From IMG/VR virus record IMGVR_UViG_3300021400_000612, positions 1 through 64,000 of that record: DNA of 64,000 bases, one strand, 5' to 3'. The notes below the pieces were generated by a model, which ran no database searches, was not told the DNA's origin, and was given only the letters and a program-made list of their open reading frames with translations. The DNA comes from a virus. Its lineage: Duplodnaviria; Caudoviricetes. Shown piece after piece: positions 1 to 64,000 of the stretch (the stretch's first letter is position 1; the number at the start of each line of letters is the position of its first letter). The translations under genes and the position numbers were made by a program.

Positions 1-2
1 CC

Positions 3-731
3 TTCAAGAACATTACAATTAGTTACAAATTTTAATTCAGTACGACGATTTCTCTTAGGGAAATAAAGTTTAACAAGACGAACACCTTGTCTATTAGTTC
101 CAAGCATATAAGCATAGCATGGGTCTTTTGCTTTGTAATAGTATTTAGGTTCTGTATCAACAGTTCTATTAAGATAATATTGTTCGACAGGAATTACAAA
201 ATGAGTATTAAGATAATTTAAATCTACACCCCAACGACCCCATATATCTTTATCATACTTATTCCAACTTCTAGGTGCAATATCTATGATAGTTTTCTTT
301 GTTCTACCTTTAGCTACAGCTTTTGCTAATAAAGGTTGAACATTAGGGTCAACTTCTTTTCCGTCTATAATATCACTGAAAGTATATGCTATATGTTTAA
401 GAACAAAATAGAAATCTTGTTTATTACTGGTTTCAATTCGTCTCTCAAAAGCTAGTCCAAGAACATATGCTACGGTATCATATATGTCCATAAACATACC
501 AACACCTCCAAAATCTCTAACTTTGAGTTTTCCTTTACTATTATAAGCAAAGCCCATACTTTTGTTTGTATCATCATCCCTAAATATTGAAGTAATAAGG
601 CTGTTATGTTCTATACAATTCTTTATAACTTCTATTGGAATATCTAAATACTTACTCATTATAGCTTCTTGGCTTATTTTAGATTCTATATACTCCTTAG
701 TAAGATTACATGTAGCAATATTTCTTTTCAT
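3..731 (-). CDS. DNA primase, crAss-type (partial, runs off left edge)
   Basis: Hand translation from ATG at 731: MKRNIATCNLTKEYIESKISQEAIMSKYLDIP...SIFRDDDTNKSMGF...KVRDFGG...; open to window start. Absent from ORF track because truncated. Sits in the replication module. Confidence 0.75.
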   Translation of the reverse strand, partial: MKRNIATCNLTKEYIESKISQEAIMSKYLDIPIEVIKNCIEHNSLITSIFRDDDTNKSMGFAYNSKGKLKVRDFGGVGMFMDIYDTVAYVLGLAFERRIETSNKQDFYFVLKHIAYTFSDIIDGKEVDPNVQPLLAKAVAKGRTKKTIIDIAPRSWNKYDKDIWGRWGVDLNYLNTHFVIPVEQYYLNRTVDTEPKYYYKAKDPCYAYMLGTNRQGVRLVKLYFPKRNRRTELKFVTNCNVLE

Positions 732-734
732 AAC

Positions 735-1379
735 TTATTGATTTATATAATCTATATAAGTAGCAGGTTCCAAATTAAAATCCTTAAGTCTTTTGTTAGT
801 AATTATTTCTCTATGCAAATATTTATAAGATAAGTTAAACACATTAACTAAATCTTTTAGAGAATATACTTTATCAAAATGTTTAAAATAATGGCTAGTT
901 GTTTTATTTATAGTCTGTAAAGATAAATTTACCCAAGTACAATTACTAGGTTCGTAATTACCATTTACATCTATTCTTTCTATAGTAAGATTATCATTAT
1001 AGCCATTATTTTCTGCCCATTCTTTAAACTTAACAAAGTCATTCCATTCAGAACAAATAGTTATACCTCTTCCTCCATAATTTTTATATTTTCTGTCAGT
1101 AGGAGTATAACATCTACCTCGCATATGAGACCAAATCCTATGAAGTCTTGTATTACTAAGACCATGTTGAACATTTACATTATGAGCTATTTCTCTATGT
1201 AAGCAACCACAAGATTTAGTTAATCCTTTAAGAACAGAATATTTTCTAGTTCTAACAGAATTACCACAATCACATTTGCAATTAAACCAATTACCACGAT
1301 TATCTCTTTCTTCAGAAATTACTGTAAGTCTACCATAACGTTTACCTACATATAATTGTAAAGGGTCAAATTCAAACAT
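735..1379 (-). CDS. HNH-family homing endonuclease
   Basis: GKRYGRLTV, CKCDCGN, SCGC, IWSHMRGRCY, YGGRGI and TIERIDVNGNYEPSNCTW motifs. Start moved to MFEFDPL (1379), downstream of a terminator hairpin. Confidence 0.85.
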   Translation of the reverse strand: MFEFDPLQLYVGKRYGRLTVISEERDNRGNWFNCKCDCGNSVRTRKYSVLKGLTKSCGCLHREIAHNVNVQHGLSNTRLHRIWSHMRGRCYTPTDRKYKNYGGRGITICSEWNDFVKFKEWAENNGYNDNLTIERIDVNGNYEPSNCTWVNLSLQTINKTTSHYFKHFDKVYSLKDLVNVFNLSYKYLHREIITNKRLKDFNLEPATYIDYINQ

Positions 1380-1407
1380 ATCAAATATTATTGTTAATAT
1401 AATAAGA

Positions 1408-1437
1408 AGGGCTAACCCCATTACTGAAGCTAGCCCT
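1408..1437 (-). terminator. putative intrinsic terminator after SSB
   Basis: AGGGCTA...TAGCCCT inverted repeat with T-rich flank. Confidence 0.5.
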
Positions 1438-1487
1438 ATTATGAACACAACCATTAGCAAGACCATCAGAACGACAGTCTAAGTTAC

Positions 1488-2414
1488 TTAAAATGGCATA
1501 TCGTCTGCGGCTTCAGTATAAGCACTACCAGCGGCAGCACCACCCATACCAGGCATACCTGCCATTACGCCACCTTCAGCACCAGCCATTCCAGGAATAG
1601 CAGGAGCCTTCTTAACTTCTTTAGGAGTAATAGATTCCTTAGAACTATCTACGCTAATGATTTTAGGTTGAGAATTAGGATTAGGTGCTAATTCAATACA
1701 ACCTGAACCAATAAACATATCAAATCCAAGGTCACCATTCTGTGTTACATTCTTCCATTCTCCCTTAACTTTCTTATGACGAAGAAGCTTAATCCAACAA
1801 CGAAGGAATTTACCATTATCATCACGATAACAAGGTTTAGCCGTTTCTCCTTCAGCAAGACCAAAAGTACCATTCATCATGGCTACAACATTGTTAAACA
1901 ACTGAGCATAGCCACTAAGAATTTCCTTAACATCAAGAGCAACAAAATTACCATCATCGTCAAAGTCCATAAATGGAAGAGTAAGAGCATCTTCTTCTGC
2001 TTCAGTAAGCTTACGACCTTTCAGATAATAAACATCAAGAACGTGCTTAATCCAATTCAGAACCTGATTAACCTTCCACTCTTCTGAACCTCCAGGAATA
2101 GTATTAACATTACTCTCAACAGGAAAGAGAGATTGATAGACATGACGCATCTCATTAGCATCTGCGGTGTTACTAGCAAACTCAAACTGAAGGCGAGGAA
2201 CTTTCTCACCAGTAAACTGTTTACCATCAGCATTAGTAGACCACTCTACAGATACATTGTGAAGATGTGCCATAAATAGACCGTTAGGAGCAGCGTCTTT
2301 TTCATGAAATCTCAACTGACTAGTTGCTTTAGTTTCATTACTAACACCTCTCCTAGCTTTCTTTACAGGAGCTTCTGCAGCCACTCCTGCTTTAGTTTCT
2401 TTTGTTTCTGCCAT
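1488..2414 (-). CDS. ssb: single-stranded DNA-binding protein (crAss-type)
   Basis: Gly/Ala/Pro-rich tail ending in acidic-aromatic DDMPF; position next to primase. Confidence 0.75.
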   Translation of the reverse strand: MAETKETKAGVAAEAPVKKARRGVSNETKATSQLRFHEKDAAPNGLFMAHLHNVSVEWSTNADGKQFTGEKVPRLQFEFASNTADANEMRHVYQSLFPVESNVNTIPGGSEEWKVNQVLNWIKHVLDVYYLKGRKLTEAEEDALTLPFMDFDDDGNFVALDVKEILSGYAQLFNNVVAMMNGTFGLAEGETAKPCYRDDNGKFLRCWIKLLRHKKVKGEWKNVTQNGDLGFDMFIGSGCIELAPNPNSQPKIISVDSSKESITPKEVKKAPAIPGMAGAEGGVMAGMPGMGGAAAGSAYTEAADDMPF

Positions 2415-2511
2415 AACTTAATTAAGTTTTTAAAAATTAATGAAGATAAATATGGGGAGATACTCAATTATGAATACCTCCCCAAGCATCTTTATCAAGA
2501 CAAATTAGAGA

Positions 2512-3324
2512 TTACTCAGCAGCCTCTTTCTTACCACGAACCATAGGAGTCTTATCCTCAACAAACTCAAGAGGATAAATAGTCAGAGTAACATTCTCCT
2601 TACCATTGTTATACTCAGCCTCTTCAGGAGCATCAAGCTTAACATCGAATACACGATTAAACTTATCCTTAGACTCACCGAGGTCAGCCTTAAGAGCATC
2701 CCAAATAGCAGTATCGGTAAAGTTCAGCTGCAAACCAATACCTGTAGCCTGAGCAGTAGCAGCGGTCTTAGAACCAGCAGCAGCAGGACAAGTTGGTGAA
2801 GGAATATCATCAGGAGTCAGAGCAGCAGCGAGTTCCTCGTCAGAAGCACCCTCAAGACCCTTAGCAGCAGCGAAAGCAGCCTTATCTTCCTCAGACATAG
2901 CAGCAATCATCTCAACACCATGTTCAGCAATCTGAGCAAGTTTCTCTTCCTTAGTAACACGAATAGTACTCATCAGAGGCTCACCACTACGCTTAAACAG
3001 AGCAACACCCTTAGCAATATACCAAACAGTCTGGTCTTTAATAAGAGCTTCCTGACCTTCGGGAGTATTAATATCCCAACCATTCTCATTACAATAGTTA
3101 ACAAGTTCATCAGGCTGACTTTGAATTAAAGACTCAATACCAGCAATGTTATTAAGGAACATAACATTCTCACCTGCGGCAATAGCAAGAGCCTTAGATA
3201 CAGGACTTGTGATGGTAAATTGACCAGTTGTACTCTTAGCAATAAGCTGAGGAGTTGCATTCATAAGACTAGACTTCTGACCTGCCAATACGGCGTTTAC
3301 ATTAAACTTAATTCCGAGTTTCAT
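2512..3324 (-). CDS. conserved hypothetical replication-region protein
   Basis: 270-aa ORF with codon usage like the highly expressed genes. Confidence 0.7.
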   Translation of the reverse strand: MKLGIKFNVNAVLAGQKSSLMNATPQLIAKSTTGQFTITSPVSKALAIAAGENVMFLNNIAGIESLIQSQPDELVNYCNENGWDINTPEGQEALIKDQTVWYIAKGVALFKRSGEPLMSTIRVTKEEKLAQIAEHGVEMIAAMSEEDKAAFAAAKGLEGASDEELAAALTPDDIPSPTCPAAAGSKTAATAQATGIGLQLNFTDTAIWDALKADLGESKDKFNRVFDVKLDAPEEAEYNNGKENVTLTIYPLEFVEDKTPMVRGKKEAAE

Positions 3325-3390
3325 AATTGTAGGAATTTAAAAATTAATAAAATAAAAATAACTAACACTATGTAGTTTAGAACCACATTT

Positions 3391-4323
3391 TCAATTTTGA
3401 CTATCATTTACTTCTTCTAGATAATCCTCGTTGAGTAGGGTATAGTCTTGACCTTCAACAAGAACTTGTTCAGAGGTTTCCATGACGCCTTGAATAACGT
3501 CACTAGCAATATCACGAGCACCTAAAGTAAATGCACGATGACCAATCATTACACGAGCATATTTGACATAAGTATCTTTTTCAAAGAACTTAGCAGCTTG
3601 TGCTTCAGTTAGTGAAAAGTGACTTACAGCAGTTTGTTTAACAATACCGCCTAAGTTTTTCACATATCGTGTAAATGTATATTCAGTAACAAAATCTATG
3701 GGTTGAGCAGGTATCCTAATAATAGGAAATTTTCCTTCAGCTTTAAGTCTTTCAGCGTGAGCTTTATTAATAGCTTCAACACATTGAGCAGAAACCTGAA
3801 ATTCATTATAGATTCTATTGGCTAAATCTTTATACCATTTTACAGGATAAACACCAACTTTTTCTTCTTTATTAGCCTTAGTAAATTCCTCAGCTTCTTT
3901 AGCGGTACGACATCTAACACAATATTGAGGAAGTTGTGTTTCAAGATAAATCGTATTGCCATCAGTATACTGATACTGAGGAGCATAATCTTTAGTGCAT
4001 TCCCAAGTTACTCCTGCCCTTGACAATAGCGATTTGATGATATGAATATCTACACCAGTCTTACCATTTATAACATGGATATGTTCAAGACAAGAACTAA
4101 AAGGAAGTTGAAGGTCATTTGCTCTCATAAGAACAGCTAAACCTTCTTGCACGTTACTAATTCCACTTTTAGGACTTCCCATAACTCTCTTGATAAAGTT
4201 TTCAGCAGCAACAAGTTGCTTATCATCAAGAAGTTGTAGAACTCTTAGACCAGTAGCAGCATCATTATGTTCAATACTCAATGCACGAGTATTACCGCCA
4301 TTAGTTTTCTCTAATTTGTCCAT
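3391..4323 (-). CDS. RecT/Redbeta-like single-strand annealing protein
   Basis: LAVLMRANDLQLPFSSCLEHIHVINGK and MIGHRAFTLGARD resemble RecT-family cores; synteny with SSB. Confidence 0.65.
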   Translation of the reverse strand: MDKLEKTNGGNTRALSIEHNDAATGLRVLQLLDDKQLVAAENFIKRVMGSPKSGISNVQEGLAVLMRANDLQLPFSSCLEHIHVINGKTGVDIHIIKSLLSRAGVTWECTKDYAPQYQYTDGNTIYLETQLPQYCVRCRTAKEAEEFTKANKEEKVGVYPVKWYKDLANRIYNEFQVSAQCVEAINKAHAERLKAEGKFPIIRIPAQPIDFVTEYTFTRYVKNLGGIVKQTAVSHFSLTEAQAAKFFEKDTYVKYARVMIGHRAFTLGARDIASDVIQGVMETSEQVLVEGQDYTLLNEDYLEEVNDSQN

Positions 4324-4358
4324 TATTTCAAAGAGCGTTTTGTTTAACTTTTACACTG

Positions 4359-4366
4359 CAAAGATA
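4359..4366 (-). promoter_or_regulatory. Bacteroidota sigma-A -7 element (TATCTTTG)
   Basis: Matches TAnnTTTG, 36 nt upstream of the RecT-like start. Confidence 0.65.
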
Positions 4367-4377
4367 CAAAAAATATT

Positions 4378-5799
4378 TCAATCTGCAATGATAAAATCAA
4401 ATTTATTTCCAGTATCAGCATTAAATTCACTTTTATTAACTATTGTGTGCGTTTCTGTCATTGGTTTGTTAAATAACCTTTGTTGCTCTATAGTGTTTCT
4501 GCAAAAGATAGAAAATAATTTTATTTTACCACCACGAATATGAATATTACTTAATCTATAAAGATAAGATTCTATATCTTCACATAACGGAGATGTAATT
4601 ATGATAACATCAACGTCTACACATAGAGATTTATCTGGAGCATTAGATAAACTTAAACAATTAATCATTCCTAGATTAAACTTATCTTCATTAAGAGTCA
4701 TTTGTGCTTTAGCACCCATAGATTTACGTTTGCCTTTCTCAGCACCACTCTTAAAGTAAACAGGTCTACCGTGAATATCAACTGCATCAATATTATCTAC
4801 TTTATTGTGATAGTTTCCACAAATATCAGTTTCAGAATTATTATTTAGAAATGCTGTAACTTTATTTGCAAATTCACCACGCTTATTTATAATAAGTATT
4901 TTCTCTCCAGAATGTTCTTTAACCAGTTCTAAAACTTTTTCAAGCTTACCTTCATAATCAGCTAAAAGATTAGTTCTATTGCGTATAATCTCATAAGTTT
5001 GTGTAGCTCTATCTCTAAGATTATTAGGATTATAAAGTTCATCTATTTGTCTATTATATTCAAAAGACATATCAAGATGTTCATTCCATCCGTTTTCTTG
5101 AGCAATTTGAGCACAAATAGTAGCAGAAGAAATATTTAGTACTGTGTTACCAATACGAGCTTGTTGCATAATATCAAAAGAACCAAAGATATTAAGACTA
5201 GTTTCAATATATTTACAATAATATTGATAAAGCTTATAATCTTCACTATCCTCAGGCATTACTACATCAATCAATGTTTCTTCTACGGGGGAGCTTACAC
5301 GCAATGCATCTATTTCAGCTTGCTTAAAACAGTCAAGAAGAGGTGCAATTTTATACAATTGAGTACTATCTGCATTTTTGGAAAAGAGTTTGTTAAGAAC
5401 TACTAGAAAATATCTGCATCTAGCCATATACAAGGCAATACCTAAATCATAACTATCAGGTCTATACCAAATACATAGAGTAGCTGCACTATTCCAACCA
5501 CCATTTTTGAGAAACTGAAGTGTAAAGATACGAATTAATTTAGTATCAACAAGTTTCTTAAATTCAGCATTATTTTCTTCGCTATCAGTGGTTGTTAGAA
5601 ATTCTATAAGTTCTTTTCTTTGTCCAAATTCATTAACTATAATAACAGTTGTAGCAGTAGGACTTCTTGCATACAGTCTTGTTAAAATATCATATACTAA
5701 CACTTTATCATTAAGAGGGGCTGGAACAAATGCAGTTCCAACCCCTTTGTTATCTCTCCAATTAAGTGCAGCATTTTCAAATATTTCGTCAGCCGTCAT
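4378..5799 (-). CDS. SF2 helicase-like protein, apparently degenerate
   Basis: Two-domain helicase-like layout (KILIINKRGEFA, VDVIIITSP...QQR), but no GxGKT or DExH visible. Confidence 0.5.
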   Translation of the reverse strand: MTADEIFENAALNWRDNKGVGTAFVPAPLNDKVLVYDILTRLYARSPTATTVIIVNEFGQRKELIEFLTTTDSEENNAEFKKLVDTKLIRIFTLQFLKNGGWNSAATLCIWYRPDSYDLGIALYMARCRYFLVVLNKLFSKNADSTQLYKIAPLLDCFKQAEIDALRVSSPVEETLIDVVMPEDSEDYKLYQYYCKYIETSLNIFGSFDIMQQARIGNTVLNISSATICAQIAQENGWNEHLDMSFEYNRQIDELYNPNNLRDRATQTYEIIRNRTNLLADYEGKLEKVLELVKEHSGEKILIINKRGEFANKVTAFLNNNSETDICGNYHNKVDNIDAVDIHGRPVYFKSGAEKGKRKSMGAKAQMTLNEDKFNLGMINCLSLSNAPDKSLCVDVDVIIITSPLCEDIESYLYRLSNIHIRGGKIKLFSIFCRNTIEQQRLFNKPMTETHTIVNKSEFNADTGNKFDFIIAD

Positions 5800-5802
5800 A
5801 AT

Positions 5803-8118
5803 TTAATTAAAATCATCTTCATCAAATAGAGTAAGATAGTCTTTAGAATATTTTTTAAGAAGAAGTTTACCAGACTTAACACCTTTGTTAGCATCAGCTT
5901 TCATTGTAGATGAAATACCAAGCTTAATTGGGTCTATAATCTTATATGCTTCTCTGTAATAATATCCATAGTCTATATTTCTCTCTTCAATAGGTTTATC
6001 ATCTAAAGAATTAAGAATTTGAACTGGAAGACCAGATGCAAGTTTTTGCCGTTTATGGTCATTAACATTCTCTTTTTGTATCACAACCCCTTTAGAAGAA
6101 ACATAGAATCTAACGTGTCGCTGACTATGAACAGTAACAACTTTATTATTTTCTATAGTATCATAAACTACTTCAAATTGTTTACCAACATTTTGAGTTT
6201 TACAAAAATCAAGAATATCAGTACTTTTCTGAAGTGTTTCCATTACAGGGATATTATGATAAAGATATTCGAAAACAGCTTTTGCTACAATAGGCATATC
6301 ATAACCTTTTTTCAAATCTTTAAGATATTGTTTAGGGTCTAATGCACCTTTTGCATCTACTTTTTCGTCAGGCCATACAGCAAAGTAATTATTTACATCT
6401 CTAGCAAAATATGCTTTATAATCTTCACTATCAGCACCCATTCTATTAGTTTCATTCCATCTTTTGGTTATATCATTAAATACTTCCAATTTATCTTTAG
6501 GAAGTTTAATAACAATACCATCAGTGTTTGCACTTATAACATGGATACCATTAAGTTCTAATTCTTCAACAAGAGTCATTGTCATTAATTGACCATTAAT
6601 AGTAACTTGAAGTTGAGCAAATCTATCATAAAGAAAGAATAGTTCACTACCAAATTTACCATAAATAGAATTAATTACAATCTTAAGAGCTTCTGCTGCA
6701 ATCTTATTTGGGACTCCAGCAATTATATAACCTTCAGAGTCTGGCGTATGCTTACATTTAACACGAGTATCACGAAAGTATCGCACCATATCCACAAAAA
6801 CTTTATTGTTCAAGTGTTTAGGAGCAATATTATAAGAAACAATTATAGAAGGATAATAACTATTATAATCAAAATGCTTATAAATATATTTGTCATTAGA
6901 CTCAAGTACAACAGGTACATCTTGAGTATGGATTCCTCCACACGCAAGAGTATAAGTTGTACCATAAAAAGTTATTTCTCTACAAAAGTCTTCTTTATTA
7001 GTATGATATACATACACTTTCATCATATCTTCAAGTAAATCTTGAAGTTGTTTAGTCTTAAATTTAATATGAGGGAAAATAATCTTATTGAAACTAAGAC
7101 GAGTTCTTTCAGTACGTCCTTTCTCAAATTGACTTTGATGAAGTCCACTCATTTTAGAATAAAAGGCTATAGTAAGCTTATCAGCGATATTAGCACGAGC
7201 ACTACATAGAACATTAACTTTGAAAGCCTGGGTTATTGAATATCTCAATTTAATTTCATCAGGCTTTTGTCTAGCCATTTCACAAACAAGAAATACGTCA
7301 TTTTTGTTATAATAAAGCATTGGTTCTACATACTTAGGAAGAACATATCGTTCAAAATCATTAGTAATAAGTTCATTTAGATGTTCTAAACTCATACCAC
7401 GATATCTATCAATATTCTTCCAATAAGCATCATATTCTTCTTTGTCTATAGGCGGGAGAGTAAAGTCGAGTAGTTCATGCCATTTAAGATTAATAGAAGT
7501 CTGTTTAAGACTCTTACCAAACTTATTACGGTTACCTTCTTTATCAACTACAACGCTTGCAGAATGAAGACCGTAAACACGCTGAAGGTCAACAGTAGCA
7601 TAAGGAAGTTTATAATACTTCAATAAGTCTATATCTTTATCACCATAAAATGCATCTCTATCACCTTGAAGTTTAATTATTTTCTGACTAAGATTAAATA
7701 GATATTTAATCAAATTCTTAGTACTATCATAGCGATTATAATGCATCATAAAACCTTTTATCATAAGGTCATCATATCCTTGATTATTAAAACCAAATAA
7801 ATCAGTTCTAACAGGAATCTGAGTAACATTACCGTTTTCATCTTCTTTCGTATCGTAATGAGATTGCATATTGTTAATATAAGCAACTAATTCAACTAAT
7901 TGAGAATCATCGGTATCACTAATCCAAAAGATTTTACTTTTAACTTTATCAAGACGAGACTTAATCTCAGCTACAGAAAGTTTTTCTGGTAACGCTATAG
8001 GTTTACCTTTAGCATCAACACAATCTGAAAATGTTTTCATATAATCTTGTAAATCTACAAAAGTAACACTAAAGAGATTTATGAAGATTTCTACGTCAAA
8101 TGCGAGAGATTTAATCAT
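5803..8118 (-). CDS. polB: DNA polymerase family B
   Basis: Exo I FDVE; motif A FDYNSYYPSII; motif B KIVINSIYGKFG; motif C SANTDG. Confidence 0.95.
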   Translation of the reverse strand: MIKSLAFDVEIFINLFSVTFVDLQDYMKTFSDCVDAKGKPIALPEKLSVAEIKSRLDKVKSKIFWISDTDDSQLVELVAYINNMQSHYDTKEDENGNVTQIPVRTDLFGFNNQGYDDLMIKGFMMHYNRYDSTKNLIKYLFNLSQKIIKLQGDRDAFYGDKDIDLLKYYKLPYATVDLQRVYGLHSASVVVDKEGNRNKFGKSLKQTSINLKWHELLDFTLPPIDKEEYDAYWKNIDRYRGMSLEHLNELITNDFERYVLPKYVEPMLYYNKNDVFLVCEMARQKPDEIKLRYSITQAFKVNVLCSARANIADKLTIAFYSKMSGLHQSQFEKGRTERTRLSFNKIIFPHIKFKTKQLQDLLEDMMKVYVYHTNKEDFCREITFYGTTYTLACGGIHTQDVPVVLESNDKYIYKHFDYNSYYPSIIVSYNIAPKHLNNKVFVDMVRYFRDTRVKCKHTPDSEGYIIAGVPNKIAAEALKIVINSIYGKFGSELFFLYDRFAQLQVTINGQLMTMTLVEELELNGIHVISANTDGIVIKLPKDKLEVFNDITKRWNETNRMGADSEDYKAYFARDVNNYFAVWPDEKVDAKGALDPKQYLKDLKKGYDMPIVAKAVFEYLYHNIPVMETLQKSTDILDFCKTQNVGKQFEVVYDTIENNKVVTVHSQRHVRFYVSSKGVVIQKENVNDHKRQKLASGLPVQILNSLDDKPIEERNIDYGYYYREAYKIIDPIKLGISSTMKADANKGVKSGKLLLKKYSKDYLTLFDEDDFN

Positions 8119-8162
8119 ATCTTGACTAATGATAAAATTAAGAATTATTTATACTTGAATAT

Positions 8163-8324
8163 TTATTGTATTCCATATTGTTTTTCTAATAAATTTAACT
8201 TATTTTCAAAACTAGTTGAATTGTCTATAGTTTTACCATAAACACTATAAACAATAATTTTTATAGCATTATATGGTACTTTAGCTTTATCAGCTATTCT
8301 TTTAATTCTTTCAGCTATTGTCAT
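8163..8324 (-). CDS. small hypothetical protein (53 aa)
   Basis: Hand translation MTIAERIKRIADKAKVPY...; overlaps the upstream stop codon. Confidence 0.5.
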   Translation of the reverse strand: MTIAERIKRIADKAKVPYNAIKIIVYSVYGKTIDNSTSFENKLNLLEKQYGIQ

Positions 8325-8578
8325 AACTTAATTGTTTCTACTACTTTCTTTGTAAGTTGCCCCTCATAACCACGAGCTTTAAGCTCATCTATAAGTTCTC
8401 TACTACTAAAGTCTTTAAATTTTTCTGTTGCTCCAGATTCTCTTCTTCTGCAATCATTACATATCTTACGATAGCCACTAGCATATTTAGCAAAATGACT
8501 AAGAGGAAGCTCTTTGCCACAACAAGAACATTTCTTTAATTGTCCTGTATATTCAGGTTTAACATCTATCTGACACAT
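8321..8578 (-). CDS. Zn-ribbon protein
   Basis: CSCCG...CNDC. Confidence 0.6.
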   Translation of the reverse strand: MCQIDVKPEYTGQLKKCSCCGKELPLSHFAKYASGYRKICNDCRRRESGATEKFKDFSSRELIDELKARGYEGQLTKKVVETIKL

Positions 8579-8581
8579 ATT

Positions 8582-10048
8582 TTATTTACCAAATTTAAGA
8601 TAAAGTTTATTTTTACAACGAGAACAAGCCACATATAGTCTACGATTAACTTCCTCAGCATCAGAATAAGGATATCCATTTCTATCGAATACAATATCAT
8701 TAACATCAACTAGAGAAGTATCAAAAGTACTACCCTGACTCTTATGAGAAGTCAAAGAAAAACCATAATCTAAATCTCTACTAAACATTATAGTCCCATT
8801 CATAGGATTAATAATATTAGTAAGAAGTAAGCAGGCTTCTTTAAAAGCATAATAATCTCTCCATTTTTGAGCTTTAAGCGTAGACCTTGCAGATTTAGCA
8901 GCATCAATCATACCTTGTGAAATTTGAAGATATTTCTCAATGGTAAATCTATCACTATGGTCAATAACAAATAATGAAGTAGATATATCACCTCCATGAA
9001 TAGCTTGAAATCTTACAACAAAACCTTTCAATCCATATGTTGGATGAACAGAATTTGCTATATCTTTAATAATGTATTCTTCAGAATTCTTAATAATACA
9101 ATCATTAAATTGATTTACAATAGTTGTATAACTAATAATCAAGTCATTCTTCGTAAGTACAGATACATCACTATCAGCTATAATTGCATTTCTAATAAAC
9201 TTATTCCATTTAGAAACAGCCATATTAGTGTATGCTATAACTTTAGCATAATCTACATTACGAGTAAGTTCTTCATCATTAAAGTTATTATAAACTATTC
9301 TGTCAAACTCTTCAGGGGTGCAAACTGCATATCCTTTAGTATAATCTGCATTAAACTTTTCTCTAAATCGTTGAATATGATTTAAAAAGTTATAACTCTT
9401 ATGTTCAATATCATAACGAAGAAGTTCAAGCAAATAACTTACAGGATTATCTTCACCTTGACGTACAATTTCTTTTAGAGCAAAAGTCTTAGTACCTTTA
9501 AAAGCAGAACTATATTTCTCATTAACAGGAGCTAATTGAGAACTATCACCAATATAAATGATTTTACATTTATTAGTAACACAAGTTCTTTCAAGAAAAG
9601 TACAAAGACCTCTATTTATCATAGAAGCTTCATCAACTATATAAAGTCTATAATTTCCAATCTTAATCTTACCTTTTGGGTCAAAAGGAGGATTATTCAA
9701 ATCAAACTTCTCAACATCAAAGTTAAGACGAAGACCTAAATCAGATTGAATAGTATTGGCTTTTATACCTGGAATATGAATACTTTCTCCTAGTACTCTA
9801 CAAGCTTTATGAGTAGGTGCAGCAAGACCAATCAATGAATAAGATGTAGCACTATTAAGAATTAATGCTTTAACAAGATAAGTCTTACCAGTACCTGCAG
9901 CACCAGTTAAAGCTCTTTTATAATCTTTTGGGTCAAAAGGACTATCAATAAACTCTATAAGTTTATCATAAGCTATTTTTTGGTCGTTTGTAAAACTACT
10001 AGTATTTGCTCTATTAGTGTTTGCTGGATTAATAGGAACTATACTCAT
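8582..10048 (-). CDS. SF1 helicase (Dda/RecD-like)
   Basis: GAAGTGKT, IVDEASM, YIGDSSQL, HKSQGSTF, LYVACSR. Confidence 0.92.
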   Translation of the reverse strand: MSIVPINPANTNRANTSSFTNDQKIAYDKLIEFIDSPFDPKDYKRALTGAAGTGKTYLVKALILNSATSYSLIGLAAPTHKACRVLGESIHIPGIKANTIQSDLGLRLNFDVEKFDLNNPPFDPKGKIKIGNYRLYIVDEASMINRGLCTFLERTCVTNKCKIIYIGDSSQLAPVNEKYSSAFKGTKTFALKEIVRQGEDNPVSYLLELLRYDIEHKSYNFLNHIQRFREKFNADYTKGYAVCTPEEFDRIVYNNFNDEELTRNVDYAKVIAYTNMAVSKWNKFIRNAIIADSDVSVLTKNDLIISYTTIVNQFNDCIIKNSEEYIIKDIANSVHPTYGLKGFVVRFQAIHGGDISTSLFVIDHSDRFTIEKYLQISQGMIDAAKSARSTLKAQKWRDYYAFKEACLLLTNIINPMNGTIMFSRDLDYGFSLTSHKSQGSTFDTSLVDVNDIVFDRNGYPYSDAEEVNRRLYVACSRCKNKLYLKFGK

Positions 10049-10053
10049 AACAT

Positions 10054-10512
10054 TTAATTATTTTCGGGTTGTAAAACCTCCATTGTATAACCATCTACTC
10101 CAACAAGACTTTTGAAATCAAACTTCACAATACCATTATCTTTAACAATATAACCTCTTACAATCCAATTAGGAGCAAAAGGAATATACTGTTCAGGAAG
10201 ACCTGGCATAAATTTAGCATGCATAGAATTTCTTATAAACCTGGTATGTCTACCTTTACTATCAACAGTCCTACTAAATACATTAGTTTTACCTGTTAAA
10301 TCATAAGAACGTTCAGTAAAGTCTAAAATAAGTAAATCAGGATTAACAGGGTCATTACCCATAGTTATAGAAACTTTATAAGTTCCTTCTTCATCTTTAA
10401 AAACTCTACCTTCAACAATCTTATTAGTAGTACGTTTAATACCATTAGAAGTTCTATTACGTTTAGGCTTAGGAACCGCTACTTTGAACGGCATTACTTT
10501 AAGTAAACCCAT
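10054..10512 (-). CDS. hypothetical protein
   Basis: 152-aa ORF, tightly packed in operon. Confidence 0.6.
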   Translation of the reverse strand: MGLLKVMPFKVAVPKPKRNRTSNGIKRTTNKIVEGRVFKDEEGTYKVSITMGNDPVNPDLLILDFTERSYDLTGKTNVFSRTVDSKGRHTRFIRNSMHAKFMPGLPEQYIPFAPNWIVRGYIVKDNGIVKFDFKSLVGVDGYTMEVLQPENN

Positions 10513-10514
10513 AA

Positions 10515-10802
10515 CTACTTCTTTTTAGATTTCTTAGTCTTATCAGTTAATTGATGTTCTTTTTTAGCTTTCTTATTTGTATTGTCAGAATTAGAATTAT
10601 CATAAGATGTAATAGTTCCAACTCCAGCACTATTATCCCAAATAAGATGCCAACCACAGTAATGTATAAGAAAATCAATTTTACCCCACATACGAATACC
10701 AATAGTAGTACTCTTTGCGCATCGTAAAGTCTTATTAGAATAATCGACTTTACCAATACGACTAAAACTTCTTAAATCTTTGTTTTCGTCATGTTTTGCC
10801 AT
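10515..10802 (-). CDS. hypothetical basic protein
   Basis: 95-aa ORF, tightly packed in operon. Confidence 0.6.
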   Translation of the reverse strand: MAKHDENKDLRSFSRIGKVDYSNKTLRCAKSTTIGIRMWGKIDFLIHYCGWHLIWDNSAGVGTITSYDNSNSDNTNKKAKKEHQLTDKTKKSKKK

Positions 10803-10867
10803 TTTACAACAAATTTTAAAATTAATATTAAGTTTATAAGCTCCCCTGTAGAGGAAATTGTGAATTG

Positions 10868-10938
10868 TTACCCTAACTGGACTCGAACCAGTACTAACAG
10901 AACCAAAACCTGTTGTGCTACCATTACACCATAGGGCA
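10868..10938 (-). tRNA. tRNA-Gln(TTG)
   Basis: Acceptor TGCCCTA/TAGGGTA; anticodon arm ACAGG-TTTTGGT-TCTGT; T-loop GGTTCGAGTCC; no encoded CCA. Confidence 0.92.
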
Positions 10939-10946
10939 ATACCAGA

Positions 10947-11168
10947 TTATTCTTCTTGAACAGTATCTATAATAATAGTAGGTTCAGAACAATCGTAATC
11001 TAACTTATCGATTATAGTACATACGCATCTAGCATTATCATATAATACATCATTAAACTTATCAAAATCTTTAAATAGTTTAATGGCTTCTTCTCTATTA
11101 TTAGCTGCAATTATAGCACAGCCATAAGAGTGTTCAGTAGTTGGAATTATTTTATATACTTTCATCAT
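10947..11168 (-). CDS. small hypothetical protein
   Basis: 73-aa ORF. Confidence 0.55.
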   Translation of the reverse strand: MMKVYKIIPTTEHSYGCAIIAANNREEAIKLFKDFDKFNDVLYDNARCVCTIIDKLDYDCSEPTIIIDTVQEE

Positions 11169-11301
11169 ATCTTTCTTTAGGAATTAAACGTACATCTTTA
11201 TCTACATCATAATATGATTCTTCTAAAAACCAATCTTCAGCCATATATTTTTGATAATCAGGCCAAGGAAGAGCAACATAAGTTTTAATATTTTCAGGCA
11301 T
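11152..11301 (-). CDS. small hypothetical protein (49 aa)
   Basis: Hand translation MPENIKTYVALPWPDYQKYMAEDWF...; overlaps the next gene start. Confidence 0.55.
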   Translation of the reverse strand: MPENIKTYVALPWPDYQKYMAEDWFLEESYYDVDKDVRLIPKERYDESI

Positions 11302-11332
11302 AATATCTAAGTTTAAGTTATTCTACATTTTG

Positions 11333-11428
11333 AAATTCGATTTCGGATTGCCTACATAGTCAGCTTAATAATTAATCATCAGAGATATTTGAAATTAACA
11401 TAAGCCACAATAGGCACTAAATAGAGGA
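11333..11428. repeat. 96-bp dispersed element, copy A
   Basis: AAATTCGATTT...ATAGT...ATC...ATATTT...AAATAGAGGA; same length and boxes as copies at 29320 and 42805. Confidence 0.7.
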
Positions 11429-11430
11429 TT

Positions 11431-11775
11431 TTATGCAGTTATAACTATCTTATTATCTGTTGTGAAGGCTGCTTTTTCAGACATACCAAGTTTTTGAGCA
11501 ATAATATTAAAATGATTAGTTTCATATTTAAGACTATCAATATCAGTATAATGACTCATATTCTTGATATAATCATCAACACAATCTTTACACATAACTT
11601 CGTTAATACCTGCAATATAATAAATGTCTTTATGTTCTATTTGAGAGTTACAACCTCCACAAATTATAGCATTAAGACAACCAGTAACTTCGATACCGAA
11701 ACCAAGTCCAGATGCTTCTGCACCATTTATCTCAATAACGAGAAAGTTTTTATCGTTTGTATATACTTTAGCCAT
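11431..11775 (-). CDS. hypothetical Zn-binding protein
   Basis: CGGC...CKDC; start MAKVYTND. Confidence 0.6.
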   Translation of the reverse strand: MAKVYTNDKNFLVIEINGAEASGLGFGIEVTGCLNAIICGGCNSQIEHKDIYYIAGINEVMCKDCVDDYIKNMSHYTDIDSLKYETNHFNIIAQKLGMSEKAAFTTDNKIVITA

Positions 11776-11789
11776 AATAATCAATTTTA

Positions 11790-11826
11790 AAATAAAAGAC
11801 ACTCCTACTCTCACGAGCAAGAGTGC
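11790..11826 (-). terminator. intrinsic terminator
   Basis: GCACTCTTGCTC-GTGA-GAGTAGGAGTGT followed by CTTTTATTTT. Confidence 0.8.
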
Positions 11827-11867
11827 CATCATCTTCAATAACCGTATTAATCTTTACAACTATGTGG

Positions 11868-12281
11868 TTAAATAATTGCAATAGAAATCGCAATAACCGC
11901 AATAACAGTCATAACATAAGTAGCAACTTTCCACATACCAAGTTTACCAGTAAGAGTAATAGCTTTCTTATTCTCTTTTGTGAAAAGGTCTCTAGCATTG
12001 TTATAGTCTAAAGTAATAGCATCATTCTTTTCTTGAAGAGTCTTAACTTTGTCTTTATAAGATTCAAGAGCTTGCCTAGTTCCTTCCATATCCTTATCAA
12101 AGTTATTAACTCTTGTAGAAAGTGCATTAATTTCACTTTTGAGATTTACAATCTGATTATTCAGATTACGTTCAACCTTATCCTTCTTAAGAATAATCTG
12201 GATAAGTTCATCACTACTCTTTTTGCCAAGTTTTGTTTGACGAGCTTTAACTTGACTAAGCTCTTTACTACTTTTTACCAT
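11868..12281 (-). CDS. coiled-coil protein with C-terminal TM helix
   Basis: Heptad-rich body; hydrophobic tail VATYVMTVIAVIAISIAII. Confidence 0.65.
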   Translation of the reverse strand: MVKSSKELSQVKARQTKLGKKSSDELIQIILKKDKVERNLNNQIVNLKSEINALSTRVNNFDKDMEGTRQALESYKDKVKTLQEKNDAITLDYNNARDLFTKENKKAITLTGKLGMWKVATYVMTVIAVIAISIAII

Positions 12282-12340
12282 AGTTTTAAAACGTTTTAAA
12301 TTAATAATCACGCCTGTTGTCACAGGACTTTTCTTAATTG

Positions 12341-12412
12341 TACTCTCAACGAGAATCGAACTCGTATGCCAAGAATGAAAATCTTGTATCCTAACCATTA
12401 GATGATGAGAGC
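12341..12412 (-). tRNA. tRNA-Glu(TTC)
   Basis: GCTCTCA/TGAGAGT acceptor; CAAGA-TTTTCAT-TCTTG anticodon arm; GTTCGATTC. Confidence 0.92.
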
Positions 12413-12489
12413 AAATAATACTACTATTATCACTAACCGTAGTATTATAGAATTCAATAATTTCGGATGTAAAAAATATTATTACGTCG

Positions 12490-12563
12490 TGAACTTGAAG
12501 AGAGTCGAACTCTTAACCTACAGATTAGAAATCTGTTGCTCTATCCTATTGAGCTACAAGTCC
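12490..12563 (-). tRNA. tRNA-Arg(TCT)
   Basis: GGACTTG/CAAGTTC acceptor; ACAGA-TTTCTAA-TCTGT anticodon arm; GTTCGACTC. Confidence 0.93.
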
Positions 12564-12643
12564 AGGTGGAGGAGATTTAATATTGGCGATATTAGCAGTG
12601 CCACTGGCATAACTCTTAACACATTTGGTACTCCTCCTAAGAG

Positions 12644-12766
12644 TTATTCAAATTCTATATCACAATCATCATCGTCTTCGACCATTTTAGTACCATAAAG
12701 GTCTATATCATCAAAGTCTTGATTAACTGTTTCAAAGTCCATTTCAGCAACATATTCTTCTTCCAT
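12644..12766 (-). CDS. 40-aa highly acidic micro-protein
   Basis: MEEEYVAEMDFETVNQDFDDIDLYGTKMVEDDDDCDIEFE; promoter 31 nt upstream. Confidence 0.6.
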   Translation of the reverse strand: MEEEYVAEMDFETVNQDFDDIDLYGTKMVEDDDDCDIEFE

Positions 12767-12796
12767 ACCGATATAATTTAATATAATGTACGGGTA

Positions 12797-12804
12797 CAAA
12801 TATA
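12797..12804 (-). promoter_or_regulatory. Bacteroidota -7 element (TATATTTG)
   Basis: TAnnTTTG upstream of the acidic ORF and tRNA pair. Confidence 0.6.
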
Positions 12805-12847
12805 ATAAATAATACCGATATAGAAGAAGAATTTGCAGATATTTAAC

Positions 12848-13246
12848 CTACTTTAAGATTTCGGGAGTGTCAATGAAATTGATGTCAGTATAAGTAGTAA
12901 TATAACTAACATCATCTCTATCTTCGTTAATTTTTTCGATAAATTCGTATTTAAATCTAACTGTACAGTCTATATTATCCACTGACCCAATACTAATATT
13001 TTTAATATTATATCTATTGATGTTAGACATAATACGTTCAGGATGTTTTTCAATAAATTCAAGATTTACTTTTTCTGGAGTTATAAAAGCATTTTTATCA
13101 AGAAGTATATCAATAATATGACCAGCTTTGTTATCATTATAATCATAATTGTTACCAATATGTTCGACTAATGCTTTCAGAACTAAATCTTTAGTTTCTT
13201 TTGTAGCAGCCATAAGAACTGCATTGAAAATCTTTGGATTAATCAT
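12848..13246 (-). CDS. hypothetical protein
   Basis: 132-aa ORF. Confidence 0.6.
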   Translation of the reverse strand: MINPKIFNAVLMAATKETKDLVLKALVEHIGNNYDYNDNKAGHIIDILLDKNAFITPEKVNLEFIEKHPERIMSNINRYNIKNISIGSVDNIDCTVRFKYEFIEKINEDRDDVSYITTYTDINFIDTPEILK

Positions 13247-13248
13247 AA

Positions 13249-13578
13249 TTACTTTCCTTTCTTACCTTTATATTCTATATTAAGTTCTTTACAAATTTGT
13301 TGAGAGATTTCAGGACCAAGATAATTCCTATATTCTTTTCCAGTTTTAGCACTTACTTTTATTACAAAGCAAGAACCATTACTAGAAATATATACAGGGT
13401 ATTCTTTACCTTTTCTGTCTTTCCAAGTAAACTTTGTCTTAACAGGTTCAGTTTTAACTCGCTCCCCCGTAGAAGAAATGAATGTGTTGCCACTACGAGT
13501 ATAAGTCTGAGCATTAGTTACACAAGCAGCTGCCAATATAAATAGCAGCATTACCAATAATCGTCTTATTTTAATCAT
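13249..13578 (-). CDS. secreted/periplasmic hypothetical protein
   Basis: Signal-peptide-like MIKIRRLLVMLLFILAAACVTNAQ. Confidence 0.6.
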   Translation of the reverse strand: MIKIRRLLVMLLFILAAACVTNAQTYTRSGNTFISSTGERVKTEPVKTKFTWKDRKGKEYPVYISSNGSCFVIKVSAKTGKEYRNYLGPEISQQICKELNIEYKGKKGK

Positions 13579-13705
13579 AAACTTTATCGTAATTAATAGG
13601 TTTGTATAATTTATCACTAAGAACTTGTAGTTCAATTCTTTCATACTCTGTAAGAGCATCTTTAGATTTTAGAGCGTTAATACGTTCAGCTTGTTCTTTA
13701 CTCAT
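13571..13705 (-). CDS. small hypothetical protein (44 aa)
   Basis: MSKEQAERINALKSKD...; coupled start/stop overlaps on both sides. Confidence 0.45.
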   Translation of the reverse strand: MSKEQAERINALKSKDALTEYERIELQVLSDKLYKPINYDKVYD

Positions 13706-13854
13706 ATGCTTATCCTTTTAGGAGTACCACACATATTGTGCTTTTTAAAGTTAAGAATGGCAAGAGCATAAGCTTTTCTTTCACTAGTTGTGCTAACAGT
13801 AAGAGGATGAGTTAATTTATCCTTCTTGTTACTACTTTCATAAAAATAAATCAT
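13702..13854 (-). CDS. small hypothetical protein (50 aa)
   Basis: MIYFYESSNKKDKL...; leader TTTACAGCT-ATG. Confidence 0.45.
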   Translation of the reverse strand: MIYFYESSNKKDKLTHPLTVSTTSERKAYALAILNFKKHNMCGTPKRISI

Positions 13855-14007
13855 AGCTGTAAATTTTAAGTTGTTTTTATTAAAGATTTTGTTTTATTAA
13901 ACTTAGAAGATGTATATCGCAACAACAAAGATAAAGTAGATAATCTAAATCATCCTTGCTGCTGCGACTGTTACATATAATTCTTTCTACAGGCGTGCTG
14001 ATACTAA

Positions 14008-14145
14008 TCACATAACTTTCATTATATACTTAGCATCTTGCTTTTCTCTTTCTGTTCCTGTTGATAGAATATCATCATATATAGTTTTAGCTTCTTTATA
14101 TGCGTCACCAGCTAATGCTGATACTAATTGTGAAATTTTGCTCAT
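14008..14145 (-). CDS. small hypothetical protein (45 aa)
   Basis: MSKISQLV...; leader TTTACAACT-ATG. Confidence 0.55.
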   Translation of the reverse strand: MSKISQLVSALAGDAYKEAKTIYDDILSTGTEREKQDAKYIMKVM

Positions 14146-14247
14146 AGTTGTAAAGTGTTTAATTGTTATAAAGTTGAATGTGATGATAATAACACACCCG
14201 CAGATTAGCAATGCTATGTTCTTCTCTACGGGCGTGCTAGTATAATA

Positions 14248-14460
14248 TTATTTATTTAATTCATTTAATATTATGTTAAAGAAAGGTGATACATTTATTC
14301 CAACCTTTTTTATTGCTATAGATATAGCTTTTCTATATCTTTTATCTGCTTCTTCTATACCATCTAAATATGCTTGTCCTATTGTATTAGGAAGTTCTGA
14401 TAATGTTAATTTATCTGGTGTTATAGATTCAAGATACTGTTCTTTTGTTAAATGTTTCAT
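14248..14460 (-). CDS. small hypothetical protein
   Basis: 70 aa; leader TTTACAATT-ATG. Confidence 0.6.
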   Translation of the reverse strand: MKHLTKEQYLESITPDKLTLSELPNTIGQAYLDGIEEADKRYRKAISIAIKKVGINVSPFFNIILNELNK

Positions 14461-14712
14461 AATTGTAAAGTTTTAATTGTTATTGAATTGAAGATGATAA
14501 AGAACATAATCTTTTATACTCAACCAAGTTTAGAGAGTTGGCATTATTTGAGTAATATTATTATAATAAAGATAATGTTCTTATAAATAGTGAATCAAGT
14601 GCTAAATAATAGCACAGACGAGAGAATAAAGATGTAAATGAGAGTAAATGAGAGAGAAATAGTGAGAATAGGCATTATTAAATTAAGAAAAGATGAAAGA
14701 GGTGCTGAGAGT

Positions 14713-14914
14713 TTGTGCAAAAGAGTGTGCAATGGAACTGCCCCACATAACCATACTTATCCTCATACTTCCTCTAATACTCCACATTTTGCACAACAAT
14801 TTGCACAACTTACTCTTAATTTGCATTTATGTGCAACACAATGCGCAAACAAACTGGAAATCATACTATTACTTTTACATAAGTATGCAATCGTTTGCAC
14901 AAAGTATTGCACTA
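14713..14914. repeat. cluster of TTTGCACAA/TGTGCAA short repeats (iteron-like)
   Basis: TTTGCACAA at 14788, 14800, 14894 and inverted at 14713; TGTGCAA at 14726 and 14830; further TGCA words at 14820, 14885 and 14907. Confidence 0.5.
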
Positions 14915-15055
14915 AATGCTCACCTAAACACTAAAACAACTATTCTCTATTATTTTCAAATAACATATAGTCACACATATCATCACGCAGATTCTCGTCG
15001 TATTGAATGCCATTATCTTGCTCTATTTCAGAGCAAAGTTCTTCATAATACTTAT

Positions 15056-15241
15056 TCATAATTTCCAAGATATTTTAGTTTGTTCTTTCATTGTAAAAAC
15101 TGATACAATTATTAATACTGTTTCAATAAAATTCCACTTAAAACTTCCATAATCTAGAGAATCAGTATTCCAAATTAACAATAGTGCCCCTGCTAATGAG
15201 CAGAAAGATACTATTAATAGTTCTAATTTTATTAAATTCAT
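15056..15241 (-). CDS. small two-TM membrane protein
   Basis: 61 aa, two hydrophobic segments; leader TTTACAACT-ATG. Confidence 0.55.
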   Translation of the reverse strand: MNLIKLELLIVSFCSLAGALLLIWNTDSLDYGSFKWNFIETVLIIVSVFTMKEQTKISWKL

Positions 15242-15321
15242 AGTTGTAAATGTTTAAATTGTTATTGTTATATTGTTATTGTTATATTGGCATTATATAT
15301 TTATATATATAAAGAGAACTG

Positions 15322-15346
15322 TAACTAACTGATAATCAAATAGTTA
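15322..15346. promoter_or_regulatory. palindromic putative protein-binding site
   Basis: TAACTA-ACTGATAATCAAA-TAGTTA between divergent genes. Confidence 0.45.
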
Positions 15347-15432
15347 TAGTCATTTCGGGAGTGCCTGAGAAAAAGAATTTTATTTTTAACGTACTTTATA
15401 TATAAAAATTTTCTAATATGCTGAAATTTTTT

Positions 15433-15440
15433 TATTTTTG
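15433..15440 (+). promoter_or_regulatory. Bacteroidota -7 element (TATTTTTG)
   Basis: TAnnTTTG 25 nt before ATG 15466. Confidence 0.5.
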
Positions 15441-15465
15441 TACTATATTTCCTAAAGATACTGTT

Positions 15466-15942
15466 ATGATTGAAACTGAATTAAAAGAAAAAATTAGTAA
15501 TCGCTTTATAGCTAAAGCTAAAAAGATTAATTGTGACATTAAACTAGAAGATGGAACTACTATAAAATCTTATTATTATAGTAATGGTTTATCATCTAGT
15601 ATTAGTCCTAAATTAAGACAATTACTTTATTGTCCTCCTAATGATTGGTCTGCTTTTGCAACTAGAATTTTATTTTATCTTCAGGATAAAATGACTTTCT
15701 CTTCTAATGTTGTTATTACAACTAGAAGTGAAATAATGTTTAATTGCAAAATAAAATCTACTAAAAGTTATTATGAAGGAATTGATACTCTTGTTAATTA
15801 TGAAATATTAGATGTTAGAAAAAATAAATATGTAACAAATCCTAATTTCATAATAACTGGTAATTTAACTGAATTTATTGATAACTATAATAAACTTTAT
15901 AACAATGAAACAGAAGATAATGAAAACTCCATTTGCTATTAA
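15466..15942 (+). CDS. RepL-like winged-HTH protein 1
   Basis: SYYEGIDTLVNYEILDVRKNKYVTNPNFIITG resembles the RepL wHTH C-terminus; start moved to MIETELK. Confidence 0.55.
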   Translation: MIETELKEKISNRFIAKAKKINCDIKLEDGTTIKSYYYSNGLSSSISPKLRQLLYCPPNDWSAFATRILFYLQDKMTFSSNVVITTRSEIMFNCKIKSTKSYYEGIDTLVNYEILDVRKNKYVTNPNFIITGNLTEFIDNYNKLYNNETEDNENSICY

Positions 15943-16348
15943 TCCAAAAATTAAAGCACCTATAGTTTATACTTTTGCAAGCGACCAAGTTGGAGATAAA
16001 ATATATAAAAGAAATGATAATGGTCTTACAGTTGATATACATAAATATTTTAATATTATTTTAGCATTTCAATCTAATGTTAAACCTACTACATTTAGAT
16101 TTTTTATTTATATAACTTATTTATGCTCAGATAATTCTAATGTTATAACTATTTCACCTAAAACTACTATGAGTAAAATGAATATTTGTTTATCTGCATT
16201 TCGTAATAGTATTGATGAATTAGTTAAATATAATATTATAGCTAAAACTAATATAAGAAATACTTATATAATTAATCATAGAATACTTTTTAATAGCGAT
16301 TTATCTAAATTCTATAAAGATTATAAAAAACTTTATGAAAATGAATAA
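15920..16348 (+). CDS. RepL-like winged-HTH protein 2
   Basis: SAFRNSIDELVKYNIIAKTNIRNTYIINHRILFNS; similar to the preceding gene. Confidence 0.55.
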   Translation: MKTPFAINPKIKAPIVYTFASDQVGDKIYKRNDNGLTVDIHKYFNIILAFQSNVKPTTFRFFIYITYLCSDNSNVITISPKTTMSKMNICLSAFRNSIDELVKYNIIAKTNIRNTYIINHRILFNSDLSKFYKDYKKLYENE

Positions 16349-16579
16349 TAGTATAAACACTTATAAGAAAGTTTGCTTATCTGATTTGTTTTCATTACCA
16401 TCAAAATTTGGTTCTTTGATTTCGGTAGAAGTTGGTTCTTTGATATGTTAGGCTGGCAAGGCAAAACTAACTGCAAATGAAGCATCAGAGTAATTAAAAT
16501 CGAGGGAATCACTGCCAATAGAGTAATTCCCTTGAAGATTGTCTGTGGCATCACAATGGACACCACAGACAATAAGAGA

Positions 16580-16969
16580 TTAGAAGCCAAGAGCACGGTC
16601 AAGACGAGCAGCTACTCTATCATCGAGCTTGAGGCTCTTGATAGTCTTTACATAACCAGTGTTCTCGTAGCGATAGCCATCAACTTCCTCGTTCTCTGTA
16701 ACGAACTTGAAATCAACACTAATAGTAGCACCAGTAAGGAGTTTAATCCAATCCTCACCTGACAAGTGCTGACCACGCAAAGAACGAAGTTCAGCAATGT
16801 CAGCATTAAGAGGATAAGTCTGACGAGCAAGGTCAGCATAAGACATTGAGAATGAAGTATCCTCAGTCTGAACCATTGCACCATTCTCATCTGCTTTGTA
16901 AGCAGGAACGTTTTCATTAACGTTAAAGAGAACTGACTCATCGAACGCAATAACTGATAAAATCTTCAT
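16580..16969 (-). CDS. hypothetical protein (129 aa), probably highly expressed
   Basis: Start MKILSVIAF after leader TTTACAACT; higher GC and codon usage like capsid/SSB. Confidence 0.7.
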   Translation of the reverse strand: MKILSVIAFDESVLFNVNENVPAYKADENGAMVQTEDTSFSMSYADLARQTYPLNADIAELRSLRGQHLSGEDWIKLLTGATISVDFKFVTENEEVDGYRYENTGYVKTIKSLKLDDRVAARLDRALGF

Positions 16970-17748
16970 AGTTGTAAACCGAGCAAAGTGTCCTCGGTAA
17001 GGCTCAATATTATTAATAATACGAACAACGTGAGCGACATTATTCGTAACACAAAGTTTTCTCTGTGCAAAAATTGGTTCTTTGATAATATTAGGTTTGG
17101 TTTTTGAAAAAGTAGCCTGGGGGGCATTCAAGTTGGCTTAAGAGTGGAGGGGAGCTCTGTCAATAGGTTCACCTTTACACCTATACATTCTACTTTTGCC
17201 TTCATTACATCTAATCCTAAATTCATCTCCTTTACTTGATTAGCTATTATCTTAACTCTAAGCTTCACTCTCTTACCTATACATAGCATTTTCTCCAATT
17301 TTGTTCTAACACCAAAAAGTCCATTAGTAGCTGATTAACTTTCAGTATTGTTTTTATCTCTTCCTTAATTTATAAATTCATCTCTATTACATAAGTGAAA
17401 TATAGCACTTTTATTATCCCCCTCTTACACTTATATACTCCACTTTTTCCACTTTTACCTCTATCTTAATCAACTAAATTATCATCGTCTAATTCTCAAC
17501 ATCACCTGATTAGTTATAAGCATTTTCTTCTTCACTCTTCTTATTATAATCTTTTACTTTATCAAGTTGTCATATCAAATTTTCTAACATTAGCTCTAAG
17601 CACTTCTCTAATCTTCTTCTTAAAAATTCTCACTTCAATCTTTCTAAGCTCTTACTTAATTTTACTCTAATCTTTATAATCTTCAATTCCATTATCATAA
17701 TCATATAATAAAATCTTCAATAAAATTAATTATCTCTAACTATAACAC

Positions 17749-17782
17749 AAAAATAAAAGCTAAGACTTTCACAAGCCTCAGC
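17749..17782 (-). terminator. intrinsic terminator
   Basis: GCTGAGGCTT-GTGA-AAGTCTTAGC followed by TTTTATTTTT. Confidence 0.8.
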
Positions 17783-17977
17783 TTCACAACCATGAAAACC
17801 GAACTAATTATCTATTAACCTATCGCAAACAAGACCGCTGTCTAACCAATAACTAAAAACCTAAAACTATGAATTACTACTAAAACAATTTAATACTATA
17901 AAAAGGTTAATAAGATAATTATTTTTAAATGTTACGCTATTATTAAAATTACTATTCACATAAATCTTTTTACCTAT
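17749..17977 (-). ncRNA. candidate ~230-nt small RNA
   Basis: Bounded by a full promoter and a terminator; no ORF seen inside. Confidence 0.35.
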
Positions 17978-17983
17978 TGGCAG

Positions 17984-18015
17984 CAAAGTTACAACAACTT
18001 GAGCAAATTTGCAAA
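17984..18015 (-). promoter_or_regulatory. leftward Bacteroidota promoter
   Basis: TTTG (-33), 20 nt, TAACTTTG (-7). Confidence 0.7.
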
Positions 18016-18295
18016 TTTTTTAAGATTATTTAATAAAATATGTACTTCTATTACTATTTCATCTATTACTTATACTTATAATCCTGATGATATATTACTT
18101 AGATTATACTATTAATAGTACTTATGTTACTCGTGCTTGTAAGCACCCCCGTAGAAGAATTGATGATTAGCTTCAAGCCACTACTCTCTTTATTACTATC
18201 ATTAATACTCTCACTAACTTTACTAATACTATGTTAAGGAATGTTAATTAAAATATGTTAATATTAAAAAATTTCATTATATGGAATATTATGTT

Positions 18296-18303
18296 TATCT
18301 TTG
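18296..18303 (+). promoter_or_regulatory. rightward Bacteroidota -7 element (TATCTTTG)
   Basis: Heads the plus-strand operon. Confidence 0.65.
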
Positions 18304-18345
18304 CCTTAAATAGTGGTCGGAACATTAATTTAAATTATATTTTCT

Positions 18346-18468
18346 ATGATTTATACTCCTTACGGAATAGTTCAGCAAAATTACGATTATCGTCCTTACA
18401 ATGCTGATAACTCTACAAATACTGGCTATAATGTTCCTACACATAATGGTAATAATACAAACGGGTAA
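18346..18468 (+). CDS. 40-aa Asn/Tyr-rich micro-ORF
   Basis: MIYTPYGIVQQNYDYRPYNADNSTNTGYNVPTHNGNNTNG, first ORF after the promoter. Confidence 0.4.
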   Translation: MIYTPYGIVQQNYDYRPYNADNSTNTGYNVPTHNGNNTNG

Positions 18469-18500
18469 ACCCAAATTATTAATTTAAACATTTAAGTAAA

Positions 18501-19043
18501 ATGAAAAATTTCAAAGTTAATGGAGCTTTAGGTGAGTTTGAACTTAGCCTTCCTGAGAGTCTTGAAGAGATTCCTGTTGATTATTTTAAAGAATGTACTG
18601 ATTTTGTACATCCTGCTCCTAATTATGCTTTAGTTGCTATTGTGTATAAGGATTCTCTGAACCTTATTCTTACTGCATCTAAAAAGAACGAAGGTGCTAG
18701 TGTTGCTATTGTTCCTGTTTTTATTAAGTCTGGAACTACAGATTCGGAGTTTGTTAATAGTTTGAATATGGGAGATAAGATTGTTGTTTCTGCCAGCGAC
18801 CTTTCTATTGGTAATCACATCAATTCTCCTTATAATAAAATCACTCCTGATAACATTGTTAGAGTTTGTCAGAATGCAGGTAAGGAATTTTATCAAAGTA
18901 CTCTTGAGTTACATACTCCTATTTGTCTTGTCGAATTTAAGTTAGTTCCTATCGGTGCTATTAAATCTAAACTTGATAAGACTAAGAATAGTTTTGTTAA
19001 TCCTTTTGTTCATAAGGTATTTACTAATGGTGGGGAAGCTTAA
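18501..19043 (+). CDS. conserved hypothetical protein
   Basis: 180-aa ORF. Confidence 0.65.
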   Translation: MKNFKVNGALGEFELSLPESLEEIPVDYFKECTDFVHPAPNYALVAIVYKDSLNLILTASKKNEGASVAIVPVFIKSGTTDSEFVNSLNMGDKIVVSASDLSIGNHINSPYNKITPDNIVRVCQNAGKEFYQSTLELHTPICLVEFKLVPIGAIKSKLDKTKNSFVNPFVHKVFTNGGEA

Positions 19044-19119
19044 TCATCACTTTCTCTACGGGGGTGCTTGTTGAGGTGCTGTCCTTATAAGAACCTCCGT
19101 AGATACTAATAGAAATAAA

Positions 19120-19629
19120 ATGACTGATACATATAAATTTCCAGGCGGTAATGATGTTAAGGTAGTTCGTAAAGAAGATATCATTAACACTATTAATTGT
19201 AACATTGTTGACAAAGAAGTAGCACTAGCTATTGTTAAACAATGTGAAGTTGATGCTGCTAACTTTTTGCGTAAAGGTCGTTGGACAGGTATTCCTTTTA
19301 TGGGTAGCATTAAAGTTCCTGATGTTGTTAAAATGTCTAATACACCAGAACAAAAACAACTTATTGATGATGCTATTCATACTATTACTAATGAACAGTT
19401 TGTAATGTTTAGAAGGGAACTTGCTTATAATAATGAAAAGCGAGTTAAAGCTACTAGATATTATAACTATGTTTTAAGTATGGCAGTTGCTAAGAACAGA
19501 AATCTATTTAAGAAACTATGTAAAGAGAAAGGTGTTGGATATGCTCGTATTCATTTCTTTCTTATTTCTAGTATTACTGCTATTGAAAATGAATATGTTC
19601 CTGTAGAAGATGAAAACGGTAACTATTGA
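19120..19629 (+). CDS. conserved hypothetical protein
   Basis: 169-aa ORF. Confidence 0.65.
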   Translation: MTDTYKFPGGNDVKVVRKEDIINTINCNIVDKEVALAIVKQCEVDAANFLRKGRWTGIPFMGSIKVPDVVKMSNTPEQKQLIDDAIHTITNEQFVMFRRELAYNNEKRVKATRYYNYVLSMAVAKNRNLFKKLCKEKGVGYARIHFFLISSITAIENEYVPVEDENGNY

Positions 19630-20218
19630 TAGTTTACTTGTTGTTGATGATACAGGAATGCCTAAGGCTCCTGGAATTCGACAATTACTTGATAGAGATA
19701 TTAGAACTCTCTACAGTAGAGATAAATCTCCTGATAAGAAACAATATATGGCTGAAGCTATAGTTATTTATCAGTTAGGTGACCCTAAATCTCCTGCTAG
19801 ACAATCTGGATTAAGTGAAAGAGAAGCTCTTCAATATGCTATTGAACAAGCAGGTCTTGATAAAGGTTATATTCCTGATTCTCTAGTACTTCGTCTTATT
19901 AAGAGATATGAAGATGAAAATCTTACTGAAGCTGGTCGTGTTGTAGAAAATATACTTCAGACTATTCATAATGTTAATCTTCTTATTAGCCATCTTAATA
20001 AGTACTTTAATGACCAACTTGCTAAACCAACTCTCAGTGGTGAAGAACTATCTGTTATGTTTGGTAATATAGCTGCGGTTAAAAAAGAAGCTGGAGATAT
20101 TCCTTCTATACTTAAAAAGCTTGAAGAAGCTAAACAAAATTTAATGTATGAACAAGAAACAGAACTTTCTCGTGGAGGTAATGCTGTTTTAAGTTCAATG
20201 GATGCTGAAGATAATTAA
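19610..20218 (+). CDS. conserved hypothetical helical protein
   Basis: 202-aa ORF overlapping the previous gene. Confidence 0.65.
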   Translation: MKTVTIDSLLVVDDTGMPKAPGIRQLLDRDIRTLYSRDKSPDKKQYMAEAIVIYQLGDPKSPARQSGLSEREALQYAIEQAGLDKGYIPDSLVLRLIKRYEDENLTEAGRVVENILQTIHNVNLLISHLNKYFNDQLAKPTLSGEELSVMFGNIAAVKKEAGDIPSILKKLEEAKQNLMYEQETELSRGGNAVLSSMDAEDN

Positions 20219-20221
20219 GCT

Positions 20222-21208
20222 ATGGATAATAGATATAAAGATAACTTTCTTTTCTTTGACGAAGGTCCACATAAATATACTGATACTCTTGGGAATGAAT
20301 ATCGCAGCGTAACAACTTTGATTGGCGATTATTATAATCATTTCGATGCAGATTATTGGGCTCATAAGAAAGCTAAAGAACAAGGTAAATCTGAAAAACA
20401 AATCCGTGCTGAATGGGATAGAATTAAAGATGAAGCTTGTGAAAGAGGGACTGCTACACATAATGGTATAGAAGATGCTATTAAAAGTGTTAGTAAGTTT
20501 AAAGAAGCTATAAGATACTTAGAAGAAGCAAAGTCTGGAAGATGCATTACTATTGCAGATATTCCTGATTTAATACCTAGACCTTTAGATGTTGAAGAAT
20601 TTAAAGCAGCAACTAATAATAAATATCCCGAAATATATAGAGTGTTTGATTTCTATACTGAGCGAGGATATACTATCTACTCCGAAATTGGAGCATTCCT
20701 TATTGACTACCTTATTAGTGGAACTATTGATATTTTTTGTTATCGCCCTACTGATTTTGTAATCCTTGATTGGAAAACAAATAGAGATGGTCTTAAGTTT
20801 GAAGCTGGATATTATAAAAAAGATAAATCTACAATTCCTAATCAACTAACTAATGAATGGGTTAAGAAAAAGCAAAGTATGCTTCCTCCTCTCAATCATT
20901 TGGATGATTGTAATGGTATGCATTATACTATGCAGCTTTCTCTCTATGCTATTATGGCTGAAATTATTTTGGATATTCCTTGTATAGGATTAGGTCTTTG
21001 TCATATAGGTAGTCCTTGGATTCTTAATAAATATGGTCAACCTCTTAGAGATAATGAAGGCTATCATGTTGACCCAGATGGTGAAGAAACAGTTAAGTGG
21101 TTTAAAATACAATATCTTAAGAATGAAGCTAAGGCTCTTCTTAAAGATAGATATTATAGATTGAAAGCTGACAATAAAACAAGTAATCAACAACTAAGTT
21201 TATTTTAA
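20222..21208 (+). CDS. PD-(D/E)XK nuclease
   Basis: ERGTATHNGIE, SEIG, ISGTIDIF, ILDWKT, YTMQLSLY. Confidence 0.85.
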   Translation: MDNRYKDNFLFFDEGPHKYTDTLGNEYRSVTTLIGDYYNHFDADYWAHKKAKEQGKSEKQIRAEWDRIKDEACERGTATHNGIEDAIKSVSKFKEAIRYLEEAKSGRCITIADIPDLIPRPLDVEEFKAATNNKYPEIYRVFDFYTERGYTIYSEIGAFLIDYLISGTIDIFCYRPTDFVILDWKTNRDGLKFEAGYYKKDKSTIPNQLTNEWVKKKQSMLPPLNHLDDCNGMHYTMQLSLYAIMAEIILDIPCIGLGLCHIGSPWILNKYGQPLRDNEGYHVDPDGEETVKWFKIQYLKNEAKALLKDRYYRLKADNKTSNQQLSLF

Positions 21209-21209
21209 T

Positions 21210-21824
21210 ATGATTAAAAATGCTCTTTATAGTAAAGTCAAAGATTATGACTTTGAGAAACTATTTAAAAAGAAAGGTTATGCCTATTTTACTAATGGCG
21301 CTTATAATTTAAATATTATTGGCGTTCGTGCTGCTGGTCGTAATATAACAAATAGTTTTGACGATGTTCTTGTATTGATTTACAAAAGTCCTAGTGGACA
21401 ATGGCAACGTCAAATTTATAATATTACTACAGACCCAGGTAGATATTATATGCTTAATCCTACTACTCGTAAAGGTACAGCTATTCTTGTTCCTGGTCAA
21501 TATCGTGGAGCCTATCAAATAGATAAACATCGTGGTAAATACCTTGCTCTTTGTCAGAGAAAGCCAGTTAAAGTTTATCGTGATAATAATAAAAATCAAG
21601 TATATGATTGGGATATTAATAGTTTAGACGAAGGAATGTTTGGTATTAATATTCATAAAGCTGGAAAGTTATCTCAGCGTGTTGATACTTGGAGTGCTGG
21701 ATGTCAAGTTTTTGCTAGTGAAACTGATTTCAAATGTTTTATGAATTATTGTACTAAACAAGTTCAAAATGGTCTTGGTAAAAATTTTACTTACACATTA
21801 CTTAAAGAGGAGGAATTAGTATGA
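21210..21824 (+). CDS. putative endolysin, L,D-transpeptidase (YkuD)-like
   Basis: GINIHKAG...WSAGCQV His/Cys motif; precedes spanin-like genes. Confidence 0.6.
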   Translation: MIKNALYSKVKDYDFEKLFKKKGYAYFTNGAYNLNIIGVRAAGRNITNSFDDVLVLIYKSPSGQWQRQIYNITTDPGRYYMLNPTTRKGTAILVPGQYRGAYQIDKHRGKYLALCQRKPVKVYRDNNKNQVYDWDINSLDEGMFGINIHKAGKLSQRVDTWSAGCQVFASETDFKCFMNYCTKQVQNGLGKNFTYTLLKEEELV

Positions 21825-22099
21825 AAGACGAAAGTGTTACTTATTTTGAAAGAAGTTTATTTATAGTTTTTGTTGCTATACTTTTCTTTATAGTAGGATT
21901 TGTTGTAGGACATTTTGTTGTGCCTAATAAATGCACACCTGTAGATAATAAAACTATAGATTCTCTTACACAAGTTAATGATAGTATAAAAATAAAAATT
22001 GAAAAATTAGATAGTATTAAAAATGCAAAAGTTATTGAGGTTAGTACTCTTGATAATGATAGTACTCTTAAGTTGTTCTACGAGCTGGTGTCAGAATGA
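21821..22099 (+). CDS. Rz-like inner-membrane spanin
   Basis: N-terminal TM helix plus coiled coil; follows the lysin. Confidence 0.5.
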   Translation: MKDESVTYFERSLFIVFVAILFFIVGFVVGHFVVPNKCTPVDNKTIDSLTQVNDSIKIKIEKLDSIKNAKVIEVSTLDNDSTLKLFYELVSE

Positions 22100-22394
22100 T
22101 AATGTTACAATTTCTTCTACAGGGGAGCTTACTGCTACTCCTGACTCTGTACTTATTGCTTTTGATGACCTTCGTAAAGCTAACGCAAAGATGGTCGAAC
22201 TTAAGTATCAGAAAGAGATTAATGATTCACTTCGTTCAATTATTAAGAATGATGACATCATTATGCGAGAATACAGCCGTAACGTTGATGCTCTTAAGAA
22301 ACAAGTTAAACAAGTTAAAAGACAACGTAATCTCGCTATTGGGGGAGGAGTACTTGCCACGTTATCCATGGCTTTACTCGCAATATTCAAATAA
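22023..22394 (+). CDS. spanin-like membrane protein
   Basis: Signal/lipobox-like VLLSC, coiled coil and C-terminal TM; overlaps the Rz-like gene. Confidence 0.5.
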   Translation: MQKLLRLVLLIMIVLLSCSTSWCQNDNVTISSTGELTATPDSVLIAFDDLRKANAKMVELKYQKEINDSLRSIIKNDDIIMREYSRNVDALKKQVKQVKRQRNLAIGGGVLATLSMALLAIFK

Positions 22395-22396
22395 GA

Positions 22397-24673
22397 ATGG
22401 AACAGAGTGTTGAGAAATATATTAAAGATTATCCTTTTCTTCAATATATAAATGAAGATAAGAGTCATTATAAGCATGCAAAAGATGCAGGCTATGATGA
22501 CCCTGATGATTTGTTTCTTATTGGAGAGTCTGGTGGTTTTCTTCTTAATATTCAACCTGGAGATAGATTTGTAAATACTCATCTATTTACAGAAGCTGCT
22601 GATTTCTATCGTAAAAATAAATGTTATACTTTTTTTAAACAAGATAGTGTTCCTCATAGACGTTTTAGAAAGAGAGAAGAGTATCGTCGTAAGCACGGTT
22701 TTACTGCTCCTTGTCTTATGCGTAATGGTGTAGTTCAAGATATACGTATCACTGGTGGTATGTATAATTACTTGAACTATACTATGATTGAGCAACTTGA
22801 TACTAAATCAGCTAAAGCTACAGATAAAGCCTCAACAGGTAGAAAAGTATATGACTTTCCAAAGTTTATTGATGCTCAATTTTGGACTTGGCATATAATG
22901 GAATTTGTTCAACGTAATGGTTTTCATCTTATTATAGATAAAACTAGACGTGGTGGATTCTCTTATATTATGGCTGCTGATTCTGCTAATGACATTAATC
23001 TTAATAGTAGAAAAACTTTAATTCACGTAGCAGCTGATAAAAAGTATCTTACAGCAACTGGAGGTCTTACTGATTTTACAATTAACAATCTACGTTTTTA
23101 TGAAACTAAGACTCCTTTTGTTAGAGGTATTCTCTCAACTAACTCAGAAAACTTTAGACTAGGCTTTAAACTTCCTAATGGTACAGTATCTCCTAAATCT
23201 TGGAATAGTGCTTTGTTTAGTGTATCTGCGATGAATAATCCAGATTGTGCTATTGGTAAAGACGCTATGAAAGTTAAGGTTGAGGAGTTATCTACTATGG
23301 ATAACTTTGATGACTTTATGTCTGTAACTGAACCTGCTATGAGAACTGGTAGTTATGTTACAGGTAACCTTTTCTGTTGGGGTACTGCTACTTCAGGAAA
23401 TATGCAAGTATTTGAAACTAACTTTTATTCTCCGCAATCATTTGGCTTTATGCCTTTTGAAAATGTTTGGGATAAAGATAGTCGTAATGAATGCTGTGGA
23501 TATTTTAAACCTTATGCTTGGGGTCTTCAAGGTCAGATTGGTGACCAGTATGCAATGGATGAAGATGGTAACTCTAATCTAACTATTGGTCTTCAGATTG
23601 CGTTTAAAGAAAGAGAACATAAGAAAGCTACATCTAAGACTTTTGCTGACTATATTAATTATCTTGGTCAGTATGCTAATATGCCTTCTGAGTCTTTCAG
23701 TTCTACTACTGAAAACTTATTTAGTAGTGAATCTCTTATGTCTTGGGAAGAAACTCTTAGAACAGATAATAGATTTAAGTTCTATGTTGATGGTACTGTT
23801 ATTGAAGACCCTAATGATAAGAGAAGAGTTATCTTCAAAACTAATGCCAGAATAGAAGCTGAAGGAGGAAAACTTAATCAGGATTTTTACGAATGGATAC
23901 AAGGTGTTCCTCGTAAAGGTCATGAACACCCTCATGGCTGTGTTCGTCTTTGGTTTAATCCTATTAAGGTACAATATACAGATAAGGATGGAAATCAAGT
24001 TATGGGAACTCCTCCAGGTATTTATTCTATAAGCTATGACCCTGTTGGTGTAAATAAAGAAAATAAAGCTATTACAAATAAACATTCTCATAATAGTATT
24101 AAAGTTTGGATGGAACCTTGTCAATATAACAATTTTAAGCCTGCTCTTGCTGCTGCTTATTATGGTCGTCCTGAAAAACTTGAAGAGGCTGATTGGATAT
24201 GTTATTTGCTAGCTAGATTATATAATTGTGTGGGTACTGTTGCCGTTGAAATTAACAGAGGTGAAACTGTAAGTAACTTTACTAAATGGAAAGCTTTACG
24301 TTATCTTATGAAAGACCCTGTAGAAATATGGGATACTTCTCTTAAAGGTAAAGTAGCTGGTACTTATGGTGTTAATATGGGTGATGGTACTAAGAAACTC
24401 GAAGGATTACGTCTGCTTAAAGAAATGCTTTACACTGTTATTGGTAAAGATGAATTAGGTCATGATGTATATTTTTTCCAAACTATCTATGATTATCAAT
24501 CTATTCTTGAACTTAAAAAGTGGAATAATTTTGGTAACTTTGATAGGGTCTCTGAGATGATTATGAGAGCTCTTCGTTGGCGTCTTTTTGATGTTCAAGC
24601 TGCAAAAGAACTAGCTCATCGTAAGAAAATAGAAAAGAATAGTGATAATATATGGACTAGAGCCTGGTATTGA
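22397..24673 (+). CDS. terL: terminase large subunit
   Basis: IDKTRRGGFSY Walker A region, KVEE Walker B, WGTA, nuclease ISYDP, FDRVSE. Confidence 0.93.
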   Translation: MEQSVEKYIKDYPFLQYINEDKSHYKHAKDAGYDDPDDLFLIGESGGFLLNIQPGDRFVNTHLFTEAADFYRKNKCYTFFKQDSVPHRRFRKREEYRRKHGFTAPCLMRNGVVQDIRITGGMYNYLNYTMIEQLDTKSAKATDKASTGRKVYDFPKFIDAQFWTWHIMEFVQRNGFHLIIDKTRRGGFSYIMAADSANDINLNSRKTLIHVAADKKYLTATGGLTDFTINNLRFYETKTPFVRGILSTNSENFRLGFKLPNGTVSPKSWNSALFSVSAMNNPDCAIGKDAMKVKVEELSTMDNFDDFMSVTEPAMRTGSYVTGNLFCWGTATSGNMQVFETNFYSPQSFGFMPFENVWDKDSRNECCGYFKPYAWGLQGQIGDQYAMDEDGNSNLTIGLQIAFKEREHKKATSKTFADYINYLGQYANMPSESFSSTTENLFSSESLMSWEETLRTDNRFKFYVDGTVIEDPNDKRRVIFKTNARIEAEGGKLNQDFYEWIQGVPRKGHEHPHGCVRLWFNPIKVQYTDKDGNQVMGTPPGIYSISYDPVGVNKENKAITNKHSHNSIKVWMEPCQYNNFKPALAAAYYGRPEKLEEADWICYLLARLYNCVGTVAVEINRGETVSNFTKWKALRYLMKDPVEIWDTSLKGKVAGTYGVNMGDGTKKLEGLRLLKEMLYTVIGKDELGHDVYFFQTIYDYQSILELKKWNNFGNFDRVSEMIMRALRWRLFDVQAAKELAHRKKIEKNSDNIWTRAWY

Positions 24674-24688
24674 ATTAATTAAAATAAA

Positions 24689-27109
24689 ATGGAATTAGGT
24701 AGAATTGATAGAAACTTTCCACAACAAAGAGTTCCATATTCTGAAAAACAAAAAGCAGAATGGTATGCGAATTCTATAGACTATATCATTGATATGGGTC
24801 TTAGTTGTAATGATAGGAATGATACTGAAAGAAAGTTAGATATTCTTCATGGTAACATTCCTAATGAGTTTTATAAAAAGACTCTTAACCCTTATAATAG
24901 TAATAACGAGAAATATACTCGTTTCCCTGCTACTATGAGGAATCTTGATATTATGTCTGATATTATTAGAAGATATGTATCTGAATACTTTAAAGGTATT
25001 CATGAGTTTATTGTATCTGCTAGTAATCCAGAGATTGTTATTAAGAAATCTGCTAAACTTAGAGAAGAGATTGGTATTATGGCTTCTCAAGCTTTTCAGC
25101 AAGAGTTTGAAAAAAGACTTCAACAAATGCAAGCTGAGGCTGCTCAACAAGGTGTTCCACCAGAGCAAATTAATCCTCAAGAAGCTATGCCTAATCCTGA
25201 AGAGTTTATGAAAAACTTTAATGAGAAATATATTGATGACGAAAGTAAACAAGGACAAGATGTTCTTAATTTTGTTAGAAGTATTACTTCTGACATTATG
25301 ATTTATCTTTCTGCTTTCTTTGATTATGTTTCTCTTGGTGAATGTTATACTTATTCAGATATTAGAGGTGAGAAAGTTGTTAAAGAACATATTCCTGTAA
25401 TTGATGCATTTCCTATTCCTAACGGGGAGTTTTTTGTAGAAGACCATGATATGTTTGCAAGACGTAATCTTATGTCTTATCCTCAGATTCTTGATATGTT
25501 CGATGATGTTCTTACAAAAGAAGATAGAGCTTATTTAGAGAAATACTATGATTATAGTAGTGCTAGTGGTCCTACTCAACTTATGTATTCTAAATTCTTC
25601 GAATATTATCCTGATGTTTGTGAAAAGTTTACAAAAACAGAACGTGAACTATTTAAAAATGAAGGTGTACGAGTAGAAGCTGTTAATAACAATTTATATG
25701 AAGTATGGCACGTTGTTTGGAGAGGTTACGCTAGACAAGGTATTCTTACTTATGTAAACGAGGTAGGTCTTGTTACAACTAAAGTTGTAGATGAGTCTTA
25801 TAAACTAGATACTAAAGCTGGAGATATTTCTATTGAATGGGCATACAAACCACAAGTTTATGAAGGCTATCGTATCGGTGGAAGATATACTGCTATTTAT
25901 CCTATCAAGGCTAGACCTATATCCTTTGAACGTGATGGTAAACTTCCTTATAATGGTATTATGGAAGTAATTCCTTATATGGGTAAATTTAGTATTATCA
26001 AAACTATTACTCCTTTCCAGATTATGCGTAATATCTTTGCTTATCATCGTGAAATGGTTATAGCAAAGAACAAGATGCTTATTCTTCTTCTTCCTGAAAG
26101 TCTTGTATCAAGTAAGTCTGAAGATAGAGTTTATAGGATGGCTGCAGATGGTGTTCTTCTTGTTGATGATAGTGAAGATACTAACTCTCAGAAGATGGCT
26201 CAAGTAAGATTACTTAATGCTCAAATGGGAGATTACATAGCTCAAATTACTCAACTTATGGAAGCTACTCGTCAAGAGGCTTGGGATACTGTTGATATGA
26301 ATGCTCAGCGTTATGGTGACATTGCTCAGTCTTCTGGTGTTGGTACAACTCAAGAGGCTATTGCTCGTTCATCTATGGGTAGTGTTATCATAGTTCAAGT
26401 TTTTGATGAGATGCGTCGTCGTGATTATCAAAGAGATATTGACTTCTGTAAACTTGCATTTATTGATGGACTTGATACTGCATACTTAGATGCAGATGGT
26501 AATCGTCATTATATTAGCCTTGACGTTAATAGTTTTGTATATTCTACATATGGAGTAACTGTTAAAAACGATGCTAAAGAACAAGATAAACTTCAACAAC
26601 TTCGTCAATGGGCTTTTAGTGCTGCTCAGAACGGTGACCTTGATATGGCTCTTGCCGCTATTACAGGTGATAACATATCTCAAATTAAAGCAACTGTCCA
26701 AAAATTCAATGAAATAAAAGCACAACATGAAGAGCAAATGAAACAAGTTGATGCTCAACTCAAAGAAGAAGAGATTCAAAATAAACTTCGTGAGATTGAA
26801 GCTAAAGGTGACCAAGATAGACAACTTGAAGAACTTAAATTCCAACATGAAATGGCTCTTAAATATGTTGATGTTGATATGTCTATGCTCGGCAGTGCTG
26901 GTGGAGATGAAGCAGAACAAGCTAAGAATAGATTAGCAGCAGCTGTTGAAGATAACAAAGCTAGAAATGACCAAGCTAAGATAGAACTTGAACGTCAGAA
27001 GATGCAAGCTGATTTATATAATCAAGCTGCTGATAGAGCTGTTAAAATGGAAGATATTAAGTCTAAAGAACGTATAGCTAAGACCAATAAAAACAAATAT
27101 GATAAATAA
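24689..27109 (+). CDS. portal protein
   Basis: 806 aa directly after TerL; crAss portal-like NFPQQRVP...MNAQRYG. Confidence 0.88.
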   Translation: MELGRIDRNFPQQRVPYSEKQKAEWYANSIDYIIDMGLSCNDRNDTERKLDILHGNIPNEFYKKTLNPYNSNNEKYTRFPATMRNLDIMSDIIRRYVSEYFKGIHEFIVSASNPEIVIKKSAKLREEIGIMASQAFQQEFEKRLQQMQAEAAQQGVPPEQINPQEAMPNPEEFMKNFNEKYIDDESKQGQDVLNFVRSITSDIMIYLSAFFDYVSLGECYTYSDIRGEKVVKEHIPVIDAFPIPNGEFFVEDHDMFARRNLMSYPQILDMFDDVLTKEDRAYLEKYYDYSSASGPTQLMYSKFFEYYPDVCEKFTKTERELFKNEGVRVEAVNNNLYEVWHVVWRGYARQGILTYVNEVGLVTTKVVDESYKLDTKAGDISIEWAYKPQVYEGYRIGGRYTAIYPIKARPISFERDGKLPYNGIMEVIPYMGKFSIIKTITPFQIMRNIFAYHREMVIAKNKMLILLLPESLVSSKSEDRVYRMAADGVLLVDDSEDTNSQKMAQVRLLNAQMGDYIAQITQLMEATRQEAWDTVDMNAQRYGDIAQSSGVGTTQEAIARSSMGSVIIVQVFDEMRRRDYQRDIDFCKLAFIDGLDTAYLDADGNRHYISLDVNSFVYSTYGVTVKNDAKEQDKLQQLRQWAFSAAQNGDLDMALAAITGDNISQIKATVQKFNEIKAQHEEQMKQVDAQLKEEEIQNKLREIEAKGDQDRQLEELKFQHEMALKYVDVDMSMLGSAGGDEAEQAKNRLAAAVEDNKARNDQAKIELERQKMQADLYNQAADRAVKMEDIKSKERIAKTNKNKYDK

Positions 27110-27192
27110 TCTTAAAGAAAGGTTTAAGGGTTTTATTAAAGCTAAACACATTCCTATAAGTGAAGAAAGTATTGATAAAATGTTTTTGAATT

Positions 27193-27471
27193 ATGATAGA
27201 GAAAATAATAAATTTGCTGGCTAGTATACCAAACGATAAACTATTACATTCGTATTTGGTATTAATACTTAGCTTGATATTCTATGATATACTAGAATTA
27301 TTCTTACCTATGTGGTGGAATATACTTGTTACAACTATAATATCTACTATTATTATGATACTTAAAGAATGGTATGATAGTAAACATAATTGTACTCATA
27401 GTGTAGAATTAAAAGATGTTATAGCTGGTTATGGTGGTTTGATACTTGGATTACTATTAAAATTATTGTAG
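27193..27471 (+). CDS. small multi-TM membrane protein
   Basis: NDKLLH...KEWYD...D pattern with three hydrophobic segments. Confidence 0.6.
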   Translation: MIEKIINLLASIPNDKLLHSYLVLILSLIFYDILELFLPMWWNILVTTIISTIIMILKEWYDSKHNCTHSVELKDVIAGYGGLILGLLLKLL

Positions 27472-27473
27472 TT

Positions 27474-28292
27474 ATGCCTACTAAAAGAAGAAGTTTAGAA
27501 AGTGTTCCTGGTATTGATAGAGGAACTATTAATCCTATGTCAGAAGAGTTAGCTGAATTAGCAACATCTTCTCAACAAAATAGAATAAATACTACTAAAG
27601 CTTCTACATATGCTTTTAATGTAGATGATATGGCTTATAGAATGAGAGAATTTCATCCAGAAATTACTCATGAACAAGTAGATAATGTTTATAGAACTAC
27701 TCCTGTTATAGCTAGTGATAGATATAGAGGTCGTACACAAGGCATATATAATAACGGCGGTGGTGATAGTTCAAGAAGTAGGATTATGATATATCAGCCT
27801 GATACTATGTCTGATTATAAGCTACGAGATGTTTTAGGACATGAAAGTAATCATGCCGTTTATGATAAATTATATAAAGGAAAATTAACAGAAAAAGAAA
27901 AAGAATATTTAAATAATGCTTATCCCGAAGCTATTTTCAGAGAAAATGCTGATAGTAATGAAGAGCGTCATGCTGTAAACAAACAACTGAGAAATTTTGT
28001 TTCAGACCTTAATGGAGGAATTATAGGTGAAAGTCTAGATAAAGCTATAGATGAAGTTCCTGATAACGTTCTAATGGAACATTATTTCAAAAATATGGGT
28101 ACTGGATATACTGACGATTATAATAATGGTAATTATTTAGGTGTAGATTCTTATAAAGGAGCTAAATTTATGAAAACTGCTGATGGTAAATGGGATTCTA
28201 ATAAAATTAAAAATATTAGAGAAGCTATGAAACACGTAGCTAGTATCGATAGAAAATTTAGTATTAAAAACAAAAATAGTATATTATCATAA
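27474..28292 (+). CDS. putative zincin metallopeptidase-like protein
   Basis: LGHESNH (HExxH) with downstream NEE. Confidence 0.5.
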   Translation: MPTKRRSLESVPGIDRGTINPMSEELAELATSSQQNRINTTKASTYAFNVDDMAYRMREFHPEITHEQVDNVYRTTPVIASDRYRGRTQGIYNNGGGDSSRSRIMIYQPDTMSDYKLRDVLGHESNHAVYDKLYKGKLTEKEKEYLNNAYPEAIFRENADSNEERHAVNKQLRNFVSDLNGGIIGESLDKAIDEVPDNVLMEHYFKNMGTGYTDDYNNGNYLGVDSYKGAKFMKTADGKWDSNKIKNIREAMKHVASIDRKFSIKNKNSILS

Positions 28293-28303
28293 TTGTTATA
28301 GTT

Positions 28304-29224
28304 ATGCCCATTAGATATAAAAGTAAATACACAGGTGTTATACACGATACAAAAGAAGCCGCTATGAAGGATAATTGGCTTTATCTTAACAATCCTTCTT
28401 TTAGAATAGGTGTTAAACAAAATACTGTTAAACAAAATAGTGAACTTCGTATTCCGTTTATTCAAGATAAGAAAGTAAAGTTATCTAACGCTGGTCTTGC
28501 TACTGGTGCTATACTGTCTACTAATATGCTAGATAGTATAGCTAAGTATGCAGATAGAGCTGGACTTCCTCTTAAGACTGCATTAGGATTAGCTGTAAAA
28601 GAAAGTACTCTTGGCAATCCTACAGATGATACTAGTGTATACAAATTATTATCTAAAGAAAAAGAAGCATATTTTAGAAGTCAAGGTACTGGTCAGCATA
28701 TAAATAACGGTCGTGATGTTGAAGCTAGAGAACTTATAAATTATTATGGGGATAATGATAATCCTTATACAGTTCTCATTAATACAGCAAGAAGTAGTAA
28801 AGACTATGTTGGTACTCTTCTTAAAGGAGAGAAATACGCTGATAGACTAGCTAAGAAAAAACAAGGTAGAGAAAAAACTAATGTTTTAGAAGCTGGTTTT
28901 AGATTTTATAAAAATAATCCTACTAAGTATAATCCTGGTCAACCTAATTATCAACAATTAGTTAATAAGCGAGCTAATGAAGTTTGGGCTAGTCCTGAAA
29001 TTCAAGATTGGTATAAACGTAGTTTAGAAGATGGCAGAACTCAAAAGAAAGAAGGCGGTATTCATATAGCTCCTTCTAAACGTGGTACTTTCACAGCTGC
29101 TGCAACTAAACACGGTATGGGAGTTCAAGAGTTTGCTTCTAGAGTTTTAAGAAATAAAGAGGATTATTCTCCTGCTATGGTTAAGAAAGCTAACTTTGCA
29201 AGAAATGCTAGTAAATGGCATTAA
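28304..29224 (+). CDS. putative virion protein with lysozyme-like domain
   Basis: ALGLAVKESTLGN and YNPG resemble SLT/lysozyme motifs; C-terminal GGIHIAPSKRGTFT...KKANFARNA module. Confidence 0.45.
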   Translation: MPIRYKSKYTGVIHDTKEAAMKDNWLYLNNPSFRIGVKQNTVKQNSELRIPFIQDKKVKLSNAGLATGAILSTNMLDSIAKYADRAGLPLKTALGLAVKESTLGNPTDDTSVYKLLSKEKEAYFRSQGTGQHINNGRDVEARELINYYGDNDNPYTVLINTARSSKDYVGTLLKGEKYADRLAKKKQGREKTNVLEAGFRFYKNNPTKYNPGQPNYQQLVNKRANEVWASPEIQDWYKRSLEDGRTQKKEGGIHIAPSKRGTFTAAATKHGMGVQEFASRVLRNKEDYSPAMVKKANFARNASKWH

Positions 29225-29261
29225 AGGTATAATTTAACTTGAGTGCATTCCCAAGTTACTC

Positions 29262-29310
29262 AGTGTCCTGGTAGTATTAAATGTACTATTCAGGACACTT
29301 TATTTATTTG
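29262..29310 (+). terminator. intrinsic terminator
   Basis: AGTGTCCTG...CAGGACACT followed by TTATTTATTT. Confidence 0.75.
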
Positions 29311-29319
29311 TAGGATTTA

Positions 29320-29415
29320 AAATTCATTTTGGCAGGCTTGCATAGTCTTGCTGAATAACTTATCGACCGACATATTTCTAAATAATGTGGCAAACGTAAG
29401 ATAGCAAATAGAGAA
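29320..29415. repeat. 96-bp dispersed element, copy C
   Basis: AAATTCATTTT...ATAGT...TATC...ATATTT...AAATAGAGAA. Confidence 0.65.
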
Positions 29416-29578
29416 TTTTTAGATAGTATTTGCACCCCTTTAGAAAAGATTATTGATTACTGCTGAAGCTATTAAAGTTTATGCTTAAACTATTGGCATC
29501 ATTAATTTCGTGCGTACCTTATTTAATTATGATGTCAATAGCGGTGGTACATATATTTATTAAAAAGTTTTAAAATAT

Positions 29579-29609
29579 TTTGCAGATTGAGATAAAAGTA
29601 TTATATTTG
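29579..29609 (+). promoter_or_regulatory. capsid-operon promoter
   Basis: TTTG, 19 nt, TATATTTG. Confidence 0.8.
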
Positions 29610-29658
29610 TAGCGTCTTATAACAAAGTAATAATTATTATAAATCTAAAGTTTAAGTT

Positions 29659-31002
29659 ATGGCAGAAGTTGATATTGATTTTGAAGGTCAGGGCGGTAAC
29701 GCAGATAATGGCGGCTCTGGTAACGGAACTCAAGGTGGCTCTGGTAACGGTGCTAATGGAGGTCAGCAAGGAAATGGTGAAGTTACTGCTTTGAATGGTG
29801 GCGGCACTGCTGATATTACTGGCAAAGATAACCAAGGTCAAGGTTCTGAAGGTAACGGTGATGGTCAAGGTAACCAAGGTGGTGAAGGTGAAGGTGATGG
29901 TGCTGGAGATGGACAGGGTAGTCAGCAAGATAACTCTTCTTCTACGGGGGAGCTTGTACCTGGTGACAATGTTGAATTTGAAGGCGAAACCTACACTGTA
30001 GCTGAGAATGGTGATTTAGTTGACAAAGATGGTAAAATCTTTAAAGAAGCTAAAGATGTAAAAGAATGGATTGAATCTCTTCAAGAAGAAACTGATGATA
30101 CCATTAGTCTTGAAACTATTCAGGATGCTTTTGGTCAGACTATTGTTGGGGAAGATGGAAAACCTGTAGAATTTACGAATGATGCTGCTGGTGTTCAGGC
30201 TTATGTTAAAGCTGTAGTAGATTTACAGCGTAACGAAATAGCCGAAGGTGCTGTTAATAAATTGTATGCTGATAATCCTTTGCTTAAGCAGTTTATTGAT
30301 TACGTTCAGGTTAATGGTTCTCCTCGTGGTTTTGGTGAACTTCCTGATAGAACTGGTTGGCAGATTGATAAAGATAATGCAGTTCAGCAGGAAACTATCG
30401 TTCGTATGGCAGCCAGAGAATTTGGTAATGCTTCTTTGAATGACAATTATATTAAATATCTTAAAGACACAGGTGGTCTTTATGACGAGGCTGTAAATCA
30501 ACTTAAAGCTTTGCAGGATAAAGATAAAACTGTTAGAGCTGAGATTGAACAGCGTGCTAATGCTGCTCGTGCACAAGAGCAACAAGAAATTGAAACATAT
30601 TGGAATAAAGTTAATGACGTTATTAACGGCAGAACTATTGCTGGATATAAACTGCCTGACAGTTTTGTTAAAGAAGTGGATGGTAAAAAGCAAACTCTAA
30701 CACCTACAGACTTCTATAATTATCTTAGTAGGCAAACTGAAGTTGATGCTGATGGTAACAGAATTACTGGATATCAGAAAGACCTAGCGAATGAATCTGA
30801 TGATGATTATTTAGCTCGTGAGCTAATTACTGCTTGGCTTATGTTTACTGGTGGTACGTATAAAGATTTAGCTACTATGGCTATTAAGGAGAACGAGGTT
30901 CGTACTCTTAAACTTAAATCAAAAGAAAATCGTGCTCATAAAACAGTAAAAGTGACTAAGCCTGCTAGTAAATCAACACTTGATGATGTTCTTCTAGGTT
31001 AA
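29659..31002 (+). CDS. putative scaffold/head protein upstream of MCP
   Basis: Acidic Gly/Gln-rich disordered N-terminus, helical body; position before MCP. Confidence 0.6.
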   Translation: MAEVDIDFEGQGGNADNGGSGNGTQGGSGNGANGGQQGNGEVTALNGGGTADITGKDNQGQGSEGNGDGQGNQGGEGEGDGAGDGQGSQQDNSSSTGELVPGDNVEFEGETYTVAENGDLVDKDGKIFKEAKDVKEWIESLQEETDDTISLETIQDAFGQTIVGEDGKPVEFTNDAAGVQAYVKAVVDLQRNEIAEGAVNKLYADNPLLKQFIDYVQVNGSPRGFGELPDRTGWQIDKDNAVQQETIVRMAAREFGNASLNDNYIKYLKDTGGLYDEAVNQLKALQDKDKTVRAEIEQRANAARAQEQQEIETYWNKVNDVINGRTIAGYKLPDSFVKEVDGKKQTLTPTDFYNYLSRQTEVDADGNRITGYQKDLANESDDDYLARELITAWLMFTGGTYKDLATMAIKENEVRTLKLKSKENRAHKTVKVTKPASKSTLDDVLLG

Positions 31003-31035
31003 TCACAACTAAAGTTTAATAATTAATTAAAAGTT

Positions 31036-32511
31036 ATGTACAGACTTAGAGAAGTAAAACGTGGCACTTATGATGACCGTGGTTACTCTAATGAGGAAAC
31101 CATTGCCAATCTTGCCATTACTAAAGCTGCGGAAATCAACAACGTTCTGACTTACACTTATGGTTATGACGATGATAGATTCCCGCTTACATTCTTGACA
31201 GAGGGTCAGGGTTCTATCGGTACAGTTGATATTGACACAGTTCAGTGGACTTGGAAGACTATGGGTCGTACTAAGTTTAATGACTATGTTCTTTGGTTCA
31301 ACACTGCAAATACTACTCCTGGTAAGGGTGGTGCTCAATTTGAGGTTGAATTTGCTACTCATTGGTTTATTGAGCAGTATGGTTTGATTGCACCCGATGG
31401 TATGACTCAGGTTCGTATTATGAAAGACCTTGGTCCTGGTGCTCATGGTGGTTATCTTTATAGACTTCAAATTACTAGTCCTAATCCTAATGCTTTTGTA
31501 GACCCCGATTTGCTTGCTGTTGGTAAGTATTGGACTCTTAGCGCTCCTACTATCCCTGAGAGTTATTCTAAGGGTAATCGTAGTAATGTTATGGGACCTG
31601 GTAAGATGACTTCTCAACTTGAGTTCCACCGTTATTCTAAGGAAATTGCTGGTAATCTGAGTAACGTTATTGTTACTTATGAGTTTAGGACAAAGAATGG
31701 TGGTACTACCAATCTTTGGATTAACGAAGAGATGCGTCAGCATGACCTTCAGATTCGTGTTATGGATGAAGAACGTCTTTGGTTTGCAGAATATAACCGT
31801 CTTGAAGATGGTACTATTCCTTTGATTGACCCTGATAATGGTAATCCCATTCCTCATACTGCTGGTATGCAGCAGATTTGTCGTGAATCTAACTACGATA
31901 CTTATGGAGAGCGTCTTACTCTTAATAAGTTTAATCGTACTATTGGTGATGTTCTTGATAAGTCTACCGATACAGGTTCTATGGAAGTAGTTCTTGGTTG
32001 TGGTAAAGGCTTTGTTGAGGACTTTGACCTTATGATTCGTGAGGATGCTAAGTCAGAAGGGTTCCTTACTCCTCTTGGTGATAAGATGATTGAGGAAACT
32101 GAAGGTGGTCTTTCTTATGGTAAGTACTTCCGTCAGTATAAGACTGTTGATGGTCATACTATTACTTTGAAGACTCTGTCGTTCTTGACTAAGGGTTCTC
32201 TTGCTGATAGTGACCGTGCTAATGGTAACATTCATCCTCGTACTGGTCTTCCTATGTGTTCTCACCAGGCATTTATGCTTGATATGAGTACTTATGAAGG
32301 TGTTCGTAATATTCGTAAGGTTCGTCAGAAGGGTCAGATTTATCATCAGGGTGTTCTGAAGGGTCTTACTCCTATTCCTGCTTCTTGGGGTGCTGTTCCT
32401 AACAATAGTATTTCTACTACTGTTGATAAGAGCTCTTACGAAATCAAGAACTCTTACGGTCTGCAAGTGAACAACGCTACTAAAATGATGCAGTTGAAGT
32501 GTGTTCTGTAA
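31036..32511 (+). CDS. major capsid protein
   Basis: MYRLREVKRGTYDDRGYSNEE N-terminus typical of crAss MCP; 491 aa; high-expression codon usage. Confidence 0.9.
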   Translation: MYRLREVKRGTYDDRGYSNEETIANLAITKAAEINNVLTYTYGYDDDRFPLTFLTEGQGSIGTVDIDTVQWTWKTMGRTKFNDYVLWFNTANTTPGKGGAQFEVEFATHWFIEQYGLIAPDGMTQVRIMKDLGPGAHGGYLYRLQITSPNPNAFVDPDLLAVGKYWTLSAPTIPESYSKGNRSNVMGPGKMTSQLEFHRYSKEIAGNLSNVIVTYEFRTKNGGTTNLWINEEMRQHDLQIRVMDEERLWFAEYNRLEDGTIPLIDPDNGNPIPHTAGMQQICRESNYDTYGERLTLNKFNRTIGDVLDKSTDTGSMEVVLGCGKGFVEDFDLMIREDAKSEGFLTPLGDKMIEETEGGLSYGKYFRQYKTVDGHTITLKTLSFLTKGSLADSDRANGNIHPRTGLPMCSHQAFMLDMSTYEGVRNIRKVRQKGQIYHQGVLKGLTPIPASWGAVPNNSISTTVDKSSYEIKNSYGLQVNNATKMMQLKCVL

Positions 32512-32537
32512 TTATTGATTAATAAAAGATTTAAACA

Positions 32538-33638
32538 ATGGATAATAATAAACCTACACCACAGGTAAATCCTGCTAATGTTAATGGAGGTAAGACAGTA
32601 GCTGAGAATACTGCCGCTAAAGAAGCCGAACTTAATGAGCCATATCTCGATAAGCGTACTGTGACTATTGCTCCAGTACAACTTTTCTCAGCTTATCGTA
32701 ACGCTAACAAAGCTAGCATTGGTCCTCGTAAGACTGTGATTGGAAGTTCTATTAACTCTAGTCGTATTCTTTCGTCTAATAAGGGTGAAGTTGAGGCTTA
32801 TTTCCCTGAACTTATCGGTATATCTCCGAGTCATCAAGAATTTACATCTCACGTTAAGGCTTACCTTAATAATATTTCTTTCAATGTTAATGAAAAGGGT
32901 ACTCCTCTGAATATCTCTTTCCGTTACAACCATAAGAAAGATTATTTAAAGATTAAGGAACAAGAAGATAAGATTAATGCTAAGCGAGATGCTGTTGCTA
33001 GAAACAATACATCTGCTATTAAGGATGCTATTAAGGTTTGGGTGACTGAAATTAATGAACTTGAATCAAGTAAATATTTATATGGTCGTCCAGAAAATAT
33101 TGAAGAATATCTTATTTATCGTCATTGTATTCTTTATCGTGACGTAGCTAAGGATATTTCTTTGATTAATTCAGATGCTTCTCTTAGATTCTATATTCGT
33201 GACGAAAATAAAGAAGCAGAGCGTGCTAAGAGACTTGTTGATGAACGTCGTAAAGCTATGCGTAACTTCCTTGCACTTGAAGCTAGTGACAAGAAACGTA
33301 ATGCTGTTTACATTCAAATGATTGTAAACAATAATGGCAACGTTGGTGAAGCTATGCTTAAGTCTGCAGACGAACAAGTTTCTGCTCTTATGTCTTTCCT
33401 TAATGAAAATCCTGATAAGTTCAACAACTTGTTTGAGGATAAGAATGTTGAAATGAAGGCGTTTATCGAAAGTCTTATTTCTAGAGGTGAGCTTATACGT
33501 CCAGAATACAATCAACAGATTTCTACAGCTGATGGTACATTTATTGGTAGTAATATGAATGAGGCTGTTGCTTATTTCAATAATCCTAACAACAAATCTG
33601 TACTTGAAGCAATGCAGAATAAATACAAGTTATTCTAA
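32538..33638 (+). CDS. conserved crAss protein downstream of MCP
   Basis: 366 aa; synteny. Confidence 0.65.
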   Translation: MDNNKPTPQVNPANVNGGKTVAENTAAKEAELNEPYLDKRTVTIAPVQLFSAYRNANKASIGPRKTVIGSSINSSRILSSNKGEVEAYFPELIGISPSHQEFTSHVKAYLNNISFNVNEKGTPLNISFRYNHKKDYLKIKEQEDKINAKRDAVARNNTSAIKDAIKVWVTEINELESSKYLYGRPENIEEYLIYRHCILYRDVAKDISLINSDASLRFYIRDENKEAERAKRLVDERRKAMRNFLALEASDKKRNAVYIQMIVNNNGNVGEAMLKSADEQVSALMSFLNENPDKFNNLFEDKNVEMKAFIESLISRGELIRPEYNQQISTADGTFIGSNMNEAVAYFNNPNNKSVLEAMQNKYKLF

Positions 33639-33650
33639 ATATTCTGAGTT

Positions 33651-34481
33651 ATGACATTAATGGAAATGCACATATGGTTTAGACAATATGCTACTCAAAT
33701 GGGTATGCAAAATGTTCGTGCACTTCTCCCTGAACAGATTGACACCTTCATTAATACTTCCACTATGGATACTATTAGTGAAGTGGTCAATCGTAATGTC
33801 GGAACAACTAACGATAGAATCATTACGGATAACGCTAAACTCGCTAACATTAATGCACTTCGTACACTATATAAAGTAAAAACGTATACTGTTTCTGATG
33901 GAGGTACTGTTAATTCTTATAAAGACAATCCTCTTATTTTACATACAGATACTATACTTGGTGATGCTAAAGCATTATATCTTGTTGATTTTTCAATTAA
34001 GTATACTAACAATTCTGTAACTCCTGCTACTGCTACGAGGTTATTTCCTATTCGTATTATAGATGAATCTAAACTTGCTGATGTTCTTAACGATTGGGTA
34101 CTTTCTCCTCGTATGAATGCTCCAGTAATGGTTGTATATGCTAAGGAAAATTCTATAGAGGCTAGTACATTAGAAATCTATCTAGGTGAAAATAATGATA
34201 CAGGTATGTCTACTATAGCAGATAGTTTAACTGTTAGAGAAATTAGAATGTCTTACATTAAACATCCTAATGTTGTTAAATACTTACGTGATATTGGTGG
34301 AACTAATGTAGATTCTGACCTTCCTGAACATCTTCATATTCCTATGCTTAAGCACGCTGTTGACCTTTATAGAGTTTCTATTCAAGGTTCTCTGTATGCT
34401 AATCAACAGAATGCTCAACAAAATCAACAAGAGCTTGTTAGAAATAATGCTCGTCCTGATAATGATGGTTATCAATCTTAA
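33651..34481 (+). CDS. putative tail ring/adaptor protein
   Basis: MHIWFRQ...EQIDTFIN...SDLPEHLH pattern of head-tail adaptors; synteny. Confidence 0.6.
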   Translation: MTLMEMHIWFRQYATQMGMQNVRALLPEQIDTFINTSTMDTISEVVNRNVGTTNDRIITDNAKLANINALRTLYKVKTYTVSDGGTVNSYKDNPLILHTDTILGDAKALYLVDFSIKYTNNSVTPATATRLFPIRIIDESKLADVLNDWVLSPRMNAPVMVVYAKENSIEASTLEIYLGENNDTGMSTIADSLTVREIRMSYIKHPNVVKYLRDIGGTNVDSDLPEHLHIPMLKHAVDLYRVSIQGSLYANQQNAQQNQQELVRNNARPDNDGYQS

Positions 34482-34497
34482 ATTAATTTTATAACAA

Positions 34498-35436
34498 ATG
34501 AAACAGTTACTTATTGTAAATAGTGCTAAGGCTGTCAAGACTGGTATCGCAGATGACTTGACTGTTCTTGATGCAGGTCAGATTGGTTTCTTCCATCTGA
34601 GTCCTGATGCTTCTGGTGCTAACGAAGGTAAAGTTACATTCTTTAATACAAAGCCTACTGAGAACTTTGGTATTGCTTTGGGTAGAGGTGCTAATGTTCC
34701 TGCTTTCGTTATTCCCGAAGTAGATATTAATACCCTTAATGTTAACTTTGCTGCTCCTGCTGCTGGCGTGAAGTTCAAGGGTGAGATTACTATTCCTGCT
34801 CCTGCAGAAGGTGACAATTTCACTCTGACTATTGTTAAGAAGGGTACTGTTCCTGGAGAACGTTATCAGTGGAATGTTACTGATAGTCGTCGTGTTGGTA
34901 AGTCTATGTCTGCTGCTGATATGGCTAAATCTCTTGGCGACCAACTTAAGGCTATTGCTGATGCAGGTTCTATTAACATTGTAGTTACTGTAGCTTCCGC
35001 TAAGATTACAGTTGATGGTCTTAATGTTGGCGAGCAGTTTAACCTTTTGGCTGGCGATGACCTGTTTGGTACAACTGTAACAATTACTGAGGCTAAGTCT
35101 AACATTGGTGATACAGCTTATATTCAGGATTTGGCTCAGCGCTGTGCTGCAGGTAAAGGCTTTGTATATCTTGACCAAGAGTCTAAGGATATCTATCCTG
35201 GTTATCCTGAGGCAGTAGAACAGATTGCTCAAGCCGATATTGCTACTAAGGGTTACACTGTATTTAATCTTCGTTTCGCTACTAAGCGTATGAGTGGTAA
35301 GACTAGTGACGAACAAGTTTGGCAGTATGTACACATTGCTGTTCCTACTGACAATGCTAGTTTGGACACTATTAAGGCTATTCTTGAACAGCCTGTCTTG
35401 CCTAACGTTCCTGCTGAAGAAGCTGAAGAACCTTAA
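34498..35436 (+). CDS. putative auxiliary capsid protein
   Basis: 312 aa beta-rich, high-expression codon usage, last gene of the capsid operon. Confidence 0.5.
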   Translation: MKQLLIVNSAKAVKTGIADDLTVLDAGQIGFFHLSPDASGANEGKVTFFNTKPTENFGIALGRGANVPAFVIPEVDINTLNVNFAAPAAGVKFKGEITIPAPAEGDNFTLTIVKKGTVPGERYQWNVTDSRRVGKSMSAADMAKSLGDQLKAIADAGSINIVVTVASAKITVDGLNVGEQFNLLAGDDLFGTTVTITEAKSNIGDTAYIQDLAQRCAAGKGFVYLDQESKDIYPGYPEAVEQIAQADIATKGYTVFNLRFATKRMSGKTSDEQVWQYVHIAVPTDNASLDTIKAILEQPVLPNVPAEEAEEP

Positions 35437-35449
35437 GTTGATTAAGTAA

Positions 35450-35482
35450 TCCATCACCTCTTCTACGGGGGGAGGTGATGGA
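35450..35482 (+). terminator. hairpin after capsid operon with dispersed motif in loop
   Basis: TCCATCACCTC-ttctacggggg-GAGGTGATGGA; no strong U-tract. Confidence 0.55.
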
Positions 35483-35500
35483 CTTAATACTTAAATTATT

Positions 35501-36124
35501 ATGAACGATTTTCAAACAATTAATGAAATTGTTAGTGAAAGTGTTCGTAACTCTTCTTATTACACAGTTGCTATTTCAAGTTGCGTTTTCATTCTTTATA
35601 CACTAATAGTTAATCTTATTAGTTATTTCAAATCTAAAAGTAAGAATAAACCTCTTTTAGAAATGAGTAAAGCGATGAAAGAAATGACTGAGAATATAGT
35701 TAAACTTAATGCTGTATTAGATAAAACTTTTAAAGAAGCTGAAAGAAAAGAAGTTCATAAATGTAAAAATGTAATTGATTTAGCCTTTAGAAACTTTGCA
35801 AGTCGTATAAGTCAAGAATGTGAAGATATAATTACACATAATAACATTGAAAAGAACAAAGCGTTTATTACTGATAATATAACTAAGTTAGTTAGTACAG
35901 AATATTATAAACTTTATTCTATTCTTTCATCTTATGAAATAAACGAAGTAAATGTTGCTACTAGATTAAAAGAAGAGTGGATTAAGGAAGTTGCGGATAA
36001 TATGATAGCTATTGTTTATGATGGACAAGAAGCTATCTCTCGAATAAATCAACTTAACGGTAGACTACTTGTCTATATTGGTGAATATTCGACTTACATT
36101 AATAATAAGACATTTAATACATAA
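35501..36124 (+). CDS. membrane-anchored hypothetical protein
   Basis: N-terminal TM plus helical body. Confidence 0.6.
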   Translation: MNDFQTINEIVSESVRNSSYYTVAISSCVFILYTLIVNLISYFKSKSKNKPLLEMSKAMKEMTENIVKLNAVLDKTFKEAERKEVHKCKNVIDLAFRNFASRISQECEDIITHNNIEKNKAFITDNITKLVSTEYYKLYSILSSYEINEVNVATRLKEEWIKEVADNMIAIVYDGQEAISRINQLNGRLLVYIGEYSTYINNKTFNT

Positions 36125-36129
36125 GGTTT

Positions 36130-36366
36130 ATGTTATACGATGCCGAAAAGAAACAAGATATGCTAGATACTCTTAATAATAGAGTGTCTAGCATTGTTGA
36201 TGTTTGCGTGGCACTAGTTCAAGAAGGTTATATTCCTAATAAGTCTAAACAAACTAAGCTTAGTTGGAGTATGATTATGATTAATGCTTTTGAAAACATT
36301 GACGTTCTTTCTGTTGAACAGCATAATAACCTTGAAGAATTATATAATAAAGTTATGATGTTATGA
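36130..36366 (+). CDS. hypothetical protein
   Basis: 78 aa, coupled to the next gene. Confidence 0.55.
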   Translation: MLYDAEKKQDMLDTLNNRVSSIVDVCVALVQEGYIPNKSKQTKLSWSMIMINAFENIDVLSVEQHNNLEELYNKVMML

Positions 36367-37076
36367 GCTACAGAAAAGAAGTTACTCCAGAGTATGTTTA
36401 TTTAACTATTCCAGCAGAGTACGTTTGTGTTTATCATCGTATTATGGCAATGCTTGCTGATTATGGTGAGGAAATGCTTAAAGATTGTAAAGCAAATTGT
36501 ACTGACAAGAATAGTGGAGTTATTGAGTGTTTTAATATGTTTAATGCTGCTTGTGCTGCAAGAATCTTAGGTCAAGATAAAAAAGCACAACTTATTATTA
36601 ATTATATTAAAGCTAAGATAAATCAAATATATAAAGGTAAAGGCAATTCAACAAGCTTTGTATTTCCTATTGATGAAAATGGAGTACTTAAAGCTTTTGT
36701 TAGTTGTAATGATAGACCTCGTTTTTGGATTAATGAAGAAGAAGATTTAATGAAACAAAATCAAGGTCTTGGATTTGAAGAAACATATTCACTTGATGAT
36801 GAAAATGAAACATACATTTATCCATTTGATTTTGAATGTGAAGCCTCTATAGATAATCATATTATTTCTACTAATCTAACATTTTATGTCGATAGCAAAC
36901 TTATTCCTGAAGAAGAAATTTCTAATGTTGAAGTAGAGTATTATGTTGATGGAAAATATGTTCCAGACCTTTCTACATATGAAATTACTAATCCTACAAG
37001 TGTAGCACTTAAAGTTATTGCTTATTATAAAGGTGGAACTAATAATCATAATTATGTAATTAGCACTTATGAATAA
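36363..37076 (+). CDS. conserved structural-region protein
   Basis: 237 aa. Confidence 0.6.
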   Translation: MSYRKEVTPEYVYLTIPAEYVCVYHRIMAMLADYGEEMLKDCKANCTDKNSGVIECFNMFNAACAARILGQDKKAQLIINYIKAKINQIYKGKGNSTSFVFPIDENGVLKAFVSCNDRPRFWINEEEDLMKQNQGLGFEETYSLDDENETYIYPFDFECEASIDNHIISTNLTFYVDSKLIPEEEISNVEVEYYVDGKYVPDLSTYEITNPTSVALKVIAYYKGGTNNHNYVISTYE

Positions 37077-37998
37077 TACAATTGAAGATTTAGGAAAAGT
37101 AGGAATAATTATAGACGATTGGAATATTCGTAGAGCATATCCTTTTAAGACTTTTGTCACAGATTATTCTACTTGGGTTTCTTATATTAGTCGCAGACCT
37201 GTTCCTGCTGGTACTCCTCTTACTGATATAACTTATTGGAAACCTGTTATTAAACCAAATAAACAAATGTATATTTGGCTTCAAGATATTGATAATAAGA
37301 TTGAATCTTTTCTTGAAAGTATTGGTGGTACTGCTATCAGTACTAAATTTGGAAATAGCGATTTGGTTGGTATTTCTCAAAGAGTTCTTACTGAGTCTAT
37401 TAATAGAATTTGGGATAAGATTGATGAACTTACAGGTGAAGACCATAGACACATAAATATGACAATTACTCCAGATTTCTTTATAGGAGATGAATGCAGT
37501 ATTACTATGGCTGCTTCAGCTACTGAAACTGGAGGAATATTTGATTATATAGAGTTTCTTATTAATGGTCAATCCTTTGAAGGAAATAGTGCTGAAAGTG
37601 TAAACAGCTTTACTTGTACTTCAACTATTACTGAAGAATGTGATGTAACGTGTAATGTTAAAATTCTTGGACAAGATTATTCTGTTACTAAACATGTTGG
37701 ACATAATGATGAATTTTGGATTGGAGCTGGAAGTACTTACAGCGATGTATTTAATAACCAACACGCAGTAAGACTTAATAATTTTAAAGGTAATTATAAC
37801 ATCACTTTTGCTCAAAATAATTATTTGTTCGTTATTGTTCCAAGTCAGTATAGTGATATTTTTACTAGAGCTGATTTAAATGGAATAGAAATTCCTATGA
37901 CTAGTGAAACTATAACTGTTGATGATATAAATTATACTGTTTATAAGTCTTCTAGTAATTATTCTGCTGGAACTTATAATATTGATATTAATTCTTAA
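37069..37998 (+). CDS. tail fibre-associated structural protein
   Basis: WNIRRAY...YISRRPVPAG anchor-like N-terminus; Ig-like middle; C-terminal domain similar to 40866..42269. Confidence 0.55.
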   Translation: MNNTIEDLGKVGIIIDDWNIRRAYPFKTFVTDYSTWVSYISRRPVPAGTPLTDITYWKPVIKPNKQMYIWLQDIDNKIESFLESIGGTAISTKFGNSDLVGISQRVLTESINRIWDKIDELTGEDHRHINMTITPDFFIGDECSITMAASATETGGIFDYIEFLINGQSFEGNSAESVNSFTCTSTITEECDVTCNVKILGQDYSVTKHVGHNDEFWIGAGSTYSDVFNNQHAVRLNNFKGNYNITFAQNNYLFVIVPSQYSDIFTRADLNGIEIPMTSETITVDDINYTVYKSSSNYSAGTYNIDINS

Positions 37999-38009
37999 AA
38001 TATATAATT

Positions 38010-40133
38010 ATGGGTAATAATAATGTTCCTGGGTCTAATCAAAATGTTAACGTTCAAGTTAGAAGTTTAACTACTGACCCAAATGTTACAAGTCAATATA
38101 AAACTAAAATTCTTCATAAAAATGTTGTAAACGGAGTTAATACTCTTACACAAGCAATGATGCCTGCTCAGAATACTAAGTATGTTATCAAGTACGACTA
38201 TGTGCTTGCAGAGGATATTACTGTACCTGATAATTGTATTATTGAATTTGATGGTGGTAGTATTAGTGGAAGTTATACCTTAACAGGTCAAAACACTTTT
38301 GTAAAAGGGTTAGCAGAAAGTTTTCTAAAGAATGATATTGTCATAGCTGGCACATGGAATATAGAGAACTTGATTTTGCCAAAAGAAACAGACGTAACAG
38401 CACTTGTCCAAAAGATGCTTGATTTATTTGGATATGTTAAGTTTGGCATTGGAACATATTACTTATCTGATACTATTATTATTAGAAATAACTTTTCTAC
38501 TATTATTGGTTGCGGAAGCTATAAAACATATATAAAACCTTTGCCATCACTACAAAGCACTATTACAAATGTATTTAAGACATTGCTTCCAGGAGAAGAA
38601 GGCACAGATAGTGGAAGGTATTATATTGCTGAGCGTATTACTATTAAAGACCTATCAATTATAGGCGCTGTAAATGCTAGTAGAATTTTTGAAGATGCTA
38701 TAATAGTAAATGGTCCATCATCTATTATTGATAATGTTAATATTTCCAGTATTAACGGTTTTGGTATTAAAATAGGATGTTGGTGTAATAGAATCATTAA
38801 TTGTGTAATTGACCATTATAGTGGCACAGGTATTATAGCAGGAGGTAATGGTCCTTGCAATAATCTTGTTATAAACAAATGTAGAATTGAGTCTGGTAAG
38901 TATGGTATCAGATTATTTAGTGGAGGAAACATTGTTGTAAGAGATAATACGATAGAAGGAAACTCAAAGACTGATGTTTATGTGGGAAGTTCTCAGAATA
39001 TAGTTATAGAAGGAAATTACTTTGAGGGTTCCCCACTGATTCCAAAAGAAAATGTCAATATTCAAGATAATTTATCGGTTGCTGACATTACTGATGATAT
39101 AAAAGCACATATTATTGTAGCAGGAGGTATAGTAGGAGGCGCAGATATATCGGTTGGTAATATATTTTGTCCTTGTGGTGTTTCTATTAGAAAAAATTTT
39201 GTTGAATCGGAGGAAGGACAGGATAAAAATATTGTTGCTATCGGTTCTTGTGTTGGTTATCTTACTATTGAAGATAATGTGTCAAGATTTAATAGGACTG
39301 TAGCTAAGTTCTTGGATTTTGGTTCATCAAAATTTAAAAATGTAACAATTGAAGGAAATGTTGGCTTTGATAGTAATGCAAATTACATTTTAAACCCTAT
39401 TGAATTTGCAACTTCTTTTGCTTATATTCAATCTTCTTGGCAAGGTGATGAACATTTTAAAGGGGATATTGTTTTAGACAATCCTGATAAAGTAGAACAT
39501 ATAATTGGTAATAATGTCAATATATGGGGAATAATAAGGCAAGAGTTTTTATCTCGCTCTATACAATCTTTAAAACAAATAGATGGCGAACTTATAATAG
39601 AAGCTGATTTTAGTAATTCCCAAAATATAAACACTATAGGTTTTCCACAAACATCTGTAAGTTCTGGCATTTATAGATTTGAGTGTGATGTGAAATTATT
39701 AAGTGGGACTGTTATTGACAATAGCTTAACTATTTACGCCAATAGATACCAAAGTGATAATTACTCAAACAGTTGTAAAGTTGCTATTACTCCTACAACT
39801 GAATGGAAGCACATTATACTAAACATATCTGTTCCTAACGGCATTATAGATAAGGTAGGAATAGAGATAACAAATAAATCAGGTAATAATAAATACTTAA
39901 TTAAAAATCCAATTGCGTATAAAGTTGGATTAAATAAACCTAATATAGAATATTATATTCAAGAATGTGCAAATATCTATCAAAATAATACTGCTATTGA
40001 AGGTTTTAACACTCGTAATTCTCAAATAGGAATAAGAGGCTTGAATAAAAACGGTGAACCTTGTATTGTTACTAATCATGATGCAAATGGTTATGACACT
40101 TGGAGCACCGTTCAATCCGTTTTGAATTTGTAA
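38010..40133 (+). CDS. tail spike with right-handed beta-helix (pectin-lyase-like)
   Basis: KILHKNVVNGVNTLTQ...NCIIEFDGGS anchor; FGIGTYYLSDTI; repeated I..N.I beta-helix rungs. Confidence 0.8.
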   Translation: MGNNNVPGSNQNVNVQVRSLTTDPNVTSQYKTKILHKNVVNGVNTLTQAMMPAQNTKYVIKYDYVLAEDITVPDNCIIEFDGGSISGSYTLTGQNTFVKGLAESFLKNDIVIAGTWNIENLILPKETDVTALVQKMLDLFGYVKFGIGTYYLSDTIIIRNNFSTIIGCGSYKTYIKPLPSLQSTITNVFKTLLPGEEGTDSGRYYIAERITIKDLSIIGAVNASRIFEDAIIVNGPSSIIDNVNISSINGFGIKIGCWCNRIINCVIDHYSGTGIIAGGNGPCNNLVINKCRIESGKYGIRLFSGGNIVVRDNTIEGNSKTDVYVGSSQNIVIEGNYFEGSPLIPKENVNIQDNLSVADITDDIKAHIIVAGGIVGGADISVGNIFCPCGVSIRKNFVESEEGQDKNIVAIGSCVGYLTIEDNVSRFNRTVAKFLDFGSSKFKNVTIEGNVGFDSNANYILNPIEFATSFAYIQSSWQGDEHFKGDIVLDNPDKVEHIIGNNVNIWGIIRQEFLSRSIQSLKQIDGELIIEADFSNSQNINTIGFPQTSVSSGIYRFECDVKLLSGTVIDNSLTIYANRYQSDNYSNSCKVAITPTTEWKHIILNISVPNGIIDKVGIEITNKSGNNKYLIKNPIAYKVGLNKPNIEYYIQECANIYQNNTAIEGFNTRNSQIGIRGLNKNGEPCIVTNHDANGYDTWSTVQSVLNL

Positions 40134-40262
40134 AGATGCAAAAGGTGCAACAGTATAAACATTAAGAGCTATGACTAAAGAAGATAAGGTTACTAATTCT
40201 AATATGCCTTATAGAAATCTAACTTTTAAAGAGTATATTAATAAACTTAAAAATGGAGAAAT

Positions 40263-40511
40263 ATGACATATAAAGAAGAAAGTTATGTTCTTGATACTCT
40301 CAAAGAGATACAAGAAACTATTAGAAGTCCTGAGTTTAAACAACTTATAAAAGAAACTCACGAGAATAATATTATGCTTAGACAGATTATTAAAGTTATT
40401 AATACGTGGATTAAACATCATCCTCAAGAAAATGCTAATGATTTTAATATGAATGTTATAGCTAATCTTGTTAGTAGCGGACTTGATTTTAATAAAATAT
40501 TTAAAAGATAA
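40263..40511 (+). CDS. hypothetical protein
   Basis: 82 aa, coupled to the holin. Confidence 0.55.
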   Translation: MTYKEESYVLDTLKEIQETIRSPEFKQLIKETHENNIMLRQIIKVINTWIKHHPQENANDFNMNVIANLVSSGLDFNKIFKR

Positions 40512-40831
40512 TGGAGATACTAAGTAATACAATACAAACTACTCTTGAAAGTTTTGACTTTGCGTTTTGCATCATAGTTAATGTTCTAACTTATCTTATA
40601 ATTAGACTTATCAATGATAGAAATGGACACAAAGATTTAACAACTTGGAGTAAAAGACTTGTGTTGTTGTTGGTAATTCTTTCTATGGGGGTGCTATACT
40701 ATCTATTAGGTAATGATACTAAAGCTATCTTAAACAGTGCTATTCTTGCTCCTGTTTTTTGGTCTTGGATTATGAAACCTATATGTAAGTATTTCAAAGT
40801 TGATTATAAGAATGTTAATCTTTTTGATTAG
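40511..40831 (+). CDS. putative holin
   Basis: 106 aa, three TM segments, charged C-terminus. Confidence 0.6.
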   Translation: MEILSNTIQTTLESFDFAFCIIVNVLTYLIIRLINDRNGHKDLTTWSKRLVLLLVILSMGVLYYLLGNDTKAILNSAILAPVFWSWIMKPICKYFKVDYKNVNLFD

Positions 40832-40865
40832 CACGCCCGTAGAAGAAATGTATAATTAGATTATT

Positions 40866-42269
40866 ATGCTTAAACCAAGAAAGATTATAAGAGATTACAC
40901 TCCTGATTACAAGGCTCTTGATACACTTGATAAACAGACTAAAACCATACAAGATTTGTATGACCAGGTTAGTGAATTTTATAGATTCTTATCTGACCCT
41001 ACTTTTAGAGCTGAAATCAAAGGTGAGAGAGGTCCTCAAGGTGAACAAGGAGAACGTGGTCATGATGGAGCTAAGGGTGATAAGGGTGCTACTGGTAACC
41101 CTGGTCCCCAAGGCTCTACTGGTCCTAGAGGAGCTGATGGTCTTCCTGGTCTGCCTGGTCCTACAGGTCCACAAGGTCCTGAAGGTATTCCTGGTCCAGA
41201 AGGTCCAAGAGGTCCTAGAGGATATACTGGTTTGCAAGGTCCTAAAGGTTTAGATGGTGCTCCTGGTGAAAAAGGAGATATGGGTGAACCTTGGGGTCTT
41301 AGCGGAGTTTTTAATACATTTGATGAACTTCAAGCTGAAGCTATTAGAGTAGATGCTAAGCTCTATCTTGTAGCTTCTATGAACGATGAGAATGGTGATT
41401 TATATGTTTATAGAGAAAAGTATGATGACTTTATTTTTCTTAATAATATTATTTATGATTTAGCCTTTCAAATTGTTCAAGGTCCTCCAGGTAAGAACTT
41501 TCTTAATATTATTAAAGGCGCAAATATTGATAAGTATGGTAATATAACTATTGACAAAGAAGAAACTATCGATGCTAAAGGTTATTTACATACTAAGTTT
41601 ACACTAAACTTTCTCAAAGGTAACGGTATTGCTAATAGCGAATGGACTGAAAGCGAAGAAGATGATGGATGGAGTACTCTTGTTATAACTTATGACAACG
41701 GCGAAACTGAAACTATTAGAGTTAAGAATGGTAAAACTGGTGCTCAAGGTCCTGTTGGTCCACAAGGTCCTCAAGGAGAAAAAGGTGATACTGGCGAGAA
41801 AGGCGACAAAGGAGATAAGGGAGATACTGGAGAAAAGGGAGAAAAAGGTGACACAGGTAATACTGGTCCTCAAGGAGAAACTGGTCCTCAAGGTGCACAA
41901 GGTCCTGCTGGTATTGATGGTAAAAATCCTTATGAAGAAGCTGTTGAGGCTGGATATGATAAATCTATTGAAACTTTCTATGGTATAATTGAAGGTAACA
42001 TTTGGATTGGTCCAGGTCAAAACTATGCTTATGTCTATGATAATGATGATTACAAATATGAAAATATTAATGTAAATAATCCTCTCAATATTGAATGTAT
42101 TCAAGATTACATTTATGTTATTTATCCTGCTGATTCTGAGTTTATGTTTAATCTTACTATGAGTGGTTTTCCTGTTCCTATGGAACCTGTTGATACTACT
42201 ACAATTCAAGATTATTATATTCTTAAATCAGTTAATCAATACGATGGTAATTTTAATATAACAATTTAA
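40866..42269 (+). CDS. collagen-like tail fibre protein
   Basis: Two long Gly-X-Y tracts. Confidence 0.85.
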   Translation: MLKPRKIIRDYTPDYKALDTLDKQTKTIQDLYDQVSEFYRFLSDPTFRAEIKGERGPQGEQGERGHDGAKGDKGATGNPGPQGSTGPRGADGLPGLPGPTGPQGPEGIPGPEGPRGPRGYTGLQGPKGLDGAPGEKGDMGEPWGLSGVFNTFDELQAEAIRVDAKLYLVASMNDENGDLYVYREKYDDFIFLNNIIYDLAFQIVQGPPGKNFLNIIKGANIDKYGNITIDKEETIDAKGYLHTKFTLNFLKGNGIANSEWTESEEDDGWSTLVITYDNGETETIRVKNGKTGAQGPVGPQGPQGEKGDTGEKGDKGDKGDTGEKGEKGDTGNTGPQGETGPQGAQGPAGIDGKNPYEEAVEAGYDKSIETFYGIIEGNIWIGPGQNYAYVYDNDDYKYENINVNNPLNIECIQDYIYVIYPADSEFMFNLTMSGFPVPMEPVDTTTIQDYYILKSVNQYDGNFNITI

Positions 42270-42281
42270 ATTTATAAATTT

Positions 42282-42512
42282 ATGAGTGAACATAGAGAAC
42301 CAATTCCTTCGATGATATATAATAGTGCTGTTGGAGGTCACGTTACAAATTCTCAACAAATTATTGATGAGAATTTAAATAAAGAACAAAGTACAATCAA
42401 TAACGAACTTTATAATCTTATTGTTAATTTGCCTGTGTCTGACGGAACAGATATAGATTCGGGAAAAGCCTATATAGATTCTACAGATAGAGTTGTTAAA
42501 GTAAAAGCTTAA
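42282..42512 (+). CDS. short fibre-anchor-like protein, possibly truncated
   Basis: 76 aa, IYNSAVGGHVTNSQQIIDE. Confidence 0.45.
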   Translation: MSEHREPIPSMIYNSAVGGHVTNSQQIIDENLNKEQSTINNELYNLIVNLPVSDGTDIDSGKAYIDSTDRVVKVKA

Positions 42513-42596
42513 TATAAATATAATAATAGTAGATATAATACTTTTCCTATACTTTATATTATTTATTATTTGCAAACAATTAATTTAATCAAAGTT

Positions 42597-42767
42597 ATGA
42601 AAAAGATTTTTTATTTTATTATGATTTGTCTTGCTGCACTTGGTGCAATTGGAGGTATTGGTTATACTATTTATTGCCATGCTTATGTAATTAGTGTTGG
42701 AGTTGCAGGTTTAGCTTTTATGGCTTTTCCGACAATTAAAGATTACGTTAAAAAACTAACTGAATAG
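42597..42767 (+). CDS. small two-TM membrane protein
   Basis: MKKIFYFIMICLAALGAIGGIGY... Confidence 0.55.
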   Translation: MKKIFYFIMICLAALGAIGGIGYTIYCHAYVISVGVAGLAFMAFPTIKDYVKKLTE

Positions 42768-42804
42768 TATATAAAGTTCTAACTTAATTTCTTTATAGAA
42801 GTTA

Positions 42805-42900
42805 AAATTCGATTTCAGCCTGTCTGATAGTGAGCCTTAACAAACTATCAGCAGGCTATATTTAAACTCTTGACGGGGCTAATAGTAAGCAAATAGAGGA
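42805..42900. repeat. 96-bp dispersed element, copy B
   Basis: AAATTCGATTT-CAGCCTG-T-CTGATAG...CTATCAG-CAGGCT-ATATTT...AAATAGAGGA. Confidence 0.7.
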
Positions 42901-42925
42901 AATTAATATCATTTAACGCCCAAAG

Positions 42926-42957
42926 TTTGCATAATTCAAAAATAATACTTATATTTG
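42926..42957 (+). promoter_or_regulatory. Bacteroidota promoter
   Basis: TTTG, 20 nt, TATATTTG. Confidence 0.8.
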
Positions 42958-42976
42958 TAATCAAATGGATACTGTT

Positions 42977-43087
42977 ATGGCTAATAAAAAGATTAAAGAT
43001 AGAGGTGTCGCTGCACCTAGTATTCCTAAAGCAGGAATTACTAAAAGACGTAGAAGACTTGAAGATGGAGGCAAAGCTACGGAATAG
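42977..43087 (+). CDS. 36-aa basic micro-protein
   Basis: MANKKIKDRGVAAPSIPKAGITKRRRRLEDGGKATE, 19 nt after the promoter. Confidence 0.55.
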   Translation: MANKKIKDRGVAAPSIPKAGITKRRRRLEDGGKATE

Positions 43088-43475
43088 TTTATATAAGATA
43101 GAATTACATTGGATAAAGATAATACCAATGGTTCTATGTGCGTTAAGTTTTACAGATACTATATTATCTTACTTTGAAGTTGAAGGTAGTATTATATCTT
43201 ATCTTAACGCTCTTCTTGTTTGGTTGTTCTTATACTTATCATCCTTTGTATTCCAATTTTGTAGATGGCATAGAATGTTCTTATACTACTTATTAGTAGA
43301 AGGTTGCATTAATTGTTATGATTATGAAATTGGAATACCTTTAGGTTTAAAAGATATGATAGTAGTTCAGCTAGCTCTTATTATGATATTTGTTAGTATT
43401 GGTTTATATTTTCATCAACATGATAAGCACCCCTGTAGAAAAGATTGTGGCAAAACTGATGAGGCAATATGCTGA
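43065..43475 (+). CDS. multi-TM membrane protein
   Basis: Start moved to MEAKLRN (upstream in-frame part spans the promoter); about four hydrophobic segments. Confidence 0.6.
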   Translation: MEAKLRNSLYKIELHWIKIIPMVLCALSFTDTILSYFEVEGSIISYLNALLVWLFLYLSSFVFQFCRWHRMFLYYLLVEGCINCYDYEIGIPLGLKDMIVVQLALIMIFVSIGLYFHQHDKHPCRKDCGKTDEAIC

Positions 43476-43710
43476 TGCTATTGACGCAGGTAACTCTCAT
43501 CTTAACGCAGAACAAGCTACAAATATACTTTCTGCTATTGCTCATATTGAAATGACTAAAGAAGAAGTTTGTGATTATCTTAATATGAGTCGAAGTAGAT
43601 TTGATGATTATGTTCGTCTAGGTAGATTTCCTAGAGGTCGTAAACTTCCTCATAAGAATAATCTTATTTGGTATAAAGATGAAATTATGTGTGCAGTTGA
43701 AACTGAATGA
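43420..43710 (+). CDS. AlpA/excisionase-like HTH DNA-binding protein
   Basis: MTKEEVCDYLNMSRSRFDDYVRLGRFPRGRK...LIWYKDEI. Confidence 0.75.
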   Translation: MISTPVEKIVAKLMRQYADAIDAGNSHLNAEQATNILSAIAHIEMTKEEVCDYLNMSRSRFDDYVRLGRFPRGRKLPHKNNLIWYKDEIMCAVETE

Positions 43711-43737
43711 AAGTTTTTACACAAATCGGTAACTCTT

Positions 43738-43780
43738 TAGCCGTCTAACTTGCTGATAGTTAGGCGGTTATTTTATTTAT
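43738..43780 (+). terminator. intrinsic terminator
   Basis: TAGCCGTCTAACT/AGTTAGGCGGTTA stem followed by TTTTATTT. Confidence 0.8.
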
Positions 43781-43812
43781 CGGCATCCTTCTGCTCGTGA
43801 TAGTAATTTTGT

Positions 43813-43820
43813 TATCTTTG
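43813..43820 (+). promoter_or_regulatory. Bacteroidota -7 element (TATCTTTG)
   Basis: Heads the six-gene cassette. Confidence 0.65.
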
Positions 43821-43888
43821 CAATATCTTTTAATGACGTCGTAAAAGATATTAAACTTTATTATTAACAAAATTAAAATGAAAGTATT

Positions 43889-44863
43889 ATGGGTGAAAAT
43901 GGTGTTTTTGTTTTCCCTGATGCAGCTACAGGACATGCTGCTTCTAGTATTGACCCTAATCTTCTGTTGGCTCTTCAAAACAATGGTGGTTTTGGTGGTG
44001 GCAACGGAGCCTGGTGGTGGATTATGTTTATGTGGATGATGTGGGATAGAAATGGTCGTAATGGCAATTTTAATGATTATCTCGCTTCTCATAATGGTTC
44101 TGAAGGTCGTCAATATCTTGCCGAAATTATGAATGGTAGATTTGATAATTTGAATACTCTTGCTCAACTTCTTAATACTTCTGTTGAAGGAATTAAGACT
44201 GGTGTATTTGGTTTGCAGAATTCTATTACTCAGGTTGCTGGTCAAATTGGTATGAGTGGTCTTCAGACTATTAATGCTATTCAGGCTGGTGATACTTCTA
44301 TTCTGTCTAAACTTTGTGAGTGCTGCTGTGAGAATCGTCTTGCTATTTGTCAGCAAACTAACGCTCTTCAGTCAACTCTTGCTGCTAATCATGCTGATGA
44401 TATTCTGCAGTCTGAAAAGAATGCTGCTGGTCTTCAGCTTCAGCTTGCTCAATTAGATGGTGCTGATAAGTTAGCTATTTGTCAGCAAACTAATACTTTG
44501 CAGAATCAGGCTGAGCGTGATACTAATTCTATTCTTAATGCTATTGCTGGTCAGAATACTCTTATTACGAAAGAGTTCTGTGATTTGAAGGAACGTGAGT
44601 TGCAGAATAAGATTAATACTCAGGGTGATATTATTACTCAGCTGCGTAATCAAATTAGTAATGACCATCAGACTCTTCAGTTTAATGCTGCTTTCCATGC
44701 TCTTGACGATAAGATTGATGCTATTGCTGCAAAACAGCCTAACACTGTTCCTGTTCAATGGCCTAATCTTGTAGGCGTTAATGCTACTCCTTATATAGGT
44801 CAGGGTTTATATCCTGGTGCAGGTTATGGTTATAATGGCTTCGGTGGTGGTGTTGTATTTTAA
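43889..44863 (+). CDS. Gly/Gln/Asn-rich coiled-coil protein of unknown function
   Basis: GFGGGNGAWWWIMFMWMMW hydrophobic segment, CECCCENRL, duplicated LAICQQTN. Confidence 0.75.
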   Translation: MGENGVFVFPDAATGHAASSIDPNLLLALQNNGGFGGGNGAWWWIMFMWMMWDRNGRNGNFNDYLASHNGSEGRQYLAEIMNGRFDNLNTLAQLLNTSVEGIKTGVFGLQNSITQVAGQIGMSGLQTINAIQAGDTSILSKLCECCCENRLAICQQTNALQSTLAANHADDILQSEKNAAGLQLQLAQLDGADKLAICQQTNTLQNQAERDTNSILNAIAGQNTLITKEFCDLKERELQNKINTQGDIITQLRNQISNDHQTLQFNAAFHALDDKIDAIAAKQPNTVPVQWPNLVGVNATPYIGQGLYPGAGYGYNGFGGGVVF

Positions 44864-44884
44864 TTACGGATAGGAGGTTAAAGT

Positions 44885-45235
44885 ATGAATTGCTGTTTTA
44901 ATATTTTAGCAACTAATGCAGGTGGTGTTCCGTATATCGAAAGTACAAATACTACTATCGGTACTGAAACTATTGATATTGCTCTTGGTTTTAGAGCTGT
45001 TAAACCTGTAGGATATTTAACTATCGTTATTAGTGATGTTATTCCTACTGGTACAACAGCAGAACTTCCTGTAACTCTTACTATGAGTTCTATTACAAAT
45101 AGTACTACTAGAAATTTAGTGTTACCTAATGGTACTCCAGTAACTGCTGCAGACCTTATCAATGTTAATACTTTACTTGTATTTAACGATAGGAAGAGAG
45201 GATTGTTAGTTTTAATGTCACGTACAATAGATTAA
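44885..45235 (+). CDS. hypothetical protein (cassette gene 2)
   Basis: 116 aa, beta-rich. Confidence 0.65.
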   Translation: MNCCFNILATNAGGVPYIESTNTTIGTETIDIALGFRAVKPVGYLTIVISDVIPTGTTAELPVTLTMSSITNSTTRNLVLPNGTPVTAADLINVNTLLVFNDRKRGLLVLMSRTID

Positions 45236-45251
45236 TTAAAAGTGTATAATT

Positions 45252-45746
45252 ATGTTTTCTACTTTAAGTAAAGGTAATGTCCTCTATGGACTAGATAGAA
45301 CAGATAAAATAAAGTGGTTTACCGCTTCTGTTGAAAGTGTTACGCCAACAATAGGAAATCATAATCCTAATATGTTTGGTCAAATGCCTGAGTTAAGACT
45401 TGATATTGTTTGCAATATTAATGGCGAAAAGAAAACTTTCCAACAAGTGCCCAGTAATAGTGCTATTGCTGATTTTGGAGATAAAGCTTTTGTCATTGCA
45501 GATAATAAAGATTCTCTGTATAACTATATTAAAAGTTTGAAAGATAAAAGTAAAGCTGTTGTCGATAGTGCACCTTATCATGAAGCTCTAATTCCCCAGT
45601 ATGATAGTGTTCTTAATGAACTTATGCCTGGTAGTGCAAGTAATTCTGATGAAGTTAAAGCACTTAAAGATGAAGTTGGAAGTCTTAAATCTCAGCTAGC
45701 TGAGGCAATATCTTTACTTAAAGAGAAAGCTAAACAAACAAATTAA
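45252..45746 (+). CDS. hypothetical protein with C-terminal coiled coil (cassette gene 3)
   Basis: 164 aa. Confidence 0.65.
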   Translation: MFSTLSKGNVLYGLDRTDKIKWFTASVESVTPTIGNHNPNMFGQMPELRLDIVCNINGEKKTFQQVPSNSAIADFGDKAFVIADNKDSLYNYIKSLKDKSKAVVDSAPYHEALIPQYDSVLNELMPGSASNSDEVKALKDEVGSLKSQLAEAISLLKEKAKQTN

Positions 45747-45751
45747 AGATT

Positions 45752-45979
45752 ATGGTAATAGTTAGATTTCGTAATAAAGAAGAGCATAAAGACCTTCTGA
45801 AGAAAGTAAAGAAGATGAAGGAGTATGCAGAGATGGTAGAAGATTGTCTTGAAGAGTCTATTGAAGATGACGATGAAGATTATCGCTATAATGACGATGA
45901 TGAGTACGAAGAAACTCGTCGAGGTGGTGGTCGCTATAGTTATCGTCGTGGAGGTGGCTCTCGTGGTAGTCGTATGTAA
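45752..45979 (+). CDS. small protein with acidic linker and RGG tail (cassette gene 4)
   Basis: ...EDDDEDYRYNDDDEYEETRRGGGRYSYRRGGGSRGSRM. Confidence 0.65.
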   Translation: MVIVRFRNKEEHKDLLKKVKKMKEYAEMVEDCLEESIEDDDEDYRYNDDDEYEETRRGGGRYSYRRGGGSRGSRM

Positions 45980-46003
45980 CTTATAAAATAAAGTAACTAA
46001 CTA

Positions 46004-46058
46004 GGCAGTGATGCTAATTCTTCTCTACGGGGGAGCTTTCAGCTCACTGCCCTTTTTA
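46004..46058 (+). terminator. intrinsic terminator enclosing dispersed motif
   Basis: GGCAGTGA...TCACTGCC followed by CTTTTT. Confidence 0.7.
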
Positions 46059-46072
46059 ATAATATTACTATT

Positions 46073-46489
46073 ATGTATCATACAAGAACTGGAAGTTATG
46101 ATGAAATTCCTGAAGGAATGATGTCTTATATTAATAACTATGGTCCTCATTTTAATAAGAAACTTTGTAAAGAAGCTTCTTCTAGAATGTATAAAGTTAT
46201 TAATGGTAAAAAAGAATACATTACTCCTTATACCAAAGAACAAGTTGATGAAATGCTTGAAGCTTATGGTATTAAACTCAAAAGGAATAAATTATATGAT
46301 GCTGTTTATGTAGCTAATATGTGTCAAGCAGACTTTCTTGGTAAATCTGTTCCAACAGAAGAACATCTTTGCAAATATGTTAAAGATGTAATTGATGATG
46401 CAGATGCAGAAGAAGGTTATGTATTCAATCGTTTTTATGCTGATTGTATGTTTATGAATAATCCTATTGATTGGGATGATGTTATATGA
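46073..46489 (+). CDS. hypothetical protein (cassette gene 5)
   Basis: 138 aa. Confidence 0.65.
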   Translation: MYHTRTGSYDEIPEGMMSYINNYGPHFNKKLCKEASSRMYKVINGKKEYITPYTKEQVDEMLEAYGIKLKRNKLYDAVYVANMCQADFLGKSVPTEEHLCKYVKDVIDDADAEEGYVFNRFYADCMFMNNPIDWDDVI

Positions 46490-46872
46490 TTAAACAATTA
46501 ATCGATATTGACGGTTATTGGAAAGTTATAGTTTATTATAATGTAGACTATAACTTTTTTGGTGATATAGCTTTTGAACTGAAAGCTATTGGCTCCCCCG
46601 TAGAGAAAATTGATAATATTTACTACAACCTGAAGTATGAAGCTAAAGCTGTAACTTGTAGTAATATTAAAGAACATATTAGTGTAGTTCTTTTTAATTA
46701 TCATAAAAGTAGATACGATTATATTAATTCTATTATTCATGAAGCTGAACACGTTAAACAGCATATGCTGAAGGCTTATAATGTTGCTGATGAAGGAGAA
46801 CCTCCAGCATATACTGTTGGTTACATAGCTATGAGAATGTTAATGATAAATCCAAAGTTGAAACTATTGTAG
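46486..46872 (+). CDS. HExxH putative metallopeptidase (cassette gene 6)
   Basis: IIHEAEH...GEPPAY. Confidence 0.55.
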   Translation: MIKQLIDIDGYWKVIVYYNVDYNFFGDIAFELKAIGSPVEKIDNIYYNLKYEAKAVTCSNIKEHISVVLFNYHKSRYDYINSIIHEAEHVKQHMLKAYNVADEGEPPAYTVGYIAMRMLMINPKLKLL

Positions 46873-46955
46873 ATAATATTGCTTATAGGATTTAAAAATC
46901 TATAATTATAACATTTTTTAACATAATAATTCTTGTTATTTTGCAAGAAATTTGT

Positions 46956-46963
46956 TAAATTTG
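46956..46963 (+). promoter_or_regulatory. Bacteroidota -7 element (TAAATTTG)
   Basis: Upstream of the tail/cargo operon. Confidence 0.5.
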
Positions 46964-46985
46964 CAGGCATCAGTGATGGTGTCTG

Positions 46986-47103
46986 TAATTATTATAATTA
47001 TATAAATAATAATATTAATTATATTAATAATATTAAATATATAAATTAAAATAAATATAATATAAATATTAAATAAAATATTAATAATAATATAAATATA
47101 ATT
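46986..47103. other. 118-nt tract containing only A and T
   Basis: Direct inspection. Confidence 0.9.
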
Positions 47104-47223
47104 CCTCCGTATAGAGAAGTAGATAAAGTTTAGAACCACTCAGATTAATTCCGAGTTGTTAATGCTACAACTCTTCTACGGGGGAACTTTCTTTTAGATA
47201 AAACTTATAATAAACAAAATAAT

Positions 47224-47907
47224 ATGGCTAGTATTGCTCAACTTGTTTCAGAAATGGCTCATGCTGTACGTCAGCCAAATAATAAGGCATTAAGAGAAAA
47301 TCTTAAACTTCTTATTATTCAGACTCGTAATGAGATTATTCGACGCAGTTATGAGAATCATGGTTATGTTGATAAAATTCTTACTCAGAGATTTAAAGTT
47401 AGTCTTACCACAGTAAATGATGGTGATGTTGAATTACCTGAGGAGTATGATGATTATGACATTACAAAAATTAAAAGAACATTACAAAAGGTTCCTCGTC
47501 CTGTTAGGCTTACTAATAATCTTCCTTTTGACAGAGTTAGTTCCGCAGGTTTTAAAACTAATAGAGAGTTTCCGTACATTAAGGAAACGTCTGCTAGATT
47601 TAGAAGTGCTGTACCTGGTCTTTGTGGTATGCCTTGTTATGATTATATTAACGAGTATATTTATATATTTCCAGTTGATTGCAAACCTTTTGAGTTAGAT
47701 AAGATTGTTATTGAATCTGCTTTTGAACATCCTAATGAGATTTCTCTTATTAATGGAACAGAAACTCCTGACAGTATTTGGCTAGATGAAAATGAATATC
47801 TTCTTAGTGAAGATATGATTGGTCAACTTAAGGAGATTATTTATAAGAGAGACCTTATTAGTACTGTTCGTGAAACAGATGAAATTCCAAACGCTATTAA
47901 ATATTAA
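47224..47907 (+). CDS. tail ring protein
   Basis: 227 aa; synteny with tubular and muzzle genes. Confidence 0.6.
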   Translation: MASIAQLVSEMAHAVRQPNNKALRENLKLLIIQTRNEIIRRSYENHGYVDKILTQRFKVSLTTVNDGDVELPEEYDDYDITKIKRTLQKVPRPVRLTNNLPFDRVSSAGFKTNREFPYIKETSARFRSAVPGLCGMPCYDYINEYIYIFPVDCKPFELDKIVIESAFEHPNEISLINGTETPDSIWLDENEYLLSEDMIGQLKEIIYKRDLISTVRETDEIPNAIKY

Positions 47908-47919
47908 TCTTAGATTATC

Positions 47920-48876
47920 ATGGCTATAAAAGAAATTCCAACTAATTTCAGGGTCTATTATAAAAGTATGAAAGATGCTATTGGACCTAAATATGAAAAA
48001 GCAGTTGATGATTATGAGAAAGGACTTGTTGAAGAAAGAGCTCTTTATGATGATATTAAGTTAAAAGCTGAAACATACAAAAATGTTTATAAACTTGACC
48101 TTATGCAGATTCCTGAGTTTGTAGAAAATGAATACATTGACGGAACTTTTTATGATAATGCTAAGGAATTGTTTTTAAATAGAAAGAAAGCGTATATTGC
48201 AACAAATCCTGCTTATAATATTTATAAACTAGCTCGTAAACAAAAAGAACTGCATGAACTTAAACATCAAATAGATGTATATGAAAAGATGCTTGATGTA
48301 ACTCTTGACCAATATCAAAAAATACTTCAAGCATTCTATAATGAAGTTCATAAGAAACTTATAATAGATGGTTACGGTTATGTATTTGAAAGTCCTATAG
48401 GTTGGACTTGCATTAATAGATGCAAAATTGTTGAAGGTAAACGTAAGCATCTTGATTACAATGCAACAAAACTTAATAAACAAAAACTTGTTGCAGAAGG
48501 TAAAAGACTTTGGAACAAAGAAGAAGCTGAATATGCAAAGAGTATTGGCGCAGATTATAATGGTGTAGATTACAGAGTTTATCTTAACGGAGAAGTTTGT
48601 TATGAAATGCCGCTTATAAATTGCAGACTTAACACTGGAGAGAAATATAGATTAACTCCTACATTTGCTAGACGTCATGTTAAAGGAAAGACAAATGAAC
48701 AGCTTATTAATGAATGTGATAGAGATTTAAATAAGATTTGTGAACTTCCTGTTGATGTTAAACTTAAGCTTAAACTTTGTTTAGAAACTGATAATATTTT
48801 ATATTTAAATTTTATAAGAAATGAAGCTCAACAATCAGCTCACACTCCAAAGGCTAATAGGAAAAATCGACAATGA
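47920..48876 (+). CDS. conserved crAss IHF-like protein
   Basis: HKKLIIDGYGYVFESPIGWTCINR segment; adjacent to the tail tubular gene. Confidence 0.5.
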   Translation: MAIKEIPTNFRVYYKSMKDAIGPKYEKAVDDYEKGLVEERALYDDIKLKAETYKNVYKLDLMQIPEFVENEYIDGTFYDNAKELFLNRKKAYIATNPAYNIYKLARKQKELHELKHQIDVYEKMLDVTLDQYQKILQAFYNEVHKKLIIDGYGYVFESPIGWTCINRCKIVEGKRKHLDYNATKLNKQKLVAEGKRLWNKEEAEYAKSIGADYNGVDYRVYLNGEVCYEMPLINCRLNTGEKYRLTPTFARRHVKGKTNEQLINECDRDLNKICELPVDVKLKLKLCLETDNILYLNFIRNEAQQSAHTPKANRKNRQ

Positions 48877-49564
48877 TTTTAATATTAGTGAAAGCGATTG
48901 GATTCCTAGAGTAGCTGCGTGGACTATAGATGCTCTTTCTCAAATGAAAGTTCTACCTATGGAACGTAAACGTAGAAAGCTTGAGGTTTCTAATAGAATT
49001 GCGCAATTCCCCTGCACTATTAATGCAGAGGAACTTCGTGTTTTTGATAGTAATGGTGTTGAGATACCTGCTTTTGATAGAGAAAAAGATTGCAAGTGTC
49101 CTAAGTCCACAATTCCTTCTACGGGGGAGCAAATTGCTATCACAAATCCTAAAGCTCCAAATGGTTGGGAAACAACACAAGTTGCTGATATTGTAAATCC
49201 TAATGGTAGAAACTTTGTTCTTGATTGTAATAATATAGATTTAAGTTTTGATACTGATAGTATTACAGTAGAAACATTTGAGGTTGCAACATATCATGAT
49301 GATTACTATGATTGTGAATGTCCTTACATTTATGATGATGGTCTTTTACTTGAAGCTCTTGCTTGGTATTGTATGTTTAAATATCTTAGTAGAGGTAGTA
49401 AGCATCCAGTATATGATTTGAAATCTCCTAGTCCTGCAATTAATCCATTTATTCAATGGAATACTCTTAGACCTAGAGCAGCAGCTTCTGTTAAAGGAAA
49501 ACTTGCTAATACTGAAGGTTGGAATAACTTCTTTTATAATAGTACTTTTTTACCTAGAGGTTAA
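48821..49564 (+). CDS. tail tubular/ring protein (P22 gp4-like)
   Basis: 247 aa immediately before the muzzle gene. Confidence 0.65.
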   Translation: MKLNNQLTLQRLIGKIDNDFNISESDWIPRVAAWTIDALSQMKVLPMERKRRKLEVSNRIAQFPCTINAEELRVFDSNGVEIPAFDREKDCKCPKSTIPSTGEQIAITNPKAPNGWETTQVADIVNPNGRNFVLDCNNIDLSFDTDSITVETFEVATYHDDYYDCECPYIYDDGLLLEALAWYCMFKYLSRGSKHPVYDLKSPSPAINPFIQWNTLRPRAAASVKGKLANTEGWNNFFYNSTFLPRG

Positions 49565-49567
49565 GAT

Positions 49568-52500
49568 ATGAAAGTTAAACCAAAGTTATACTTAAATATG
49601 AGTCCTCAGACTGCTGAAGATGGCAGTCTTGCTTTTGCTAGGAACATGAAGATAGATGATGATGGTAATCTTGTATCTGACTATGGTTATAAGAATATCA
49701 GTGCTATGGCTAACTATAATATAGTTGGTCATATTGTTGGTTTAGATAACAAGATTTATTTCTTCTGTCATACTAACAATGTAAGTAAAATAGTTGAATA
49801 TGATGAGAATTTAGAAACAGCTACTGAACTTACTACAACCTGGACTTATAGTGGTGGTGAGATTGATGGTTATGTAAATACTAATCAAAGTGGTGAAAAG
49901 ATTCTTACTATAGGTGAGTATTTAGATAACGGAAGTGAGATTCCTCTTAAACACATCAATCTTAAATTTGCTAATGTAGAACAAAGTTTATATAGTCAAG
50001 CTCCTAAATGTCCTACTGCAAATCTAGTTCTTACTGATACATATGTTAAGACTATTCCAAATGGTGTATATGTTTTCTTTATTCGTTATAAGATTAGAAA
50101 AGATGTATATACTAATTGGTTCCTTTGTAGTCGTCCTATATTTGGAGGTACTTCTGAAAAAATTACTACTCTTCAAGGAGGTTTAAGTTATATCAATCTT
50201 CATAAAGATTCAGCTAAATCTTTTGTATTTCATTTAGACTTTGCTCAGGCTGCTAACATTGCTTCTTATAAAGAGTTTCAATTAGGATTCATTATTACTC
50301 ACGATGAAGCTACTGATGCTCGTATGTGGAAACATTTTGATATGACTCAGTTTAATCCTAATGGTGGTAATATTTATTTTGATTATGAAGATGTAAAAGA
50401 AGCTAATATAGATGATTTACTTGAAACAACTTATGAACTTTATAATGTTCGTAATGTTACAGCATTCAAAAATAAATTATATATTAGTAATTATATAGAA
50501 AGTAATTTTAATCCTGATGACCTAGATTCCCTTGCTAGTCATATATCATTAAGTGAAGTTCATTCTGGAGGTACTAATGTAAATTATAAAAACCTTAAGC
50601 TTAATGGTGCTGATTTGGTATACAATAACAGTAAAGGTTATTATGATAGCGTAAACGGCGGCGGTAGTATTCTTCCTTTTTTGTCTAGATATTCTTTTAA
50701 TTATGATATAACAAAGTTATCTAAAACAAATAGTAAAGAAAAACAAGATATTGTTAAATTTGACCTCATTTGGAAAAGTGATTATAATCCAGATATTGCT
50801 GTAGTTTATAATATTTATAATTATCTTTACGGTAAACAAGTATTTGGTCCTGATTATGCTGACCCTTATGAATTTACTATAAGTTCTTTGCCTGGCGGTA
50901 GTTGGATAAATGAAGGTCTAGGTATTAAATATGCAGCTATGGGCAATAATCTTTGGGTTTATCAACGTTCTGCTAATCAACATCCTTGGGATGACTTAGG
51001 ACTTACTTTTGCTTTTGGGTCTTTTAGTACAGGAGATAGTGGTAAAGCTTATGCTAGACAAGATTGCTCTTACTTTAATAAGTTTAGTTATGGTCAATGG
51101 GGTATAGAGCCTACATATGGCTGGGTTACTCGTGATTCTGGGTTTACAAGTGTTGCTAAATCAGCAATGATAACTAAACTTAAAGAAGATATTGCTAGTA
51201 AAAGTTTTTGGGGAAAAGCTTATCTTGAAGTAACATCTGGTGCTAAGGTATACACTATAGACTATCAAGATAGAATGGATTTGGATAATTATGCAGGTTA
51301 TAATTCTGACATAGTAACACTTTCAGATTCTCTTTTCTCTACTGAAACTATTTCCTATTCACTTCAAAATTATATTCAAGGTTGGGTATATGATGCAATT
51401 TCTAATTCAAGTTCATTTAGGGGTATAGACGAAAATGGTACTCCTATACTATCTATAAATGGGGAAGAAATAAGAGTTAATAGTATATCTGTTAAATTTA
51501 AAAAATTTGAATTTAGCCTTGAAGTAGATGATGTAGAAGACAATGATAGTAAAATTTATAAGACTGGTAAAGTTGCATTAAAGACTACAGATTATGTATC
51601 TCTTTGTACTTTTATTATTAAAAGTTCTTCTCTTAAAGTTACAGATACAGCAGGTAATTCAGTTCAAGCATCTACCCTTATGCCTTTATCTACTTATCAA
51701 CCTTATGTACACTTTGTAGATGAGCATAATATTGTTACTAACGGTGTTAAACTTCCTCAGTTTACTACAGGTTTATCTCAATCTGATAAAGATATTATAA
51801 CATTAAATTATGCTATTTCTAATTTACCAACTAATAAGTACAAGTCTTGCTTTATATCTTTAGTTAATGTTGGTGATATAGTAATTGAGGCATTTGACTA
51901 TAGTAAGGACCCAAATAATAATAATGTTCACATTATACATAGTATAGAACTAGATTCTATGTTATATAATCTTAATGATAATATTACTGTTAAGATATAT
52001 AATAAGAGTACAGGTATTTTAGCTGCTACAATAACTGATGCTAAGTATTATTCTAGTGGTTCTAACTATCCGCCATTAGCTTTTGGTAATTGTGGTTATG
52101 TAAGTTGGGAAGATACTCATACTTGGGGTAATCATATGTTCTATATCATAGTTACTAGAAATAAAACTGCTGAAAACATAAATGAACTTCCTAAGTCAAG
52201 TAGTTATATTCCTTTTGTAAATACAAGTAGTACACCAATTCCTGATGGTTATTATGGGAGTTGGCTTTGTCTTGTTAAAAAACCAAACTTTGTACTTTCA
52301 TCTAGTTGTTATGTTTCTGGTAAAGATGTTTATGCTGTAAATAGAACTGCTGCACTTAGTCTTAGTGAATTTAAGAGCTTTATTCAAGTACAAGATAGTG
52401 TTACTTACTTTGTTCGTAGTAATTTTAATCTGAACTATTTAAGTCTTACAGAAGATATAACAGATACAATTTTTACTGTAGGTGCTGCAAGTGCTGGTGT

Positions 52501-53896
52501 TAAGCAAGTTGCAAAAGTTATCAATTCTGCTATTCTTAGTTTTATCTATGAACTTAAATCTATGTATAAAGATTTCTCTAATAAATCTTTTAGAAGATTT
52601 GATTCTGATTATAAGATAGACTTTGATAATACTGTAAGAGTCAGTCATGTTCTTTCTGATGAAACATTTAATAATTCTATATTTAAATTTAGTGCAGAAG
52701 ATTATTACAATGTTCCAACAGATAGAGGTATAATTGTAAATTTGTTTGCAATAGGTACTAACATTTTTGTTCATACTAAAACAGCATTCTATAAATTTGA
52801 TGGTAATCAAACTATAGCTGCATCAAACAACGATATAACTCTTCAAGAGTCTGAACCTTTTGAAACTGGTGTTACTCAGTTGTTTGATTCTGAGTATGGT
52901 TATGGTGGTATCTATAACAAAGAGGCTGGTTGTATAACTTTTGATTCTTATATCTTCTATGATGCAATGAGTAATCATATCTTTGCCTACGGAGGTAATA
53001 GTCAAGTACAACTTATTGATGCTAGCATTTATAAAATGCTTTGCTATTATAAGCCTACTTATTGTAGAACCCTTCACGATGATGCAAATCATAGAGTACT
53101 ATTTGAATTTACAACAGATAAGACTGCTGGTACTTATAAGACTTTCACTATAAGTTATAACTATAAATCTAAGAGCTTTGTATCTCTTCATGATTTAAGT
53201 CTTGTTAATGCTTTCCATAGTAGGTATATATCTTATTCTTATAAGAGTGGTTTAATTTCTTTGTTTAATGAAACTTCAACAATAGATAACACTCCATTAG
53301 TTCAAGATATTAATGTTTATAAAATCTATGGTAATGCTACAACAGTTTGCTTTATTCAATTTGGAGCTGATACTCAAGAGGTTCAATCTTCTCCTTTCAA
53401 TATTGCAGTTGTTATATTTCCACAAGACAATTATAGAACAGCATTTAATAATTTGAAATATATAGGCGATGTAGTTAAAGATAATTATGATGAGAAAACT
53501 AATTATGAAGTAATTAAATTCCCTCAAATAACTAGAACTAATCCTGTAAGTAAATTCTATGTTATAACTGATAGATGTGTTTCTACTCCTGTAAGCGGTG
53601 ATGTTAATGACGCACAAAGACCTGCTAATCCTGACGATTATAAAGGTTTCAAATTTGACATGGGAAGTTGGAATACTAACTATTTTAGAAACGCATTAAA
53701 TGATACAAATATTTATCAGTATCCTAATCAGCCAGGCGTTAATGAACCTGTTGCAGGTGGACAAACTGTTACAAGATATCCTAATACTGATAATAACTCT
53801 CTTGTTTACGGTAAATACTTTATATTAGTTTTTGATTTTATAAAGAATAGACCTATTAAATTTGAAGAAGTAAGTGTAAATTCTAATCAATATTAA
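49568..53896 (+). CDS. muzzle/tail stabilization protein (P22 gp10-like)
   Basis: 1442 aa beta-propeller-like; FARNM N-terminus; AESEPF/YGYGG-type motifs; synteny. Confidence 0.75.
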   Translation: MKVKPKLYLNMSPQTAEDGSLAFARNMKIDDDGNLVSDYGYKNISAMANYNIVGHIVGLDNKIYFFCHTNNVSKIVEYDENLETATELTTTWTYSGGEIDGYVNTNQSGEKILTIGEYLDNGSEIPLKHINLKFANVEQSLYSQAPKCPTANLVLTDTYVKTIPNGVYVFFIRYKIRKDVYTNWFLCSRPIFGGTSEKITTLQGGLSYINLHKDSAKSFVFHLDFAQAANIASYKEFQLGFIITHDEATDARMWKHFDMTQFNPNGGNIYFDYEDVKEANIDDLLETTYELYNVRNVTAFKNKLYISNYIESNFNPDDLDSLASHISLSEVHSGGTNVNYKNLKLNGADLVYNNSKGYYDSVNGGGSILPFLSRYSFNYDITKLSKTNSKEKQDIVKFDLIWKSDYNPDIAVVYNIYNYLYGKQVFGPDYADPYEFTISSLPGGSWINEGLGIKYAAMGNNLWVYQRSANQHPWDDLGLTFAFGSFSTGDSGKAYARQDCSYFNKFSYGQWGIEPTYGWVTRDSGFTSVAKSAMITKLKEDIASKSFWGKAYLEVTSGAKVYTIDYQDRMDLDNYAGYNSDIVTLSDSLFSTETISYSLQNYIQGWVYDAISNSSSFRGIDENGTPILSINGEEIRVNSISVKFKKFEFSLEVDDVEDNDSKIYKTGKVALKTTDYVSLCTFIIKSSSLKVTDTAGNSVQASTLMPLSTYQPYVHFVDEHNIVTNGVKLPQFTTGLSQSDKDIITLNYAISNLPTNKYKSCFISLVNVGDIVIEAFDYSKDPNNNNVHIIHSIELDSMLYNLNDNITVKIYNKSTGILAATITDAKYYSSGSNYPPLAFGNCGYVSWEDTHTWGNHMFYIIVTRNKTAENINELPKSSSYIPFVNTSSTPIPDGYYGSWLCLVKKPNFVLSSSCYVSGKDVYAVNRTAALSLSEFKSFIQVQDSVTYFVRSNFNLNYLSLTEDITDTIFTVGAASAGVKQVAKVINSAILSFIYELKSMYKDFSNKSFRRFDSDYKIDFDNTVRVSHVLSDETFNNSIFKFSAEDYYNVPTDRGIIVNLFAIGTNIFVHTKTAFYKFDGNQTIAASNNDITLQESEPFETGVTQLFDSEYGYGGIYNKEAGCITFDSYIFYDAMSNHIFAYGGNSQVQLIDASIYKMLCYYKPTYCRTLHDDANHRVLFEFTTDKTAGTYKTFTISYNYKSKSFVSLHDLSLVNAFHSRYISYSYKSGLISLFNETSTIDNTPLVQDINVYKIYGNATTVCFIQFGADTQEVQSSPFNIAVVIFPQDNYRTAFNNLKYIGDVVKDNYDEKTNYEVIKFPQITRTNPVSKFYVITDRCVSTPVSGDVNDAQRPANPDDYKGFKFDMGSWNTNYFRNALNDTNIYQYPNQPGVNEPVAGGQTVTRYPNTDNNSLVYGKYFILVFDFIKNRPIKFEEVSVNSNQY

Positions 53897-53899
53897 AAT

Positions 53900-56113
53900 A
53901 TGGCTATAAGAAAATTAAAAAATGGTGGTAGGCGTAAAGCTATATTTGGTAGTGAAGAGGGCGCTATTCTAGCTGCTGCAGGTATTAATGTAGCTGGTAC
54001 TATGGCTGCTTCTGCTATCGGGGCTAGTGCTACTAAAAAGGCAGCACAAGACCAAGCTAAAGCTACTATCGAGTCTGCTCAAAAACAAGCTCAAGCTATT
54101 AAAGACCAAAGTGCTAGGTCTAAAGAATTGCAACAAGAATCTCAAGAATTTATTAAAGAGCAAAATGCTGAGAATCGTGAACTTCAAAAAGATATTCAGC
54201 TACAACTTCAAATGCTTACAGGTCAACAAAATGTTAATGATAGACTTGAAGCTAGTAAGATACAAGTTAAAAATGGTGGTAGTACTAAACGTAAACTACG
54301 TCTTGCAGGCAAATCTCCATCTCTTCTACAGGGGAGCGAGAATATGCCTTTTGTCGTTACTGATGGTGGTACTGTAATTCCAATAGGACAAACTCCTGAA
54401 GGTTACGATATGTATGAAATTCTTGGTAACGACCACGAACATTATCATAAAGCTAGAGGAGGTAAGAATAAAACTGGTGTAGGTATTAAGTTTGCTGATG
54501 GTAGTATAATAGAAGGAGAAGGTAATCAAAATACTAATCAAGGTGAGATTATGGTAAATACTCCTAATAATGCTTATTTTATAAGCAAACATTCTATTGC
54601 TGGATTTAATCCTGCTAAAATGACTCTTGGTGGTATGCATCCGTTACAAGCTTATGCTATTCAAGAACAACTTAAAGCTGCTAATGGTATTAGTGACGAC
54701 GGTAAGCATAATAGCTCCCCCGTAGAAAAGAAACTACTTGGTGGCGAACCTAATTATGTTATTGATATGTATAATCAAGTTGGTCCACAAATGGGTGTAG
54801 ATACTATGGGTGATACTACTGTTGGAGTTGTAGCTGCTACTCAAGATGATAAAAGTAAACTTAAATTTGGTGGTAAAAAAAGATGTCTTAGACTTGGTGG
54901 TAGAACTAAAGCTGTTGCAGGGCTTGATGTAATAAATAAATGGTGGGCTGGATTAGATAATCAAACTAGAAATAATATTAATATGGCTGCAGCAGGTGTT
55001 GGAAATCCTACTGTAACTGGAAAAACATCTAGTTCTAATACAGGAAATGCATCTAGTTCTAATACAGGAAGTACATCAAAACCTGTTACTCCTAGTATGT
55101 TTGAGCATCAACCTAGTGGTACTAGTGGAAATACTAGAGGTGGTATGACTACTACAAGAGGCGGTGGTTTTGGTGGCTGGATAAATCGTAATGCTGACTT
55201 AGTTGGTGCAGGTATTGGAGCATTAGGAAATATTGGTGGTGCTTTAATTACATCTGGTGCTAATAGGTCTGCTGCTAGAACTATAGCTGATGCTCAGAAT
55301 CAGGCTGCTGGTATTATGAGAGATGCTTATAATTCTCTTACTGGAATTGATATGAATTCTATTCGTAGAGAAGATTTTGCTGCTGCTCATGCAATGCCTG
55401 CTCTTCAAGCTCCTGTAAGTTTTGCTGCTGGACAAAACGCTTTAGTTAATAGGTCTTTGCAAAGAACTCTTGCTAATGCTGGTAAATATTCTGCTAGTGG
55501 TGCTGCTGCTCAACGAAGAATGGCTGAGGCTGAAGTAAATGCTCAAGATGCACGTAATCAAATTTATTCTGCTGACCAACGTCAAATGCAAGAAATTCGT
55601 CAAGGTAATGCTGAACGTGTTACGCAGGCTGCTATGAAGAATGCTGAACTTGATACTCAAGCTAATCGTGATTATACAGGTGCATATCTTAATTTGCTTC
55701 AGTATAACAACGATATTAATAATCAAAAGATTCTTGGTGCAGCAGGTGCTATGTCTGAAGGTGCTATCAATGCAGCAAATGCTATTGGTCAAGCACAAAC
55801 TTCAAATGCTGCTGCTTGGGCTAGTGCTCTTACAGGTTCTTCTCAAGGATTTGCAAATAGTCTTTCTAATATGATTACTCGTAAAAATGACCTTGCTAAA
55901 GTTATGCTTGGTGCTAGTGGAGATAGTCAAGCTTCATATTATGCTAATCCTAACTTAGCATCTAACCGAGAAGCTAATACAGAATATAATAGATTGGTTG
56001 CACAATACGATGCTATAAAGAATAGTAAGAAACCTGGTGACCAAGATACTGCTGCTATTCTAAGGAGAAGAATTAATAATATTGCAACTGGTAGAGGATT
56101 TCAAACTGTTTAA
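53900..56113 (+). CDS. cargo/ejection protein 1
   Basis: Ala/Gly-rich hydrophobic helices, coiled coils, repeated K-x-GG motifs; follows muzzle. Confidence 0.65.
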   Translation: MAIRKLKNGGRRKAIFGSEEGAILAAAGINVAGTMAASAIGASATKKAAQDQAKATIESAQKQAQAIKDQSARSKELQQESQEFIKEQNAENRELQKDIQLQLQMLTGQQNVNDRLEASKIQVKNGGSTKRKLRLAGKSPSLLQGSENMPFVVTDGGTVIPIGQTPEGYDMYEILGNDHEHYHKARGGKNKTGVGIKFADGSIIEGEGNQNTNQGEIMVNTPNNAYFISKHSIAGFNPAKMTLGGMHPLQAYAIQEQLKAANGISDDGKHNSSPVEKKLLGGEPNYVIDMYNQVGPQMGVDTMGDTTVGVVAATQDDKSKLKFGGKKRCLRLGGRTKAVAGLDVINKWWAGLDNQTRNNINMAAAGVGNPTVTGKTSSSNTGNASSSNTGSTSKPVTPSMFEHQPSGTSGNTRGGMTTTRGGGFGGWINRNADLVGAGIGALGNIGGALITSGANRSAARTIADAQNQAAGIMRDAYNSLTGIDMNSIRREDFAAAHAMPALQAPVSFAAGQNALVNRSLQRTLANAGKYSASGAAAQRRMAEAEVNAQDARNQIYSADQRQMQEIRQGNAERVTQAAMKNAELDTQANRDYTGAYLNLLQYNNDINNQKILGAAGAMSEGAINAANAIGQAQTSNAAAWASALTGSSQGFANSLSNMITRKNDLAKVMLGASGDSQASYYANPNLASNREANTEYNRLVAQYDAIKNSKKPGDQDTAAILRRRINNIATGRGFQTV

Positions 56114-56116
56114 ATT

Positions 56117-57415
56117 ATGCCTAGAGATATTGATTTATATAATAGAAATGTAGGTAGAGGTAGTAGAATTCCTAATATAGGTATTGGAGTAGGGCAATCA
56201 GGCTTTACTCCTGCTACCTTTCAAGCTGGTGTCTTTACTCCACAAAAAGAAGATATGAGTCTTTTACAACGTTCTCTTCAAACTCTTGATGAACGTAAAG
56301 AAAAGACTGACCAACAACGTGCTGCTATTATGTCTGCTATCGGTAAACTTAACCTAAATGCAGCAGAAGATAAATGGAAGTATGATTATGCTAATAGAAT
56401 TGGTGCTCAAATAGATAGTGCTGCACAATTTGGAGATTATTCTACAGCTCTTGAAACTGCTACTAGACTTGCTGGAGAAGCTATTACTAGTCCTGAAGTT
56501 ACAGGTAGAATTAGAGCTAATGAACAATATGAAAAAGAAGTTCAAACTCAGCAAGCACGTAGAGATAGAGGTGATATTAGTCAAGCTACTTATAAATGGT
56601 GGTTGAAAAATAATCCTTATAAGTATCAAGACACTTATGATGATAATGGAAATATTGTAGGCGGTTCTATTTATGAACCTTCTTTTAGACCTGTTAACGA
56701 TATTAATTGGGCTAGTACTGCAATGGCTGCTTTTAAATTAGTTACTCCTTTTAAAAGTAGTGTTTCTAGAGATGGAGGTTCTAATGTTACAAATAATACA
56801 AGTGCTCCTATAACTCGTGGTAAAACTACATATAAACCAGGAGAATCTATAGGTAGTACAGGTCATAGCAGCAGTAGTCAAGAAAAAGTTACTAAAGAAC
56901 AAATAACTGCTAGAATGGAAGAACTTCTTAGTTCTACAGCTGATGGTTACAAACAAGCAGAACAAGCATATGATGTCGCTACTGATGAATTCAAAGATTT
57001 AGTAGAACAATATAAAACAGCTTTTGCTGAAAATCCCGATAGCGAAGAAGCTAGAATACTTGGTCAAAAGATAGACGCTCGTAAAAAGCTAATGTATCGT
57101 AATGGTAGCAAAATAGATTATAAAGAATATTATGCTAGAATGATTACAGATAGTTTATACGCTGATGGACTTGCTTATGATTGGAGAACTTCTAGTTCTG
57201 GCGGAACTTCTTCTTATTCCATAAGCGAATCTTCTACTGGAGGTGGTCATGGTGGAAGAGCTATTTCTGATAATTATTTCCCAGGTGCTAGATATAATTA
57301 TGAAACTGGATATTGGGAAGGAGCTAATGTTAGACAATCTGTTGATACAGAAACTGCTCAAAATGAAGTAACTACTTCAAGTAGTAATATTTCTAATAGA
57401 TTTAAAACAAGATAG
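56117..57415 (+). CDS. putative cargo protein
   Basis: 432 aa helical; synteny. Confidence 0.55.
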   Translation: MPRDIDLYNRNVGRGSRIPNIGIGVGQSGFTPATFQAGVFTPQKEDMSLLQRSLQTLDERKEKTDQQRAAIMSAIGKLNLNAAEDKWKYDYANRIGAQIDSAAQFGDYSTALETATRLAGEAITSPEVTGRIRANEQYEKEVQTQQARRDRGDISQATYKWWLKNNPYKYQDTYDDNGNIVGGSIYEPSFRPVNDINWASTAMAAFKLVTPFKSSVSRDGGSNVTNNTSAPITRGKTTYKPGESIGSTGHSSSSQEKVTKEQITARMEELLSSTADGYKQAEQAYDVATDEFKDLVEQYKTAFAENPDSEEARILGQKIDARKKLMYRNGSKIDYKEYYARMITDSLYADGLAYDWRTSSSGGTSSYSISESSTGGGHGGRAISDNYFPGARYNYETGYWEGANVRQSVDTETAQNEVTTSSSNISNRFKTR

Positions 57416-57420
57416 AAATT

Positions 57421-59205
57421 ATGAAAATTAATTTTGGTAATTATACATATTTTGATGGCAAACCTGATGGTGTAGATATTGCAAAAGGAAGTACTAACTA
57501 TCCTTTTACTTATATACAATCCCATATGTTTGATGAAAATAAATTCAATCAACTTGTGGCTAATCGTCAATATAATGATGCTGCTGACTATGCATCTCAA
57601 TTCCATTTTAGTGACCCTGAAACTCAAAAAGCTCATGAAAGTGATATTATAAACCTTCGTAGAAGTGGTAGAGTTCTTGGTGCTGTATATGGAAGAGTTA
57701 AAGACCCAACAGACTTAGCAAAGATTACTTTTGCTGATAATGTTTTTGTAGATGGTGGACTAGAAAGAGGTGGCAACAGTGAGATAAATACAGCTTTTGA
57801 AGATTTGAAATCTAAAATAGGTAGTACTGTAGATAGTGACGGTAATGTTACAAATGAAGCATCTACTCTTGAAATTACATTTGAACCTAAAACAAATAAA
57901 CTTCTTGGAATTGATTGGCTTATGCCAGACAATGATAATAATATTGAGAACTTTTATGAAACTAGTGGTTTAAATGTTAATACATTAAGAGATAATGGAG
58001 TACAAGTAATAAATAAAGATGGACGTACTATTCTTAGATTTGATAAATCTAATCCTTTAGCTAATAAGATTTTATATAACACTCCTACTGTGCTAAATGG
58101 TATGTTGGGTGATGTAGATAGAGCTGTATTAGCCACTAAGCCTACTAAAGTAGTTGGATATAACAAAAAAGGAGAAGTTACTGGAGAAACTGATGATTTG
58201 AGAGAATTTCATTCTTTTATTCAAGATGCTAAAAATACAAAGGAAAAGTATTTTGAAGATTTTGATTTAACTTACAAAGATTATTCTTCTACAGTTGGTC
58301 CTATGATTAGTGATGAGTTATCTTCTTTGAAAGCTATGCTTAATAGTGGACAAATAAATGAAACTCAATATAATCAACAAGCTAAAGCTATAGCTCCGCA
58401 TATATTCTCAGCTATTAATACTTTAGGTAGTGGTAATTATGAAATGTACACTAATAATTTTAACGAAGAACCAACTGATGAAACTTTAGTACCTGTTGAA
58501 AATAAAGACCGTTCTAAGCTTACTGATTTGATTAGCAGTTATGCTCCAAAAGATATTGATGTTTCGGCTATGGTATCTAATGGAAAAATTGGTGCTTTAA
58601 TTACTTTGGAAGGAACTGGTAATGAAAGTAAAGCTCAAGAGAATGATGGTCGTCGTATTCAAATTTTTGTTCCAGGTTTACTTCAAGAAGAAGCTCAAGC
58701 TAAGATTAATAGAAATACTTCAACTCGTGCTATACAAGAACTTAATAGTATGATAGATTGGGGTTATTCTTACAAACTTAGAGATGGTTCTGAAATAGGT
58801 GTTAATGATAGAGGGCAGTTTACAAAAAATAAAGAAGTTATTAATAAGCAATCTGCTATTCAAGAAATTAATAAGGATATGATTATGGAAGATGCTCTTT
58901 CTAATCTTAAATTCCAATATATGAATGCAGATGGTAACATAACTGATAATCTTAAATATGAAGAAATGGCTAGACTTTTGTCTATGAATGCCGCTGCTGA
59001 TATTTATGGTGATGTTAAATTAAATGTTAATCCTCAAACAGCTGATGTAACTCTTTCAGATAAATTTGGAAATACTTATACACCAGATGATATATTTAAT
59101 CGAAATATAGATAAAGATAAAACTCAGTATGAGATTTACTATAGATTAAATGAAATATATTCTATGTATAATGAATTAATGGATGAACTAAATTTTTATA
59201 AATAA
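57421..59205 (+). CDS. putative cargo protein
   Basis: 594 aa; synteny. Confidence 0.55.
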   Translation: MKINFGNYTYFDGKPDGVDIAKGSTNYPFTYIQSHMFDENKFNQLVANRQYNDAADYASQFHFSDPETQKAHESDIINLRRSGRVLGAVYGRVKDPTDLAKITFADNVFVDGGLERGGNSEINTAFEDLKSKIGSTVDSDGNVTNEASTLEITFEPKTNKLLGIDWLMPDNDNNIENFYETSGLNVNTLRDNGVQVINKDGRTILRFDKSNPLANKILYNTPTVLNGMLGDVDRAVLATKPTKVVGYNKKGEVTGETDDLREFHSFIQDAKNTKEKYFEDFDLTYKDYSSTVGPMISDELSSLKAMLNSGQINETQYNQQAKAIAPHIFSAINTLGSGNYEMYTNNFNEEPTDETLVPVENKDRSKLTDLISSYAPKDIDVSAMVSNGKIGALITLEGTGNESKAQENDGRRIQIFVPGLLQEEAQAKINRNTSTRAIQELNSMIDWGYSYKLRDGSEIGVNDRGQFTKNKEVINKQSAIQEINKDMIMEDALSNLKFQYMNADGNITDNLKYEEMARLLSMNAAADIYGDVKLNVNPQTADVTLSDKFGNTYTPDDIFNRNIDKDKTQYEIYYRLNEIYSMYNELMDELNFYK

Positions 59206-59208
59206 GTT

Positions 59209-62200
59209 ATGGATGTATTAGATTTTATAAATAGAAATGGACAAAGGACTGTACCTAATCCAAATTATAATCCTAAGTCTAAAAAGAATACAGAGCCTCC
59301 TACTATAATTGTTCCTGATGCTCAGCCTATTCCTGATGATGTTATAGAAATGGCGAAAAGAGATGCTCTTAATCAATTTTCTATAGATTCTGGAACAGCT
59401 GACAAATATAGAGAATTTGGATTAAATTATAATCCTAAAGATAATCTTGATAAACAATTAGCAGATGCTCAATCTAATTGGTCTAAGGCAGTTAATGCTT
59501 TAGGCCAAACTTTGGTTTCTGAAATTGGTATTGGAACAGCAAAGGGTGTTAGTGATTTGATTGACTTTGTTGGTCAAAAAGTTGGATTATCTGATCCTAA
59601 TTATTCTAATCCTGTTAGTCAATATCTTGAAGAAAAGCAAAAAGAGTTTGAAGAATGGGCTCCTGTCTACGCTGACCCTGATAATAATACTTTAAAAGAC
59701 CAATTTACTGGAGGTTTCAATCTTGGATATTGGTTTTCTAATATTCCTTCTATTGCAAGTAGTTTAACTCTTCTTATTCCTAGTACTGGTATTACTAAAG
59801 CTTTATCTTGGGCTGGTAAAGCTAGTAAGATTTCTAAATATACTAATAGAGCTGCAAGAGCTATAGCTAATCCTGTAGCACATGCTTTTGGAAGAAGTGG
59901 TTTTACTAGTGCTGAAATGGGAGTAGCTTTTGAAACTGGTATCAATGCTGCTCTTAGTAGAACAATGGAAAATTATCAAGAAGCTAGACAAACTTATAAC
60001 GATAGTTATATAGATATGTCTAACACTTTGAATAATATGTCTGATGAAGAATATAATAAATTTCTTCAGAGAAATGCTCAATATCTTGCAGATAATAATA
60101 TAGATACTACAGATAGAGATTCTGTTGCAAAACAACTTGCTAGAAGTGCTGCTGATAGAACTTTCCAATTAGACTTTGCTAATGTTGTATTTGATGCATA
60201 TCAAATTTATGGTCTTAGAAATCTTTTAACTCACGCTCCTAGATTTAACCAATCTGCTGCAACTAGAGCTGCTCAGCGTAATGCTATGAGAACTGCAGGT
60301 ATGACAGAAGAACAAGCTGCTGCTGAATTAGCTAAAGATAGTAGATTAACTAAAATTGGTTATTGGGTTAATGATAATTTATTTGGTTTTGGCAGACAAA
60401 TTAAATCTGAACTTTCTGAAGGTGTTGAAGAAGCTGTTAACTATATTGCACAACAAGAAGGTACTCATCTCGGTAAATATCTTCTAACTGGGGAAAATGG
60501 TGACTCTAGAGATTTGAATTTGCTTAGTAGTGTTGGTCCAATGACTAGTAGAATTCTTAATGATTATTATAATGATACTGGTCTTTGGGATTCTGCCTTC
60601 TGGGGTGTTGTTGGTGGTGTTGTATTTCAAGCTGGAGGTAGCAAATTAAATAGAATATCTCAAACTATTAAGAATAGACAAGAAGAAAAGAAATCAGCTA
60701 ATAAAGATAATGCTAAAACTCAAGAAGCTAAAGTTACTCCTCACTGGTGGGCTCTTGACCAATCTGCTGAAACAGAAAGAATGCTTACTGAAATTAATGG
60801 TCGTAATGTTAAACTTAATACATTACGAGAAAATATGCAAAAAATTAATGCAGGTAAGAATCCTTACATTGTAAACGAAGATAAGACTAATCCTGACATA
60901 AGCTCCCCCGTAGAAGAAAGAATGCTTAGAGAGAAAGCATATACAGAGTATCTTGATGAAATGATTATTACTGCTAGAAATAACGGTACTCTTAATATGC
61001 TTGAAGCTTATCTTGAAGATTCAAATGTACAAGATGCTATTGTTGCTGCTTATCAAAGTGGTGATAATGCTAATCGTGTATCAAAGGAAGAAGCTCAACA
61101 AGCTGCTGCTAAAGCATCTGAAAGAGTTAAGAAAATTGATAGAATGTATCAGGATGAAATTATTCATGCTTCTGATATTGCTGATAGAGTTGGTGATAAA
61201 GAAGGAACTGCACTTCCTGCTGAATACATTCAAATGATTGCATCATCTAATGTTCGTCATAGATTAAATCTTGAACGTTATGATGAAGTAGCTGCTATGT
61301 ACAATGAAGATACAGAAAGAATTAAAAAAGTTCTTGGAGATAAATTCGATTCTACTATAGATTATCAAGGTCTTGTATCTCTTCGTGCTACTATTCAAGA
61401 ATTATCTGGTCTTATTGCACAAAAGAAAGAACTTGAAACTAAACAAAAAGAAAAGCCTACTCTTACAACACAATTTGACATTGAAGAAATTGATAATCAA
61501 ATTAATGTTATTAAAAGAAAGGCTCTACAAACTTCTACTGATGCTCAATTTGCAAGAACTTTATATGCTTTGCAAGTAGCTAATTCTGCTGTTAGAGAAT
61601 ATGCTCCTGATGGTAAAACATTCAAAGTTAATGCTAGTGATGCAGATTTGATTGCAAATCTAGATAATTTCTTAATGAATGATTTATCTCATATTTTTGA
61701 TGAAGTAGGTCAAGAAAAAAGAGATAACATTAGTAATGATGCTGTTCTTGGAGAACTTAGAAAAGTAATGAATGATATGCGTTACGTTCTTCCAGTAGAT
61801 GCTAATGGTAAAAGACAAGATACAGAATCTTATCTTGAAAATCTTGACCCTAAACTTCCAGAAAATTATGATATTCTTGCTAGAATCGAATTAGAGAAAA
61901 TTAAAGAAAATGCTAGACTTGCTGAAACTGAGCAAGAAATAAGACATTATATTGGTGCTATTAACAATATGGAAAATGTAGCTCGTAAAAGAGTTATAGA
62001 AGACGCATTTAATACATTATCTGATATTCAGAAAAATCATACAGATTTAAATATAATGCAAATTGCTAATGGTATATATGATGAAAACAATGCTGATTGG
62101 CTCATACAAACTAATGGTTTGACTGATGAAGAAAGAAATAAATTAAGAGAAGCTCTTAAAGTTCTTAATTTGGCTGATGTAAAAAATAGAACTCTATTTG

Positions 62201-64000
62201 ATTCATTGGCTAAAACTCTTATGTATACTAGAGCTACTCAGACTCAAGTTGATGCAAACAATAAACAAAACACTGAACCTGCACAAGCTGCTACTGCTCA
62301 ACCAGACACTAGTGCTGCTGGTACTCAAACTCAAAATTCTGGCACATCTCAAAATCCAGTTTCAGCCCAACCAACGGGGCAGCCTATCAATCAATCGCAA
62401 CAAGGTTCTAATGCAGCCACAAGTCAAGGAAATGGGCAAATAGAGCAAACAAGTGGACAAACCACACCTACACAAATAGCATTATCATATAATGGTAATA
62501 CTATTAATTATAGTGTTCCACAAGCTGGTGCTACTAGTAGTACAAACGTTATTATTGTCAAACCTCTTGGTAATGGCAATTTTGAATTAGATTTCGTTAA
62601 TAAAGGCTCAGACGTTAGACCTGAAGATATTAGTAACAATAGACTGTTTGATGTTCAACAACAACCTATGGATGGTGCTGTTGTTAAGCGTAATCCTATT
62701 GTTAGGTTTGGAAATAACAATGAAGTTCAAGTTGTAAGTCAAGGTCTAGTAGAGAATCCATCAATTTCTTCTACGGGGGAGCAAGGCAGCTCTGTAGCTA
62801 ATGCTCAAAGTTATATTGATAGAATGGAATCTGCCAACACTCATAAGGAAGTTGATGCAATATATACAGAAGCTCTTAACAATGGAATACAGGAAAAAGA
62901 AATATTTCCTACTTATAGTAGAAGACATAAAGAAATAGATGACGCTAAAAAAGTTGTTGAACCTGAAGCTCCAGTTAGAGGAGCAGACCCTCTTGTTTAT
63001 ATTCCTCAGATAGCAGATGCTGCTAGAGCTGCTGCTATGAAATTGAAGAATGGTGAAACTGTTACTTATGAAGAATATTTAGGCGGTCTTACTGATGTAA
63101 AAGCGGCTATAAATGATGATATAACTTTTGAAAAGATTGCAAAAGAACGTTGGCAAACTGCTATGCAGCGTCTTGCGAAAAAATATCCTGAGGTTGTTGA
63201 TAATATCATTAATACTCTTCAAAGTAGCACTACAGAAGAAGTTCCTGAAAGTAATCTTAAACGTGTATTCGATAAGAACTTTACTAGTGCTGTAGAGAAA
63301 CTTGTTAAAGCATATCTTAAAGATATAGGTCAGAAGAAAGTTAATGGTAAGTATGTTATAAGTCTTGAAAATCTTCTTCGCTATTGTAATGGTGAATTCC
63401 AAAATAACGAGAATGCTGAAATACTTTATAATGTTCTTGCTAGTTATTTGAAATCTGATGAGGCTAGTAGTCTTTATGATGTTATTGAAACTGAAGAAGA
63501 AATTGCTGCACCTGACTTTTTAGATAATGTCAAAACGCCTTTAGAAGAAAGAATAAATAAAGCAATTAGACAAGAAAATCATAGAATAAATACTATCGGC
63601 GTTCAAAATAAAGAAGTATTTGACGAACTTGAAGAAGGACAAGAACTTTCACTTAGAGAAACTAATGATAGAATTTATTTTACTTTTGATGGTAAAGATG
63701 TAGGTTATATAGGTAAGCCAAAAGTTGTAAATGGAACTTATAGTTCTCCTTATGAATATTGGCTATTTAGAATTAGACCTAATGGTAAAGATACATACTA
63801 TTCTAAACTTGCTGAAATATTTAAAGCTATTGTAAATGCTACAGATGGTGAACTTAAAGAAATTTATGATGCTGCTTTAGCTGGTAGTTGGCATCTTGAA
63901 GGTAATGCTACTTGGGATGCTATAAAAGCAGAATACACTATCAATACAATAGATAATGAAACAGGTGAAGAAAAGGATGATGTAGACTTTAGACTTCTTA
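59209..64000 (+). CDS. giant cargo/ejection protein (partial, >1590 aa)
   Basis: ATG at 59209 (MDVLDFINRNGQRTVPNPNY...); spot-checked in frame to the end; absent from the ORF track, consistent with no stop inside the window. Confidence 0.75.
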   Translation, partial: MDVLDFINRNGQRTVPNPNYNPKSKKNTEPPTIIVPDAQPIPDDVIEMAKRDALNQFSIDSGTADKYREFGLNYNPKDNLDKQLADAQSNWSKAVNALGQTLVSEIGIGTAKGVSDLIDFVGQKVGLSDPNYSNPVSQYLEEKQKEFEEWAPVYADPDNNTLKDQFTGGFNLGYWFSNIPSIASSLTLLIPSTGITKALSWAGKASKISKYTNRAARAIANPVAHAFGRSGFTSAEMGVAFETGINAALSRTMENYQEARQTYNDSYIDMSNTLNNMSDEEYNKFLQRNAQYLADNNIDTTDRDSVAKQLARSAADRTFQLDFANVVFDAYQIYGLRNLLTHAPRFNQSAATRAAQRNAMRTAGMTEEQAAAELAKDSRLTKIGYWVNDNLFGFGRQIKSELSEGVEEAVNYIAQQEGTHLGKYLLTGENGDSRDLNLLSSVGPMTSRILNDYYNDTGLWDSAFWGVVGGVVFQAGGSKLNRISQTIKNRQEEKKSANKDNAKTQEAKVTPHWWALDQSAETERMLTEINGRNVKLNTLRENMQKINAGKNPYIVNEDKTNPDISSPVEERMLREKAYTEYLDEMIITARNNGTLNMLEAYLEDSNVQDAIVAAYQSGDNANRVSKEEAQQAAAKASERVKKIDRMYQDEIIHASDIADRVGDKEGTALPAEYIQMIASSNVRHRLNLERYDEVAAMYNEDTERIKKVLGDKFDSTIDYQGLVSLRATIQELSGLIAQKKELETKQKEKPTLTTQFDIEEIDNQINVIKRKALQTSTDAQFARTLYALQVANSAVREYAPDGKTFKVNASDADLIANLDNFLMNDLSHIFDEVGQEKRDNISNDAVLGELRKVMNDMRYVLPVDANGKRQDTESYLENLDPKLPENYDILARIELEKIKENARLAETEQEIRHYIGAINNMENVARKRVIEDAFNTLSDIQKNHTDLNIMQIANGIYDENNADWLIQTNGLTDEERNKLREALKVLNLADVKNRTLFDSLAKTLMYTRATQTQVDANNKQNTEPAQAATAQPDTSAAGTQTQNSGTSQNPVSAQPTGQPINQSQQGSNAATSQGNGQIEQTSGQTTPTQIALSYNGNTINYSVPQAGATSSTNVIIVKPLGNGNFELDFVNKGSDVRPEDISNNRLFDVQQQPMDGAVVKRNPIVRFGNNNEVQVVSQGLVENPSISSTGEQGSSVANAQSYIDRMESANTHKEVDAIYTEALNNGIQEKEIFPTYSRRHKEIDDAKKVVEPEAPVRGADPLVYIPQIADAARAAAMKLKNGETVTYEEYLGGLTDVKAAINDDITFEKIAKERWQTAMQRLAKKYPEVVDNIINTLQSSTTEEVPESNLKRVFDKNFTSAVEKLVKAYLKDIGQKKVNGKYVISLENLLRYCNGEFQNNENAEILYNVLASYLKSDEASSLYDVIETEEEIAAPDFLDNVKTPLEERINKAIRQENHRINTIGVQNKEVFDELEEGQELSLRETNDRIYFTFDGKDVGYIGKPKVVNGTYSSPYEYWLFRIRPNGKDTYYSKLAEIFKAIVNATDGELKEIYDAALAGSWHLEGNATWDAIKAEYTINTIDNETGEEKDDVDFRLL

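Follow-up and report, generated by a model that had tools for sequence, protein, structure and literature searches.

Chi, the signal read by RecBCD and AddAB, is a G-rich, asymmetric word that is read on one strand, lies at kilobase intervals in genes and spacers regardless of context and marks "own" DNA. The phage word described here resembles it in these respects, and a likeness may be drawn to the marking of own DNA as well. However, Chi is 5-8 nt long, owned by the cell, enriched in the host and served by a helicase-nuclease, whereas the phage word is 20-22 bp long, is phage-owned, stands at control level in 25 Bacteroidales genomes and has no known cognate helicase-nuclease. The Neisseria DUS and Pasteurellaceae USS share with it a conserved core with lineage dialects, use of both orientations, permissive frames in genes and inverted pairs that act as intergenic terminator hairpins. 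Unlike the phage word, they function in the transformation of competent bacteria, occur at a frequency 10-30 times higher and lack periodic spacing on each strand; a phage has no such uptake step.

Other parallels come from phages and plasmids. The stoperators of Cluster A mycobacteriophages, bound by L5 gp71-type repressors, and the C1 operators of P1 are likewise dispersed, asymmetric and in part genic (13-17-bp sites, 15-35 copies per phage genome), and their specificity differs among related phages. Stoperators, however, point the way their genes are transcribed and are a feature of temperate phages whose repressor is known, while the word ignores the direction of transcription, has a period on each strand and has no known repressor. 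The ssiA and ssiB sites of RSF1010, used by the RepB' primase, and the G4-type ssi are strand-specific, lie on opposite strands and are in some cases long and private to their replicon. Moreover, DnaG primases start on the trinucleotides CTA and TTA, from the middle base (PMC2978363), and the word has CTA or TTA at its centre beside a pyrimidine template tract. The ssi signals, by contrast, are hairpins found once or twice per replicon, at the origin, and a genome-wide array of ~25 copies is not known to have been described. Lastly, the nick motifs of T5-like, phiKMV-like and tf-like phages are short, asymmetric, phage-specific words at several places in the genome, with a function that is unsettled. 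They differ from the word in being few and on one strand, whereas the word occupies both strands and close opposite-strand pairs are common.

The phage that carries the word is crAss-like and comes from the ruminant gut; its genome has a GC content near 0.30 and the word is GC-rich. In the window (the whole 64,000-nt stretch that was analysed), TCTACRGGSGWGC has 18 exact matches, 11 plus and 7 minus, against an expectation of 0.00 from 100 dinucleotide-preserving shuffles of the window. Nine of the 18 are the commonest form given by an earlier sequence-only reading, confirming its count of nine exact copies. Beyond these lie seven weaker copies; allowing one or two mismatches added 40682+, 47175+, 21933-, 29432- and 19091-, and a weight-matrix scan added 35462+. 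That reading's 21 copies (13 plus, 8 reverse) were reproduced once one or two mismatches were allowed, its weak copies at 29432 and near 6085 were both found again, and 12 copies of the window fall within ORFs and use the frames it had listed, matching its 12 within coding sequence. The 13-bp motif that it proposed is real and enriched, but the true site is longer: the 13-mer is the centre of an asymmetric, GC-rich and highly informative word of ~20-22 bp, laid out from 5' to 3' as a weakly conserved CA, a pyrimidine tract, the core and T-T/A-A/G. The array extends past the window, as the whole 89,718-bp record holds 27 copies, 15 plus and 12 minus. Separately, the short terminal repeats (55-119 bp) of the IMG/VR records look like assembly overlaps. 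The window copies are as follows.

5282..5294, plus: exact, in the SNF2-type ATPase gene (4378-5799, minus; identity from synteny and p-crAssphage annotation), antisense to the gene, encodes SSPVE
6084..6098, minus: weak, sense, in the family-B DNA polymerase gene (5803-8118, minus); core departs by two A for C/G changes
10840..10852, minus: intergenic, 14 nt past the tRNA-Gln 3' end and 37 nt ahead of the start codon at 10802
13461..13473, minus: exact, sense, in ORF 13249-13659 (minus), encodes STGE
13986..13998, plus: intergenic, variant ending GGCGTGC
14225..14237, plus: intergenic, variant ending GGCGTGC; ORF 14273 begins 35 nt on
18143..18155, minus: intergenic, where the two gene arms diverge; directed into the minus arm
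19055..19067, plus: intergenic TCTACRGGSGWGC match; forms, 23 nt from the next copy, the left arm of an inverted pair
19091..19103, minus: degenerate (2 mismatches), right arm of that pair, which forms a hairpin (-27.4 kcal/mol, z = -5.2)
21933..21945, minus: one-mismatch copy from the mismatch scan
22116..22128, plus: sense, in ORF 22023-22394, which immediately precedes the terminase gene, encodes STGEL
29432..29444, minus: one mismatch, outside all ORFs of the gene set and taken as intergenic
29941..29953, plus: TCTACRGGSGWGC match in an ORF
35462..35474, plus: weight-matrix variant, caps a strong intergenic hairpin (-23.8 kcal/mol, z = -7.1)
40682..40694, plus: one mismatch, in the small hydrophobic-protein gene 40511-40831, encodes SMGVL
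40831..40843, minus: where gene 40511-40831 stops, antisense relative to the arm
43427..43439, minus: antisense, at the overlap of ORFs 42927-43475 and 43390-43710
46024..46036, plus: exact, in the loop of a terminator-like hairpin (-25.7 kcal/mol, z = -5.5) followed by a T run; the start at 46073 is 36 nt on
46592..46604, minus: exact, antisense, in ORF 46486-46872, encodes SPVE
47175..47187, plus: one mismatch, intergenic; the start at 47224 is 36 nt on
49118..49130, plus: exact, sense, in gene 48821-49564, encodes STGEQ
54325..54337, plus: sense, third frame, in gene 53900-56113, encodes LLQGS
54714..54726, minus: exact, antisense, second copy in gene 53900-56113, SSPVE, lineage-specific
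60902..60914, minus: exact, antisense, in the 2318-aa virion-protein gene (59209-66165), lineage-specific
62770..62782, plus: exact, sense, second copy in the 2318-aa virion-protein gene (59209-66165), encodes STGEQ

The word is not a peculiarity of one genome. All 15 Intestiviridae genomes scanned over their full sequence, among them crAss002 and the human-gut prototype p-crAssphage, contain YYTYYAYGGGG at 11-29 copies per genome, compared to at most 1.1 in shuffles. Judged from these scans, the 13-mer is this lineage's dialect of a signal common to all 15. The core is shared, while the 5' and 3' flanks are particular to each lineage: nine genomes have GAGC or GTGC as the 3' half, G007 and G008 have GTTGTA, and G018 and G025 have CGGC, and this half varies even among phages with capsid proteins 75-80% identical to those of this phage. 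The invariant centre is 5'-CTA, TTA or CCA after the pyrimidine tract. In p-crAssphage half of the copies carry CCA, and the two variable positions of the word are Y and R. By contrast, the core was not enriched in 25 genomes of the Bacteroidales, the candidate host order, where it stood at the level of the reversed-pattern control; its density in the phage is ~25-fold higher. Against these 25 genomes the word appears private to the phages, and a host Chi, host uptake or KOPS-type signal is excluded because of this lack of enrichment.

The proposal that selection targets the DNA rather than the protein is borne out by codon shuffling, by the frames and strands used and by ortholog alignments. 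Genome-wide, 18 copies lie within coding sequence, versus a mean of 0.1 and a maximum of 1 in 200 synonymous-codon shuffles, the comparison that the sequence-only reading had named as able to refute it. These copies use at least five reading frames and two strands and sit in variable protein loops. The other refuting observation named there, free change of in-CDS copies among relatives, came out partly in favour of the word: alignment of relatives showed the core retained in place at five in-CDS sites (14/14, 13/14, 12/14, 10/13 and 8/11 relatives), although the surrounding proteins share only 28-67% identity. The aligned place of 5282+ holds the core in all 14 relatives, including crAss002 and p-crAssphage; 29941+ is retained in 12 of 14, with the local dialect present in crAss002 and p-crAssphage, and 22116+ in 8 of 11. 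Conservation is not uniform, however: 54325+ is retained in 4 of 10 relatives, the lineage-specific 60902- in 0 of 14, and the word is missing at the aligned place of 46592- in the sole ortholog found. No indel was found at 60902- against four orthologs. At 49118+, four orthologs show unrelated codons in the same columns, gap-free, which indicates origin by substitution rather than insertion. The in-gene copies arose through substitution, and the word is kept in protein loops and spacers by selection on the DNA itself.

The orientation of the word is independent of the direction of transcription, with 147 sense and 102 antisense copies in coding sequence and 59 of each between genes. This argues against mRNA promoters of a virion polymerase, a role raised in the sequence-only reading. 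The copies are spaced more evenly than expected: the coefficient of variation (CV) of spacing is 0.46-0.68 in 15 of 15 genomes versus 0.95 for random placement, and the per-strand CV is 0.39-0.64 versus 0.72-0.81 when strand labels are permuted. Neighbours less than 5 kb apart alternate in strand (223 vs 50), while those 5-7 kb apart share a strand (38 vs 17). On each strand the copies form a separate, evenly spaced series that repeats every ~6 kb, and the two series interleave, so that orientations alternate along the genome. The evidence for this alternation comes from the family as a whole, in which the genomes have orthologous sites in common and are not independent; in this genome alone it is weak (runs z = 0.2 to about 1). 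Opposite-strand neighbours lie less than 200 nt apart in 41 pairs, some with spacers of 16-35 nt; the spacers within close inverted pairs have GC contents of 0.30 and 0.33, the genome being near 0.30, and are not AT-rich. Overall, a protein motif and an ordinary promoter are ruled out, and the word behaves as a dispersed site-specific signal with the Chi- or uptake-like logic first suggested for it, but other models named with these fit poorly: parS-type sites are palindromic while the word is asymmetric, and equal use of both strands does not suit a one-directional packaging or ejection signal.

These properties point to a phage-encoded factor that co-evolves with the word and would read it strand-specifically, each copy serving perhaps a few kilobases of one strand. 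As to what is done there, we favour, tentatively and as a conjecture, the possibility that DNA synthesis on a given strand starts at the copies which that strand carries. A primer would be synthesised at the word by the DnaG-type primase of the phage or, with lower probability, by its giant two-barrel RNA polymerase; the GC-rich half and the dialect flank would form the recognition element, and a purine-rich primer would be copied from the central YTA and the pyrimidine tract. Priming sites would have to occur on both strands, be indifferent to gene context and follow a kilobase-scale ruler on each strand, as the word does. One phage protein is 48% identical over 243 aa to a p-crAssphage homolog annotated as a primase of the DnaG family, and the central CTA and TTA match the DnaG start trinucleotides. 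The plasmid RSF1010 illustrates how a primase private to one replicon may depend on long, specific sites on opposite strands. All of these points are leads only. Several points count against priming. DnaG and T7-type primases need only 3-5 nt, while the word has 20, and CCA, found in half of the p-crAssphage copies, is not among the known DnaG trinucleotides. A period of ~6 kb is long for Okazaki fragments, and one or two fixed origins would need sites on only one strand per replichore, yet both strands are filled everywhere. Also adverse are the base composition of the close-pair spacers, the weak alternation in this genome and the N-terminal part of the primase, in which no divergence tracking the dialects was found (R_B = 0.99).

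The length and information content of the asymmetric word would also suit operator or roadblock sites for a monomeric, sequence-specific phage DNA-binding protein, similar to stoperators or P1 C1 operators; a protein bound at ~25 places would silence the genome, compact it or mark it, perhaps while crAss-like phages persist in a long-term carrier state. We consider this unlikely. Tens of genic and intergenic copies per genome, head-to-head pairs and absence from hosts agree with it, and the split of dialects among phages with such similar capsids is expected of a protein and site pressed to diverge. However, stoperators follow transcription and the word does not, the sites are not concentrated at promoters, and no conserved candidate binding protein was found among the phage proteins. 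Furthermore, duplex binding predicts neither the ~6-kb period on each strand nor same-strand exclusion to 4-5 kb, of which avoidance of direct repeats explains the short range only.

The word may also be a phage-private Chi-like mark at which a processive helicase-nuclease or recombination enzyme that tracks one strand changes behaviour, a reading that we regard as less likely still. G-richness, equal strand use, even per-strand spacing, indifference to gene context and the density relative to Bacteroidales are all in keeping with it, dialects would suit competition between phages, and genes for an SF1 (RecD/Pif1-like) helicase and a PD-(D/E)XK exonuclease are present in the phage. Yet these two genes are separate and look like the usual partners in replication and in RecT-type recombination, a Mu Gam-like protein for end protection is encoded as well, known Chi sites are short and host-owned with a host version excluded by the Bacteroidales scan, and the word was not linked to homology breakpoints in the one usable genome pair.

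Read as its reverse complement, the word has the compact anatomy of a phage-polymerase promoter, a lineage-specific upstream part (the dialect flank) preceding a conserved initiation part (CCCCGT, then a purine-rich initial transcript), and the two-barrel RNA polymerase might use it; this is improbable. The giant polymerase-containing protein is among those diverging faster between dialect groups (ratio 0.82-0.83), and four intergenic copies lie 35-37 nt ahead of start codons. These four face forward, however, so that the reverse-complement reading would fire away from the genes, and antisense copies are as common as sense ones, in late genes and on the non-coding strand. Transcription in phi14:2 also speaks against it, as the early transcripts of the virion polymerase lack a common motif upstream, and the middle and late genes are read from promoters of the host sigma type (bioRxiv 10.1101/2020.03.07.982082).

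Even spacing across the whole genome and privacy to the phage could also mean that the copies anchor the genome for condensation or packaging or for the loading of cargo proteins, which we find quite improbable. Although crAss-like virions carry much internal protein, anchoring predicts no strand rule, packaging and ejection are unidirectional while the orientations are equal, and the word is not linked to genome ends. Very doubtful, too, are programmed single-strand nick sites of the kind found in T5-like, phiKMV-like and tf-like phages. The asymmetric, strand-specific word has a pyrimidine-TA-C centre that may recall the published phiKMV nick consensus, and the phage encodes an ATP-dependent ligase, but double nicking at the 41 close opposite-strand pairs would break the genome, the nicked phages known so far carry nicks on one strand, and a search for a conserved nickase candidate found none.

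An RNA or single-strand hairpin, in which the pyrimidine tract pairs with the G run around a UACG-type loop, is highly improbable. The word can self-pair, some intergenic copies lie in strong hairpins (z = -5 to -7), and the Y and R positions in p-crAssphage would preserve G-U or G-C pairing. Lone copies, however, have weak folds (-5 to -7 kcal/mol, z = -0.7 to -2), the proposed pairing is broken without compensation in the GTGC and GGCG variants, a quarter to a third of copies have an A or T at the last loop place that a UNCG loop forbids, and in the 40% of in-gene copies that are antisense the G-U pairs become C-A; an Rfam search found nothing for the word. Finally, a short GC-rich repeat in genes and spacers of an AT-rich genome recalls mitochondrial GC clusters and REP elements, but a small selfish element or gene-conversion tract spreading by insertion is scarcely credible given lineage-specific copies without indels against orthologs, many copies positionally stable since the family diverged, and an even spacing and strand rule that it would not lead one to expect.

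A literature search found no published description of the word. Because relatives have dialects of their own, the 25 genomes of the candidate host order show no enrichment and no description was found, the word looks like a recognition signal, apparently undescribed so far, that serves DNA machinery of the phage itself. If the copies are start sites, priming would be confined to phage DNA, on either strand, at intervals that a replisome can bridge. If they are Chi-like marks, phage DNA would be spared or repaired, while host or rival-phage DNA lacking the dialect would not.

The repeat analyzed here, which we call the word, is an asymmetric, GC-rich DNA element surrounding a 13-mer. Searches with TCTACRGGSGWGC returned 18 matches in the 64-kb window, 11 on the plus and 7 on the minus strand, and none in 100 dinucleotide-preserving shuffles. 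When 1–2 mismatches were allowed the window contained 26 matches versus 1.7 expected, among which the extra and "weaker" copies listed in a sequence-only reading were recovered; a weight-matrix scan of the window supplied an additional copy at 35462 (plus). Strict copies number 27 in the whole 89,718-bp record, of which 15 are on the plus strand and 12 on the minus strand. The conserved block extends beyond 13 bp and is composed of a weakly kept CA, a pyrimidine tract, the core and T-(T/A)-(A/G), for a total of ~20–22 bp. Because the G + C content of the window is only 0.28–0.36, the word forms a GC-rich island. No published description of the word or its relatives was recovered from the paper library by string or keyword search.

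The record belongs to a crAss-like phage. Among named phages it is closest to cr271_1 (Crassvirales; Intestiviridae; Obtuvirinae): a 20-kb query aligns over 15% of its length at 75% DNA identity, and the capsid proteins are 80% identical. The 21 public runs listed, all existing as contigs only, are gut metagenomes from sheep, cattle and other animals, and 20 of them contain the stretch or part of it. As the record is linear and without end repeats, its ends are assembly ends and not genome termini, and the terminal repeats of relatives, at 55, 75, 95, 99 and 119 bp, resemble overlaps left by assembly rather than physical ends. The genes are arranged as follows.

Gene arms of the phage and individual loci in the window
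Minus-strand replication arm: primase homolog (N-terminal part), HNH endonuclease, SSB-position and RecT-position genes, SNF2-type ATPase, family-B DNA polymerase, SF1 helicase, three tRNAs
Long plus-strand arm: exonuclease, terminase, portal, capsid and tail genes, two giant virion proteins
Second minus-strand block: dUTPase, Mu Gam-like protein, thymidylate-synthase-like protein, ligase
3–731, minus: primase homolog, 243 aa of which are left by the cut at the contig start
735–1466, minus: stand-alone gene for an HNH endonuclease (PHROG 374, E = 4e-60), flanked by the SSB-position gene and the primase homolog
15418–16348, plus: tandem small genes, opposite in direction to the surrounding arm
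34498–35436, plus (312 aa), and 34507–35457, minus (316 aa, GTG start): opposite-strand ORFs that overlap almost fully

The primase homolog fragment shares 48% identity with a p-crAssphage protein whose annotation is DnaG-family primase. The HNH gene has an ortholog in none of the 14 relatives compared and so resembles a homing-type element that entered the replication module recently. The first gene of the 15418–16348 pair gives a weak Pfam RepL match (E = 0.0056; 16.6 bits, under the 20.3-bit cut-off) and has an ortholog in p-crAssphage only (36%). For the overlapping ORFs, the greedy gene set chose the minus ORF, which has no orthologs; the plus ORF is probably the real gene, and an open antisense frame of 316 aa is unusual in 32% GC DNA.

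Copies within genes occupy at least five frames on both strands, encoding most commonly STGE (sense) and SPVE (antisense) and more rarely YGGA, LQGS or SMGVL. Shuffling synonymous codons within genes left a mean of 0.1 copies (maximum 1) genome-wide, compared to the 18 observed in CDS. This enrichment over a codon-preserving shuffle, with the many frames used, bears out the proposal of the sequence-only reading that selection acts on the DNA and not on the protein. Across aligned orthologs, the copies favour variable, gap-rich protein segments, and the core is found at the aligned place in most relatives at several sites.

Position-conserved copies (site, gene, relatives with the core at the aligned place)
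5282, SNF2-type ATPase: 14 of 14
68702, giant polymerase-containing protein: 13 of 14
29941, gene upstream of the capsid gene: 12 of 14
65108, 2318-aa virion protein: 10 of 13
22116, ORF upstream of the terminase: 8 of 11

The proteins harboring these sites are just 28–67% identical among relatives, and the alignments indicate that many copies are ancient, with several sites fixed since the family diverged. The lineage-specific copies at 49118 and 60902 align without a gap to unrelated codons in the orthologs, indicating that they originated by substitution and not by insertion. A small mobile repeat (MITE, REP or GC-cluster) was rejected given this replacement of codons without indels and the long-fixed positions.

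Relatives with 75–80% capsid-protein identity to this phage contain 10–19 copies of the exact word in some cases and none in others, and de-novo k-mer enrichment revealed that those lacking it carry variants. The 5′ half of the variants, CTTCTACGGGG or CTTTTACGGGG, is common to these relatives. For the 3′ half, nine genomes have GAGC or GTGC, the relatives G007 and G008 have GTTGTA plus a second form, and the relatives G018 and G025 have CGGC. The cultured phage crAss002 (Churivirinae) has ~28 copies built on CCTTTAYGGGGGAA, and the p-crAssphage genome (Carjivirus, MT006214) 29 copies built on CCTCYACGGGGRGT. Each lineage has its own form, or dialect, of a generalised core, YYTYYAYGGGG, which is present in 11–29 copies in each of 15 Intestiviridae genomes scanned in full compared to at most 1.1 in shuffles. 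Outside this family, crAss001 (Steigviridae; MH675552) contains 27 copies of a 9-mer, CTTCTGGAG, in 100 kb; its top 10-mer is expected at ~0.06 copies from composition. The CTTCTGGAG copies are located on both strands, sense and antisense, with an alternation z of 2.7, and this 9-mer is a possible shorter equivalent of the word in the Steigviridae. The GC-rich repeat of cr127_1 (Crevaviridae; NC_055886) is a different element that does not share the layout: it is ~35 nt long, unevenly spaced and present in 9 copies (for example at record coordinates 11359, 11910, 28696, 28874, 42038 and 42235), six of which form three inverted pairs 180–550 nt apart.

The copies follow a rule of spacing and strand. 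Spacing was more even than chance in 15 of 15 genomes (coefficient of variation (CV) 0.46–0.68 versus ~0.95), which are not independent as they have orthologous sites in common. Orientation alternated 259 times and repeated 109 times (mean runs z = +2.0 over the 15 genomes). Within single strands the CV was mostly 0.3–0.7, with one site per 5–9 kb on most strands and up to ~15 kb on the sparsest, and the two-strand mean CV (0.39–0.64) was below that obtained with permuted strand labels (0.72–0.81) in all 15 genomes (P < 0.05 for 11 of them). Taken by itself, the genome studied here alternates weakly (z of 0.2 when the relaxed core is used and of about 1 for its 27 strict copies), and its per-strand CVs are 0.56 and 0.58 versus 0.91 (P = 0.012 and 0.017).

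Distances between neighbouring copies
Under 1 kb: 78 on alternate strands, 1 on the same strand
Under 5 kb: 223 on alternate strands, 50 on the same strand
5–7 kb: 17 on alternate strands, 38 on the same strand

These distances are what two interleaved series, one per strand and each with a period of ~6 kb, would give. Avoidance of deletion-prone direct repeats was rejected as the sole cause, as the same-strand exclusion extends too far.

Opposite-strand pairs within 400 nt are mostly intergenic; 28 are "tail-to-tail" and 20 have the other arrangement. Two pairs in this genome, 19055/19091 and 80976/81012, have a 23-nt spacer between the 13-mers. The first (19055–19103), in the window, is degenerate. 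The second (80976–81024) is a perfect head-to-head pair that lies 17 kb past the window, between a DUF-type gene (81041–82108) and the dUTPase gene. An AT-rich spacer is not a general property of inverted pairs; in p-crAssphage, a pair with such a spacer precedes both RepL genes (sequence L266, 28269–28375; sequence L267, record coordinates 96604–96734). G-C base skew was 0.007 higher downstream of sites than upstream, a small effect, measured over sites that are not independent, and is probably due to sites located at arm boundaries. In the sole sufficiently similar genome pair, homology ended within 100 nt of a word in 6.8% of cases versus 5.2–5.7% by chance (P ~0.4).

From these comparisons, the word appears to be a cis-acting DNA signal that is phage-private, strand-specific and needed at intervals on each strand, and the putative phage factor that recognises it would co-evolve with it. 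Searches of Pfam, PHROGs and the ESM Atlas yielded no DNA-binding or nickase candidate among the conserved unknown proteins, and identity ratios between dialect groups showed no convincing outlier protein: a split DNA-polymerase piece ranked first, followed by a small membrane protein, the thymidylate-synthase-like protein, a 169-aa protein and the giant polymerase protein. Three kinds of process work on a single strand at a time, are needed on both strands and range over kilobases: DNA priming or initiation, tracking helicase-nucleases (the logic of Chi) and transcription.

Our tentative preference is for a DNA priming or initiation site. Priming is favoured because the invariant centre of the word is CTA, TTA or CCA behind a pyrimidine tract, because of where the GC-rich flank is positioned, and because the phage encodes a primase homolog. 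DnaG primases begin at the template trinucleotides CTA and TTA, from the middle base (PMC2978363). A primer on the word would start at the invariant centre, within CTA/TTA/CCA after the pyrimidine tract, the copying of which would produce a purine-rich primer, while the GC-rich half and the dialect flank would be placed as a recognition element would be. The layout, with both strands used at a kb-scale period, is compatible with priming. In primase or single-strand initiation (ssi) signals, a cognate primase makes a primer at a defined template base. The ssiA and ssiB sites of RSF1010 and their RepB' primase reportedly show that a replicon-private primase can require long specific sites on opposite strands. 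Counting against priming, 3 nt suffices for known DnaG-type enzymes, CCA is an unorthodox start trinucleotide, 6 kb is long for Okazaki fragments, and the spacers in the inverted pairs are not AT-rich.

The word may instead comprise operator or roadblock sites for a DNA-binding protein, an unlikely explanation with which its length and dialects agree but its strand rule does not. The stoperators of Cluster A mycobacteriophages follow the direction of transcription, whereas over the 15 genomes the word is sense in 147 and antisense in 102 in-gene copies and is co-oriented in 59 and opposed in 59 copies between co-directional genes. Moreover, stoperators have an encoded immunity repressor, while no conserved candidate for a repressor was recovered for the Intestiviridae.

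A Chi-like mark owned by the phage would fit the layout as well as priming does. Chi, however, is 5–8 nt long, compared to the 20–22 bp of the word, and has a helicase-nuclease that is altered at the site, whereas this phage encodes its SF1 helicase and PD-(D/E)XK exonuclease as separate genes; with the wrong length and no cognate enzyme, we consider such a mark quite improbable. The sequence-only reading had likened the motif to Chi, KOPS and uptake words, and in a host-owned form this comparison fails. The core YYTYYAYGGGG was about as frequent as its reversed-pattern control in each of 25 Bacteroidales genomes, which were reached via a Bacteroidales 16S primer site and include B. xylanisolvens (67 core matches versus 79 control in 6.1 Mb), P. 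vulgatus, S. copri and ruminant MAGs; it is ~25-fold denser in the phages. Likewise, five Bacteroides or Phocaeicola genomes showed no enrichment of CTTCTGGAG. A host Chi, uptake or KOPS signal was thus rejected for lack of over-representation in these 25 genomes of the candidate host order. The word does match the pattern of uptake sequences, with a conserved core and dialects, both orientations, permissive frames and inverted pairs as terminators, but this is a likeness of pattern only, as uptake by a competence machine is a function inapplicable to a phage.

Programmed single-strand nicks are disfavoured, as close opposite-strand pairs are many and the one-strand rule is broken by 15 plus and 12 minus copies, whereas the nicks of T5, phiKMV and tf are all on one strand.

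Transcription fits the word poorly. Approximately one-third of the copies are intergenic although spacers make up less than one-tenth of the DNA (15 genomes); 41% of in-gene copies are antisense. A phage-polymerase promoter, either T7-type or for a two-barrel virion polymerase, is disfavoured by position and orientation, and so is the virion-RNAP option of the sequence-only reading, as the copies are neither positioned nor oriented like promoters of the genes they would drive. A study of phi14:2 found virion-polymerase transcripts without a common motif (bioRxiv 10.1101/2020.03.07.982082), and the crAss001 paper mentions, of such signals, just host invertible promoters. A structured RNA (a UNCG-capped hairpin) was also rejected: lone copies fold weakly (z = −0.7 to −2), variants of the word disrupt the putative stem without compensatory change, the antisense share is high, and Rfam matched the three tRNAs and nothing else. 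The strong hairpins at 35448–35488, 46000–46060 and 19045–19110 are due to the surroundings or to inverted pairs, and a hairpin applies to some intergenic copies only and not to the word generally. The copy at 10840 (feature 10840–10938, minus) begins 14 nt past the 3′ end of tRNA-Gln and, if co-transcribed, would be part of its trailer.

Returning to priming and the phage-owned Chi, either can be placed in a broader model, speculative and rather doubtful, in which the replication or recombination machinery of the phage would have to meet a private, strand-periodic word at intervals of a few kb on either strand, where the word would serve for priming or as a phage-owned Chi. DNA of the wrong dialect, from the host or a rival phage, would be left unreplicated or destroyed, and the fast change of dialect between related phages would be the trace of phage–phage warfare. 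Such a system would span the Crassvirales if the crAss001 9-mer, a weaker signal, is homologous to the word.

No virus is more abundant in the human gut than p-crAssphage, a member of the Intestiviridae, and to our knowledge little is known of how this family replicates, persists and competes. That ~25 constrained sites, many in essential genes, have been held for the age of the family means that the word must serve an important step. The word is also an experimental handle, being short and carried by phages available in culture (crAss002, probably also crAss001). Its dialect is usable as a compact lineage marker for crAss-like contigs, and the per-strand spacing rule could flag misassemblies. 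Phage-private recognition could account for exclusion between co-infecting crAss-like phages.
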